Below, piece after piece: positions 1-64,000 of a stretch of DNA of 64,000 bases (its first letter is position 1; the number at the start of each line of letters is the position of its first letter). Made by a program: the position numbers and the translations under genes. This stretch comes from Dendrobates tinctorius. Lineage: Eukaryota. Below the pieces are notes generated by a model, which was not told where the DNA came from, searched no databases, and worked only from the letters and a program-made list of their open reading frames with translations. The stretch lies in the NCBI RefSeq assembly GCF_039654945.1, contig NW_027361924.1, positions 10,354,001 to 10,418,000 of the forward strand. Direction: 5' to 3'.

Positions 1-295
1 CACCACAGATAACACAGTGATAACTCTCTGAGTACAGATAATGTAGTAGATGTCACCTGCAGTCCCATGTAACACCACAGATAACACAGTGATAACTCTC
101 TGAGTACAGATAATGTAGTAGATGTCACCTGCAGTCCTATGTAACACCACAGATAAAACAGTGATATCTCTCTGAGGACAGATAATGTAGTATATGTCAC
201 CTGCAGTCCTATGTAACACCACAGATAAGATGGTGATAACTCTCTGAGTACAGATAATGTAGTAGATGTCACCTGCAGTCCTATGTAACACCATA
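1..295. repeat. 72-bp tandem repeat (about 4 copies, runs off the window start)
   Basis: Unit caccacagataacacagtgataactctctgagtacagataatgtagtagatgtcacctgcagtcctatgtaa starts at 1, 73, 145 and 217. Confidence 0.95.
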
Positions 296-318
296 TTAAC
301 AGTGGTTTCCTGCGCAGG

Positions 319-1473
319 ATGGATGATGATGGCGCCCCGGACGTGGTGTCGGAGCTGGAGGGGAAGGGGTTGGGAGTCTGGGGGCTTCTGCAGGTGGCGG
401 GGTGCACAGGACTGGCCGCGTACTCTGTCTGGGCACTGGTGCTGATGCCCGGCTTCCGGAAAGTGCCGCTGAAGTTGCAGGTGAGGACCGGTGCCGTCCC
501 CCGCGTCCTGTGATTGGCTGGTTGCTGCCCATGGCGTCTCCTCTTCTCGTGCCCAGGTGCCCTACATGCCGGCCAGCGCCAGACAAGTGGAGAACGTGAT
601 GACGCTGCTGAAGGGGCGCACAGGAAAGATGGCGGACCTGGGCTCCGGGGACGGCAGGATTGTGAGGCGCCATCACATCACGCTGCACCGCTACGCTCAT
701 GCTGACGCCATACTCACTGACTGTCTCCTTCCTGCAGGTCCTGGAGGCGGCCAGGAGGGGATTCCACCCGGCCGTGGGGTACGAGCTGAACCCGTGGCTG
801 CTGCGCCTGTCCTGTTTCCACGCCTGGCGGTCCGGCTATCAGCAGAGGGTCACTTACTTACGCGAGGACCTGTGGAAGGTGCGACTGGCGGTCCCTGACA
901 CTGACCAGTATGGTCGCGTTATATTAACCCTTCCCCCTGCCATGGCGGTCCATCGGCCCCCGTGTTCACGCCTCCCGGGTCAGCGCCCTCGGACACCTCG
1001 GCGGGTCACACGCTTTAGATGCTGGTGTTGACAGCGGCACTCACGCGGTTGCACATCATGGGTCGTGTGCAGCAGGTCGGGGATCGCTGAATGGAAACCC
1101 TCTGGTGTGTCACCCAATACTTCCGCCATATCCCCATGTAATACCGCCATGTCGTCTGTCCGCAGGTGCTGCTGCACGACTGTGACAACGTCTCCGTGTT
1201 CCTGGCACCCAGCGTGGTAAGTGGCTGCTGTTTACTGATCTGGATCAGGACTGTGCCGACCGTGACGGTATTTATTGCTCACAGCTCGCGCTGCTGGAGA
1301 ACAAGATGCTGGCGGAGCTGCCGGCCGACGCCCGGGTCGTGACCGGACGGTTTCCGCTGCCCACGTGGCTGCCCAGTGACGTCACCGGAGAGGGCATAGA
1401 CAGAGCCTGGGCCTACGACATCAGGACTGTACGCCAGGCGGGCACAACCCCAGAGCCTGGCACGGCGGTGTGA
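319..1473 (+). CDS. ANTKMT: Adenine nucleotide translocase lysine N-methyltransferase (FAM173A); coding exons 319-480, 557-661, 738-878, 1166-1216, 1285-1473; 215 aa
   Basis: All introns are GT-AG and phase-consistent. The protein has an N-terminal TM segment, [14 protein letters not shown], the SAM-binding motif [23 protein letters not shown] and [10 protein letters not shown]. Tail-to-tail adjacency to CCDC78, as in human, favours FAM173A over the paralogue FAM173B. Confidence 0.92.
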
Positions 1474-1772
1474 CCAGAGCCCGGACAGTCACACCTCCCT
1501 ACCCTACAGGTGTGCTGACCGTCATCACTGGAAACAGTCAGCAAGCACAGTGCCTGCTTGTGTAGTCAGGGGACAAGTCGGGGATGCTGGGAGGTTTCTG
1601 CTCCGAGGGCTGCAGAGTTGTGAGTGCAGCTCCGGAGTATGACACACACTGTGATGTGTTTTATGACGGTAACGTGACATCTCTCTTTTACCAGTGATTT
1701 ATTGGTATTTAGATTGATTTTCTTCCTTTTAACATTTATGTTTAAAAAATCTGAAAATTTTGGTAAATTTTA

Positions 1773-1778
1773 AATAAA
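1773..1778 (+). terminator. Probable poly(A) signal of ANTKMT
   Basis: AATAAA 300 nt after the stop codon, followed by T-rich sequence. Confidence 0.6.
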
Positions 1779-1856
1779 ATTTATTTAATTTTAAGAATTA
1801 TAGTTTTTTCAGGCCCTGAATTGTATTACTAGGAAGAAGCGTTATAGATGGTCGTT

Positions 1857-2338
1857 CTCCAGGCTCCTCCCCCTCACTGAGGCCCCTCCCCGTATGGTGT
1901 CTCTCCCTTCCTAAGGCTCCTCCCACTTACTGAGGTCCCTCCCCTTAAGGCTCCTCCCCAAATGGTGTCCCTCCCCTTACTAAGACTCCTCCCACTTACT
2001 GAGGCCCCTCCCCTTATTAAGGCTCCGCCCTGTGTGGTGTCCCTCCCCCTTACTAAGGCTCCTCCCACTTACTGAGGCCCCTCCCCGTATTAAGGCTCCT
2101 CCCCACATGGTGTCTCTCCCCTTACTAAGGCTCCTCCCCGTATGGTGCCCCTCCCCTTACCAAGGCTCCTCCCACTTACTGAGGCCTCTCCCCTTACTAA
2201 GGCTCCTCCCACTTACTGAGGCCCCTCCCCTTATTGAGGCCTCTCCCCTTATTAAGGCTCCTCCCTGTGTGGTGTACCTCCCCTTACTAATGCTCCTCCC
2301 ACTTACGGAGGTCCCTCCCCTTATTAAGACTCCTCCCT
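1857..2338. repeat. Degenerate ~20-bp C-rich minisatellite (ggctcctccccttactaa-like)
   Basis: Repeated ctcctccc(c/a)cttact(a/g)agg units between the two 3' ends. Confidence 0.85.
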
Positions 2339-2838
2339 TCAGTTCTGGTAATGGCCTTTTCTCTCTCAGGGTTTAGGATCTTCTTTCCTAGCATGGAAAT
2401 CAGCTGACCTCCTAGTGAGTTTGTATCCAGCAACCAATCTAAACAAGCAGAGCTGCAGTGTAAAGCATGGGGGACAGAGCAGGATTCCAAGCCTTTGATA
2501 AGATTCGGTGTGGACTGACTTCCTGGTGAGTTTGTACTTAAGCAGTAATGTAGTGTAAAGCATGGAGGCAACAAGGCTTTGATGAAAAAGGAGGGGGATT
2601 TCAGACTACCTTAGACTCCCACAGACAATGCAGCTGAGCTGGAGTCACAATTTATAGCCCTGATGTATCAGGACAAGCCGACACTGAACCCAATAAGTAG
2701 GATTTATGAGAACTGTGCAAAAATAAATATTATTTTAATAATATGATAATGAATGACGTCCGAGCCCAGATCTCAGGCCTCACAGCTCCTCCAGTGAAGA
2801 GGCTGCTGTGCACTGCCGCTCACAGCCAGCAGAGGGCC

Positions 2839-5800
2839 TCACATCTCATGGCTGCTTCTCCTTGTAGCACGAAACAGCAGTGACTGAGGAGCGTCAGCAC
2901 TGAAGGCTCTCTGACCGTCACTGCCCATAAGTTTCCGCAGTCGCATTATTTCCTGCTTATACCTGGGGAGAGAGAAAATACAGTACAGGAGAACTAATGT
3001 CTGCACAGTGACTGCGCCAGCAGAATAGTGAGCGCAGCTCTGGGGTATAATACAGGATGTAACTCTGGATCAGTAATGTAATGTATGTACACAGGGACTG
3101 CACCAGCAGAATAGTGAGTGCAGCTCTGGAGTATAATACAGGAGGTAACTCAGGATCAGTAATGTAATGTATGTACGCAGTGACTGCACCAGCAGAATAG
3201 TGAGTGCAGCTCTGGGGTATAATACAGGATGCAACTCAGGATCAGTAATGTAATGTATGTACACAGTGACTGCACCAGCAGAATGGTGAGTGCAGCTCTG
3301 GAGTATAATACAGGATGTAACTCTGGATCAGTAATGTAATGTATGTACACAGTGACTGCACCAGCAGAATAGTGAGTGGAGCTCTGGGGTATAATACAGG
3401 ATGTAACTCAGGATCAGTAATGTATGTACACAGTGACTGCACCAGCAGAATAGTGAGTGCAGCTCTGGGGTATAATACAGGATGTAACTCAGGATCAGTA
3501 ATGTAATGTAATGTAATGTATGTACACAGTGACTGCACCAGCAGAATAGTGAGTGCTGCTCTGGAGTATAATACAGGATGTAACTCAGGATCAGTAATGT
3601 ATGTACACAGTGACTGCACCAGCAGAATAGTGAGTGCAGCTCTGGGGTATAATACAGGAGGTAACTCAGGATCAGTAATGTATGTACACAGTGACTGCAC
3701 TAGCAGAATAGTGAGTGCAGCTCTGGGGTATAATACAGGATGTAGCTCAGGATCAGTAATGTAATGTATGTACACAGTGACTGCACCAGCAGAATAGTGA
3801 GTGCAGCTCTGGGGTATAATACAGGAGGTAACTCAGGATCAGTAATGTAATGTATGTACACAGTGACTGCACCAGCAGAATAGTGAGTGCTGCTCTGGAG
3901 TACAATACAGGATGTAACTGGATGAATACAGTGCTGTCCTCACCTTCCCAGGTGCTTATCCACATATTCCTGCAGCTCTGCCACCTGCTCCTCTGCTACC
4001 ACCGCTCTCGCCAGCAGCTGACTTCTTTCCTTCTCCAAATCTTCCTAATTAACCCAAACAATAATAATGCCTTGTGTGAACTGTGACAGCCAGTGCGATA
4101 TTCAGTAATGTAATGAACCAAATATACTGCAGAGTCTGAGTGTAAGATGCCATCAGACCACTAGGTGGCAGTAGTGGCCGTCTCGCCTCTAGAATCAGGT
4201 CATCTCATCAGCAGTATTCCAGGTCTGTCCATCAGAGGTTCTCCCCGTATTCAGTACCGGACACCTCTATACCTGTGTGCTGTGGGTGAACTCTCTCAGC
4301 TGCTTCCTGATCTCTGCCCAGTTCTCCTCGCTCAGGTGGCTGCGTTGTCTGCATATTAGAGGGACACACGGTCATTGACATCGCCAGGACAAATAACATG
4401 CCCAGATGTTATCAGTTGCATCTCTTACAGAAAACATGGCTACTTTCTTCTTACAAATAGTGCCACACCTGCCCACAGATTGTTTGTGGTATTGCAAATC
4501 AACCCCTGAACAATCTCTTAAAAAATAAGTCCTCTAACATGCTGATCATGGCGATCAATATGATCATGTGATGTTATGCCCCGCCCCCCAGTCACTCTGA
4601 GAATGTCACATGCCCTGTTTCTCCATCCCCCAGGGGGCAGCAGCAAATACTGTATCTTAAAGGGATAGTTCATTTTTTTTTATATGGAGGGAAAAAAGAA
4701 ACCCAAGACAACAGGCATGGACAAGCCCTTTAAGTCACACCCACTATGATTTTCATTCTCGCTCTTCCCCCTTACTCACTGTTGATTGGACATCATATTG
4801 TCATTTATTCTTCTCTGCAATAAGAGAGGGAGAACAATTAGTAATTAGCATAATGAACAGATAACTCCTCCCACAATTCATGATTTACATAATCCACCAA
4901 CCTTCTCCTTCAGGTCCTGGACCTGGGACTCCAGCCGGGCCTTGTCCTCCCGTAGTCGGTTTATCTCCAGGGACGACTGGGACTGTAGATCGGGGTCAGT
5001 GATGGAGAAGTGATGTTCAGGGGGGCCGGGGTCCACATCATGGCTCCCCAGAGCCATGATCTGCTCCCTCTGCATGCTGGAAGTGCATGGAAACCATCAT
5101 CACACTGTGTATGTGAGCTCTGGGGTCGGACTACAACTCCCAGTATTCCATGGATACCTAGGCAACTACGCACGGAGTTAGGAAAGAGGAGACATCCTGG
5201 TGATGGTCTCGGCAGGAACTGAATGGGACATGGACACTGGTGTCAGACTCAGTGCCGTACTGGGGCCCCCACTAGGATCCTGCCCAGGGCCACAACATTG
5301 TTACGTCTAGGTCTGATATTACCGATACGCAATCATCAGGCTCTCATGTTTCTTGATGAGGTTCTGCATCCTCTTCTTGTACTGCCGCGTCGCTGTCGCC
5401 AGCTGTTCCTCCCGAGATCTGTGCGAAGCTTTCATGTCGCTGAGCATGCTGTCCACGTATTGCTTCATACGAGCCGCCTCCATCTTACCACCTGTACCAT
5501 TTCTCAGATTCCCATCCACATAATCCTACAAGGGAGCAAAGGGTTAAGCATCCTACATCCGATCATCGTCCACCATCCTACAATCTTTCATATCCCACCA
5601 TGATCCTGCATCCCAGCCATCATCCTGCACCCCACCACCGTCATGCTACATCACACCGTCATGCTACATCACACTGTCGTCCTACTTCCCACCATTATCC
5701 TACACCCCACAATCACCCTACTTCCCACCCTCATCCTACATTCATCCTACTTCCTGTCATCCTACTTCCCACCATCATCCTACATCCCGCCATCGTCCTA

Positions 5801-8800
5801 CATCCCGCCATCGTCCTACATCCCACCATCGTCCTACATCCCACCATCGTCCTACATCCCACCATCGTCCTACATCCCACCATCATCCTACATCCCACCA
5901 TCATCCTACATCCCACCATCATCCTACATCCCACCATCATCCTACATCCTAGCATCATCCTACATCATTATCCTACATCCCACAATCACCCTACTTCCCA
6001 CCCTCATCCTACATTCATCCTACTTCCTGTCATCCTACTTCCCACCATCATCCTACATCCCGCCATCGTCCTACATCCCGCCATCGTCCTACATCCCACC
6101 ATCGTCCTACATCCCACCATCGTCCTACATCCCACCATCATCCTACATCCCACCATCATCCTACATCCCACCATCATCCTACATCCCACCATCATCCTAC
6201 ATCCTAGCATCATCCTACATCATTATCCTACATCCCACAATCACCCTACTTCCCACCATCATCCTACATTCATCCTACTTCCTGTCATCCTACTTCCCAC
6301 CATCATCCTACATACCACCATCATCCTACATCCCTCCAAGATCCTGATTCCCACCGTCATCCTGAATCTCACCATTATCCTATATCCCACTATCATCCTA
6401 CAGCCCACCATCATCCTACATCCAACGATCATCCTATATCCCACCACGATCTTACATCTCAGCATCGTTCTATATATCACCATCTTCCTACATCCCACCC
6501 TTATTCCACATACCACCATCCTACATCTCACTATTGTGGCGCCCCTGAGGCTCAGTCGCCACAGAGGTACTGCACCTACTCCTGAGGTGTGGTGCCCCAC
6601 CATCCAGGTAAGTTGGAGGCTCATGACCACGCTCCAACACTCGCACCCCACACAACACGGTAGTTCAGCAAAGCCACATTGCGGCTCTTTGCTTAGACAG
6701 AAGCAGAGCACCTTTGGTGGCTCCCTGCTTGGAACACGAAACGTGCTGGGAGTCGGGTGGAGTTTAGAATACATAAAAGAGCGGGAAGGTTTAGAGTTAC
6801 AGGTCAGTTTGAGAGAGGAAGCCACTCAGAGAGGAGTGAGGAAAGAAGATCCCTGGAAGAGGGATGGAGGAAGGAGGTGCTGCAGCAGATCTCAGTGACC
6901 TGGGTCTGCTGGCACGGGAAAGGAAAGAAGGAGAAAGACGTTGAACTGAAGCCTGAGCTTCCATAAGAAAGAAAGGCAAGTATGGAACGTAGGAGTAAAA
7001 GGGAACAGAGAGGACGTGGGTTAGAGGAAGAACCCTGCCTAGAAGTTCTAAGCGCAAGGCCGGGGCCCGGTCCCCGAGGTTGTATGGACACTAATGGTTC
7101 TGCAGCAGACACCGGTGGAGTAGTGGGCTGTAAATGCACTACTCCCATGTCCATCTAAGACTTGGGGGCACAACAGCAACTTGGATAGTGAGCCAGGACT
7201 CAGGAGTAGAGAGTCCCTGAAGCAGGCTACAGCTATCTGCCGTACAAGTAGAGTTCTTGGGAACATCTGTCAGGAGGCACTCCAGTGTAATTCAGTACTG
7301 GGAGTACTTTACACTTAAAGGCGCTATAGAGGAGACGTTCAGAAAGGCACATGTTGGCGGAGCGTGGGAAGGGAGCATTCCATCTTGCCTGGAGGTTGAC
7401 TGAGTCCCTGACCCGGAGGACACAGCACGGAGGCAGGCACCTGTGTGTACTACAGGCTGTGAGTAAAGCTTTGGAACTGCAAGCCCTGGTGTCCTCCATT
7501 CATTCTTGCGCCAGCGCATCCAACCCCGCTACATCTGGGTACCAGCTTGTACACCGCTTGTGCCTCTCCTCTTCCCCCACATCTACACTGCCCTGGGGCT
7601 ATAGCTCCACCTGTGGGGAGCTTCACCATCTAGGCTGCAACACACCACCAGCCCCAGAGGACCTGCATGCAGCGTCGGCCTAACATCTCACTTGCCGAAC
7701 ACCACAGGTGGCGTCACGAACTATTCATTCAAACCATTACATTCCCCCCCATTACTTGGACGCCCAGGGCCATGGACCGGATCCCCGCTGCTGTGACACA
7801 TCCCGCTGATACCGGCCCGGTACCGAGTACCCCACAGCCCTGGGAGGCTACATCCCACCCTCATTCTACATACTAACCTCCTATAACCCACCATTGTCAT
7901 ACATCCCATCATCATCCTACATTTCCTCTGTCATCCCACCATCCTCTCACCCCCGCCACACTCCTACATTTAGGAGTAGCCATAGTTTAGGACTCTCACC
8001 GCCAGGTCCTGGATGTAGCGGTTGAGTCTGGAGCGATACTCCTCATTGAGCTCTTTCAGCTGCATCTGAAGACGTGAGTTTTCAGCTTCAACCTCCTTCA
8101 GCTGACTCTGAGATGTCAAGAGAACCTGAAGAAGATACAGGTAAGTATCCTAAGATGTCTCCACCCTGGGTGAGAGTGGAGAACCAAAGACACAACAGGT
8201 TATAATACTGGTGCCTCAGCCCCGTTACCCACCGCGGACTTCTCAGCCATCTTGTGCTGAGTGTTGCGGATGGCTCTTTTCGCCTCTTGTAGCTCCTTAC
8301 CCATGGCGATCCTGTGATTACACGTAACATATGAGACTGACGGGTGCCTTCTTATAGAGCTTTTCTGGATCTTGGAGGGCTCTTGGGTGCTACTTACACT
8401 CGCTCCTCTAACTTCTGCTGCTGGGTGTCATGGATCTTCTTCATACTTTCTATCTCTTCCTTGATCTCATCCTGATTTCCAAACAGCTGCAAAGATCCAA
8501 AGATTGCTCATGTATCTGCCATCTTATAAATATCATAAACAAGCGGGAAATCACAACTTACGTTTCTTTCCAGTTTTTTCCGCTCGTGTTCTGAAGCCAC
8601 CAGCTCTTCTGGCTGAAATACACAACATTTTTGTAATGACTTAATCTTTTCCTTCTACCAGCCCTGTCTTAAAAGGAATTTCCACCTGAACGTATCGTCC
8701 GGTATGTTCTAGAGTCGTATATGTAATAGGGTTATATATAGTGAGTACTGTGTCAGGGATTCTTTGTTATTTTAAGGAGACCTCGTAGATCTAATTTCTA

Positions 8801-11250
8801 AAAAAAACTTTTATTTCTAGGCTGAGATATATTGTGTTGACGTTCTAGGCCCGAAGCCTGAGCAGAGTATCTGACGAAACTAATCTTCTCTTCATTCCTG
8901 TTAGGTGCAGTGTTGTCATGGACAGTGTTTGTCCTGATTGGACAACCTATTTAAGAACTAGAGAAAGTCTTCGTCTCCATAAAAAATGTGCACCTGATAC
9001 ATTGACATGGAAAGCCCATTTAAGCCAGACACATCTTTGACATTACAAGCAGTAATGTGGATCTGACCAAGTACCTTGATTTTACGAGCTGACAGGCGGT
9101 TGACCATGGCTCGCACCCTGTCCAATTCTGCGGTGGCCTCGTTCACCAGAGCTCGAGACTGTGCGTAGGTGTCATCTTTCTCTCGGTTGACCAGGTTGAG
9201 AAGCTCCATGCTCAGCTCATCATTCTTGCCCACCTGTAAGGAAAAATTGGAGAGGGCCGAAGACATCAGGTGAAAAATCTCTAAAGGATTCCATACACCC
9301 TTATATATACTGTAGATGTGGCCAGTGGGGCAGGGCGAAAATAACTAAACTTCTTAAAGGCAAAGTCCTCACCTCGTGCTCGTGTTCTTTGCTCAGTGCC
9401 AAGTAATTGCTCTTCAAAACGATGTACTCGTCAGCCAGCTCCTTACGGTTGATCTCCACTGATCGGAGACGATCCTTCAAAGCCTCGTGCTCCCCAGTTA
9501 ACTTCTCTTTATGAAGTTCCACAGTCATCAGTCGGTTCTCCAAAGTCAAGATCTACAAATCAGGTAGAAGGGGCATATAGACTTTCAGTTTTAACAGACA
9601 CTTCTGATACTGCTGCCCATCCCCTATGCTTTTTACTGCAGCTCTGCTTATTCAGATTGGCTACTGAGTAGCCGCAAAAGCTCAGCAGCAAGTCTGCGCA
9701 TGGAGAAATGATTTCCATTACAGCAGCCATTAAACCCCTCGGTACAACTTACCGTATTCTTGAGTTCAAACGTCTCGGCCTCGTAGTGCTCCCTGATCTT
9801 GTTGGTTTCAATCTGAAGTTCGATTAACTCCTTAGAAATCTGTGAAGGATGAAATATAGGGGTCACCGCACTGGAAATTGGGGGGTAAAATAAAAACAAA
9901 AATACTGATTTATAAGTGATCGCAGTGCTTCCTCTAGGTCACATCAAATAGCTCCAAGTATTTCAACTTTCTAGACCCCAATGAAGAATGGTACACAGGG
10001 AGTGGGAGTGCTCCGTCTATCTTTCCTGAGCCAAAATCTATGACATTTACTGCAGGGTTGGAGAACATATGTTGCAGGTTCTACATAACGGGAGTCAAAA
10101 ACGTACAGCAGAGTTCTAGAGCATACAACTGAAAACAACGAGGTCTAGAACATGCAATCTTAACCATCTAGAGCTAGAGCATGTAACCTAATCCATATAG
10201 AACATGCAACCTTAACCATTTAGATATTGAACATGCAACCTTAAGCCTCTAGATCTAGATCATACAACCATAGCCATCTAAATCTAGAACATGCAACCTT
10301 AACAATCTAGAGTATACAACCTTAACCATGTGGATCTAGAACATACAACTTTAACCATCTAGTTTTAGAACATGCCACCTTAACCATCTAGTAATAGAAT
10401 ATACAACTTTAACCATATAAGTTCTAGAACATACAACCTTAACCATCTAGACCTAGAACATTCTACTTGAACCATCTCATTCCACAACCCAAAGAACATA
10501 TTAAAGATCTGTGATACCTTCAGCTTCTCCTCCTCACTGAGCACCAATCTTGAAGACAGATCCGTCTTGGACCCCGCCAGTTTCCCCATCTTGTTCTGCA
10601 GTTCGGTCAGCTTGGCGTACAATCTCTCATTGCGATCTTGCAGCTGAATCTGAGAGGGAGAAGAATCAGACCCAGGTCAACAGCACCCAACGTAGAAGAG
10701 TATCTCAGCTATGGTGGTCCTTGTTTGTCCATGTCAGGTCAGGTGAGAAATACCGTTATCAGGACACACTTACTGTTTGGACACCCATGGATGGAGTGAT
10801 CTGGGAGTAAATACTGTCCCACCCAGACCTGATGAAGGGTCTTGGTGTGGCCCCCATTAGGCTACACAGAAAACCTATGTGTTTCTTGATCATAGAGATC
10901 AGACATAACTAGTTGATCCTGCACAATGTGGACCCAACACACGCGTTTCGCAGTCCACGCTGACACTTCATAGGCTTTTCTACATGTTTTGATAACAGGG
11001 AACCCTGAATATTTGCCCTCTAGAGGTGTAACATATGGAAGTCCACTGTGGCAGAGATGGGTATTACCTCTGTAGGAATACCCCTGATCCCAACCATACA
11101 GGACAGATCTGACTATTCGATCCCCATTATCATACGCCCTCTTGCCCGCCATTTATAGCCGGAGATTATTTGTGATGGACTCACATTCTCGTTGCTCAGC
11201 TGTCGGACCTGTTCCTTCAGAGATGTGTCGCTGTCTACAGAGGAGTCCAT
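2839..11250 (-). CDS. CCDC78: Coiled-coil domain-containing protein 78 (deuterosome/centriole amplification); coding exons 11250-11185, 10649-10518, 9839-9753, 9552-9373, 9233-9075, 8612-8562, 8486-8398, 8311-8233, 8125-8000, 5525-5323, 5076-4902, 4814-4780, 4348-4273, 4044-3944, 2962-2839; about 560 aa
   Basis: 15 exons with GT-AG junctions join into one frame from MDSSVDSD to RRSSHEM*. Recognisable segments: SEEEKLKISKELIELQIETNKIREHYEAETFELKN, HRSREEQLA, WAEIRKQLREFTHSTQ and AEEQVAELQEYVDKHLGRYKQEI. Syntenic with ANTKMT. Confidence 0.92.
2996..3920. repeat. 81-91-bp tandem repeat (about 11 copies) filling the last CCDC78 intron
   Basis: Unit cacagtgactgcaccagcagaatagtgagtgcagctctgg(a/g)gtataatacaggatgtaactcaggatcagtaat(gtaat)ngtatgta. 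Confidence 0.95.
4158..4171 (+). promoter_or_regulatory. Consensus CTCF core motif (intronic)
   Basis: CCACTAGGTGGCAG fits CCASYAGRKGGCRS. Motif match only. Confidence 0.4.
5545..6530. repeat. 18-bp minisatellite (catcctacatcccaccat) with ~255-273-bp higher-order repeats; resumes at about 7849-7970 after the LTR
   Basis: Seen directly; it explains the spurious HPTIIL and PPSSYI ORFs. Confidence 0.9.
6535..7848 (+). mobile_element. Solo-LTR-like element, family A, copy 1 (CCDC78 intron)
   Basis: Starts TGTGGCGCCCC and ends ...ccggcccggtaccgagtaccccacagccctgggagg. Colinear with copies at 59340-61426 and 62981-64000. The last few nt and the TSD are not evident. Confidence 0.75.
10140..10475. 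repeat. Degenerate 23-29-bp tandem repeat (tctagaacatgcaaccttaacca)
   Basis: Seen directly in CCDC78 coding intron 2. Confidence 0.85.
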
Positions 11251-11625
11251 GATTGTCACACAGCACAGAGACGAAGCAATGCACCCGGGGCTGGATATGT
11301 TTACAGCAGGGATTGGGGTTACCTCGGAGACCTGGCCAGCAGATAGTCAGCGACTCCCCGGTGACGGGGAGGAGAATCACAAGGATTACAGGACCGGAGG
11401 GGCCGACTAAAGGCACGGCGACGTCACCTGAACTAAGTGTAATTATAATGCAGGGAAGAAAAAAGACCTGGTGCAGAACTACAACTCCCAGCATGCCCTG
11501 ATAGGTTTCTGTTGGTTGGGTGACAAAAATAGCACTCAATGTAACTTCAAGAGAAAGAGTCTGACATATATAGAGGAGGATATGCAATAAACGAGAAAAG
11601 TCTGAAAGTGCTGCCGTAGCTTTAT

Positions 11626-11767
11626 GGTAACTAAGCAACGATGACTTCCAGAAACAGGAAGTGGATTGCGTTCCACACACAGTTCTTCCTGGTTACCTAG
11701 GAAACAGAATCACATGCTTCTAGGAACAGTCAGGAGTCCTTGGGCGGGGCTCTGTTGCTTAGTAACC
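11626..11767 (-). promoter_or_regulatory. CCDC78 promoter: three RFX X-boxes, an ETS site and a GC box
   Basis: GGTAACTAAGCAAC (11626-11639), GTTACCTAGGAAAC (11692-11705), GTTGCTTAGTAACC (11754-11767), CAGGAAGTG (11655-11663), GGGCGGGGC (11742-11750). X-boxes are typical of ciliary genes. Confidence 0.75.
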
Positions 11768-11826
11768 AGTAAATTATTTAAAGTGACAGTACTGACATAA
11801 ATCTATGCATGTAACAGGAAACCTAG

Positions 11827-13633
11827 TGTGGGAGGAACGGCCCCCGTTGAGTGTCCGGGCCGGAACCAGAGGAGCCGTCATCTGAGTTCCGAGGGAAACT
11901 GTTCCTGGGGGACAGGATTCGAGGACGGACCGTTGTGACTGACAGGTGGGCTGGGGGAGGGACCGGTATAAAGGAGGCGGGGAATTCCCCAGACGATGAG
12001 TCAGCAGACCGGGACAGACTCAGCAGGAGAGCGTGAGAGCGACTGCCAGCTAGAGTGACTCACCAGCGCCAGGGAGGACGCCGACCGAGGACTTCAGAGG
12101 GACGGTATCCAGGGAGCCGTCCGAGACTTGTTGCCCTTCTCCATCCCGCGGCAACTGCGGCCCCAGCACGGCCCGCGGCAGCCATCGCCTGCCCTCTGCC
12201 CGGGGCTGCGGCCTACCCGCGGTCACCTGCGGCCGCCTCCCCTGAGCTCGTGACCGCAGCCTGTTCCCTGCCACCCGCGGCCGCCCGACTTTCACCAGTG
12301 GCTGCGGCCAGTACCGCACCATCGGCGGCCACGACTGTCCCGCTCCGGTCCACAGCAGGAGCCGGGCCTCTTGATCGCGGACAGACGCTAGCTGCGCAGG
12401 TGGCCTGTCATTCGCCACTATACATCGCTGCCGCCTGCCCAGGTCCGGGCGCTGCGGCCCATCCGTCTAAGGACTCCGCCGGGGCCTGTGGGGCTCCAGT
12501 GTCCTCAGCGCGCCGGAGAGCGCGAAGACTGCGTCAACACCTCAGCAACTGGGTCCAGCAACTATTTCGCCAAAAGACCACCAGCCCGAACGGCGAGGGA
12601 CATTTGGACGGCTAAGTAGACTCTAGACTTAAGGACCCGTCGAGTGTCCGGGCCGGAACCAGAGGAGCCGTCATCTGAGTTCCGGGGGAAACTGTTCCCG
12701 GGGGACAGGATTCGAGGACGGACCGTTGTGACTGACAGGTGGGCTAGGGGAGGGACCGGTATAAAGGAGGCGGGGAATTCCCCAGACGATGAGTAAGCAG
12801 ACCGGGACAGACACAGCAGGAGAGCGTGGGAGCGACTGCCAGCTAGGGCGACTCACCAGCGCCATGGAGGATGCCGACCGAGGACTCCAGAGGGACAGTA
12901 TCCAGGGAGACGTTCGAGACTTGTTGCCCCTCTCCATCCCACTGCGGCCCCAGCACGGCCCGCGGTAGCCGTCGCCTACCCGCGGTCGCCTGCAGCCGCC
13001 CTCCCCTGAGCTCGTGACCGCAGCCTGTTCCCTGCCACCCGCGGCCACCCGGCTTTCACCAGTGGCTGCGGCCAGCACCGCACCATCGGTGGCCACGACT
13101 GTCCTGCTCCGGTCCGCAGCAGGAGCCGGGCCTCTCTTGATCGCGGACTCCTGGTCGCAGTCGGTAGCTGCGCAGGTGGCCTGTCACTCGCCACTATACA
13201 TCGCTGCCGCCTGCCCAGGTCCGGGCGCTGCGGCCCATCCGTCTAAGGACTCCGCCGGGGCCTGTGGGGCTCCAGTGTCCTCAGCGCGCCGGAGAGCGCA
13301 AAGACTGCATCAACACCTCAGCAACTGGGCCCAGCAACTATTTCGCCGAAAGACCACCAGCCCGAACAGCAAGGGACATCTGGACGGCTAAGTAGACTCT
13401 AGACTTAAGGACTCGTAGTCGGCCAAACCGTGGCCCTTGCCGGGAGTAGTTGTGTGCGGCGTTACTGTGTTTGCTTGTTTAGAGCCCCTGCGTGGGCAAC
13501 CTGTGTTACCCCTGTTTCGGTGATCAGGCCGTGACTGAGGAAAGTCCCCTCAAGTCCCATAAACGTATTCTTAAAAAGCACCGTAGTTGTCTCGTGACTC
13601 GACACTGCATCCTGCGTACCTGCGAGCACCACA
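11827..13633 (+). mobile_element. LTR-like element (family B) with an internal ~790-bp tandem duplication
   Basis: TGTGG...CCACA termini. Direct repeats start at 11849 and 12642, each with GGTATAAAGG; CATAAA lies near the 3' end. No exact TSD (ctag/ctga). Confidence 0.55.
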
Positions 13634-13671
13634 CTGACACGTAATGGGATTTCCTAGGGTTTGTAGAGACC

Positions 13672-13855
13672 CGATTATCAGCCATCTGGGGGAGGAGACT
13701 GTAGGACAGGAGATTACAATCTATTACCCCCCCGTTATCAGCCATTACTGGGGGAGGAGACTGTAGGACAGGAGACTACAATCTATTACTCCCTGTTATC
13801 AGCCATTACTGGGGGACGAGACTGTAGGACAGAAGACTACAATATATTACTCCCT
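13672..13855. repeat. 60-61-bp tandem repeat (3 copies), interrupted by the Tx1 element
   Basis: ttatcagccat starts at 13675, 13735 and 13796. The unit continues after the LINE at 22360-22387. Confidence 0.9.
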
Positions 13856-13870
13856 TTCTGGGAGGTCGGC

Positions 13871-16800
13871 ATGTCTCACCAGGCTTCTGTTCCCCGGTCT
13901 GTGCCGGCGGGGGACAGGGAGCAGCAGCAGCAGCAACCGGCCCAGGAGGGAGAAGACTGGAGATCAGGACTGATGAGAAAGACCGTACCCACCTACTCCA
14001 ACCCCGAGACAACTCATCGTCCGTCCAGAGAGGGAGACAGGGGCACCCCAGGCCACAGGATTAAGAGCCAAGCAACTTCATGGGGGGAAGATGACCTCTA
14101 GCAAGTCCATGAGTTCCTTCTCCACCCGAGTGGTCGCCATGTTGCGAGAGAATGAGGACGCCAGCAAAGCACTGACTGGGCTAAAGGAACAGCTGTGGGA
14201 GGCACGGATTCTGAACACCTGTGCCTGTAACAAGGAAAGACCCACAACCTCCCGGAGGTTTAAAGCCCTCAGAGATGAGGTGGTTCGGTTAGTACTCCTC
14301 CGGGAGGGGATTTAGAAAAGCGCAGGAACCTGCGTCAGTTCTCAGAAATGAAGGGGTCAAATACCTCAGGAGAACCGCCAGCCGGCGTCCTAAGTGAGGA
14401 GGAGGACGACGACATTGTCATGACTGGAGTCCCATGTGCTGGAACAAGCCGGGAGAGTCAGGGGCAAAGTCAACAATGGGGAAGCGGCCTCCTGACATGG
14501 CAAGGGACTCCAGCAACACAGGCTGGAGTGTCAGCGGAGGAGGAGTGTGGTTTGCTGAGGGAGATCGAGAGCTGGAGTCTCGTGTGGACCTGACCAGGTT
14601 TTCCTTTGGTGAGGAAGAGCCAGCGGAGAAGACAAAGAAAAAGAGGAAGAAGACGAAGGAGACTGCATGGGAGGTGGTAAGATACAAATATGTACCAATG
14701 ACTGATGTTACACCTACCACCTCCTGTGTAAACCCCACCAAACCTAAAGCCACAGGCTCTGCAATGGGTATGGGGCATGGACAAGGTGGGGAGAGGAGGA
14801 GGATGTCCAGCAATGCCGTCTGTGCAGGGGGCGAGGCTGTGGAGGTACTCAAGGTGCCGGACATAGGGGACCCTGTGGAGTTTCCCTCCCTGCCTTCTGC
14901 GGCTAAGCTGGTTATCACCGGGACCGAGGAGGGTGGGGGGGATGTCCAAACCGTTGCGAAAGGGGGACGGTGTGGCCTGACTCCATCCCTACTCACTGCA
15001 GCTGTGCCAGCCGATGCTGGGGCTGTGGGGGCAGGGCCGAGGAGCATGGTGCAGCGAAAGTGGGGCGCACTGTTGTGACGAGCGCAATGCGCCTCAACAG
15101 ACAAGAAGAAGCATGCGGCTGGAACAGGGGAACCACGTAGGAATATTCCTGCAGAAAAGCAGCAAAGAAAATCTCAAACTGCCAAGAATACTGGGCGCAC
15201 TGCGGCGACAGGGGGTCAGTGTGCCCCTGCGGCATAAAAAATACACTAAACCCCCAAAGTCTGTGGCTACAGGGCAGGCGGCTGACAAAAATCTGCCCAG
15301 GACAGTAAGGGGCACGGTGCTCCAAAAGCACAGCACAAAGTCAGCACTGAACCAATTAAAGCGGGTGTGGTGCTGCACCGCTCCCCCGGTCCAGCAGGTG
15401 TGAATGCAGAGACTCCAGACACAAGGGAAGAAGGAATGGATGTAACTGTGGAAGGTGCAGAGAACAGTGGAACAAATGGTGGTGAGAATAGTGGTAGTGG
15501 GGTGAATGATGGGAGTTGTGATGCTGCAAATGATGGGGGTATTGGTGGAGTGAATGGTGGGAGTAGTGGTGGAGTGAATGAGGAGAGCAGCACTGGTGTT
15601 GGTGGAGGGGAAGTAGGTAGTGGTCCCACTGCCCCCCCAGCGGTGGCGAGGGCTTCAGCCTCTAGCTATTCGGGGGCTGTCACTGCTGGGGGTAGTAGTG
15701 CGCCCTTGTCTGGTGGCCCCGGGGACGGTGACTTGCAGCAGCGCTTCCTGGATGCCCTGAAGAAAGGAGAGCGTTCCATTAATGTAGAAGGGAGGAAGGT
15801 TGATCTGTCTTTCTGGATACAGAGACACGGTCTTTCCGCCTTCTGAAATAGAGGGGCAGACATTGTCTGGTCCCTGCCGACACCGGGGCAGAGGAGTAAC
15901 CGTAGGAACGTAGCCCGTCTCCAGTGGGTAAGTGTGGCGCCCCCAGGAGTATGGTCGCCACACTGGCAATGCCTTCCTCCTGGGAGGGTGATGTCAGGCT
16001 TGGAAACAATGAAGGGTCTCTCTGACAGTTAACCTTGTCATGCAACACAGTTCCCACTCCAGGCCAGCAGAGGGAGCTCTGAACCAGAATTGGGGGAGGA
16101 GTGCTCTCTGAGGGCCAGGAAGGGAAATTAGGTAGTTAGTGTGAGGAAGGTAATGAGTGTAGACGTGTGGAGAGAAGCTGGAGGTTGAGCTGAGGATAGA
16201 GAGCTCCCTCCCAGTGATAGCGCATGATCTGGAGCCTGGTCTCCACGGTTGTATGGATACTGAAGGTCCTGCAACAGAAACCAGAGGAATAGGAAGCTGT
16301 AAATGCCCTCTCCCATCTAAGACTCGGAGGCACAACAGCGACGTGTGAGCCACAGGAAGAGATAGAAGGCTACAGCTGTCTGCCATACGAGGTAGATCCA
16401 AAAGGGAAGAAGGAGGAACGTCAGTGTAACACTGTACTGCATGTGCCTCAAGTAAGCGCTAGAGAGGAGACTACACAACCCATCTGACAGAGAGATTCCT
16501 AAGTTGCTTCCAGGCTAATCATCTCCTGTGCCATCTGTAATCTGGACCCTGGACTGCACTTACAAGTAAAGGTAAAGAAACTACATTCCGCTGTGTCCTT
16601 GCCTTCTTCCTGCAGCTTCTTCAGCACTGCTACATCTCTGTGCCAGACACTGCACTCTCTTCCCCAACACCTATCTACACTGCCCTGGGACTACAGCCCT
16701 GCCTGTGGAGGGCTACAACATCTTTGCTGCACTACACCATCTGTCCCAGAGGATATGTCTGCAGCGTCGGCTTAACACCTTCATTGCCGAACACCACAGG

Positions 16801-18054
16801 TGGCGTCACGAATCACTCATAAACTTTATTTCACCACTCAAACCCCTTTTTACATGGGCGCCCAGGGCCACGGACCGGGTCACCGCTGCTGTGACATTCC
16901 CCTCTGAGAGACCGGCCCGGTACCGAGTACCCCACAGCCCTGGGAGGGCGACCCATAAGCAAGGATGCTTGTCCTGATCGGTCGAAGGTTGCTGAGCTTC
17001 TGCTGGGGATGGGCTTTGTGACATATGACATCTTTGCCTTGATCCATCCCTATGGGACCTCCTACTTCGATGTCAGCTTTGTGACACTGGAGGGCCTTGA
17101 GCTTTTTTGGTCTCGCCATCAGCTGGCTCGAGGTCGCCCCGAATGGCAGGGTTTCTTTCCTGTCGCGATATCCCGCCAGAACTCGGTCAGGAAGGTGACC
17201 GTTTTGACCAGTAACGAGGCACTTTCCTGTATGGACATCTCCACCTGGATTGGTCAATACGGCGACATCGTGGGCATTCCAGAGAAGACCCGCGACGACC
17301 ATGGTATCTGGTCAGGGGCCTGGACCTTCATCGTGAAATTGAAGGTATCAGGAAACAGTTACCCATATCCATCCCTCAACATTTTTGGGGAGGGACATGA
17401 TATTTATTTTCTACCAGGGGCAACCTAAGGTCTGTCACAGGTGCGGCAGCCCCACACACTTTCGTGCGCAGTGTACCACCCAGAAAGGCGCACTGTGTGG
17501 GGACCTCGGCCATCTCGCTGCTACCTGTGGCAGGGTTAGGTGTAACTTGTGTGGTGACCTCGGTCATCCGTTCAGTCGCTGTCCGCGTTCCTTTGCCAAT
17601 GCGATCCTGAAAGCGGCGAGTGCGGGACAGGCGAAAGCCAGGACTAATCTTGCCGGTGAAGGGACCAGTAGGGGCGGAGGAGGCAGGGAACCAGTGAAGA
17701 GCAAGCTGCCGCCATCCAACATCAAGCGGCAGGAGCAGCGCCATGGGAACAGGGGGCAGGGAGTAATGACCCTAAACCCTGACCCGGGTACTTCACTTGC
17801 AGCTGAGGATCCTAAAGATAGGGAATTGAGTGAGGAAGTCAGGAGACTTGAAAGGGAGGAGCAGGTGGACGTTATGTCTTCCCAGGAACCTTCATCCGGT
17901 GACAGTCTGGATGAGGGAGAGGGGGAATGGTCACAACAAAGGAAAAAGGGTAACAGGAAAACAACCAAGGGTAGGACTTAAGCACACTAAAAGGTCGTCA
18001 TTGTCGGAGGAAGAGGGTGAAACTGTTGGGGGTGGGAAGAAAAAGGCTATCTAA
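13871..18054 (+). pseudogene. Tx1 ORF1 (low-complexity N-terminus, ZCCHC3-like RRM region, zinc knuckles), disrupted
   Basis: FDVSF, GIWSGAW, IFYQGQPKVCHRCGSPTH and CNLCGDLGHPFSRCP motifs. Contains stops, frameshifts and an LTR insertion. Confidence 0.8.
15933..16955 (+). mobile_element. Solo LTR, family A variant, nested in Tx1 ORF1, with 4-bp TSD TAAG
   Basis: TGTGGCGCCCC...GGGCGACCCA flanked by TAAG at 15929-15932 and 16956-16959. Removing it restores RRNVARLQWVSKDACPDRSKVAELLLGMGF. Confidence 0.9.
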
Positions 18055-18065
18055 TTCAATCAATC

Positions 18066-21000
18066 ATGATGGCGGCACCCACCCCGTTGACGCTGGCAAC
18101 CATTAATGTTGCCAGCATAAAGTCCAAAGCGGGAAGGTACACGGCCTTTCATTTTCTCGGCCAACTTGATGCCGACATTTTGTTTTTGCAGGAGGCCAGG
18201 TTGACCTATCAACCATGCATAAAGCAAGGCGGGAGTGGAGGCATGGGCCCTCCTACTGGCCTCTTGCGGCCGAGCCGTATTGTATAGCGGGGTGGCGGTA
18301 CTTTTTAAGACCGCAGCGGTTGAATGCAGATAATTAATCGAATTAGAAATGGGGAGATGCTTGATCCTAGATGTCTCCATGGGGGGACAGGAGCTTCGGC
18401 TCATTTACATCTACGGTCCCCAATCCAAGTGGGACCGCAAATGTCTCTTCATGAAGATCAAACCTTTCTTATTTTCGAGTCGGCAGGTGGTATTTGGAGG
18501 GGATTTCAACAACGTCACGAGACCCTGTGATAGAGGAGGTACTGGGGACCGGCTGGCTTACGATTGCGTCACGCTAAACAGAATTGTAAGTGAGGCACGC
18601 CTGGTGGATGTCCACATCCGGCACAACACAGGAAACACGGGATTCACCTTTTTTAGAGGTAGTCAGTGCAGGTCTAGGATAGATAGGTTTTATTTGAAGG
18701 AGGAGGACGTCTCCTCGCCGTTCTCGGTTGTGGAGGTGGAGTACTCCGATCACTGTTTGATTATGTTTTCTCTGAATGTTAGAGACTCCTAGGATGGGAA
18801 GAGGTTATTGGAAGCTGAATTCGTCAATCCTTGAGGAAGAAGCTGTAAGACGGTCCTTTGAGTATTTTCTTCAGAGTCAGGTACCGCTGCTGGGCCTAAG
18901 TAACACTAAATCAGAGTGGTGGGAGATGTTCAAACATCGGGTGGCGAGATTCTACCGGCAACTCTCGAACCTCAGAAGCCGGACCAGGGATCGCCTGTAT
19001 CAGAGCCTGAGGAGGAGACTCAAGCATCTTGTCTCATCTGGAGGTAGCCGCGAGGAGATCTCTGGTGTGAAGTCCTTGCTGAAGAGGTGTCAGTAGGATA
19101 GGCACGCATCTTTGGTTTTTGAGAGGGACTACGGGAAGTACTACTCGCCCGACCCTTACAGAAGCTGCAAGATGTCAGTGAATAGTAAGATAGTGATGGG
19201 GCTGATAGACAGTACGGGATCCCTGAGGAGGTCCAGATCAGAGATCTTGGAGGTCGTTAGTTCATACTACTCGCACCTCTTGGGAAGGAGGGAACTGGAT
19301 CATGACAGGATGTCAGCTTTCTTGGCTGAAGCTGTTCCAGAGCCAGAGGCTGACCTCTCGCTGGACGTTTTGGCAGAAGCGATCAAAGAAGAGGAAGTGA
19401 GACTGGCGATCGATGGGCTCAGGCCCAAAAAATCACCAGGTCTGGACGGCTTAACACCTGCGTTCTTTAGGACCTTTAGGGACTCCTTGGTCCCCCTCTT
19501 GACTCAGCTGTTTAATGAGTGTCTCTCCTCGGGCACTCTGCCGAGATCATTAAGGAGGTCAGCTTTGATCATTTTGTCAAAGGGTAAGGATCCATCACAC
19601 ATTGAGAATTGGCGTACCATAGCACTTCTCAATGTGGACAGGAAGGTTTTGGCAAAGATACTTTTCAACAGGCTGGTGAAGTTTGCACCGCGGCTCCTTT
19701 CGGAGGCTCAGCACTGTTGCGTTCCTGGCCATAGCACTTTCAGTGCTGTTCTAAGTGTCTGAGAGGCCGTGGAGCAAGGCAGCGTGGGCCTTTGGAAGAG
19801 GTTCCTGCTGACCCTGGATCAGACAAAGGCCTTTGATTGGATCGACCACAAGTACCTCTGGTCCACTCTTTTGAGGTTTGGTCTGCATGGGGGTTTGTGG
19901 ACTGGCTTAAGACCTTGTACGCAGGGGCTGAGACTTTCCCTCTGGTAAACGGGTGGATTGGACAACCTTTCGGGGTAGGATCTGATGTCCGCCAGGGCTG
20001 CCCTCTTAGCCCTTTGCTTTACGTGTTTGCGATCGATCCCTTCCTTGGAAGGGTCGATTGTTGACCGTTGGCGGGGTGGGGATTTGCGGGGTGGCGCCAG
20101 AGGCTATCCTGAGGGTAGTGGCCTACGTTGGCGATGTCACCGTCTTTGTTTCGTCGCAAGAGGAGGCGATGGTGGTGATGTCAGAAGTGGAGATCTACTT
20201 GGAGGCTTCCGTGTTCAAGGTCAACCAGGACAAGTGTGAGAGTCACTGCCTGGAAGGCGGGGATCCCGGGCTTGATCTTCTGGACACCCTCCCCGAACCC
20301 TAGAACATGCCAAAGTCCTAGGCATCAAATTTGACCAGGGTGATTACCCCACAAAAAACTGTGAAGGCAGAATCAAAGGTGTCACTCAAAGAGTGGACCA
20401 ATGGAAGGGTTGTTCTTTGACCCTGAGCGAAAGGGTTGGCCTGTGCAAAGCTTTCCTGCTCCCCTTGCTATTCTACCTGGGCAGCGTCTATGTCTTGACA
20501 GAGCCTCTCTGGACACGGGTCTACAGTCTGTTCTTCTAGATGTTATGGGGGAATAGACTGAACCTAGTCAAGCGGGAGGTCACTTACCACACGAGGAGAC
20601 TAAGGGGGTTGAATATGGTTAACCTCGTGGTGTTCCTAGTGAACACCTTTTTGAAAGTTAACGTGGCAGACCTCTGGAAAGAGAGGTCTCCTCCATGGGT
20701 ATTCTCCTGCAAGGGATGGTTTCAGTCTTTCTTCCAGGAATGGGAAATAGGGGGAAGGTTGAAGGATCTTCACACACCTCATGGGCATCTCCCAGTTTAT
20801 GTTACCCCAGTTCTGAAAGTGATTCGTCAGTGGAGTCTGGGAATGTGGGAGGTGAGGTCCCTCATGGGAGTCTTGCTTTCGCATTTTCAGAGACCATTGG
20901 TCCTCAAAGACTGCCAAAGTCGGGATCTAGAGGTTGGGTTGAGTTTGTTAAATTCTAGCAGGATCCCCAAGAAGTACTGAGACTTGACTTGGCGCTGCTT

Positions 21001-21447
21001 CCAAGGTAAGTTGTATGTGAGGGACAATTTGAAGTACAGGAGCTCCGAGGACAGGAATTGTCCCCGTGAGGCTTGTGCTAACATGCTGGAAAGCATGGAG
21101 CACTTCCTGCTTCATTGTCCCGTTAATACAGAGGTGTACAACAGGGTGGGAGCTTCCATCGGTTGGCTGTGGCTACCTACTCTGTCCTAGCCAAATGGGC
21201 CTATGGAGCGTTCGGCGACCTCATGAGAGGAGACCAAGCCACTTTATTTATAGTCGGCGCAGTGGTCAGGTACTTCACGTGGAACGCACAAGTTTTAGTT
21301 TCGATGCACAGTAAAATCCTCCGTGTAGATGAAGTTTGTAGCAGCATCCTGGGTGCCCTGGTGAAGGTCCGTTCTCTGGAGTGCAAAAGACTGGGTGCCC
21401 GAGGGACGGCACATCTCTGGTGGGGTTTCTCCTTCTGGGTGCCTTAG
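18066..21447 (+). pseudogene. Tx1 ORF2 (APE endonuclease and reverse transcriptase), disrupted
   Basis: TINV, LQE, IYGP, GGDFN, RIDRF, SDH, WKLN, KSPGLDG, NWRTIALLNVD, VRQGCPLSP, YVGD (decayed YADD) and CPREAC...HFLLHC. Many stops and frameshifts. Confidence 0.9.
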
Positions 21448-23084
21448 TCCAGTAGTACTCCTATATCCTGGTGGTGGTCTGATGTCTTTGCACCCTAGAT
21501 TTTTGTTTTGTATTTCTGTCTCCTGAAATAGGTTTGCAGGCATTGACCTTAAGCCTTTGATGGTGAGTACGTAGGTTGTGTTCTGTAATGTTGGTTTTAT
21601 GTATATGTATATATTGTATATTGTGCGTAATAGAGGGCCTTAGTTAGTTGGTATGGGGGTTTCAACAGCGGTGATAAGAGACTGATCTGGCGTGGCCCAG
21701 CCTAGGGAATAACTTTGGGGCCTGAACCTAACTCGGAGAATTCCTGAACTTTGTGGCCAGAGCTGGATCAGGAGTGGCGGGATAGTTATATACTGTAGGT
21801 GTGTGCTTATATAGGGGAAAACATTTTTTGTTAATTTTGTATATTGTGTTGTATTTAGGTTTGTTGTAGTGTGAATGTGGTGATGTAAGGGGGAGGCTGT
21901 AAGGTAAGGCAGTGGGACCAGTAGGTATTTGTTCTGTTTGCGGTGTTGTATAATATTCGGTTTAGTGTAATATGTTTATAGTGTTTATATTGTATATAAT
22001 ATTGTATATAGGACGGTGTAAATGTAGTTTGGGGTCGTATATAATAGTATGAATGAAGCTGGGCTGGGGGATTTACATGATTTTATACTATTTATTATTA
22101 TATTACGGGGTATTCATGTAGTTATGGTTATTTTTTTTCTTCCCTCTTTAGTTTTGTTATCTTTATTTTAGTTAAATTTTTCATTTTTTTCCCTGATTAG
22201 TAGGTCATGAACTTTCTCCATTTTGTTTCCATTTCTGGTTTATTTCTTTGTGATTTGTGTCTGATTCTGTCGTCTTGTCGTCTGATTGGAGTTTTGTTTC
22301 TTATGTTTTGTTCTGTTGTGTTTTATTTTGTGATGTAATTTATAGAATAAAAAGACCTGCAATCTATTACTCGCTGTTATTGGCCATGTCGTTTGGTTTT
22401 TCTGTCTTTACCCCCGATGACTCTTAGGGTGTGATGCTCTGCAGAGCTGTGTATTTCTTCTGCCTCGGTGCAGACGCTGATACTTTCCTCGATGTCCTCG
22501 CTCCCCGATATTTGGCCGCGGGTCCATGGATAATACAGTAGGGCAACAGTCGTCCCAGAACATCGAGTTCCATCGAAATCCTGGAAATGTCTTGTCTCGT
22601 CTGCTCTTATCTGACCCCAACCTGATCTGCAAACAGCGGCGAGAATCCGTTATCTGTGTCCTGAACACCAGGCCGCCGGCACAGACCCGCAGACCATTAC
22701 CCTCATCCCTGGGAGGGGAGCCGCTGTTTCTAAGCCTATCAGATGTGGTACTGTCTGTTGTATCAAATCCTATCAGGAGGTGGAGAGTCACCTGCCTGAT
22801 GTCCCCCAGTGGGGTGGGGGTGGGGGGTGTTCCCCCATACCCCCCATACACCCCCCATACATTAGGTCCCATTATCCCTTTGTTGTGCTGCTCCGGGTAT
22901 ACCCCGCATCCCGTCTGTTGTGACGAGAGGCCAGCTCTCCTCAGGGCAGTGACCGCGGGGCCATCACTGCACCCAGGAGGGACCGAGACACCGCCAAACA
23001 GAGAACAAACAAGACCTGACCTGACGGACAGAGCGAACACAGCCAGAAAGTGCCCACCAGAGCCGCAAGCTACCCCAACTCTGC

Positions 23085-24890
23085 ATCTACGCCTCTCCTG
23101 TGTGATACTGTCTGCTGAGCCGTGTATCTAATCCTCTCCTGTGTGATACTGACTGCTGAGCCGTGTATCTAATCCTATCCTGTGTGATACTGACTGCTGA
23201 GCCGTGTATCTAATCCTATCCTGTGTGATACTGACTGCTGAGCCGTGTATCTAATCCTCTCCTGTGTGATACTGTCTGCTGAGCCGTGTATCTAATCCTA
23301 TCCTGTGTGATACTGTCTGCTGAGCCGTGTATCTAATCCTCTCCTGTGTGATACTGTCTGCTGAGCCGTGTATCTAATCCTCTCCTGTGTGATACTGACT
23401 GCTGAGCCGTGTGTCTAATCCTCTCCTGTGTGATACTGACTGCTGAGCCGTGTATCTAATCCTATCCTGTGTGATACTGACTGCTGAGCCGTGTATCTAA
23501 TCCTCTCCTGTGTGATACTGACTGCTGAGCCGTGTATCTAATCCTCTCCTGTGTGATACTGACTGCTGAGCCGTGTATCTAATCCTCTCCTGTGTGATAC
23601 TGACTGCTGAGCCGTGCATCTAATCCTCTCCTGTGTGATACTGACTGCTGAGCCGTGCATCTAATCCTCTCCTGTTTGATACTGTCTGCTGAGCCGTGTA
23701 TCTAATCCTATCCTGTGTGATACTGTCTGCTGAGCGGTGTATCTAATCCTCTCCTGTGTGATACCGTCTGCTGAGCCGTGTATCTAATCCTCTCCTTTGT
23801 GATACTGACTGCTGAGCCGTGTATATAATCCTATCCTGTGTGATACTGACTGCTGAGCAGAGTATCTAATCCTCTCCTGTGTGATACCGTCTGCTGAGCC
23901 GTGTCTAATCCTCTCCTGTGTGATACTGACTGCTGAGCCATGTATCTAATCCTATCCTGTGTGATACTGACTGCTGAACCGTGTATCTAATCCTCTCCTG
24001 TGTGATACTGTCTGCTGAGCCGTGTATCTAATCCCCTCCTGTGCGATACTGACTGCTGAGCCGTGTATCTAATTCTTTCCTGTGCGATACTGTCTGCTGA
24101 GCTGTGTATCTAATCCTCTCCTGTGTGATACTGACTGCTGAGCCGTGTATCTAATCCCATCCTGTGTGATACTGACTCCTGAGCCGTGTATCTAATCCTA
24201 TCCTGTGTGATACTGACTGCTGAGCTGTGTATCTAATCCTCTCCTGTGTGCTACTGTCTGCTGAGCCGTGTATCTAATCCCCTCCTGTGCGATACTGACT
24301 GCTGAGCCGTGTATCTAATTCTTTCCTGTGTGATACTGTCTAATGAGCCGTGTATCTAATCCTCTCCTGTGTGATACTGACTGCTGAGCCGTGTATCTAA
24401 TCCCATCCTGTGTGATACTGTCTGCTGAGCCGTGTATCTAATCCTCTCCTGTGTGATACTGCTGAGCTGTGTATCTAATTCTTTCCTGTGTGATACTGCT
24501 GAGCCGTGTATTTAATCCTATCCTGTGTGATACTGTCTGCGGAGCCGTGTATCTAATCCTCTCCTGTGTGATACTGTCTGCTGAGCCATGTATCTAATCC
24601 TATCCTGTGTGATACTGACTGCTGAGCCGTGTATCTAATCCTCTCCTGTGTGATGCTGACTGCTGAGCCGTGTATCTAATCCTTTCCTGTGTGATACTGA
24701 CTGCTGAGACGTGTATCTAATCCTATCCTGTGTAATACTGAGTGCTGAACCGTGTATTTAATCCTCTCCTGTGTGATACTGTCTGATGAGCTGTGTATCT
24801 AATCCTCTTCTGTGTGATACTGACTGCTGAGCCATGTATCTAATCCTCTCCTGTGTGATACTGACTGCTGAGCCGTGTATCTTATCCCAT
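23085..24890. repeat. 41-bp minisatellite (about 44 copies)
   Basis: Unit gctgagccgtgtatctaatcctctcctgtgtgatactgact, period 41. Confidence 0.97.
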
Positions 24891-25144
24891 CATGTCTGAA
24901 GAGCGGCCCCCGCTGGCAGGCCTAGGTAACAGCAGGCTTCTCCCTTATGACTGTGTGTAGTCTGATGATGGTGGTCATTGTCCTGGGCAGCCGCTTCTCA
25001 TCCCCGGGGCTCCTGCCTCCGCTGGCCGAGGTCCTGTGTGCACATAGCGGTTAATATTAATCAGATTAGACCCATCTCTCCCCCTCTATTTATTTGTTTT
25101 TGCCTATTATTGTATTTGAGTCACCCCCAGTTTGTATGTTATAG

Positions 25145-26578
25145 TTCAAGGAAACCGTCAGCATGCAGGTTAGCTGCAGTGCTTATACCCTGCTCAGATC
25201 CATGCAGTATTCTTATTCTAGCATAACATCTACAGATAGGGACATGATAAGAAATAGATCCGTCAACAGCGCACCCTGCTGACGGTTTCCAGGTCATTTT
25301 TTTAAAGTCTGGCATCCATTCTGTGAATGGATTCATAAATGGAGTTACAATTCACCCCCTTATCCTTCTTCCCTCCTCCCCTCTATTTCCCAGGTAGTGA
25401 ATAGGTTAATAACGCAAAGTCTTTCCAGGACACATCCCTTTAATTCCCCAGTCTATGATATCATGGGCTATGAATAGGCAGCCACCTAGTAACCAATGCG
25501 TTAACCCTGGCGGTGAGGGGGTTAACGAGGGCGAGAGCTTTCCAGGACCCAGCCTATCTGGAGCTGGCCAGGAGCAGCACTGGCTGCTGATCTCACCCCG
25601 CTCAGTGCTCGCAGTGACCCCGGAGCGCAGTGTCCACTCTGCTATGTGCCAGTATGGGACCTACAAGCGCAGGTAGGTGACCTCAAAAAGTCCAGCATGT
25701 GCCCCAATAGCCATGTCAGTAGGAGACCTGTCGCCATCATAGCCACCCTCGATACCACCAGTGCCAGGGCTACCTGCTGATGTTCTCCCATCCAGGGTGT
25801 GACTTACAAGGCGCCCACTATTGTCCGCTGCCAACTCGCTCACTACTGGGGACATGCACCATGGACTACTTGCTTGATGCATTAAAGGCATTAGGACCCC
25901 AATAGTTACTGAATTCATTTTAGGGGGTCCCCAATTTCCAGAAATCTGTTTACGGACACAATTTGGTCAAGTACCCCCGTCTTAAAGAATTGTGCTGAGA
26001 ATCCTGATGGAAACCACATAGTCTATGGACCCATGAAGGGGGGGTGGGCTGGGGTGTACATTTGAGGGTCTTCTTCCCAGATTACACTATATAGAAAGCA
26101 CCACCTACTTGCTGATGAGCTCCAGACACATGATAATTCATACTCATTGGTACTTCCCAATCTCAGTGTAAAAACTTCACCTGCGGAATTGAGAGGCGAT
26201 CATGAAGGGTTAATAAAAGCCCACGTTACCAGCCCCCCCCCACACCCAATATTCCCTCCCGCGGGCTCACATAACATGCTGAGTCAGGAACAGGCGGCGC
26301 GATGCCAGCGGTTTTTGACACCTTCCCAAAATTCGGGAGTGAATAGTGAATATTGTCCTATAATGTAATAAATACGTTCCGTGCGCTGGCCGGATATATA
26401 TATATATATCTATATCGCCAGACCGTGAGACGGCGCCTTATAGAAAGCCGCCAACTGTCCCGAAATGCAGGGGCACTGGAGCTGAAGGCGACGCACTGAC
26501 AGATCTGTCAGCCAGGGGCTTGGGAAAGCTGCACCATGGAAAGTGGCCATGTTGGTTAAGATCCAGCTTTTCCGGGAA
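25145..26578 (+). promoter_or_regulatory. Candidate IGFALS regulatory motifs: GAS/STAT sites and liver-type motifs
   Basis: TTCAAGGAA (25145-25153), intronic TTCCGGGAA (26570-26578), GGTTAAT plus CAAAGTCT (about 25404-25421), CCAAT (about 25493). Confidence 0.4.
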
Positions 26579-28696
26579 CAGATAGGATATTACACAATGG
26601 CAACTTGGGGAAACTTTTTGGACTTTGATTTTTTGGACCCTGTCATCATACCATCTTTGCCAACTTTAGAGCTCCTCCCCTTCATCGAGGCTCCTCCCCT
26701 CTGACTATAGGCATTTCCTGATTGTAAGTTATACACTGTATCAGCCCCCTGTGTACTAACTTTCTGATGTGTCTGTGGCAATGAACGTCATCCAATCTGT
26801 AGAAGCAGAGCTGTAGTGTACAGAACGGGGGAGAGTCCACTCTTTTGTCTTACTCCATTTCCTATTTTCTTCCCCACAGAGGTTGTAGCCTTGATCCTTC
26901 TCTGCGGCTTTGTGACAAGTACCTGTGTGGCCTTGGAGTCTCGAACTACTGAAGGAGATGGCGCTCTATTATCTGCGGAGATTAAATGTCCAACATCTTG
27001 TGTCTGTAGTTACGACTACAATGAAGACTACAACGTCTTTTGCAGCTCGCGGAACCTCTCCCATGTGCCAGATCTTCTGCCCACAAATGTCCGAGCTTTA
27101 TGGCTGGATGGCAATAACCTTACCACCGTGCCCACAGAAGCTTTCAAAAACTTATCCCAGCTGGACTTTCTTAACCTGCAAAGCAGCCATCTGACTAATC
27201 TAGAGACACATGCCCTCCATGGCCTCAAGGGTTTGGCACATTTGCATTTAGAAAGAAACACTTTGAGGTTCCTGGCCCCTAACACCTTCCTTCACACCCA
27301 AAACTTGGTCTCCTTGAGCCTCAACAACAATTACTTCACAAAGATCGAAGATGGCTTATTTGCAGGTCTTTCACACCTTTGGTACCTAAACTTGGGCTGG
27401 AACTCATTAGTGACCTTTCCAGACACAGTGTTTCATGACCTACCTAACCTTAGAGAGCTCATTTTGGCTGGAAACCATCTGGCCTACGTTCATTCTCCGT
27501 TGTTTGTGAGTTTGGTGGAACTAAAGGAGCTGGACCTCAGTGGGAATATGTTACGAGGATTGAAAGCTCACATTTTTATCAAATTACATAAGCTTCAGAA
27601 ATTGTATCTCAACCACAATATCATCTCCACCATTGCTTTTCGAGCCTTTTTCGGCATGAAGTCCCTCCGATGGTTGGATATGTCACAGAATCGTCTGTCT
27701 TCCCTTTCTGAAGACACCTTTACCGGATTACTAAGTCTCCATGTTCTTAGGTTGTCCAACAATTCTCTTATTAGCTTACGCCCAAGGGTCTTCAAGGATC
27801 TCCAGTTTTTAGAAGAGCTGAACTTGAGCTACAACAAGCTCAGGATTCTAGTTGAACGAGTGTTTGAAGGTCTTGGACAACTTGAATTCTTGTCTTTGAA
27901 TAACAATAACATTCAGGAAATCCGTCCAGGAGCATTCACAGGACTCTTCAATGTGGCAGTGATGAAGTTATCGGGGAACTGCCTTAAGACACTTTACGAA
28001 CATTCATTCCGAGGACTCGGAAAGCTTCATAGCTTGCACATGGAGAACAGTTGTATCAGCAGGATAAAGCCTCACACGTTCTTGGGCCTCTCAAATCTTC
28101 GGAGGCTCTTTCTCCAGCATAATGACATCTCGGTCATTGATGATAACAGCTTCTCTGACCTTCAAGATCTACTAGAACTTGACCTTCGGTTCAATAAGTT
28201 GACTCAACTCTCAGCTAAATCCTTCATGGGACTCAAAGATCTCTCCTACCTTCTTCTGGCCAACAACCAACTGCAGACTCTTTCTTCGGAGACCTTCAGT
28301 TCATTTGAGAAGCTACAGTGGCTTGATCTTTCGGACAACCTCTTGAATGCTGTGGCTACTGACACCTTCCTGCCGTTTTCTCGTCTTCGATATCTCGGTC
28401 TTCAAAGGAACCCACTGAAAACCATCTTGATTAGCTCCTTGTTCATGAGTTCTCCAATCCAACAGTTGTGGTTACATGGGAACCATTGGGATTGTGACTG
28501 TTCCCTAAAGGACCTAAGAGACTTCTGCCTAAGAAATGCCACCGTTGTCCCCAGAGTTGTACAGTCCGTGTCTGAGGGTTATGATACCAGTCCTCCTAGC
28601 TACATCTACAACAACATCACCTGTGCTGGTCCTTTGATGTTTGTAGGACAGGACTTACGGGATTTGAGTGATGAACATTTTTTGCAATGTCCTTGA
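25654..28696 (+). CDS. IGFALS: IGF-binding protein acid-labile subunit; exons 25654-25672 and 26880-28696; about 611 aa
   Basis: A short phase-1 exon 1 (MGPTSA, donor gtaggt) joins a cag acceptor at 26879. The product has a signal peptide, LRRNT ([10 protein letters not shown]...VFCSSRNL), about 19-20 LRRs, and LRRCT ([13 protein letters not shown]...YNNITCA...[13 protein letters not shown]), with no TM. This matches the two-exon ALS structure. Exon 1 is less certain than exon 2. Confidence 0.93.
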
Positions 28697-29107
28697 TTGG
28701 AGGGCAACAAACTTGGGGTGATTTACTCCCATTACACAATGTTAAACTAATGACACCCCTGTAGGATACCACGCTTCTCCTTTAAGGAACTGTATCATTC
28801 AAATACCATCTACCAATCCACCGATTGATTATTCAGCCTCCGCTCGATGGAACCCATCATTTTCTGCATTAGTTGGTCTGTGGAGTATGTTCCTAGTGGA
28901 CTGATAAACCCATATACAATGCATGCACGCTTCCTTTATAGTGGACAGACCTTTAATGAACTATATTCCATTGTCTTGTGGAAATGTTTTCTCATTGGCT
29001 TTTCCCATGTGTCCATCTAATGGAATAGAAATGTTAAATACCTATGTAGTAGTCCAATCTCCGTCATTTTGATGCAGAGCTCCCAAACCTCCTCAAAGCT
29101 GTACCAT

Positions 29108-29506
29108 TTAAAGCGTAACCATCATTTTCATGTTTATTTCCTAAATCATGGGTAAAATCTATATTTAGACACAATGTTCCCATTACTAAGACAGGAGATG
29201 ACAGTTAGTGCTTAAAAATTCTATGGAGAGGGGGAGGAGCTAGAGACACATTCTGCTGCAAGTTCTCCTGAAGCAACAGTTATTACAGTTCTCCATAAAA
29301 CTTTCTGAGCACCATTCATCATCCCTCATCTCAGTAATGAGAAAGTCTGTATTCAATTAAGGACAGATTTTTACCCGTGAACTGAGAATTTTGAGAATAA
29401 AAGATCAGTCCTGGTGGAGAAAGGAGCAGATTTGTCTGATAATATATATTACAAAGTTTCTTAGTTTCCCATGTATTAATGGTTTATGAAAAATAATCCA
29501 CTTTAA
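29108..29506. mobile_element. Decayed TTAA-flanked (T2/Kolobok-like) MITE; related copy at about 32755-33125
   Basis: TTAA at both ends, internal inverted arms, and shared sequence (gttccca.tact.agat, tgaactgagaattttgagaat) with the 32.8-33.1 kb copy. Confidence 0.5.
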
Positions 29507-30611
29507 ATACCATTAGCATTGCCTTCAGCCACCACTAGGGGGAGCATAATGTATAATTCAATGTATAAACTGTATGCAGTGTGCTCCCTCTAGTGGTGAC
29601 ATCAGGATCATATGATTTAAACTATATGGATGGATATGCTGGGGATTTGGAGCGCTGTATCAGACAAAGCATTGTATATAATTCGGAGGTGTAAAATTTT
29701 GGAGCTATTCAGTGAACGGCATTCTCGACTAAATAAATATCGATAAAAGTGAACAGAACAAAAAATGTCAGGAAGGATGCGGAAAATTTAGGTTCCATTT
29801 TCTTCTGGGAGATGAGGGAAGACGTGAGCTGAAGGCGCGGACATTCATCTTAGCAATTTCACCAGAATTCTGTAAGTTGCTTTAAAAAGTCGCAAACTTT
29901 TGGTGTAACTCTGAGTTGCGCAAATTCTTTGACATTTTGAGGTCAGTTTCTCCCAGCTCTGCTAAAATGTATGGAGCTGGGGAGGGATGGGGGCGTGTCG
30001 GGGGCATGATGACGATGGTCGTCTCAGTATGACGAGCTATGGCTTTTCATATGCCATTAATCTTACTCCAGTCAAAAACTGAAGATTTCTGGCGTGGGGC
30101 ATGGAGGCACACTCCGCCTGTCAGATGCACATTGTAAATAAATCAGGAGCGTCGAATTCTAGTACGTCCCGTCAAGACCGGACTTCATAAATTGGGGCTT
30201 TAGTTTCAAGAGGGCAGTGACGTAGAGGCGGCAAGATGTTCCCGACGCATGGAGGCATCACTCAAGGAAAGATTTCATGGTGGGCACAAGGGTCACACAA
30301 GAAATACGGAAGATCTACGTCTTCTCCTGAGAGGACAAGAACAGCCGCACTAATTAGGGGAAGGATTAATCCGCATCCTGCGTGGCAGCCATGTTTTTTT
30401 AGTCCACATCACATCCACAAGTCCCGGCCGGACCATGTGTGAAGCTATGCGTCATACTGCTAGTTTACAGATCAGAAGTCACGGCTGCTACACAAAATGT
30501 GAATAAGGCCTAATAGGACGGATGGCTCGCAGAGGTTTCTAGAATCTATCGAACACATTGATGTTAAATATGAATCATTTTATTGGGTGAGGCAAATAAA
30601 TGTACAACAAT

Positions 30612-32407
30612 TAGTGATGAGCGAAAGCTCTCAGGTAAGGTGTTCTCTGAGCATGCTCAGGTGCTAACAGAGTGTATCCGGCGTGATCGAAAACTATGTA
30701 CGAGTCCCCACGGCTGTTCGACAGCCGCAACACATGCAGGGATGGCCTAACAGCCACGAGACATGCAGGGATGGCCTAACAGCCACGAGACATGCAGGGA
30801 TGGTCTAACAGCCACGAGACATGCAGGGATGGCCTAACAGCCACGAGACATGCAGGGATGGCCTAACAGCCACGAGACATGCAGGGATGGTCTAACAGCC
30901 ACGAGACATGCAGGGATGGCCTAACAGCCACGAGACATGCAGGGATGGTCTAACAGCCACGAGACATGCAGGGATGGTCTAACAGCCACGAGACATGCAG
31001 GGATTGCCTAACAGCCACGAGACATGCAGGGATGGCCTAACAGCCACGAGACATGCAGGGATGGCCTAACAGCCACGAGACATGCAGGGATGGCCTAACA
31101 GCCACGAGACATGCAGGGATGGCCTAACAGCCACGAGACATGCAGGGATGGCCTAACAGCCACGAGACATGCAGGGATGGCCTAACAGCCACGAGACATG
31201 CAGGGATGGCCTAACAGCCACGAGACATGCAGGGATGGTCTAACAGCCACGAGACATGCAGGGATGGCCTAACAGCCACGAGACATGCAGGGATTGCCTA
31301 ACAGCCACGAGACATGCAGGGATTGCCTAACAGCCACGAGACATGCAGGGATTGCCTAACAGCCACGAGACATGCAGGGATGGCCTAACAGCCACGAGAC
31401 ATGCAGGGATTGCCTAACAGCCACGAGACATGCAGGGATGGCCTAACAGCCACGAGACATGCAGGGATTGCCTAACAGCTACGAGACATGCAGGGATTGC
31501 CTAACAGCCACGAGACATGCAGGGATGGCCTAACAGCCACGAGACATGCAGGGATGGCCTAACAGCCACGAGACATGCAGGGATTGCCTAACAGCCACGA
31601 GACATGCAGGGATGGCCTAACAGCCACGAGACATGCAGGGATGGCCTAACAGCCACGAGACATGCAGGGATGGCCTAACAGCCACGAGACATGCAGGGAT
31701 GGTCTAACAGCCACGAGACATGCAGGGATGGTCTAACAGCCACGAGACATGCAGGGATTGCCTAACAGCCACGAGACATGCAGGGATGGCCTAACAGCCA
31801 CCAGACATGCAGGGATGGCCTAACAGCCACGAGACATGCAGGGATGGCCTAACAGCCACGAGACATGCAGGGATGGCCTAACAGCCACGAGACATGCAGG
31901 GATTGCCTAACAGCCACGAGACATGCAGGGATTGCCTAACAGCCACGAGACATGCAGGGATGGCCTAACAGCCACGAGACATGCAGGGATGGCCTAACAG
32001 CCACGAGACATGCAGGGATGGCCTAACAGCCACGAGACATGCAGGGATGGCCTAACAGCCACGAGACATGCAGGGATGGCCTAACAGCCACGAGACATGC
32101 AGGGATTGCCTAACAGCCACGAGACATGCAGGGATGGCCTAACAGCCACGAGACATGCAGGGATGGCCTAACAGCCACGAGACATGCAGGGATGGTCTAA
32201 CAGCCACGAGACATGCAGGGATGGCCTAACAGCCACGAGACATGCAGGGATTGCCTAACAGCCGCGAGACATGCAGGGATTGCCTAACAGCCACGAGACA
32301 CGCAGCCGCGGACACTCGAATGTATTATTTGAGCACGCTGGAGACACTCGGTTAGCACCCGGGCGTGGTCGGATACGACCTTATCTGAGCACCATCACAC
32401 ATCACTA
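30612..32407. mobile_element. hAT-type MITE (TAGTGATG...CATCACTA) containing an expanded minisatellite
   Basis: Long imperfect inverted arms; near-TSD acaacaat / gtaacaat. Confidence 0.75.
30722..32305. repeat. 29-bp minisatellite (about 54 copies)
   Basis: Unit cagccacgagacatgcagggat(g/t)g(c/t)ctaa. Confidence 0.97.
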
Positions 32408-33504
32408 GTAACAATTCAACGATTCGAACGTTATATTGGATTCTACTAATAATTGATCATCTTCACACTTTGCAGCCAAATCTCAGAGAGTCGAGGCAGA
32501 AAATCCTCAAGGATGGGTTCAGGGCCACGGACTCCACCATATGGGGGACCTTCAGAGGCCCATGAGGGTGTGGATGCTGCTCTAGCCATAGTGTTCCTAG
32601 TGATAGTCGCTCCCTCCGCAGCCCACTGTAGCCCTACGTCTGGCAAGAGGCAGCGCCACGAGCCGAGCAAAGACTGCGCTGCCACCTTCTGGCAGAATAT
32701 GTCATGTATCTAATGCACCATGCCTCTAGAGCCCGAGACCTGCAGCACTAGGTTTAGAGAGTAACCTTCATTTTAGTTTAATAAATCAATAATAAAATGT
32801 TAAAATAAGCAACTTTGCAATATATCCTCTCATAGAAATCTGCTTCTTTCTCTTTCTTTCACTTCATGGGAAAAATCTCTAAAATCAGAATTCAGTGAAG
32901 AGAAGACACATGTTCCCAATACTGAGATAGGCGGTGTCACTTGGTGCTTTTACATTTCTATGGAGTAGGGAAGAGCACAGACATCCTCCTGCAAGTTTTC
33001 CTGAAACGTCAGTTCTAGTGCTCCATAGAACGTCATAAGCACTAACTGTCATCTCTTATCTCAGTAATGGAAGAATCTGTATTCACTGGAAAGACTTTTT
33101 ACCAGTGAACTGAGAATTTTGAGAATTAATCTAATACAATAATACGCGTGCATTTACACTGGCCGATCACTGTGAGCTAGCACTCCTAGGAACACTCGTT
33201 TCACAATAATCAGCCAGTAGAAACAGGCCACCAGTCATCCAACGCAAGAGCCAAATGTGAGTTTGTTGGGTGAAATGACTTCTCATCATTCTCGGCAGCA
33301 CATTGTCCTGTGTAAGCAGGACATGTGCTGCCGAGAACAAAGATAGTATATAAACACAGAATGGTCTTGTTAACGATCGTTCTGTGCCCACGGACGTCTA
33401 GTCGGCCGTGTCTAAACAGACTATTCCACCATCGCTGATTGGCTTTTACAGAGCTGATCAGCGGTTGTTTAGGGGTCATGGGTGGGGGGGACCACCCTAA
33501 ACGC

Positions 33505-33860
33505 ACCATAAGTTAGTGATAGACTGGTACAGAGGGAGATAACACCATTCCAAGGCTCACCATCTACAAGGGAAGGGGAAAGGAGACAGCAGGTGAGCGT
33601 AGAAGATGCTACTACATGGTGGTGTAGAGTCAGCGGGGTGATCTTAGGCTATGAACTTTTCGGAAGACGTGGTTTTTAGGTTTTCTTTGAAGGCTTTGAT
33701 CGTGAAAGAAAGTCTAATGAGTTCAGGATTTGGGAAAGCACAAGAGAAACCTTGGAGACATTTGTGTGAGAAGCCAACAAGAGGAGAGCAAAGAAGGAGG
33801 TCTTGTGAAGATCAGAGGTTATGTGTGGTGAGGTATCAGGAGGGGATAGGTTATCCAGAG
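33505..33860 (-). mobile_element. Decayed LINE (L2-like) 3' fragment
   Basis: Recognised by resemblance to amphibian L2 3' ends; no intact ORF. Confidence 0.35.
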
Positions 33861-34223
33861 CCTGGTAAATGATTGTCGTCTCGTACCACATACCCGGCTA
33901 CCAAAGGCTATGAGGCATCGCCATCTTGTCCTCTCCCTACAAATTTTACCATAATCCCACCCAGAGATCTGCATCACCAAAATGTTGTCTCGGATCAAGA
34001 GGTCTTTTAGTTTGGATGAAAAACAAGGAACAACAAGAAACATAACAGGTTCTTCAGGGGGGTCAAAAATACAACCCGGCCGCAATGTAGGAGTGTCACA
34101 CCTGCTCCACAGAAAACACACCCTCAGTAAAAGTGCCAGAGGCCGCACATACCTGAGGTAAAGATTTGCACTTTTCGTGGAACTTAAATGGCAGCTACCT
34201 GAGAGCAATAGCCGGAATTAAGA

Positions 34224-35798
34224 TTAGTTGATGATTCTGAGGCAAGAGTCTGGGAATAGATAAAAGGCGAGGTGGAGCGGCTCAGTGAAGGAGGCGGTGA
34301 AGGTGTGTAAGTGTCTGATGGGGTCACACACCTGAATGAAGGACAAACGCCCGGCCTCATAATCCAGAAAGATCCCCACAACCCGCACCTGAGGGTCAGA
34401 GAACAGCTGTTTAGGAGTATTGTTATGACGTGCCATAAAAAAGTAATTTGCACATAAAGCCCAAGACTTGTCATTATACCCAAGGAACGATTCGTTACCC
34501 ACAACCTTCCTCTCCAGACTTTGCCCGGCCACCCCTATCAGCCATCTCTCCGCCTGACTCACGTCCACCTCCCAGTAATGTCTCCCGGAGGAGAAGCTGC
34601 GGGAACTAAAGACTTGACGGGACTTGAACCTCTTGGGCCCATCGGGTCTGTTCTGTGATGTAGCGGAATAAGAAGCAGATCTGAGATCTCGTGATATAAT
34701 AATGTTATTATGGGCTGTGTCTACATCCAGTAATATGTCCGATTTCTCCATCACTGAGAACTGTCTCTTTATCCTCATAAACATGTCATCCGAAAAGCGT
34801 GCAAGTCCCTGGTGTAAGACCTGTGAGACTGACATGAGGTTCTGAGTCCCAATGTCCTTCACCTCACCAATGACATCGGGGGTCCGGTGACTAAACCCAT
34901 CACTCCTGTTCAGCTCCGTCAGGAAGGTGAGAGGGTCGTGGACCTTGCACAACTCCTCAGCCTGATGGATCTTAATTGCGAGCTCGTATCTTTCCTTCTC
35001 GAGTTCTTGGATTAAGTTGCTGATTGGCAACAAGACTTGATTTTCCTGCCTGGAGATCTCACAAAGGACTTTTCTCTCTAATACGCTCAGTTGATCCCTG
35101 AGGTCTTTGAACAAGTAGTGGACTCTCTTAGTGATCGCGGTGGACCTCATCTTCTCATCTTTCCTATGATCCTGTAGGTTATGGACTCTCTTCTCAATGT
35201 CCTCCTGCTCAGAGCTCAGTATCTCCATTATGTTCTCCAATTTTGCCTTCTCTTTCTGAAAGGCCACGTCCAATAGAGCGCAATCATGTCCCTTATGGTC
35301 TTCGACCACCCAGCAGGACACACAGATACAGGCGGCGTCTATAGGACAGTAGTATTTCAGCACCTCCTTGTGTGTGGAGCATTTTCTTTCCTCCGGGGTA
35401 ACAGTGGGGTCAACTAAGGTATGTTCTGGTGACTTACTGTGTCTGCTTAGGTGTTTTCCGCAAAAAGACGCCTCACACTGTAGACAAGTTCTTACTGCCG
35501 GTACAGGAGACTTTGTACAGTAAGTACAGAAGATCCTGGTCTCCTCCATATCAGGCTGAGTAGATGAGAAACGCTCCACTATGCTCCTCAGCTTCCGGTT
35601 CTTCTCCGGGGCCGGACGCTCCGGATATTCCGCTCTGCAGTCAGGACAGGAATACCCTCCAGCCGCCTCCTGGGCATCCAGCACACTCACAATACACGAG
35701 CGGCAGAAGTTGTGTCCACATCTCAGGGATACGGGATCTGTATAGAGGCTCAGGCAGATGGAGCAGTTCAGCTCGTCCCTCAGCTCCGCAGACGCCAT
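34224..35798 (-). CDS. Intronless TRIM E3 ligase A (RING, B-box1, B-box2, coiled coil, PRY/SPRY; TRIM25/TRIM39/finTRIM-like), 524 aa
   Basis: Single open frame with CSICL...CGHNFC...CPDC, CTYC...CLQC, CSTH...CICVSC and LDVDTAH...GRHYWEVDV...VGIFLDYEAG. Start placed at MASA (acaATGg) by comparison with the paralogue. Confidence 0.93.
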   Translation of the reverse strand: MASAELRDELNCSICLSLYTDPVSLRCGHNFCRSCIVSVLDAQEAAGGYSCPDCRAEYPERPAPEKNRKLRSIVERFSSTQPDMEETRIFCTYCTKSPVPAVRTCLQCEASFCGKHLSRHSKSPEHTLVDPTVTPEERKCSTHKEVLKYYCPIDAACICVSCWVVEDHKGHDCALLDVAFQKEKAKLENIMEILSSEQEDIEKRVHNLQDHRKDEKMRSTAITKRVHYLFKDLRDQLSVLERKVLCEISRQENQVLLPISNLIQELEKERYELAIKIHQAEELCKVHDPLTFLTELNRSDGFSHRTPDVIGEVKDIGTQNLMSVSQVLHQGLARFSDDMFMRIKRQFSVMEKSDILLDVDTAHNNIIISRDLRSASYSATSQNRPDGPKRFKSRQVFSSRSFSSGRHYWEVDVSQAERWLIGVAGQSLERKVVGNESFLGYNDKSWALCANYFFMARHNNTPKQLFSDPQVRVVGIFLDYEAGRLSFIQVCDPIRHLHTFTASFTEPLHLAFYLFPDSCLRIIN

Positions 35799-35815
35799 TG
35801 TAGTGGGAGAGAGCA

Positions 35816-35838
35816 GGAAATGAAAGTGGAAAAGTTCC
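35816..35838 (-). promoter_or_regulatory. IRF/ISRE-like element just upstream of the TRIM A start codon
   Basis: The + strand reads GGAAATGAAAGTGGAAAAGTTCC (tandem GAAA repeats). A TATA-like TTATAT lies just upstream on the - strand. Confidence 0.5.
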
Positions 35839-37687
35839 TTCATATAAGAAGGGTGGAGAGTTTCTCCAGAGAAATTAACCCCTAGAATAGACCAAAAATG
35901 TTGAAGGTTCTCCCATATAGATCAGAAAACCTATAACGATTCAGGAGTGTTAGCCAAAGTGAGTATAAAAAAATATTCTTTATTGAACAACGGACAAGAC
36001 TAATTTTTCTTAACAAAATATAAAAAGGGAAAATATATGTAAAAAAAAAAAAAAAAAGCATAAATCACACAGGAAACCTCCAAAAATAAATACAGCCAAA
36101 TAATAAGGTATAAGAACCTTACAAAAGGTATGGCTCAAGAACATGGTGCCCAAATAGCGAAAATGTAAAAAGCTAGGTAGCCCAGCGTAGGAATAGAACC
36201 AAAGAGCAAGGAACCAATGGGATAAACTGGGTTTTGTAGCATTCACAGGAGCAAAACTAAACCCAGCAAATGCTGAGAGGGGACCAAAGGTGGAATAACA
36301 TTACCAAAGGTCACCATTCATAAGAAAAGAGGCAATAGATGCCCAAATAGAAAGGTCAACGTGCCCTGTGTAAAAACTGATGACCGCTGTATAGCTGGAA
36401 AAGATTGTAGAAATAGACCAATGTTGGTCTAAGAAGAGAGAAGGTAAAAAAAAACCCTGTGTGGCAGCCAGCAAGGCCCCTCTGATGTGCGTTTCGCCAA
36501 CAGCTTCCTCTGGGGGTCTCATCGCTCTCAGCATTTTCTGTGCTTTGTCCTTTTCACAGAAGGCTTTTCACCCCTGGTCTGTACGTTTATCATACACTGC
36601 ACTCCTCCGGGGTCAGGCTCCTGTGAATGCTGCACACCTAATTTAACCCATTAGTCCCTTTCTCTTTGATGCTATTTCACTACTAAGCTATCTCTCTTTT
36701 TGCATTTTCATTATTTGTGAGGTTCTTCCACCTTATTATTTGCCATTAGGAATATTTCTGATCACTTTATCTGTTGTATTTGTCCCACGATGTGTTTAGG
36801 ATGATGGGATGGATCCAGACCTTTGGATATTGACTATTGATTGTATTTTCAATCATTAGGATTATTTTTTTCTGCCACTCCGGAATCCTTTATTTATCCC
36901 ATTGTGGCCTTCATTATTTTACTCCACATGGAAACGTGCGTCACCCATGAATGTACACACCTGATGTTCTGCGGAACCTCAGCTCAGCTGCTGCAGAACC
37001 TCATAGTGACCAGAAGGAGAAGAGACCTTCATATTAAATCAGTAGCAAAGTAGATTAAGGAATACTTCTCTCCCATTCCCCAATTCTTTCTCCCCTGGCC
37101 GAAGGAGTTGTCAGAGGAGCGGTGGCAGTGAGGGACATTTATCAGGCGCCGGACACTGCAGGGCGCAGACCCAAATCCGGGACTGTCCGCTGTATCCGGG
37201 ACTGTTGGGACTAGAGATGAGCGGATGGATTCACAGGACTCCGGTACGGATCAGTGAGACCGGACAGTTGGACGGGAGGCCGGGAATCTCTAACCTTCCA
37301 GCGTCCCCGGTGGCTTTTGCTCATCTGTGCGTCCGGCTCATCTCTAGTTGGGACTTGGGGATTATTTTTTGTTCCTTCATTCACAGTCGGAGCCGTCAGA
37401 ACTTTCTCATCTGTCTGGAGAGTCACTATTCAGCGTCTGTAAGGCCGTGTTCACACGGTGCAGAAATACTGTGTTTTTTTGTTTTTGCAGGATCCGCACC
37501 AAACTACACAGTAACCATCTTCTCTGATTATTGCAGCATTTTTACGCCTTTCCCCCTAATTTGATGATTTTTTTGGTGCAGATAACTTTTTTTATAGTAC
37601 AGAAAAGCTTTGATTCTGAACTTAATAAAATATCTGCAGTTTTTTACATGTTTTATTTTAGACTTCACATAGAAGACAAGAGAAATA

Positions 37688-40600
37688 AGTTCAGTGGCCT
37701 CTTTAGACCACAGGGGGCGCAGTTCAGCGGTGTCTTTAGACCACAGGGGGCGCAGTTCAGCGGTGTCTTTAGACCACAGGGGGCGCAGTTTAGTGGCGTC
37801 TTAAGACCACAGGGGGCGCAGTTCAGTGGTGTCTTAAGACCACAGGGGGCGCAGCTCAGTTGCGTCTTTAGACCACAGGGGGCGCAGTTCAGTGGCGTCA
37901 TTACACCACAGGGGGCGCAGTTCAGCGTTGTCTTTAGACCACAGGGGGCGCAGCTCAGTGGTGTCTTTAGACCACAGGGGGCGCAGTTCAGTGGTCTCTT
38001 TAGACCACAGGGGGCGCAGTTCAGTGGTGTCTTTAGACCACAGGGGGCGCAGTTCAGTGGCGTCTTAAGACCACAGGGGGCGCAGTTCAGTGGCATCTTT
38101 TTACCACAGGGGGCGCAGTTCAGTGGTCTCTTTAGACCACAGGGGACGCAGTTCAGTGGTCTCTTTAGACTACAGGGGGCGCAGTGCAGTGGCGTCTTTA
38201 TACCACAGGGGGCGCAGTTCAGTGGTCTCTTTAGACTACAGGGGGCGCAGTTCAGTGGCGTCTTTATACTACAGGGGGCGCAGTTCAGTGGTCTCTTTAG
38301 ACTACAGGGGACGAAGTTCAGTGGTCTCTTTAGACCACAGGGGGCGCAGTTCAGTGGCGTCTTTAGACCACAGGGGGCGCAGTTCAGTGGTCTCTTTAGA
38401 CCACAGGGGGCGCAGTTCAGTGGTCTCTTTAGACCACAGGGGGAGCAGTTCAGTGGCGTCTTAAGACCACAGGGGGCGCAGTTCAGTGGCGTCTTTATAC
38501 CACAGGGGGCGCAGTTCAGTGGTCTCTTTAGACCACAGGGGACGCAGTTCAGTGGTCTCTTTAGACCACAGGAGGCGCAGTTCAGTGGCGTCTTTAGACC
38601 ACAGGGGGTGCAGTTCAGTGGCATCTTTAGACCACAGGGGGCGCAGTTCAGTGCCGTCTTTAGACCACAGGGGGCGCAGTTCAGTGGCCTCTTTAGACCA
38701 CAGGAGGCGCAGTTCAGTGGCGTCTTTAGACCACAGGGGGCGCAGTTCAGTGGCGTCTTTAGACCACAGGGGGCGCAGTTCAGTGGCGTCTTTAGACCAC
38801 AGGGGGCGCAGTTCAGTGGCATCTTTAGACCACAGGGGGCGCAGTTCAGTGGCCTCTTTAGACCACAGGAGGCGCAGTTCAGTGGCGTCTTTAGACCACA
38901 GGGGGCGCAGTTCAGTGGCGTCTTTAGACCACAGGGGGCGCAGTTCAGTGGCCTCTTTAGACCACAGGAGGCGCAGTTCAGTGGCGTCTTTAGACCACAG
39001 GGGGGCGCATTTCAGTGGCGTCTTTAGACCACAGGGGGCGCAGTTCAGTGGCGTCTTTAGACCACAGGGGGCGCAGTTCAGTGGCGTCTTTAGACCACAG
39101 GGGGCGCAGTTCAGTGGCATCTTTAGACCACAGGGGGCGCAGTTCAGTGCCGTCTTTAGACCACAGGGGGCGCAGTTCAGTGGCCTCTTTAGATCACAGG
39201 AGGCGCAGTTCAGTGGCGTCTTTAGACCACAGGGGGCGCAGTTCAGTGGCGTCTTTAGACCACAGGGGGCGCAGTTCAGTGGCCTCTTTAGACCACAGGA
39301 GGCGCAGTTCAGTGGCGTCTTTAGACCACAGGGGGTGCAGTTCAGTGCCGTCATTAAACCACAGGGGGCGCAGTTCAGTGGCATCTTTAGACCACAGGGG
39401 GCGCAGTTCAGTGCCGTCTTTAGACCACAGGGGTCGCAGTTCAGTGGCCTCTTTAGATCACAGGAGGCGTAGTTCAGTGGCGTCTTTAGACCACAGGGGG
39501 CGCAGTTCAGTGGCGTCTTTAGACCACAGGGGGCGCAGTTCAGTGGCCTCTTTAGACCACAGGGGGCGCAGTTCAGTGGCGTCTTTAGACCACAGGGGGA
39601 GCAGTTCAGTGGCGTCTTTAGACCACAGGAGGCGCGGTTCAGTGGCGTTTTTAGACCACAGGGGGCGCGGTTCAGTGGCCTCTTTAGACCACAGGGGGCG
39701 CAGTTCAGTGGCGTCTTTAGACCACAGGGGGCGCAGTTCAGTGGCCACTTTAAACCACAGGGGGCGCAGTATAGTGGCGTCTTTAGACCACAGGGGGCAC
39801 AGTTCAGTGGCCTCTTTAGACCACAGGGGGCGCAGTTCAGTGGCGTCTTTAGACCACAGGGGGCGCAGTTCAGTGGCCACTTTAAACCACAGGGGGCGCA
39901 GTTTAGTATCGTCTTTAGACCACAGGGGGCGCCTTTCAGTGGCGTCTTTAGACCACAGGGGGCGCAGTTCAGTGGTGTCATTACACCACAGGGGGCGCAG
40001 TTCAGCATTGTCTTTAGACCACAGGGGCGCAGTTCAGTGGCGTCTTTAGACCACAGGGGGCGCAGTTCAGTGGCATCTTTAGATCACAGGAGGTGCAGTT
40101 CAGTGGCGTCTTTAGACCACAGGGGGCGCAGTTCAGTGGCCTCTTTAGATCACAGTGGGCGCAGTTCAGTGACCTCTTTAGACCACAGGGGGCGCAGTTC
40201 AGTGGCGTCTTTAGACCACAGGAGGCGCTGTTCAGTGACCTCTTTAGACCACAGGGGGCGCAGTTCAGTGGCCTCTTTAGATCACAGGGGGCGCAGTTCA
40301 GTGGCGTCTTTAGACCACAGGGGGCGCAGTTCAGTGACCTCTTTGGACTACAGGGGGTGCAGTTCAGTGGCGTCTTTAGACCACAGGGGGCGCAGTTCTG
40401 TGGCGTCTTTAGACCACAGGGGGCGCAGTTCAGTGCCGTCTTTAGACCACAGGGGGCGCAGTTCAGTGACCTCTTTAGACCACAGGGGGCTCAGTTCAGT
40501 GGCCTCTTTGGACTACAGGGGGTGCAGTTCAGTGGCGTCTTTAGACCACAGGGGGCACAGTTCAGTGGCGTCTTTAGACCACAGGGGGCGCAGTTCTGTG

Positions 40601-40690
40601 GCGTCTTTAGACCACAGGGGGCGCAGTTCTGTGGCATCTTTAGACCACAGGGGGCGCAGTTCAGTGGCGTCTTTAGACCACAGGGGGCAC
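37688..40690. repeat. 33-bp minisatellite (about 90 copies)
   Basis: Unit tttagaccacagggggcgcagttcagtggcgtc. Confidence 0.97.
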
Positions 40691-43094
40691 AATTCTGGAA
40701 TGGAGAACCGAGGACTCCTCAGTGCAAATGTTTTACTTGAGGCCAAATTCCTTAGCAGATTTAGCTCTGAATGGTCAACGACATAAGTGGTCAAAGTGGG
40801 GGTAATTTTGCAATGGATGCTCAACCTGAGACCTTAATTTGGCAGGTGTGATATGATAAACTCATGGTCAGGTATGTACATATATAAAATGCCCCCAAAC
40901 TTCCTAATCCCCGCTGCATTAATAGGGGTTAATCTGTGATGACTGCCAAATACAAAGGCATGGTTTTTGAAAATAAATTTTGCCACATAGATATTTTCCT
41001 GGGTCACTGATTCGTCAAGCAAATAGACTTCTCCCCGCGATGAAAGGACCATTAGAACATTAGTGACTGCAGTTACTAACACTCCCTTCATCTCCGTCAT
41101 GGTGGTTTCATCTATTTCCAGGGTTTGTTACATGGAGATCTTTGACACTTTTGGCACATTTCTCCATGGACTACCCCTTAAACAGGTCAAAAGACACCGG
41201 CTGATACACTACACCAATCAGGTACCCAATTATCAGACATGGGCAGTTATCCCTCCCAGAAAGGTCCCAAGTTCACTTGTCCAATTTTTTCCCGTACAGA
41301 GTCAGATATGGAGCCCCTAATCTTCACCATCCTCTAGGACGATGATGAGCGTACGTCTCTGAACATTCAGGGAACGGACGTCGGGGCCCTCGCTGATCCC
41401 ATGAATGGCAGTCAGTAGGTCACTGAAATGAAAGTCAGTTTTACATAAGGTCATAAAGCATTTTCAGAGCTCGGATCTCATTGATCGTCTCCAGAAACTA
41501 AACAACAATATCACCGTGATGACGGTATTTTATTAGAAGTCAAGTACACAAGAAAGTAACAGTCCACTAATACAAGAGAAATACTGATCCAGTAAAATCA
41601 GGATCCCACCCATTGTAATACACACAAAATATAAAGGCAATAATGCAAATTTTAATCCATCATCAGACATATTCGGACTTACTGGACATAACATTGTTAA
41701 ATACTCTGTTTTTTATTGTGTTGGTTTTTACACTTATGGCAAAATATATATATATTTTTAATATTCAAATTTGTGTTTTAACAATTTCTTGAATAGTCCA
41801 GGTTAGGACTAAAGAATTTTACATGAAGAATGTTGTCAGTTTAAGAAGATCATTCACCAAACTTTTTCCCCCTACACCCCACAAGCCCATCCATTCTGGC
41901 CCACCAGCCCCAAGGGGGCACACCAAGGAGGCCAAGGTCTTAAAGGCTATTTAGCTGTAGTCATGATGTCACCTCGGAAGCCTACAACAAAGATGTGGAG
42001 AAGCAGCGGAGAAGCAGGAATGTGGTAGGGGATGAGCGATACGGACTATTATATTTACAAAAACAACGCCTGTGAATTTAAAAACAATAAAATTTAGCTG
42101 ATGACGAGACCTGAGTGGTCTCTAAATCTGCAATATGTTTCCATCTTTTCGGTTAGCCATTAAATGCCTCTCTCTGCATATATCGGGCTGCGCTCGGATG
42201 ACATCTGAGTGCAGTCCGATGTTTCCCACCCACTTATAGACTTGTATGGGTGCGTGTGCGCCGAGTCTCGCTGCCAATCACAGCATGCTGCAGAATCGGC
42301 ATGAGAAAACATTGCAGTTCTGCACTACCCCAAAGTATAACAGTGGTCCGAGTGCAATCCGATACAATATCAGATAGCACTCGGCCGTGTTATATGCCTG
42401 TGTGACCGCGGCCTACGAGGAGCCTTATACCTCCATTTATGATGAAGGAATCTATATCAATCTTATAGTGAGTTTTAATGAAACAACAATTCTGAAGACA
42501 CTTCCCTGGAACCTGATAAGAAAATAATGGATGAAATCCTTTTATGTAAGGAGGTGGCGGAGACCCCCATCTGCCTCCTCTCTCCTTCCCTACAGTATGT
42601 TAATGTATTGCTGTGATAACCAATGTAAAGTGCATGTAGAGTAGGGATAGCAAAGAGTTAATTTAGTGGCTGGCTCAGCAGGCTTCCCTGTCTGCAGAGC
42701 AAAGCCTGGGCAGGCCTGCCTGTGGCAGGACGTGCTCCCCACTGGGAGCATACCGTACCCCTGGAGGGGACAGGGCTGCCAGTGGACTATCAGGCAGCAG
42801 GCACAAGGACTGTGTGCAGGCCCGGATTGGCAATATAACCAACCGGGCATTTTCCCGCTGGGCCGCTGTCGTGTGGGCCGCGGGCGGCAGCTCCCATCAT
42901 CTGGCCGCTTGCCAGCTGCTGCGGCCACTGTTGCTCCTGCCGCCGGCCCTCTGCAGCATGGCGGTGATAGTTTCAAGTTCCTCCCGCACTGCAGGGAGAT
43001 AAGCCGCGCACCCCATCCTCGCCTTAGCATGATGAGACCCCCTCCCCCCGCAGCCACTCAGTGTCGCACTCGCTTTGCCTGCTCTCTCTATTCG

Positions 43095-43217
43095 CAGGAC
43101 CTGTGATGAGGTCACAGGAGGGGAGGAGTCAGGGGTCACATGATCAGGAGCCTTTGTCCAGACCCCTGACATGTCACCCCTGACTCCGCCCCTCCTGTGA
43201 CCTCATCACAGGTCCTG
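43095..43217. repeat. Inverted repeat (about 53-bp arms), probably DNA-transposon internal sequence
   Basis: caggacctgtgatgaggtcacaggagggg... pairs with ...cccctcctgtgacctcatcacaggtcctg. Confidence 0.8.
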
Positions 43218-43319
43218 TGCGCTCAGCCTTGCCTCTTGGTGTCTGCTGCTTTGCTGTTGTCATGGTGCTGGTTGAGGTAAGTATGTGTGGGGTCAGGATT
43301 TACAGTGTGGATGTAGCAG

Positions 43320-44630
43320 AGCTGTGTGTGTATGAGATGTACGGAGCGGAGCCGTGTGTGTACAAGGTGTACGGAGAGAAGCCGGATGTGTATGAGGTGT
43401 ACGGAGCGGAGCCGCGTGTGTACGAGGTGTACGGAGCGGAGCCGCGTGTACGAGGTGTACGGAGCGGAGCCGCGTGTATGAGATGTACGGAGCGGAGCCG
43501 TGTGTGTACGAGGTGTACGGAGAGAAGCCGGATGTGTATGAGGTGTACGGAGCGGAGCCGTGTGTGTACGAGGTGTACGGAGCGGGGCCGTGTGTGTACG
43601 AGGTGTACGGAGCGGAGCCGTGTGTGTACGAGGTGTACGGAGCGGAGACGCGTGAGTACGAGGTGTACGGAGCGGAGCCGCGTGTATGAGATGTACGGAG
43701 CGGAGCCGTGTGTACGAGGTGTACGGAGAGAAGCCGGATGTGTATGAGGTGTACGGAGCGGAGCCGTGTGTGTACGAGGTGTACGGAGAGAAGCCGGATG
43801 TGTATGAGGTGTACGGAGCGGAGCCGTGTGTGTACGAGGTGTACGGAGAGAAGCCGGATGTGTATGAGGTGTACGGAGCGGAGCCGTGTGTGTACGAGGT
43901 GTACGGAGTGGAGACGCGTGAGTACGAGGTGTACGGAGCGGAGCCAGGTGTACGGAGCGGAGCCGCATGTATGAGATGTACGGAGCGGAGCCATGTGTGT
44001 ACGAGGTGTATGGAGAGAAGCCGGATGTGTATGAGGTGTACGGAGCGGAGCCGTGTGTGTACGAGGTGTACGGAGCGGAGACGCGTGAGTACGAGGTGTA
44101 CGGAGCGGAGCCGCGTGTACGAGGTGCACGGAGCGGAGCCGCGTGTATGAGGTGTACGGAGCGGAGCCGTGTGTGTACGAGGTGTACGGAGCGGAGCCGC
44201 GTGTACGAGGTGTACGGAGCGGAGCCGCGTGTACGAGGTGTACGGAGCGGAGCCGCGTGTACGAGGTGTACGGAGCGGAGCCGCGTGTACGAGGTGTACG
44301 GAGAGGAGCCGCGCGTGTACGAGGTGGACGGAGCGGAGCCGCGCGTGTACGAGGTGGACGGAGCGGAGCCGTGTGTGTACGAGGTGTACGGAGCGGAGCC
44401 GCATGTACGAGGTGTACGGAGCGGAGCCGCGTGTATGAGGTGTACGGAGAGGAGCCACGCGTGTACGGAGCGGAGCCGCGCGTGTACGAGGTGGACGGAG
44501 CGGAGCCGCGCGTGGACGGAGCGGAGCCGCGCGTGTACGAGGTGGATGGAGCGGAGCCGCGCGTGTACGAGGTGTACGGAGTGGAGCCATATGTGTACGG
44601 GATGTACGGAGTGGAGCCAAGTGTGTACAA
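43320..44630. repeat. 28-30-bp CpG-rich minisatellite
   Basis: Unit gtgtacgaggtgtacggagcggagcc(gt)n. Confidence 0.95.
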
Positions 44631-45054
44631 AGCATACAAAGTAGGCTTTTCCCACGGACACAGGAGTACACGGCGGAGCCCCGAGGAGCATTTTAAAACA
44701 CACACATGATGTTCCACCTGAAGTGATGTGCTGGAAGCTGACCGGAAATGAGATAATTTCTTGAGGAGATTGTGACGGAACTAGGAATGCTTCAGATCCA
44801 TCACTGTGTCCTCCTCCGACAGCGCAGACAGCAGGATCACCTTGGAATCGGGGATGCCGGCCATGTAAGCGGATCATGATAGGTCCTGCACCGGGAGGCT
44901 CAGGTGGGCACTACAATGGGAGCCGGGCTGCTATAGTATCTTTATAGAATCTTTCTTTATTTCTTTCTCTCTTTTTCTTTCTTTCTCTGTTCTTTCTCAT
45001 TCTCTGTTCTGTCTTTCCCTCATTTTCTTTCTCTCTCTGTTCTTTCTCTCTCTG

Positions 45055-45185
45055 NNNNNNNNNNNNNNNNNNNNNNNNNNNNNNNNNNNNNNNNNNNNNN
45101 NNNNNNNNNNNNNNNNNNNNNNNNNNNNNNNNNNNNNNNNNNNNNNNNNNNNNNNNNNNNNNNNNNNNNNNNNNNNNNNNNNNNN
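45055..45185. other. Assembly gap (131 N) within a CT-rich low-complexity tract (about 44950-45348)
   Basis: Run of N. Confidence 0.99.
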
Positions 45186-47587
45186 TTATTTCTCTCTCTG
45201 TTCTTTCTCTGTCTCTCTCTGTTCTTTCTTTCCCCTCTTTCTTTCTCTCTCTGTTCTTTCTCTGTCTCTCACTGTTCTTTCTTTCTTTCCTCTTTCTTTC
45301 TCTCTCTCTGTTTTCTTTTTTCTCTCTCTCTCTGTTTTCTCTCTTCCTTAGTGCCAGCCACTGTGCCCTCAGTACCAGTCAGTGTGATCAGCAGTGCTAA
45401 ATGGGTGCGATTAGGTGTGGACATGGGTGTGACTAGTTGTGAAATGGGTGTGGCCGGGCGTGGCCAAAATTTGCAGCAGCGCGCCGCAGTCTTTGTCCAT
45501 TTTTCCCTTCTTCAAAAGTTGGGAGGTATGATAGGGGCGGCTATGACCAGGGGGTCTGGTTGCCCAATGGATAGAGATTTGGGAGGAGTACTGCAACTAA
45601 AAGCAATAAATAGGACTGAGCTGAAATACTGGGCACAGCTGTGACTACATGTTATATAGTCGTGTTAATCTCTCACTTCTTGTAACCTACAAGTGCACAA
45701 AGATATTATATAGTCACCATGTGACTAGTGGGCCTGTGTAACTTCAAATGCCAGGGCTGAATTTTAGTCCCAGTCCGGCCCTGACTGTGTGTGTGCCCCA
45801 CAAGAGACTTTTTGCTCCTGGAAGCTGACTGGGAGTCACTGCCTCTGCTGCAGCCGTTGCTGTGACTAAGGACAGATCAGGAATTGTTGCCTTCTTCTAT
45901 ACTACATCTTCATTTAACAAGTTGCCACTGTTGGGTCCTAAAGAGTGTGATGTGTGGTGCATCCATTCCAGCATGGAGAGGAGCTGTATGTCGGAGGTAA
46001 CCCACTGAGACCAGAACTGTTTATTCATGTGCAAGGGGCCGGGGTGTGGGCTGACTGTGCCTCAGTGGATTCATCCATGACTACCACCCTGTGCCACCTT
46101 GTTACAAATACACCGATGTCTCATCTTATGCAAAATATGCACTCGATAACCAGACAGCAGAGGAAGTGTAGTTATGTATACTTTATTCTTTATGCTTCTT
46201 TATTCCTATATATATATCCTTTTGTGTGTAATGTATAACCTCAAAAATAATTTGACAGAGAAGAGCAAGCACTTACTTAGGACTATGGACTCATTCAGCT
46301 CTCCCTCTCCTCCCACAGATCAGCCTCCACCACAGCTCACCCACATCTCCTGCTTTCCCCCCCTCGACTATCAGAATCAGTGGAGTGGTCAGTACTCTGC
46401 CTTCTCAAACACTGCTGCCCCAGCAGAGAGCAGCGGTTGTGATGAGTTTGTTGCCTCCTGCACAGGGAAGGGCAGAGATGAAAAATCTCATTACACTGAC
46501 GGCTTTATCATCTCAGCTTCTGTCTATGCAGAGAGCAGCAACCAGACGTCAAACTCCTCACAACTGCTGCTCTCTGTGATTGAGAAGGAAGAGCCCTTAC
46601 TGACTGCTCCACTGATTCTGCTCCCACAGCTCCTCAGTTTCCCAGCTCTCCATCCATGGCTCCCCCACTCCTTTATGTCCTCCCACCACTCCCTAGCTCC
46701 AGGCCTCTTCTCTCACTTCTCCTGGAGAGCTTTCTCAAGATTACAAAAGTGACTATTATTTTTTTTTTTTATAAATCCCAACTAGTGATGAGTGAGCTCG
46801 CCACTGCTCCAATTCTCTATTGAGTGTCGGGGTGCTCGGGTTCGCTCGTTACTTGATCGAGTATCGCTGGTGCTTGAGTGCCATGCTCGAGTCCTCACCC
46901 TGCATGTTTCGTAGCTGTTAGGGTATGTTCCCACTGTCAGTGTTTGTTCAGGCTTTCACGCAGCTGAAATTCTGCATGAATGCCAAACCTCGGCTCACTT
47001 GCATTTTTGTATGCGTTTTTGCCACATATGTTTTTGTCTGTTTTGTATGTTAGATTAGATGTACAAAGATATAGATAGTCAGCGGCGGGTTAGTAGTGGG
47101 GGTGTCTGATAGACACCTCTCCATTACTAACAGGGTCGGACTGGGGTGTCTAGGGCCCACCAAGGGAATTAATTTTAGGGGCCCACCTACAGTAAAGTAC
47201 AACTCAACATTTAGGCTTTGAGACCGCGGAATTACACCATGGGTATTTTTAGAGACTGCTTCTTCTGATTTTTCTTCAGAAACATAGGGTTGTTTAGAAG
47301 ACATTGCTCTATAAATAAAATAATATATTACATTTTATCTGCTGACTAGTGATGAGCGATTATTTCCAATTATGAGAATAATGGGAAATAATCGGCTGGT
47401 CTTTTTTAACTGGTATTTGAGGGTCTAACGTAAAATATCGGAATTCCGATTTCCCATATCAATAGAAGTCTACGGGGAGAAATATCGGCATTTTTAAAAA
47501 TGCCAATCCCCACTGTGTAATATAACCAGCGGGAAATCATCCCACTGGTTACATTGTCTAATAATCATTATATTTTATATATATTTT

Positions 47588-50405
47588 GAACGGAGGTTAC
47601 TACATCGACATGATACCAGAACGGAGCTTACTACATCGACATGATACCAGAACGGAGCTTACTACATGGACATGATACCAGAAAGGAGCTTACTACATCG
47701 ACATGATACCAGAACGGAGCTTACTACATGGACATGATACCAGAAAGGAGCTTACTACATTGATACCAGAACGGAGCTTACTACATCGACATGATACCAG
47801 AACGGAGCTTACTACATGGACATGATACCAGAAAGGAGCTTACTACATCGACATGATACCAGAACGGAGCTTACTACATTGACATGATACCAGAACGGAG
47901 CTTACTACATGGACATGATACCAGAAAGGAGCTTACTACATCGACATGATACCAGAACGGAGCTTACTACATCGACATGATACCAGAACGGAGCTTACTA
48001 CATCGACATGATACCAGAACGGAGGTTACTACATCGACATGATACCAGAACGGAGCTTACTACATCGACATGATACCAGAACGGAGCTTACTACATCGAC
48101 ATGATACCAGAACGGAGCTTACTACATCGACATGATACCAGAACGGAGCTTACTACATGGACATGATACCAGAAAGGAGCTTACTACATCGACATGATAC
48201 CAGAACGGAGCTTACTACATCGGCATGATACCAGAACGGAGCTTACTACATCGACATGATACCAGAACGGAGCTTACTACATCGACATGATACCAGAACG
48301 GAGCTTACTACATCGACATGATACCAGAAAGGAGCTTACTACATCGACATGATACCAGAACGGAGCTTACTACATCGACATGATACCAGAACGGAGCTTA
48401 CTACATCGACATGATACCAGAACGGAGGTTACTACATCGACATGATACCAGAACGGAGGTTACTACATCGACATGATACCAGAACGGAGCTTACTACATC
48501 GACATGATACCAGAACGGAGCTTACTACATCGACATGATACCAGAACGGAGCTTACTACATCGACATGATACCAGAACGGAGCTTACTACATCGACATGA
48601 TACCAGAACGGAGCTTACTACATGGACATGATACCAGAAAGGAGCTTACTACATCGACATGATACCAGAACGGAGCTTACTACATCGGCATGATACCAGA
48701 ACGGAGCTTACTACATCGACATGATACCAGAACGGAGCTTACTACATCGACATGATACCAGAACGGAGCTTACTACATCGACATGATACCAGAAAGGAGC
48801 TTACTACATCGACATGATACCAGAACGGAGCTTACTACATCGACATGATACCAGAACGGAGCTTACTACATCGACATGATACCAGAACGGAGCTTACTAC
48901 ATCGACATGATACCAGAACGGAGCTTACTACATCGACATGATACCAGAACGGAGCTTACTACATCGACATGATACCAGAACGGAGCTTACTACATCGACA
49001 TGATACCAGAACGGAGCTTTCTACATCGACATGATACCAGAACGGAGCTTACTACATCGACATGATACCAGAACGGAGCTTACTACATCGACATGATACC
49101 AGAACGGAGCTTACTACATCGACATGATACCAGAACGGAGCTTACTACATCGACATGATACCAGAACGGAGCTTACTACATCGACATGATACCAGAACGG
49201 AGCTTACTACATCGACATGATACCAGAACGGAGCTTACTACATCGACATGATACCAGAAAGGAGCTTACTACATCGACATGATACCAGAACGGAGCTTAC
49301 TACATCGACATGATACCAGAACGGAGCTTACTACATCGACATGATACCAGAACGGAGCTTACTACATCGACATGATACCAGAACGGAGCTTTCTACATCG
49401 ACATGATACCAGAACGGAGCTTACTACATCGACATGATACCAGAACGGAGCTTACTACATCGACATGATACCAGAACGGAGCTTTCTACATCGACATGAT
49501 ACCAGAACGGAGCTTACTACATCGACATGATACCAGAATGGAGCTTACTACATCGACATGATACCAGAACGGAGCTTACTACATCGACATGATACCAGAA
49601 CGGAGCTTACTACATCGACATGATACCAGAACGGAGCTTTCTACATCGACATGATACCAGAACGGAGCTTACTACATCGACATGATACCAGAACGGAGCT
49701 TACTACATCGACATGATACCAGAACGGAGCTTACTACATCGACATGATACCAGAACGGAGCTTACTACATCGACATGATACCAGAACGGAGCTTACTACA
49801 TCGACATGATACCAGAACGGAGCTTACTACATCGACATGATACCAGAACGGAGCTTACTACATCGACATGATACCAGAACGGAGCTTACTACATCGACAT
49901 GATACCAGAACGGAGCTTACTACATCGACATGATACCAGAACGGAGCTTACTACATCGACATGATACCAGAACGGAGCTTACTACATCGACATGATACCA
50001 GAACGGAGGTTACTACATCAACATGATACCAGAACGGAGCTTACTACATCGACATGATACCAGAACGGAGCTTACTACATCGACATGATACCAGAACGGA
50101 GCTTACTACATAGATACGATACTTACTACTTACACGCAGAATGTAACTATGGCTTCTCACCTGTAAATTTGATGCTGAAATAAAAATGTACATATCACAC
50201 TTTCTGAACATAACTGTGGCTTCTTCCCTGTGTGAATTCCCTGATGTACATTTGATTTCTTTGGATTTGATTTGACAGAAACAAATTGTGAGCGAATAAT
50301 TCATTGATTTTGAATGGAGCTTACTACATAGACATGATACCAGAACGGAGCTTACTACATCGACATGATACCAGAACGGAGCTTACTACATCGACATGAT
50401 ACCAG
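47588..50405. repeat. 31-bp highly homogeneous minisatellite (about 80 copies to 50110, plus 3 more at 50312-50405)
   Basis: Unit gacatgataccagaacggagcttactacatc. Confidence 0.97.
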
Positions 50406-50815
50406 AGGGGGCCACTACACAGCCCAGGCAGAGAGGGACCCACTACAAGGCCCTGGCAGAGGGGGGCCACTACATATGGCCCGGTAGAGGGGGGCCACTA
50501 CATGACCCAAGCAGAGGGGGGAACACTACACAGCCCAAGCAGAGGGGGGCACACTACAAGGCCCTGGCAGAGGGGGGCCCACTACATGGCCCGGTGGAGG
50601 GGGGCCCACTACATATGGCCCGGTGGAGGGGGCCCACTACACAGACCAGGCAGAGAGCGGCCCACTACACAGACCAGGCAGAGGGGGGCCCACCACACAG
50701 ACCAGGCAGAGGGGGGCCCACCACATAGACCATGCAGAGGGGGGCCCATCACACAGACCAGGCAGAGGGGGGCCCACCACACAGACCATGCAGAGGGGGG
50801 CCCATTACAAGGCCC
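50400..50815. repeat. ~28-bp G-rich degenerate repeat
   Basis: Unit ccactacacagaccaggcagagggggg. Confidence 0.85.
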
Positions 50816-51129
50816 AGCGCTAGATGCCATTCCTGTACATTGGTGGCAGTGGCACTGCACTTTTACTTACATTAATGCAGAAGCAGCAGCAGGAATGATC
50901 TCTCTAAGGTAATGAGCTTGTCAGTATATAGGAGAGGGGAAAACGTGCCTCCAGATGCGGTGTGGACACCTCAATGCCTAAAGCACCATCGTCCTTTGTG
51001 ATAGATGCCTATAAGCTCTACACAATCTATATACCACACGTAAGTGAAGGTCACATTGACCGAAACGTCTTTTTTCGTGTACCACAATAAACCGCCTTAC
51101 AAATACCTTTAAGTTGAGTGCTAGGTTCA

Positions 51130-51545
51130 TATCTGGACACTACGCTGACAGACACAGCAAACCTTCTTGTCACAGCTCGCGTTGATGTGCCATCCTGGAT
51201 GAGCTGCACTACCTGAGCAACTTGTGTGGGTTGTAGAGTCCGTCTCATGCTACCACGAGTCTGAAAGCACAACCAACATTCAAAAGTGACCACAACATCA
51301 TCCAGAAAGCATTGGTACTGAGATGTGGTCTGTGGTCCCCACCTGCAGAACCACTCCTTTATTGAGGGTGTCTTGATAATTACCAATAATTTCCATCTGT
51401 TGTCTATTCCATTTGCACAACAGCATGTGAAATTGATTGTCAATCAGTGTTGCTTCCTAAGTGGACGGTTTGATTTAACAGAAGTTTGATTTACTTGGAG
51501 TTATATTCTGTTGTTTAAGTGTTCCCTTTATTTTTTTGAGCAATG
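51130..51545 (-). mobile_element. Tc1-like transposon 5' fragment (left end and paired-like HTH start)
   Basis: On the - strand, cattgctcaaaaaaaataaagggaacac is followed by [39 protein letters not shown]. Confidence 0.8.
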
Positions 51546-52104
51546 TTTATTGATGGCTGTTTTGTTTCAGTTAACGTGTGCAGCATTTGGCAGATGCCCT
51601 AATGAAAAATAAGCACACCCTCATTATAGATAAAGTTATATGTCTGATGGTTTTTGTGTCCGTCATGTGACAAATACAGCTTGCACAAAACTGATGGTGG
51701 TTCTGGTGATGTATTCTGGTTCTGGTGATGTACTAATGTAGTGATGGTGATTTTGGTGCTGTATTCTTGTAGTGATGATCGGTGAATCGCGCATGCGCCG
51801 TTTTGAGCAGCTTCCCACAGGTGCGCACTGAAGCTGTGTGTACTACAAAGCTTCACTGACTATGCAAACAGAGCCACTTGCCACGGCTCAAGAGTGGGGA
51901 GCTGCTCGTCACGGCGCAAGCGCAGCTCCCAAATCACCACTGCGCAAGCGCAACTCCATGATACACTGCGCAAGTGCGGCTCCATGACACACTGCGCAAG
52001 TGCGGCTCCATGATACAGTGCGCAAGCGCGGGATTTTCAGATCAAATTTGAGTGACGTCAGCACAACCCTGAGAACATCATTCAGTTTGCATGATGGAAG
52101 GTTC

Positions 52105-52740
52105 ACCTGTCACCATTGCTGGTCAGGAAGTGGAGCAGGTGGAGAAGTACAAATAATTGGGGGTCCAGTTGGACAGTAAACTGGACTGGAGATGCCACAC
52201 GGAGAGAATTTACAAGAAAGGGATTAAAAATCTGTACTTTCTAGGGAAACTAAGATTGTTTAATGTGTAGAGCAAAATGTTAGAAATATTCTACCAGTCT
52301 GTAGTGGCAAGTGCCATCTTTTTCGCAATCATATGCTGGGGAAGTAGTGTGTGGGTGTCTGATGCTAAATAAGCTTTATCAAGAAGGCAAGCTCGGCTGT
52401 TGGCCGCCATTTTGCCACTTTTGAAGAGATAGTGGAGGAAAGAATTCTAAAGAAGTGTTTGGCGACAATGAGCAATAACGCACACCCGTTATATGAGCTG
52501 TTCATGAGGCAGAGGAGCACCTTTAGTAACGGTCTAATCCTACTAAGGTTTAAGAAGGAAAGATACAGGAGATCGTTCATGCCGACTGCTCTGGGAATGT
52601 ACACCAACTACCTAAGTGTGAAATTCTCCAAGTGACTGGTGGATTATCGGCGTTCTAATGGTAAATCGTACTGACCAGTCATAAATAGAAATGTATGAGA
52701 TTATACCTGCAAAATTCTACTGTTATGTTGTAATTCACGT
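52105..52740 (+). mobile_element. Rex1/Babar LINE 3' fragment (RT thumb and C-terminus)
   Basis: VEQVEKYK*LGVQLDSKLDW...LYFLGKLRLFNV*SKMLEIFYQSVVASAIFFAIICWG...HPLYELF...ERYRRSFMPTA. Confidence 0.75.
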
Positions 52741-54060
52741 TTATGTTCTGATGATGTGATACACTTTATTGATCCCGAGGGAAATTACATTATCTTATCA
52801 TATCAGAACATGAATACGTCACAGAACCACAATTAGTACATGAATGCATCACTAGTTTCACCATCAGTACATGAATACATCTACAGACCCACCATCAGCA
52901 CTTGACTAAGGCACCAAAACGCCATCAGTAAATTAATTTGTCACCAGAATCTCCATCATTCCATGAATACGTCACAAGAGACACCATAAGTACATGAATA
53001 CATGACCAGAACCAAGAGTACTTGAATACAAGAACCAAGCTTAGCACAAGAATCAATTTTAATATCAAGTCAGTCCCATAAACAATTGTATCACATTAAC
53101 CCACAACTCCCCAGTATGTCCTTAATAATGGTACGGAGATACTGGGAGTTGTTATTAACAGCCATTATCTGGAGTTGTCTCTTTTTATCTCCCTCTTGTC
53201 TAGATGCCATGATGACTTTTCACAGTCACAGCTATTCTCTGCCGATCTCCTTCTTCTCCATTTTTTTGCAGCACATCCCGACACAGTGCCCTTCAAAAAT
53301 AAGAGTGTTAATAAAATGTCCTCTGCATAAAAACATCTGTTCATATTATGACCTAAATAAGCCTCCTATGGTATATGACCTCCACACTGTCTACCATTAT
53401 CACCTGTAACCGCCACACCGACTGCCCTTATGTGCCATGGCTGTCCCCTCCCTAATTATCCGTTACACTTTCTCCACACTGTGCCTCCACCATGCTAACC
53501 CCTCTCCATATTGTGCCTCCATTTCACACTGTCCTCTCTCCGTATCTATTATGTCACATTTTCACACTAAGCCCTGATTCTGCCCTCTTCAAACTGTAAC
53601 CACTCCTCACACTGTCCTCTACACCGCATGATGGTAACCACAGCCGCCCATATGGTATGACTTCCACGATAACCTCCCAATGTATAGTATAACATCCAGT
53701 ACAGCCTCCAATATATAGTATAACATCCAGCACAGCCTCCAATATATAGTATAATATCCAGCACAGAACCCCCAAAATAGTATGATGTCCAAAACAGCCC
53801 CATGTATACTGTGATGAGCCCCACTGCATCCCATATAGTATTATGGCCCACAAACAACACCCCAAACAGTATGATATTCACCACAGCCCCTTATCCAGTA
53901 AGGCCAGCACAGCACCCAGTATAATGACCTCCACAGCCCCACATACAGTAGGGTCACCACAGCTCTTCATATACTTTGCTGTCTCCCCGCACAGCCCCTC
54001 ATTTCATCGCCTGAGCGCACAGCCCCTAATTTTATACTTCCTTGCACAACCCCTAATTTT

Positions 54061-55203
54061 TTTTGAATCAGATCTTTTTTATTAAACATTCAGGAATCAA
54101 TACAGAAAGAATATGACATCTTATATAGCTAGTAAAAATTACATTGAGAGCAGATATTATTTAAAGGGTAAAACTCTTCCTGTGTAAGAATAAATAAAAA
54201 GAAGAAATCTCAAAACACAGATATTTGCATAAAATTGAGCCTATAAACAACATGGCTCCACAAATAAACAAAAATCAAAATTATACATCAGTGCCTCATT
54301 TCAGCGGGAAAACCATCCCCGCCAGCCGCGCCACTCCGCATCATATTTCGCCCCCCCCGCATATCAGGTCCAATCCACCCCAGCCCCCTCCCACAGCGCC
54401 ACTCAAAATCTACTTCGCCACAAAGGGCACTAGACTTTATTTTCACCCCCCAAGCATCCCCTCATCGCAAGCACAACAGCAACTGGTCCAACATCGCATC
54501 CCGTACCAGTGCGCCCGAGGGGAGACCCGGTGACTCCATCCATGGCTGCCAAATTTTGTAAAACTTTCTTAATGCATTTCTTTTTAAATAAGCCCCCCTT
54601 TCCAATCTGATGACATTATTTAGTTTATTTTTAAGCTCTGACAATGTTGGTGGCATAGGATCCAACCAATGATATGCAAGTATCTTTCTTGCCTGATACA
54701 GGGTGCGTGCTATTCCCAGGGCCACTGCAGAGTCCGGGTCAACCCCCTCCTCCCACAAATTCAACAAACATAGACGAGGTGACGGTCGTATTGTGATATG
54801 GTATACTTGGGCTATGAGTCCCAGGGTCTGCCTCCAGAAATCCCCAATGTGCCCGCACTCCCACATAACATGCATCAAGTGGGCATCATCCTGCCCACAC
54901 CTAACACATTGTGTATTGGGCCTAAGTCCCATTTTAAATAATAAGCTGGGTGTTTTATATACCCTGTGAATGAGATATATTTGCGAAAGCCGCTGGCACT
55001 CAGAAACCGCCATTTTAGGGACCTGTTCTAGAATATCGGACCACTGGTCCTCCGTCAGGGGGCCAACGTCCCGTTCCCACTTATTCTTAGCAGCAGTCAG
55101 TGGATATGTCTCCAGATGGGCAGGCAATAATCTTTTATATAATTCAGAGATAAGTCCCCTAGAAGACTCAGATGTAAGCAGCATATGTAGTGTTTGATTA
55201 TGA
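54061..55203 (-). mobile_element. 5'-truncated L1 with poly(A) tail and perfect 16-bp TSD
   Basis: ORF2 C-terminus CVRCGQDDAHLMHVMWEC...KFYKIWQPW, then AATAAA and an A tail. TSD cacaacccctaatttt at 54045-54060 and 55204-55219. Confidence 0.9.
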
Positions 55204-56004
55204 CACAACCCCTAATTTTATTTGCCATTAGCACAGCCTCTCATTTTATTCCCCCGCTGCGCAGCCCCTCATTTTGTTCCCCAATACACAGTAATATAAG
55301 AATTACAAAAAATAGAGCAAAGAGCTTGTACTCACCTAATCCAGGATCCCGTCCACCATCTCCTCTTCTACGCAGTTCAGCAGTGGGCGCTGGATGGCGT
55401 GAGGGCATGACTTGATCACGCCATCCAGTGTCCCCTGGATGCGCCTTTTCCAACAAGTGCAGGCAAAAAATGGCCTGCGTCTTCCTGGAAATCACGGCGC
55501 ATGCAGGAACGATTACAGCTCCTCTGCTCCTGTTCCGGCCGGCGCTAACATCAATTATATTTGTGTCTGAGAGACACAAATACATTTGAGTGCAGGGAGG
55601 GAGCTACTGAGTATTTTGTGCCCGCACCCTAGCAGTCTCTGTGCTGAATGTCTGCGGCCGGAGGAAGGCGATGGGTGGCCGCAGGCTTTCAGCGATTTTT
55701 TTTCAAAGTGCTCTCCCCTAGGGTAGGCAGGAGGTAGCGCCGTAGGCGGGTGCCTACCCTGTCTATTTCTTGTCCCAGCGCTGGTGCTGATTAATGGGTA
55801 CAACTTAGTCTCGACCTCCATCAGGACAGGGTGCCCCGCAAAAGTTTTGATAAATTACTGCGATACTGGAACTTTGTCTGTGATTTGAATGTTTCTCGAT
55901 GGGAAGAAAGAAATGTTATGAGCTCCCAGTTTATCCTTCTAGTGCAATGTATGTGTGATGTTATTGACCTCTGGGCAATTGACATCTGGGCAATAAAAAT
56001 GGAA

Positions 56005-56724
56005 AAAGCATATATAGAATGGGAGGAATAGGGCTAAGCCACAGCACATGTGAAAAAGACTTGGGTATACTAATAGATCACAGACTGAATATGAGTCAAC
56101 AGTGTGATGCAGCAGCAAAAAAGGCAAATGCAATTCTAGGATGTATTAACAGAAGCATACAGTCTAGATCACGTGAAGTCATTATTTCCCTCTACTCCTC
56201 TTTGGTCAGACCTCATCTGGAATATTGTGTCCAGTTTTGGGCACCACATTTTAAAAAAGACATCAACAAACTGGAGCAAGTTCAGAAAAGAGTGACCAGA
56301 ATGGTGACCGGTCTGCAAACCCTGTCTTATGAGGAAAGGTTGCAGGATTTGGGAATGTTTAGTTTGCAAAAGAGAAGACTGAGAGGAGACTTAATAGCTG
56401 TCTACAAATATCTAAAGGGCTGTCACATTGTAGAAGGATCAACTTTATTCTCATTTGCACAAGGAAAGACTAGAAGCAATGGGATGAAACTGAATGGGAG
56501 GAGACACAGATTAGATATTAGAAAAAACTTTTTGACAGTTAGAGTGATCAATGAGTGGAACAGGCTGCCACGAGAAGTGGTGAGTTCTCCTTCAATGGAA
56601 GTCTTCAAACAGAGGCTGGACAGACATCTGACTGGGATGATTTAGCGAATCCTGCTTTGAGCAGGGGGTTGGACCAGATGGCCCAGGAGGTCCCTTCCAA
56701 CTCTACGATTCTATGATTCTATGA
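56005..56724 (+). mobile_element. 5'-truncated CR1 LINE
   Basis: Open 208-aa ORF2 C-terminus (EKDLG, LVRPHLEYCVQFWAP, RRLRGDLI, WNRLP) and an (attctatg)n tail. Confidence 0.93.
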
Positions 56725-57044
56725 CCCAGCTAGCGGTGCCACCTCCCCCCCAATATAAATTACAATATTCTAGGTCACCAAGAGGCTCCATGATTATATA
56801 AATGTACGAGGCTGCTGGCTGAGCTCATCCACACCGGCCATAGACCTGCTTGGTGACTTGTAATAGTCTCATAATTTACTCAGATGCCTTATTAGTTTTA
56901 CTTCAAGCAGCAGCTCTGCATTGTGAGGTTCTCTGTATAGTGTGACTGCCACTTCCAGAAGTGTAAGGGTTAATGTGACTTTAGAATCTCTGCCCTTTCC
57001 CCTTCCTAAATGAAGGAACTTGGTTCCTGCTCTCTCCCACTACA

Positions 57045-58619
57045 ATGGCGTCTGCGGAGCTGAGGGACGAGCTGAACTGCTCCATCTGCCTGAGCCTCTA
57101 TACAGATCCCGTATCCCTGAGATGTGGACACAACTTCTGCCGCTCGTGTATTGTGAGTGTGCTGGATGCCCAGGAGGCGGCTGGAGGGTATTCCTGTCCT
57201 GACTGCAGAGCAGAATATCCGGAGCGTCCGGCCCTGGAGAAGAACCGAAAGCTGGAGAACATAGTGGAGCGTTTCTCATCTACTCAGCCTGGTATGGAGG
57301 AGACCAGGATCTTCTGTACTTACTGTACAAAGTCTCCTGTACCGGCAGTGAGGACATGTCTGCAGTGTGAGACCTCCATGTGTGAGGAACATCTCACAGC
57401 CCACAATAAGTCAGTGAATCACAATCTCATTGAACCTACAGTGTCATTTATGGATCGAAAATGCTCCGCACACAATGAGAGCCTGAAATATTACTGTCCT
57501 GTAGACGCCGCCTGTATCTGTGTGTCCTGCTGGGTGGCCGGAGCCCATAAGGCACATGAAGTTGAGCCACTGGATGTCGCCTCTGAGAAGGCAAAGAAAA
57601 AACTGAGGCCTGTTATGGAGAAACTAAAGTACAAGAGAGAAGAAGCTCAAAAAAGAGTCCAGAATCTGAAGGATCACGGGACAAAACAGGGAAACAAATC
57701 AGCCGGACTCAGTGACAGAGTCGTTCTCCTGTTTACTGATCTCAGGAAGAAGCTGGATGATCTTGAAAAGAGAATCCAGGGAGAGATTTCCAGACAGAAG
57801 GATCAGGTCTTACATTCAGTCTCTGACCTGGTAGAACAGGTGGAGCTTCAAGTGGACAAACTGACCAAGGACATGAATCATCTTGAAGGACTATGTAATC
57901 TCACTGATCCACTGACCTTTCTACAAGACGTAAAGGCCGGTGACATCAGTGACGGGAGCTGTGAGGTCATCGGTGATGTAAGAGATGCTCCGTGTGTGGA
58001 TGAAGGTCTAGTCTCACAGATATTACACAGAGGGCTGGGGAACTTTGCTGATGACCTGATTGATATGAAGATAAAGAGACAGTTCTCAGTGATGGAGAAA
58101 TCAGACATATTACTGGATGTAGACACAGCCCATAATAACATTATTATATCTCAGGATCTCAGATCTGCTTCTTATTCCGCTGCATCACAGAACAGACCCG
58201 ATGGGCCCAAGAGGTTCAGATCCCAACAGGTGTTAAGTTCCCGCAGCTTCTCCTCCGGGAGACATTACTGGGAGGTGGACGTGAGTCAGGCCGAAAGATG
58301 GAATATTGGAGTGGCCGGGGAAAGTCTAAAGAGGAAGGTGAGCGAGAAGAAATCTTATATTGGCTTCAACGAGAAATCCTGGACTGTAATTACTGCGCAA
58401 AATCTCTTTGCAAGTCATAACAATATTCATAAAAAGCTAGCGTCAGATTCTCCTGTGCGGGTTGTGGGGATCTATCTGAACTATGAGGCCGGGCGTCTGT
58501 CCTGCTATCAGGTGTGTGACCCCATCAGACACTTACACACCTTCACCGCCTCCTTCTCCGAGCCGCTCTATGCCGCTTTCTGTCTATATAGTAATTGCGT
58601 GATCAGAATCATAAAATAA
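57045..58619 (+). CDS. Intronless TRIM E3 ligase B (RING, B-box1, B-box2, coiled coil, PRY/SPRY), 524 aa; paralogue of TRIM A
   Basis: Single open frame with the same domain motifs as TRIM A. Confidence 0.93.
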   Translation: MASAELRDELNCSICLSLYTDPVSLRCGHNFCRSCIVSVLDAQEAAGGYSCPDCRAEYPERPALEKNRKLENIVERFSSTQPGMEETRIFCTYCTKSPVPAVRTCLQCETSMCEEHLTAHNKSVNHNLIEPTVSFMDRKCSAHNESLKYYCPVDAACICVSCWVAGAHKAHEVEPLDVASEKAKKKLRPVMEKLKYKREEAQKRVQNLKDHGTKQGNKSAGLSDRVVLLFTDLRKKLDDLEKRIQGEISRQKDQVLHSVSDLVEQVELQVDKLTKDMNHLEGLCNLTDPLTFLQDVKAGDISDGSCEVIGDVRDAPCVDEGLVSQILHRGLGNFADDLIDMKIKRQFSVMEKSDILLDVDTAHNNIIISQDLRSASYSAASQNRPDGPKRFRSQQVLSSRSFSSGRHYWEVDVSQAERWNIGVAGESLKRKVSEKKSYIGFNEKSWTVITAQNLFASHNNIHKKLASDSPVRVVGIYLNYEAGRLSCYQVCDPIRHLHTFTASFSEPLYAAFCLYSNCVIRIIK

Positions 58620-58962
58620 TTACAACAAAATGCTGACAGTAAAGCATAAAGTGTTTAATCATTTTAATCTCTGTGTATGTATTGCATCCTACCTAACTTT
58701 ATTGTCTATACTACCTGGACGACACAGGATTTATTGTCTGTTGTCATGGAGATGTTTAGAAAATTAGGAAAGGGAAAGGGAAATTTGTGCTCACCAAAAT
58801 AGTCCTGTAAGCCGGTCGTGCCTAGGGATCAAATGGCTGACCACCATGTGTTGCAAACATGAAGAGAGAAGGAAGATCCGGCACTGGAGACTTGATAAAA
58901 TCCACGATAAGTTTTATTCACATAATTTCATGATAAAACCATAAAGGGGAAAACAGACCCCC

Positions 58963-59012
58963 CACGCCTGACGCGTTTCGAACCTTACACCAGGTTCTTC
59001 CTCAGAGACATG
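58963..59012 (-). ncRNA. Minimal type I hammerhead ribozyme-like motif (Penelope-like element remnant)
   Basis: The - strand reads catgtct CTGAGGA a gaacc tggtgtaa ggttc GAAA cgcg TC aggcgtg. Confidence 0.6.
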
Positions 59013-59339
59013 CCCTTTTATGCCCTTGAACCCGAGAGTTATGTAACACAAAATAGTTAATAGATAACTTTTCCGACATGTCTACTTTACATCAGCACAA
59101 TTTTTGAAATATACCATATATATTTTTTTATTAGGACTTTAGAAGGATTAAAAGTTAATCAGCAAATTCCAACAACATTTTCAAAATCATTTTCTTAGGG
59201 ACCACATCACATTTGAAGTGACTTTGAGGGGTGTATATGACAGAAAGTACTCAAAATTGACACCATTCTAAAAACTGCACCCTTCAAACTGTTCAAAACC
59301 ACATTCAAAAAGTGTATTAACTTTTCAGGTGCATCATAG

Positions 59340-61426
59340 TGGGTCGTCCTCGCTTCACCCAGGGCTGTGGGGTACTCGGTACCGGGCCGGTGTCAGGGGG
59401 ATGATGTGTCAAAGCAGCGGCGACCCGGTCTGTGGCCCTGGGCCCCAATATCAATGGCGGTGGTGTTTGGTTGTAATATAAAGTTCGTGACGACACCCGT
59501 GGTATTTGGCAAGTAAGATGGTAAGCCAGCGCTGCTTGCAGATCCACTGGGACTGATGGTGTGATGCAGCTAAGATGGTGTAGCTCCCCACAGGTGGAGC
59601 TGTAGTCCCAGGGCAGTGTATAGGTGCGATGGAGGAGTAGGGGCACAGGATGGTGTAGATGTTGATACCCCCAATGTAGCGGTGCTGATGCGGGAATGAA
59701 TGGAGGACACCAGGGCTTGCAGTTTCAAAGCTTCAGGCTAAGTTCACACGTAGCGGAACTCTCACGGAAATTACCGCGAGAGTTCCGGAATTCCATTCCA
59801 CGGGAAAATCGCATTTTAAATTCCCGCGATTTTCCCGCGGAAAAACTAGCATTTTGCAAGCGATCTGTAGCATCACTTGGAGAACTGATTGACAGGTTGG
59901 TCACACTCGTCAAACATAGTGTTTGACAAGTGTGACCAACTTCTTACTACTGAGGCTGTTTATGCAGCATCAGTAGTAAAAGATAAAATGTAAAAAATAA
60001 TATAAAAAATGGTGTTATTCTTACCTTCTGACGTCCCGCGCAGCCTTCCTGCCTCTCTCCACGCTCTCGTTCCCAGTAATCCTTTGCGAAAATGCCCGTG
60101 ATGACGTACGTTCTCGCGGAATCGTGACGTCTCGCGGTCATTCGCGATGACCGCGAGACTTCGCGATCCCGCGAGAATGTACGTCATCGCGGGCATTTTC
60201 GCAAAGGATTACTGGAAACGAGAGCATGGAGAGAGGCGGGAAGGCTGCGCGGGACGTCGGAAGGTAAGAATAACACCATTTTTTATCTTAAATTCTATGT
60301 TTTACAGGGATATGGTACCCAAAGCCCGGAGGACAGTCTCCTCTCCTCCGGACCGTGGGTACCATCCGCAATTGTTCTGCTTACTTTTCGCATGGTGTGC
60401 ACAGCCACATGCGGGAAGTAAGCGGAACAATGCATTCCTATGGGTGCGGGATCGCCGCGATTCCGCAAAATTAATGAGCATGCTGCGTTTTTTACTGCGA
60501 AGCGATTCCGGGACAGAGGCCCAGCCAACCTCCAGGCAAGATAGGGCTCTCCCCGCCAGCACCCCTCCAACATGTGTCTTTGCTGAACAACTCCTCTATA
60601 GCGCCTATTGGTGTGAAGAGCTCCAGCACCGTGGTTCTCTGAAGTTCCTCCTGTCAGATGTTCCTAACAACTCTCTCACTTGTATGACAGACAGCTGTAG
60701 CCTGCTTCGGGGACTCCCTTCTCCTGAGTTCCGGCTCTCTATCCGTTTCGCTGTTGTGTCCCAAGTCTTAGATGGGAGTAGTGCATTTACAGCCAACTAC
60801 TCCACCGGTGTCTGCTGCAGAACCATACGTGTCCATACAACCTCGGTGACCGGGCCCCGGCCGTGCGCTGAGACCCTATAGGCAGGGTTCCTATCCAACC
60901 CACTCCTCCTCTCTGTTCTTCTTCCACTTCGTTCCGTACTTGTCTCTCTCTCTCTTATGGAAATGCAGGTTACAGTTCTACGTCTCTCTCTCTTTCCCGT
61001 GCCAGCTGGCTCAGGTCACTGAGGCAGCTGCACATTCTTTCTTTCTTTCTTCCAGGGACCCTCACTCCTGTCTCAGTGGCTTCCGTCCCGACCGACCTTC
61101 TCTCAGCCTGTCCCCCTCTCTGGGAGACTGACCACCTCTCTCTGACGGCCCCCTAAGGGACTGAACTCTAATTCTATCTTTCCCATTCTTTTTATACTAA
61201 CTCCACCCACCTCCCAGCACATCTCGTGTTACGAAGCAGGGTTCCACGAAGGGTGCTCTGCTACCCCCAGCCTGAAGCTGCTAGGTGTCCCTGTTGAACT
61301 ATCCTGTGTGTGGGATGCAGGTGTTGGAGTGTGGCAGGGAGTTCCCACCTTACCTGGATGGTGGGGCACTACACCTTAGGAGAAGGTGCAGTACCTCTGT
61401 GGCGGCTGAGCCTCAGGGGCGCCACA
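59340..61426 (-). mobile_element. Solo LTR, family A, copy 3, containing a MITE
   Basis: Reverse complement of the copy 1/2 termini; near-TSD atag/ctag. Confidence 0.8.
59733..60508. mobile_element. Harbinger-like MITE (ggctaagttcacac terminus) with a 283-bp internal palindrome; right end lost
   Basis: Absent from LTR copies 1 and 4. Inverted arms at 60003-60141 and 60147-60285. Confidence 0.65.
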
Positions 61427-62586
61427 CTAGGAGCTAAAGAAATGTGGAAGGAAAAAAAATTAAGTTTTACTTTTTCCCATAAAAATGTTACTTTAACCCC
61501 AAATTTTGCATTTTCACAAGGGTAAGAGGAGAAAATGCACCATAAATTTTTTTTGTGTAATTTTTCCTGAGTACGCTGATGCCCCAAATACGGTAGAAAA
61601 CTACTGTTTGGGTGCACGGCACGGCTCTGAAGAGGACCGCCATTTGATTTTTGTAATGCAATATTGACTGGAACCAACAGCGGACGAAATGTTTCGTTTG
61701 GAGAGCCCTGATGTGCCTAAACAGTGGAAATCCCCCACAAGTGACCCCATTTTGGAAACTAGACCCCTCAAGGAATTTATCTAGATGTGTGGTGAGAACA
61801 TTGAAGCCTCAAGGGCTTCACAGAAGTTTATAACGCTGAGCCGTGGAAATAAAAAAATCACGTTTTCCCTGTAAAAATGTTGTTTTAGGCCCAATTTTTT
61901 TATTTTCACAAGATTAACGGGAGAAAATGGCCCACAAAATGTGTTGTGCAATTTCTCTTGAGTACGCCGATACCCAATATGAGGGGGAAAATTACTGTTT
62001 GGGCGAACAACAGGGTTCGGAAAGGAAGTAGTGGCCATGTAACCAACCCAGTAAATCGATGAAACCACCATGACGGAGATGAAGGGAATGTTAATAACTG
62101 CAGTCCTTTCATCGCGGGAAGGAGAGGTTTATTTCTCTAATGAAATTAATGGGGATCCAGGCAAATATCTAAGTGGAGAAAATTTATATCCCAAAACCAT
62201 ACATTTGTATTTGGCAAGTATCACAGACACCTATTAATGCAGCGGAGATGGGAAAGTTTGAGGGAATTTTACATATGTACATTCCTGATTGTGGGTTTAT
62301 AATGTCACACAATCCATGACAAGGACTCGTTTGAGTATCCGTTCCAAGATTACCTCAAGACTGACCGCTGTAGAATCTGCTGAGTTTTAGGGGCCAGTTA
62401 ATATTAATTAACAAGACATACTGGATCTTTAAAAGTGGATTTATTACAAATAGGATATTTACAATAACATACATAATGGAAACCTAAAGGAAAAGGGCAC
62501 AATGAAAGGGAAAACCTAATAGGAGAGGGTGATGGAGATGGGAAGTTGGAAGATGCCTAACTAGCTTGGTGTGCTACCTTTATATA

Positions 62587-62964
62587 CAGCTCTGGCAAAA
62601 ATTAAGAGACCACCACATCAAAACCCTGTCATGGGCAGCCCATTCTCCAGACCTGAACCCCATTAAAAACCTCTGGAATGTAATCAAGAGGATGAGGGAT
62701 AGTCACAAGCCATCACACAAAGAAGAACTGATTACAATTTTGCACCACAAGCAGTGTGAAAGACTGGTGGGAAGCATGAAAGCTGGGATTAACAATCATG
62801 GTTATTCCACAAAATATTGATTTCTGAACTCTTCCTAAGTTAAAACATTGGTATTGTTGTTTCTAAATGATTATGAACTTGTTTTTACATTTTACTCAAT
62901 AATATACCTATAAAGAGAAAAATCAGACAAACTGAACATGGTCTCTTAATTTTTGCCAGAGCTG
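62587..62964 (+). mobile_element. Internally deleted Tc1 element (378 bp) with perfect TIRs and TA TSD
   Basis: TA|CAGCTCTGGCAAAAATTAAGAGACCA...TGGTCTCTTAATTTTTGCCAGAGCTG|TA; contains WAAHSPDLNPIKNLW. Confidence 0.92.
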
Positions 62965-62980
62965 TATATATATATATATA

Positions 62981-64000
62981 TGGGTCGCCCTCACACCCAT
63001 GGCTGTGGGGTACTTGGTACCGGGCCCGATGGGCTCCAATGGGAGAGGTCATGGCAGCTGTGACCCGGCCCGTGGCCCTGGGTGCTCATTGTAAAAGGGG
63101 TTGTTTCAGTGTGCTTATGGTGATGAAAGTTTATAAGTGATTCGTGAGGCCACCTGTGGTGTTCGGCAATAGACATGTAAGCCGACGCTGCAGACAGATC
63201 CTCTGGGACAGATGGTGTGGTGCAGCAGTGATGTTATAGGCCTCCGCAGGCAGGGCTGGAGTCCCAGGGCAGTGTAGGTGAAGTGACACGTAGATCGTGT
63301 AGTGTCAGGCGCAGAGGTGGTGGCTGTGCTAGGCGGGATGGCGCAGGGAATAAGTGGAGGACATGTAGTTCCAAAGCTTTACTCACAGTCTGTAGTACAC
63401 ACAGGTGCCTGCCTCCGTGCCATGTCCTCCGGGTCAGGGACTCAGTCAACCTCCAGGCCAGATGGAATACTCCTTTCCAACACTCCGCCAACATGTGCCT
63501 TTTCTGAACGTCTCCTCTTATAGCGCCTTTAGATGAAGTACTCCTAGTACTGAGTTACACTGGAGATCCTCCTGTCCGATGTTCCTATGAACTCTACTTG
63601 TACGGCAGACAGCTGTAGCCTGCTTCGGGGACTTCTTGCTACTAAGTCCCGGCTCACTATCCAGTTGCTGTTGTGCCCCCAAGTCTTGTGTGGGAATAAA
63701 GTGGTCACTACTTCTATTCCTCCGCTGTCTGCTGCAGGACCATTAGTATCCGTACAACCTTGGGGACCAGGCCCCGGCCTTGCGCTTAGAACTTCTAGGA
63801 AGGGTTTTCTTCTAACCCACGTCCACTCCTCACGTTCCGTACTAATCCTTTCTATGGAGAGTCAGGCTTTCAGTCTATGTTGCTCTCTCTTCCTTTCCTG
63901 TGCCAGCAGACCCAGGTCACTGGGATCTGCCGCAGCACTTCCATCCATCTATCCCTCTCTCCAGGGATCTTCTTCTCTCCAACTCTCTAAACAACTGAGC
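62981..64000 (-). mobile_element. LTR, family A, copy 4 (truncated by the window end)
   Basis: Colinear reverse complement of about 6800-7848. Confidence 0.8.

Follow-up and report, generated by a model that had tools for sequence, protein, structure and literature searches.

Domain-wise gene conversion in combination with variable B30.2 loops has already been published for the NLR-B30.2, finTRIM and harbiTRIM genes. The teleost finTRIMs (ftr) are RING/B-box/coiled-coil/B30.2 genes related to TRIM25/TRIM16 that have multiplied by duplication within lineages; introns are absent from many of the medaka copies, the B30.2 loops hold most of the variation, GARD places breakpoints in the RBB portion as well as in the B30.2 portion, and recombination together with positive selection was reported (van der Aa et al. 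2009, PMC2657112). No finTRIM orthologues were reported in Xenopus or other tetrapods (PMC2657112). In zebrafish NLR-B30.2 genes, conversion acts unequally on the domains of one multigene immune family with a variable B30.2: NACHT is made uniform inside each group, and B30.2 variants are passed between groups. The evidence was the contrasting synonymous divergence between domains, and escape from homogenisation was discussed (Howe et al. 2016, PMC4852459). The squamate harbiTRIMs form tandem arrays of fast-evolving PRY-SPRY TRIMs in a non-mammalian tetrapod, shaped by duplication plus gene conversion, with GARD and RDP4 signals of recombination or conversion, breakpoints inside PRY-SPRY and demonstrated antiviral activity against flavivirus capsid (2025 preprint, PMC12262214). 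The mammalian TRIM6/34/5/22 genes are also clustered PRY/SPRY TRIM paralogues in which target recognition depends on the variable loops (Sawyer et al. 2007, PMC2151084); recombination among them is limited and mainly diversifying selection is seen (PMC12262214).

The mosaic described here was observed between two genes, A and B, in the window, i.e., the whole 64-kb stretch of Dendrobates tinctorius DNA that was analyzed; the amphibian origin assumed in the first-pass annotation was thus correct. The pattern is real, yet its kind is already known from the immune gene families above, and the suggestion in the first-pass annotation of a candidate undescribed system is not supported. As finTRIM orthologues have not been reported in tetrapods, the frog family appears to have expanded independently. 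It differs from the finTRIMs in having a single coding exon throughout and in the explicit homogenisation of its RING across deeply separated coiled-coil lineages; positive selection was reported for the finTRIMs, whereas the frog case consists of divergence and trees only. The NLR-B30.2 proteins belong to another family (NACHT-LRR-B30.2) with domains on separate exons (PMC4852459), whereas in the frog genes it is the RING that is homogenised, and the switches occur within one exon. The harbiTRIMs represent another TRIM clade in other hosts, and in contrast to their antiviral activity the frog TRIMs are known here from sequence alone. Finally, the V1 loop in the PRY is hypervariable in the TRIM6/34/5/22 group but its equivalent is conserved between A and B, in contrast to TRIM5.

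Gene A (34224..35798, minus strand) and gene B (57045..58619, plus strand) are both intact, each being an uninterrupted 524-codon coding sequence, stop included, with the same TRIM25-like RING/B-box/coiled-coil/PRY-SPRY architecture as predicted from the ORF and Pfam domains. The two ORFs bear out the earlier description of two 524-aa genes arranged head-to-head about 21 kb apart, as they are divergent and separated by 21,246 nt from start codon to start codon. The 524-aa length of A applies to the start MASAELRD, while an in-frame upstream ATG would yield 539 aa. The product of A is an exact match to NCBI Dendrobates tinctorius 'TRIM7-like' isoform X1, and B is annotated only as residues 1-523 of a 1074-aa read-through model, XP_073414854. 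Both genes had been called intronless, which holds for the coding sequence but not beyond it, as a spliced isoform X2 of A is on record at NCBI. The leader of A (35799..35884, minus strand) is homologous to that of B (56964-57044), with lower identity and an indel of 10 nt; going upstream, this homology ends approximately 85 nt from the ATG, where an acceptor-like TTCTAG|G is located. Past the stop codon, A and B share no homology. An assembly gap (N, 45055..45185) lies in intergenic DNA inside a CT-rich simple repeat, in neither gene and at least 9 kb from both. The repeat motif and its strand are the same to the left and to the right of the gap, so the relative orientation of A and B is probably right, while the distance of 21 kb is an estimate only, owing to the gap.

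Of the domains of a class IV TRIM protein (RING, B-box, coiled coil, PRY/SPRY), Pfam analysis revealed the N-terminal C3HC4 RING (zf-C3HC4_4, zf-RING_UBOX and zf-C3HC4, residues 12-54) above the cut-offs in both proteins, a B-box2 (zf-B_box, 33.8 and 38.3 bits, cut-off 24.1, residues 136-176), and PRY and SPRY profiles, also above the cut-offs. Matches to B-box1 (ANCHR-like_BBOX, residues 90-124) and the coiled coil (TRIM_CC, 199-298) were under the curated cut-offs, and this region aligned continuously to its TRIM25 counterparts. The best PDB sequence match was human TRIM25 (4cfg, E 2e-53), covering RING, both B-boxes and coiled coil, plus PRY/SPRY. The AF2 model of A had a pLDDT of 84.7 over residues 330-524, and Foldseek placed TRIM25 nearest by fold as well (PRYSPRY structures 6flm and 4b8e; TM 0.82, rmsd 1.5 Å). 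However, the PRY/SPRY identity between TRIM25 and the frog genes is only about 30-33%, and 'TRIM25-like' is used here for sequence similarity rather than orthology. Human TRIM25 is a single-copy, multi-exon gene, whereas the frog TRIMs exist in multiple copies, each with one coding exon. The products of A and B are probably cytosolic RING ligases that form coiled-coil dimers and bind targets via the PRY/SPRY surface, these roles being read solely from family membership, and on the same basis they may plausibly act in innate immunity.

The overall amino acid identity between A and B is 66%; at the nucleotide level it alternates as 97/61/88/57/91/61/91/60% along the genes, which agrees with the block-like identity noted in the first-pass annotation. 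The first constant block (A 35493..35819, minus strand; B 57024..57350, plus strand) comprises 21 nt of leader and codons 1-102, covering the RING and the start of B-box1. It shows 97% nucleotide identity, with synonymous differences in 2% of the conserved codons. Here the four differences counted earlier in the first 109 aa were found again, and the identical tract, given as about 165 nt plus about 20 nt of leader, measured 167 nt of coding sequence and 21 nt of leader. The B-box1 tail (codons 103-140; A 35379..35492, minus strand; B 57351-57464) drops to 61% nucleotide identity with 58% synonymous differences; it occurs family-wide as two discrete types that assort independently of the coiled-coil type. 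The second constant block, the B-box2 (codons 141-170; A 35289..35378, minus strand; B 57465-57554), is near-identical at the DNA level as previously claimed (88% identity, a 36-nt identical run), and 1 of its 21 conserved codons differs synonymously. The coiled coil and linker follow (codons 171-340; A 34779..35288, minus strand; B 57555-58064), with about 57% nucleotide identity as derived from a gapped alignment, 41% amino acid identity and saturated dS. The third constant block, PRY and the first SPRY strands (codons 341-429; A 34512..34778, minus strand; B 58065-58331), recovers to 91% nucleotide identity, with 12% synonymous differences and a dS of about 0.1-0.35; its stretch IKRQF...AERW carries 5 differences in 77 aa, exactly as counted before. 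The SPRY loops (codons 430-469; A 34392..34511, minus strand; B 58332-58451) are at 61% nucleotide identity, and the SPRY core (codons 470-504; A 34287..34391, minus strand; B 58452-58556) at 91%, with 1 of 30 conserved codons synonymously different and a 49-nt identical run; QVCDPIRHLHTFTASF, described before as near-identical, is identical between A and B. The C-terminal tail (codons 505-524; A 34227..34286, minus strand; B 58557-58616) shows 60% identity. The deep divergence ascribed earlier to the B-box1 tail, coiled coil and SPRY loops is thus evident from their 61%, 57% and 61% nucleotide identities.

Synonymous divergence was assessed by sliding Nei-Gojobori dS between A and B, and separately by a synonymous-only test on codons with the same amino acid. 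The sliding dS was 0 over codons 1-50, about 0-0.1 across the RING block, and saturated in codons 100-140, 170-330 and 430-470, a non-uniformity that had been anticipated. Of the same-amino-acid codons, synonymous differences affected 2-12% of those in constant blocks and 56-58% of those in variable blocks (block heterogeneity chi2 108.6, permutation p<5e-5), and the longest identical run, 167 nt, was likewise significant (p<=2e-4). The A/B mosaic reflects exchange between paralogues, not constraint.

Block trees were constructed for 66 frog proteins at the protein level, using short blocks (RING 100 columns, quick search). The coiled-coil and SPRY trees revealed deep paralogue lineages common to several frog families, and the coiled coil alone defines three deep lineages that span several frog families. 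The A-type coiled-coil and SPRY sequences group in a starred clade, where the orthologues of two Ranitomeya species, Phyllobates, Anomaloglossus and Leptodactylus branch in species order. A and B were thereby shown to represent two paralogue lineages whose split predates the divergence of poison frogs and leptodactylids; the age of this split accounts for the deep differences in their coiled coils and SPRY loops. The RING tree (residues 1-100) instead groups genes by taxon, confirming the suggested incongruence of block trees: all 8 Anomaloglossus genes fall in one clade (support 95, starred), 12 of 13 Bufo genes cluster together (support 87, under the star threshold), and all 34 dendrobatoid genes group together (support 93), each group containing mixed coiled-coil types. 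On this tree, the coiled-coil label requires 19 changes against 6, the minimum possible, for the taxon label, and the AU test rejects an A-type clade (delta lnL 63.7, p 0.0099). The RING of A lies 4 aa from that of B but 16 aa from that of its own Anomaloglossus orthologue. From these sequences, the RING pattern is best read as concerted evolution, with either gene conversion between loci or recombination as the process. The claim that constant modules are kept uniform therefore stands family-wide for the RING but not for PRY and SPRY core, whose protein trees follow the paralogue lineage; their homogenisation is seen at the DNA level in the A-B pair only. Likewise, paralogues are closer within a taxon than orthologues between taxa for the RING, but not for PRY/SPRY family-wide.

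Very probably, A and B are old paralogues of a large frog TRIM25-like family in which segments have been overwritten by interlocus gene conversion or short-tract recombination; the tract-level evidence comes from the A-B DNA pair and the family-level evidence from the protein trees of short blocks. Both genes belong to a large, clustered, frog-specific family of TRIM25-like E3 ligases with a single coding exon each. Non-reciprocal copying between gene copies would have overwritten the end of the 5' leader and the RING block very recently, and the B-box2, PRY and SPRY core less recently. Such stretch-wise overwriting explains why near-identical and saturated segments alternate. Most economically, the conserved stretches would have remained similar enough for continued recombination, and those whose identity has dropped below what homologous exchange requires would escape it, bar occasional large swaps such as the chimera described below. 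For A and B, conversion and repeated unequal crossing-over are not distinguishable.

An adaptive constant/variable receptor design, the reading of the first-pass annotation, is considered unlikely. In such a design, selection would keep the RING/B-box2/PRY scaffold uniform and favour both diversification and the shuffling of cassettes in the coiled coil for partner choice and in the SPRY loops for target choice, with conversion as the means and not a by-product. The alternation of low and high variability described earlier for A and B could be observed in the entropy profile of 26 dendrobatoid paralogues, where the SPRY loops block had the highest value (1.25 bits) and variable positions concentrated at the SPRY loop/hairpin 431-466 and the tail; in the AF2 model of A, this block forms a long loop, a hairpin and another loop. 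This clustering, the discrete and deep coiled-coil types, the combinatorial assortment of modules and the existence of novel coiled-coil/SPRY combinations all speak for an adaptive design. However, saturation of dS makes the A-B dN/dS of the variable blocks uninformative, the SPRY loops are unchanged between the two most similar genes (B and its 98% copy), the loop corresponding to TRIM5 V1 is conserved, and neutral escape of diverged segments from conversion yields the same pattern. A further extension appears quite unlikely, namely that frogs possess an independent finTRIM-like germline repertoire in which coiled-coil types and PRY/SPRY cassettes are recombined by conversion while the RING is selected to be uniform family-wide, across scaffolds. 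The coiled-coil types would then set dimer partners and the PRY/SPRY cassettes what is bound. The result would be a combinatorial innate receptor system with constant and variable parts, upheld by selection and not a by-product of conversion.

Large-scale exchange could be recognized in a nearby gene, XP_073414729, which joins the first 340 residues of A (98-100% identical) to the PRY/SPRY of gene C (residues 341-523, 97-100% identical), gene C being located just outside the window. The chimera sits 9.9 kb downstream of the 98% copy of B. Variable modules had been described as diversifying; they are indeed deeply diverged, but they are also swapped as cassettes. The single clean breakpoint near residue 340, and the resemblance of the B/C and B'/chimera pairs to a segmental duplication, would fit a few one-off unequal crossovers or duplications that made chimeras under birth-and-death, with conversion neither ongoing nor recurrent. 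This explanation is very unlikely, as the A/B state changes at least 7 times within 1.57 kb and the tract ages clearly differ (0%, 5% and 9-12% nucleotide divergence). Moreover, within-taxon RING homogeneity arose independently in Anomaloglossus, Bufo and Dendrobatinae, for which single events are insufficient.

It is extremely improbable that the identical blocks are artefacts of assembly or polishing, such as the correction of one paralogue by the reads of another. Mis-polishing is conceivable for a 188-nt identical tract in sequence common to several paralogues, and the best-covering DNA runs are probably from the assembled individual itself. However, contigs from other individuals and studies show 0-1 differences from the RING block of B, a near-uniform RING is present across deep lineages in the proteins of five other independently assembled frog genomes, and the intermediate blocks (88-95%) are unlike polishing output. 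The contigs from other samples are short and break at repeats; those of three other frog samples match block 1 of B and continue into unlike sequence at 57326-57351, so block 1 is common to other paralogues. External contigs of this kind also span the coiled-coil-to-PRY junction of B, and others exit the constant blocks at the block edges. Runs labelled as RNA, a label that is guessed, carry a variant of the 98% copy of B, not B.

Purifying selection alone, or a locally higher mutation rate in the variable blocks, with no exchange, is hardly credible: the constant blocks do match parts under structural constraint, namely the zinc ligands of the RING, the core of the B-box2 and the strands of the SPRY core, but selection alone is insufficient for the 2-12% against 56-58% synonymous contrast, is contradicted also by a RING tree whose incongruence is positive and beyond mere lack of resolution (AU p 0.0099), and does not fit the identity of 21 nt of leader. 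The coiled coil of A retains 91% amino acid identity to its Ranitomeya orthologue, an ordinary divergence that argues against hypermutation.

A tblastn search revealed exactly two TRIM genes in the window. Both are TRIM25-like RING/B-box/coiled-coil/PRY-SPRY genes and each consists of an uninterrupted ORF of 524 codons, gene A on the minus strand (34224–35798) and gene B on the plus strand (57045–58619). They are divergently oriented, with 21,246 nt from start codon to start codon. RING, B-box2, PRY and SPRY were matched in both genes by Pfam, while the matches to B-box1 and the TRIM coiled coil were sub-threshold. The protein of A is letter for letter a public D. tinctorius protein from the 11.6 Mb contig of GCA_039654945.1 and falls in the same cluster as "TRIM7-like isoform X2" (XP_073414727). 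B has no annotation of its own; its first 523 residues form the front of a 1074-aa read-through model, XP_073414854, the back half of which is a third TRIM gene, C. Since this model spans 9,275 nt, C starts approximately 0.75 kb past the end of the window. No GT donor was found at the end of B (ATC ATA AAA TAA), which makes the B–C fusion doubtful and probably a gene-model error. Within the family, the names assigned by NCBI (TRIM7-, TRIM11-, TRIM25-, TRIM39- and TRIM62-like) follow no system. The same contig contains, at another site, a 98% copy of B (XP_073414730, nine amino-acid differences); B and this copy may represent two alleles or haplotypes and not separate loci. Another family member, XP_073414729, is located 9.9 kb downstream of this copy.

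Comparison of A and B revealed constant blocks alternating with variable ones, and all figures of the first-pass annotation were reproduced on rechecking. The first 109 residues differ at four positions, the 5′ end is identical over 167 coding and 21 leader nucleotides, the PRY block of 77 residues contains five differences, and QVCDPIRHLHTFTASF is identical in A and B. Nucleotide identity and the proportion of conserved codons with a synonymous difference, the latter counted over alignment columns up to two positions off the residue ranges given here, were 97% and 2% in the RING (residues 1–102), 88% and 5% in B-box2 (141–170), 91% and 12% in the PRY (341–429), and 91% and 3% in the SPRY core (470–504). 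The corresponding values were 61% and 58% in the B-box1 tail (103–140), about 57% and 56% in the coiled coil (171–340), 61% and 56% in the SPRY loops (430–469), and 60% and 33% in the tail (505–524). Sliding-window Nei–Gojobori dS was 0 in codons 1–50, about 0.05–0.1 up to codon 100 and 0.1–0.35 in the PRY, and was saturated in the B-box1 tail, coiled coil and SPRY loops. Upstream of the ATG, weaker homology extended to approximately 85 nt, starting at an acceptor-like TTCTAG|G; 3′ of the stop codon, nothing alignable could be found between the two genes. Compared with that of B, the leader of A (35799–35860) has an insert of 10 nt, TTCCACTTTC within ...GGAACTTTTCCACTTTCATTTCC..., which contains IRF-type GAAA repeats on the opposite strand and does not match the canonical ISRE spacing.

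A uniform A–B dS had been named beforehand as the outcome that would speak against gene conversion. It was rejected by a test free of protein-level constraint, restricted to the 338 degenerate codons at which A and B agree in amino acid. The synonymous heterogeneity between blocks (chi2 108.6) was reached in 0 of 20,000 permutations, as was the observed run of 54 conserved degenerate codons without a synonymous change. Purifying selection alone was rejected by the synonymous differences at conserved codons, and local hypermutation by the ordinary divergence of A orthologues in the coiled coil (91% amino-acid identity to Ranitomeya). GC3 was somewhat higher in the constant blocks, which would fit GC-biased conversion without proving it. 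Over 1.57 kb the state of the A/B comparison switches at least seven times, and the tracts diverge by 0%, 5% and 9–12%; these switches and unequal divergences argue for a mosaic built by repeated short tracts rather than by one crossover.

For the phylogenetic analysis, 66 full-length relatives, drawn from 11 species of hyloid frogs, were aligned and one protein tree was constructed for each block. The coiled-coil tree revealed three deep, starred lineages. The A-type lineage contained A, XP_073414729 and single genes of other frogs in species order (Ranitomeya imitator, R. variabilis, Phyllobates terribilis, Anomaloglossus and Leptodactylus), the second contained B and C in different sub-clades, and the third consisted of further D. 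tinctorius, Ranitomeya, Phyllobates and Bufo genes. Lineages shared in this way across frogs place the A/B split before that between dendrobatoids and leptodactylids. The RING tree (residues 1–100) grouped the same genes by taxon: all eight Anomaloglossus genes formed one clade (support 95, starred), 12 of 13 Bufo genes clustered with an unstarred support of 87, and the 34 dendrobatoid genes all fell together (support 93), each group being of mixed coiled-coil types. On this tree the coiled-coil label required 19 changes versus six for the taxon label, the minimum possible. Forcing the A-type genes together altered the log-likelihood by −63.7 units (AU p 0.0099), so that the RING and coiled-coil trees are incongruent. 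The RING block of A is four residues off that of B and four off a third-lineage Ranitomeya gene, and 16 off its own Anomaloglossus orthologue. Judged from these trees, the grouping of the RING by taxon is the signature of concerted evolution, recurring in at least three frog groups. The PRY and SPRY trees mostly followed the coiled-coil lineages (three label changes); homogenisation of PRY/SPRY was seen only in the A–B pair, at the DNA level, and looks older or more local than that of the RING. The B-box region was a patchwork with 11 label changes, and several genes, including C and XP_073414732, had an A-like B-box1 tail (77–95% identity to A) next to a coiled coil of the B type.

The mosaic is genuine and has good support, and the inference of gene conversion in the first-pass annotation was right in the main. 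The analysis demonstrated heterogeneous A–B dS, disagreement between the block trees, a similarity of the RING that tracks taxon, and a recent chimera; non-reciprocal homologous exchange between clustered paralogues would be the cause of the mosaic. The conserved stretches may have stayed similar enough to go on recombining, and the diverged stretches, lying below the identity needed, would escape exchange. Exchange probably took place between scaffolds as well, since the RING is shared by D. tinctorius genes of the third lineage that are located on a 7.1 Mb contig.

The chimera is XP_073414729, in which residues 1–340 are 98–100% identical to A and residues 341–523 are 97–100% identical to gene C. 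Placement of its SPRY in the A lineage was rejected (AU p 0.03), and relative to the 98% copy of B the gene occupies the same downstream position as C does relative to B. These identities and this position indicate that a recent event joined the RING, B-boxes and coiled coil of A to the PRY/SPRY of C. From the layout beside the copy of B, the B/C pair appears to have been duplicated, or to exist as another haplotype, A having overwritten part of one partner. Besides keeping a scaffold constant, the family brings coiled coils and SPRY domains into new pairings such as this one.

Public sequencing runs, all stored as short Logan contigs, which end wherever a word is repeated, were compared with a 2,201-nt stretch of B. 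Three other samples, from two other studies, yielded contigs that covered the coding sequence of B, and its coiled-coil-to-PRY junction was bridged by contigs at 57825–58133, 57514–58038 and 57514–58291. Constant-block contigs diverged into unlike sequence at block edges (57326–57351 and 58556–58564), as expected if other paralogues share the constant blocks. Runs X5 and X7 (57514–58537), from two of these samples, carried all six XP_073414730-specific substitutions of residues 210–487 (D210Y, V227A, D271V, K342R, I343M and C487F) and not the letters of B. No splice joints were seen in the short contigs over B. Constant-block variants in other samples may stem from other paralogues, and dN/dS was therefore not drawn from them. 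Contig depth was 148–181 in single contigs inside the RING block versus 12–20 in unique parts, a depth that is not a copy number and serves as a hint only. The short contigs of these other samples speak against an artefact of assembly.

Among proteins of solved structure, the best relative by sequence was human TRIM25 (E 2e-53). An AlphaFold model of residues 330–524 of A (pLDDT 84.7) could be superposed on the TRIM25 PRYSPRY with a TM score of 0.82 at 1.5 Å. Mean entropy over 26 paralogues of dendrobatoids, all belonging to the A or B lineage, was 0.23 bits in the RING, 0.34 in the SPRY core, 0.45 in the PRY, 1.01 in the coiled coil, 1.06 in the tail and 1.25 in SPRY residues 431–470, which in the model of A map to a long loop (426–444), a hairpin (445–458) and the next loop. 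The PRY stretch that we take, from alignment by eye, to correspond to the hypervariable V1 loop of TRIM5 was conserved in the frog genes. By their resemblance to the family, the proteins would act in innate immunity as dimeric RING ligases.

The first-pass annotation had named a candidate for an undescribed system, which was not supported, as the same evolutionary mode has been published for fish NLR-B30.2 genes, finTRIMs and squamate harbiTRIMs. For zebrafish NLR-B30.2, gene conversion that differs from domain to domain was described and escape from homogenisation was discussed (Howe et al., PMC4852459); for the TRIM arrays of the harbiTRIMs, duplication together with gene conversion was described (2025 preprint, PMC12262214). 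The TRIM25-related finTRIMs include intronless medaka copies and show selection on B30.2 loops and GARD breakpoints; no orthologues were found in Xenopus (van der Aa et al. 2009, PMC2657112). The mosaic is thus a new amphibian instance of a known mode, with no new mechanism or kind of system. Our literature search found no description of the frog TRIM family nor any amphibian TRIM paper, and a large frog-wide expansion of TRIM25-like single-coding-exon genes is apparently undescribed. It offers a clean case of concerted evolution limited to the RING module, in paralogue lineages older than the frog families, accompanied by a fresh cassette swap between neighbouring genes. It is useful for annotation, given the arbitrary names and the mis-modelling of B as a fusion, and for research on amphibian antiviral or anti-chytrid immunity.

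The interval between A and B contains minisatellites, several further ORFs, for which no family match was found, and one N gap (45055–45185). An artefact caused by this gap was rejected, as it is intergenic, at least 9 kb from either gene, and leaves the genes unaffected. A single CT-rich simple repeat surrounds the gap, and its motif and strand are unchanged from one flank to the other; the divergent orientation is probably right, and the A–B distance is an estimate only. Four minisatellite arrays occupy much of the interval and give rise to long spurious ORFs: 37688–40695 (33 nt, 91 copies), 43315–44628 (30 nt, 46 copies), 47588–50122 (31 nt, 82 copies, 97% matches) and 50403–50817 (28 nt, 15 copies). 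A further tandem array occurs at 30721–32305; its period is approximately 29 nt, and its blastn self-matches are offset by 29, 58, 87 and so forth. ORFs at 17385–19762 gave a weak zinc-knuckle match and a sub-threshold reverse-transcriptase match. An intact leucine-rich-repeat protein of 626 aa is encoded by a single ORF on the plus strand (26816–28696), 5.5 kb past the 3′ end of A, and consists of an LRRNT and about ten LRR_8 units (E 1e-95).
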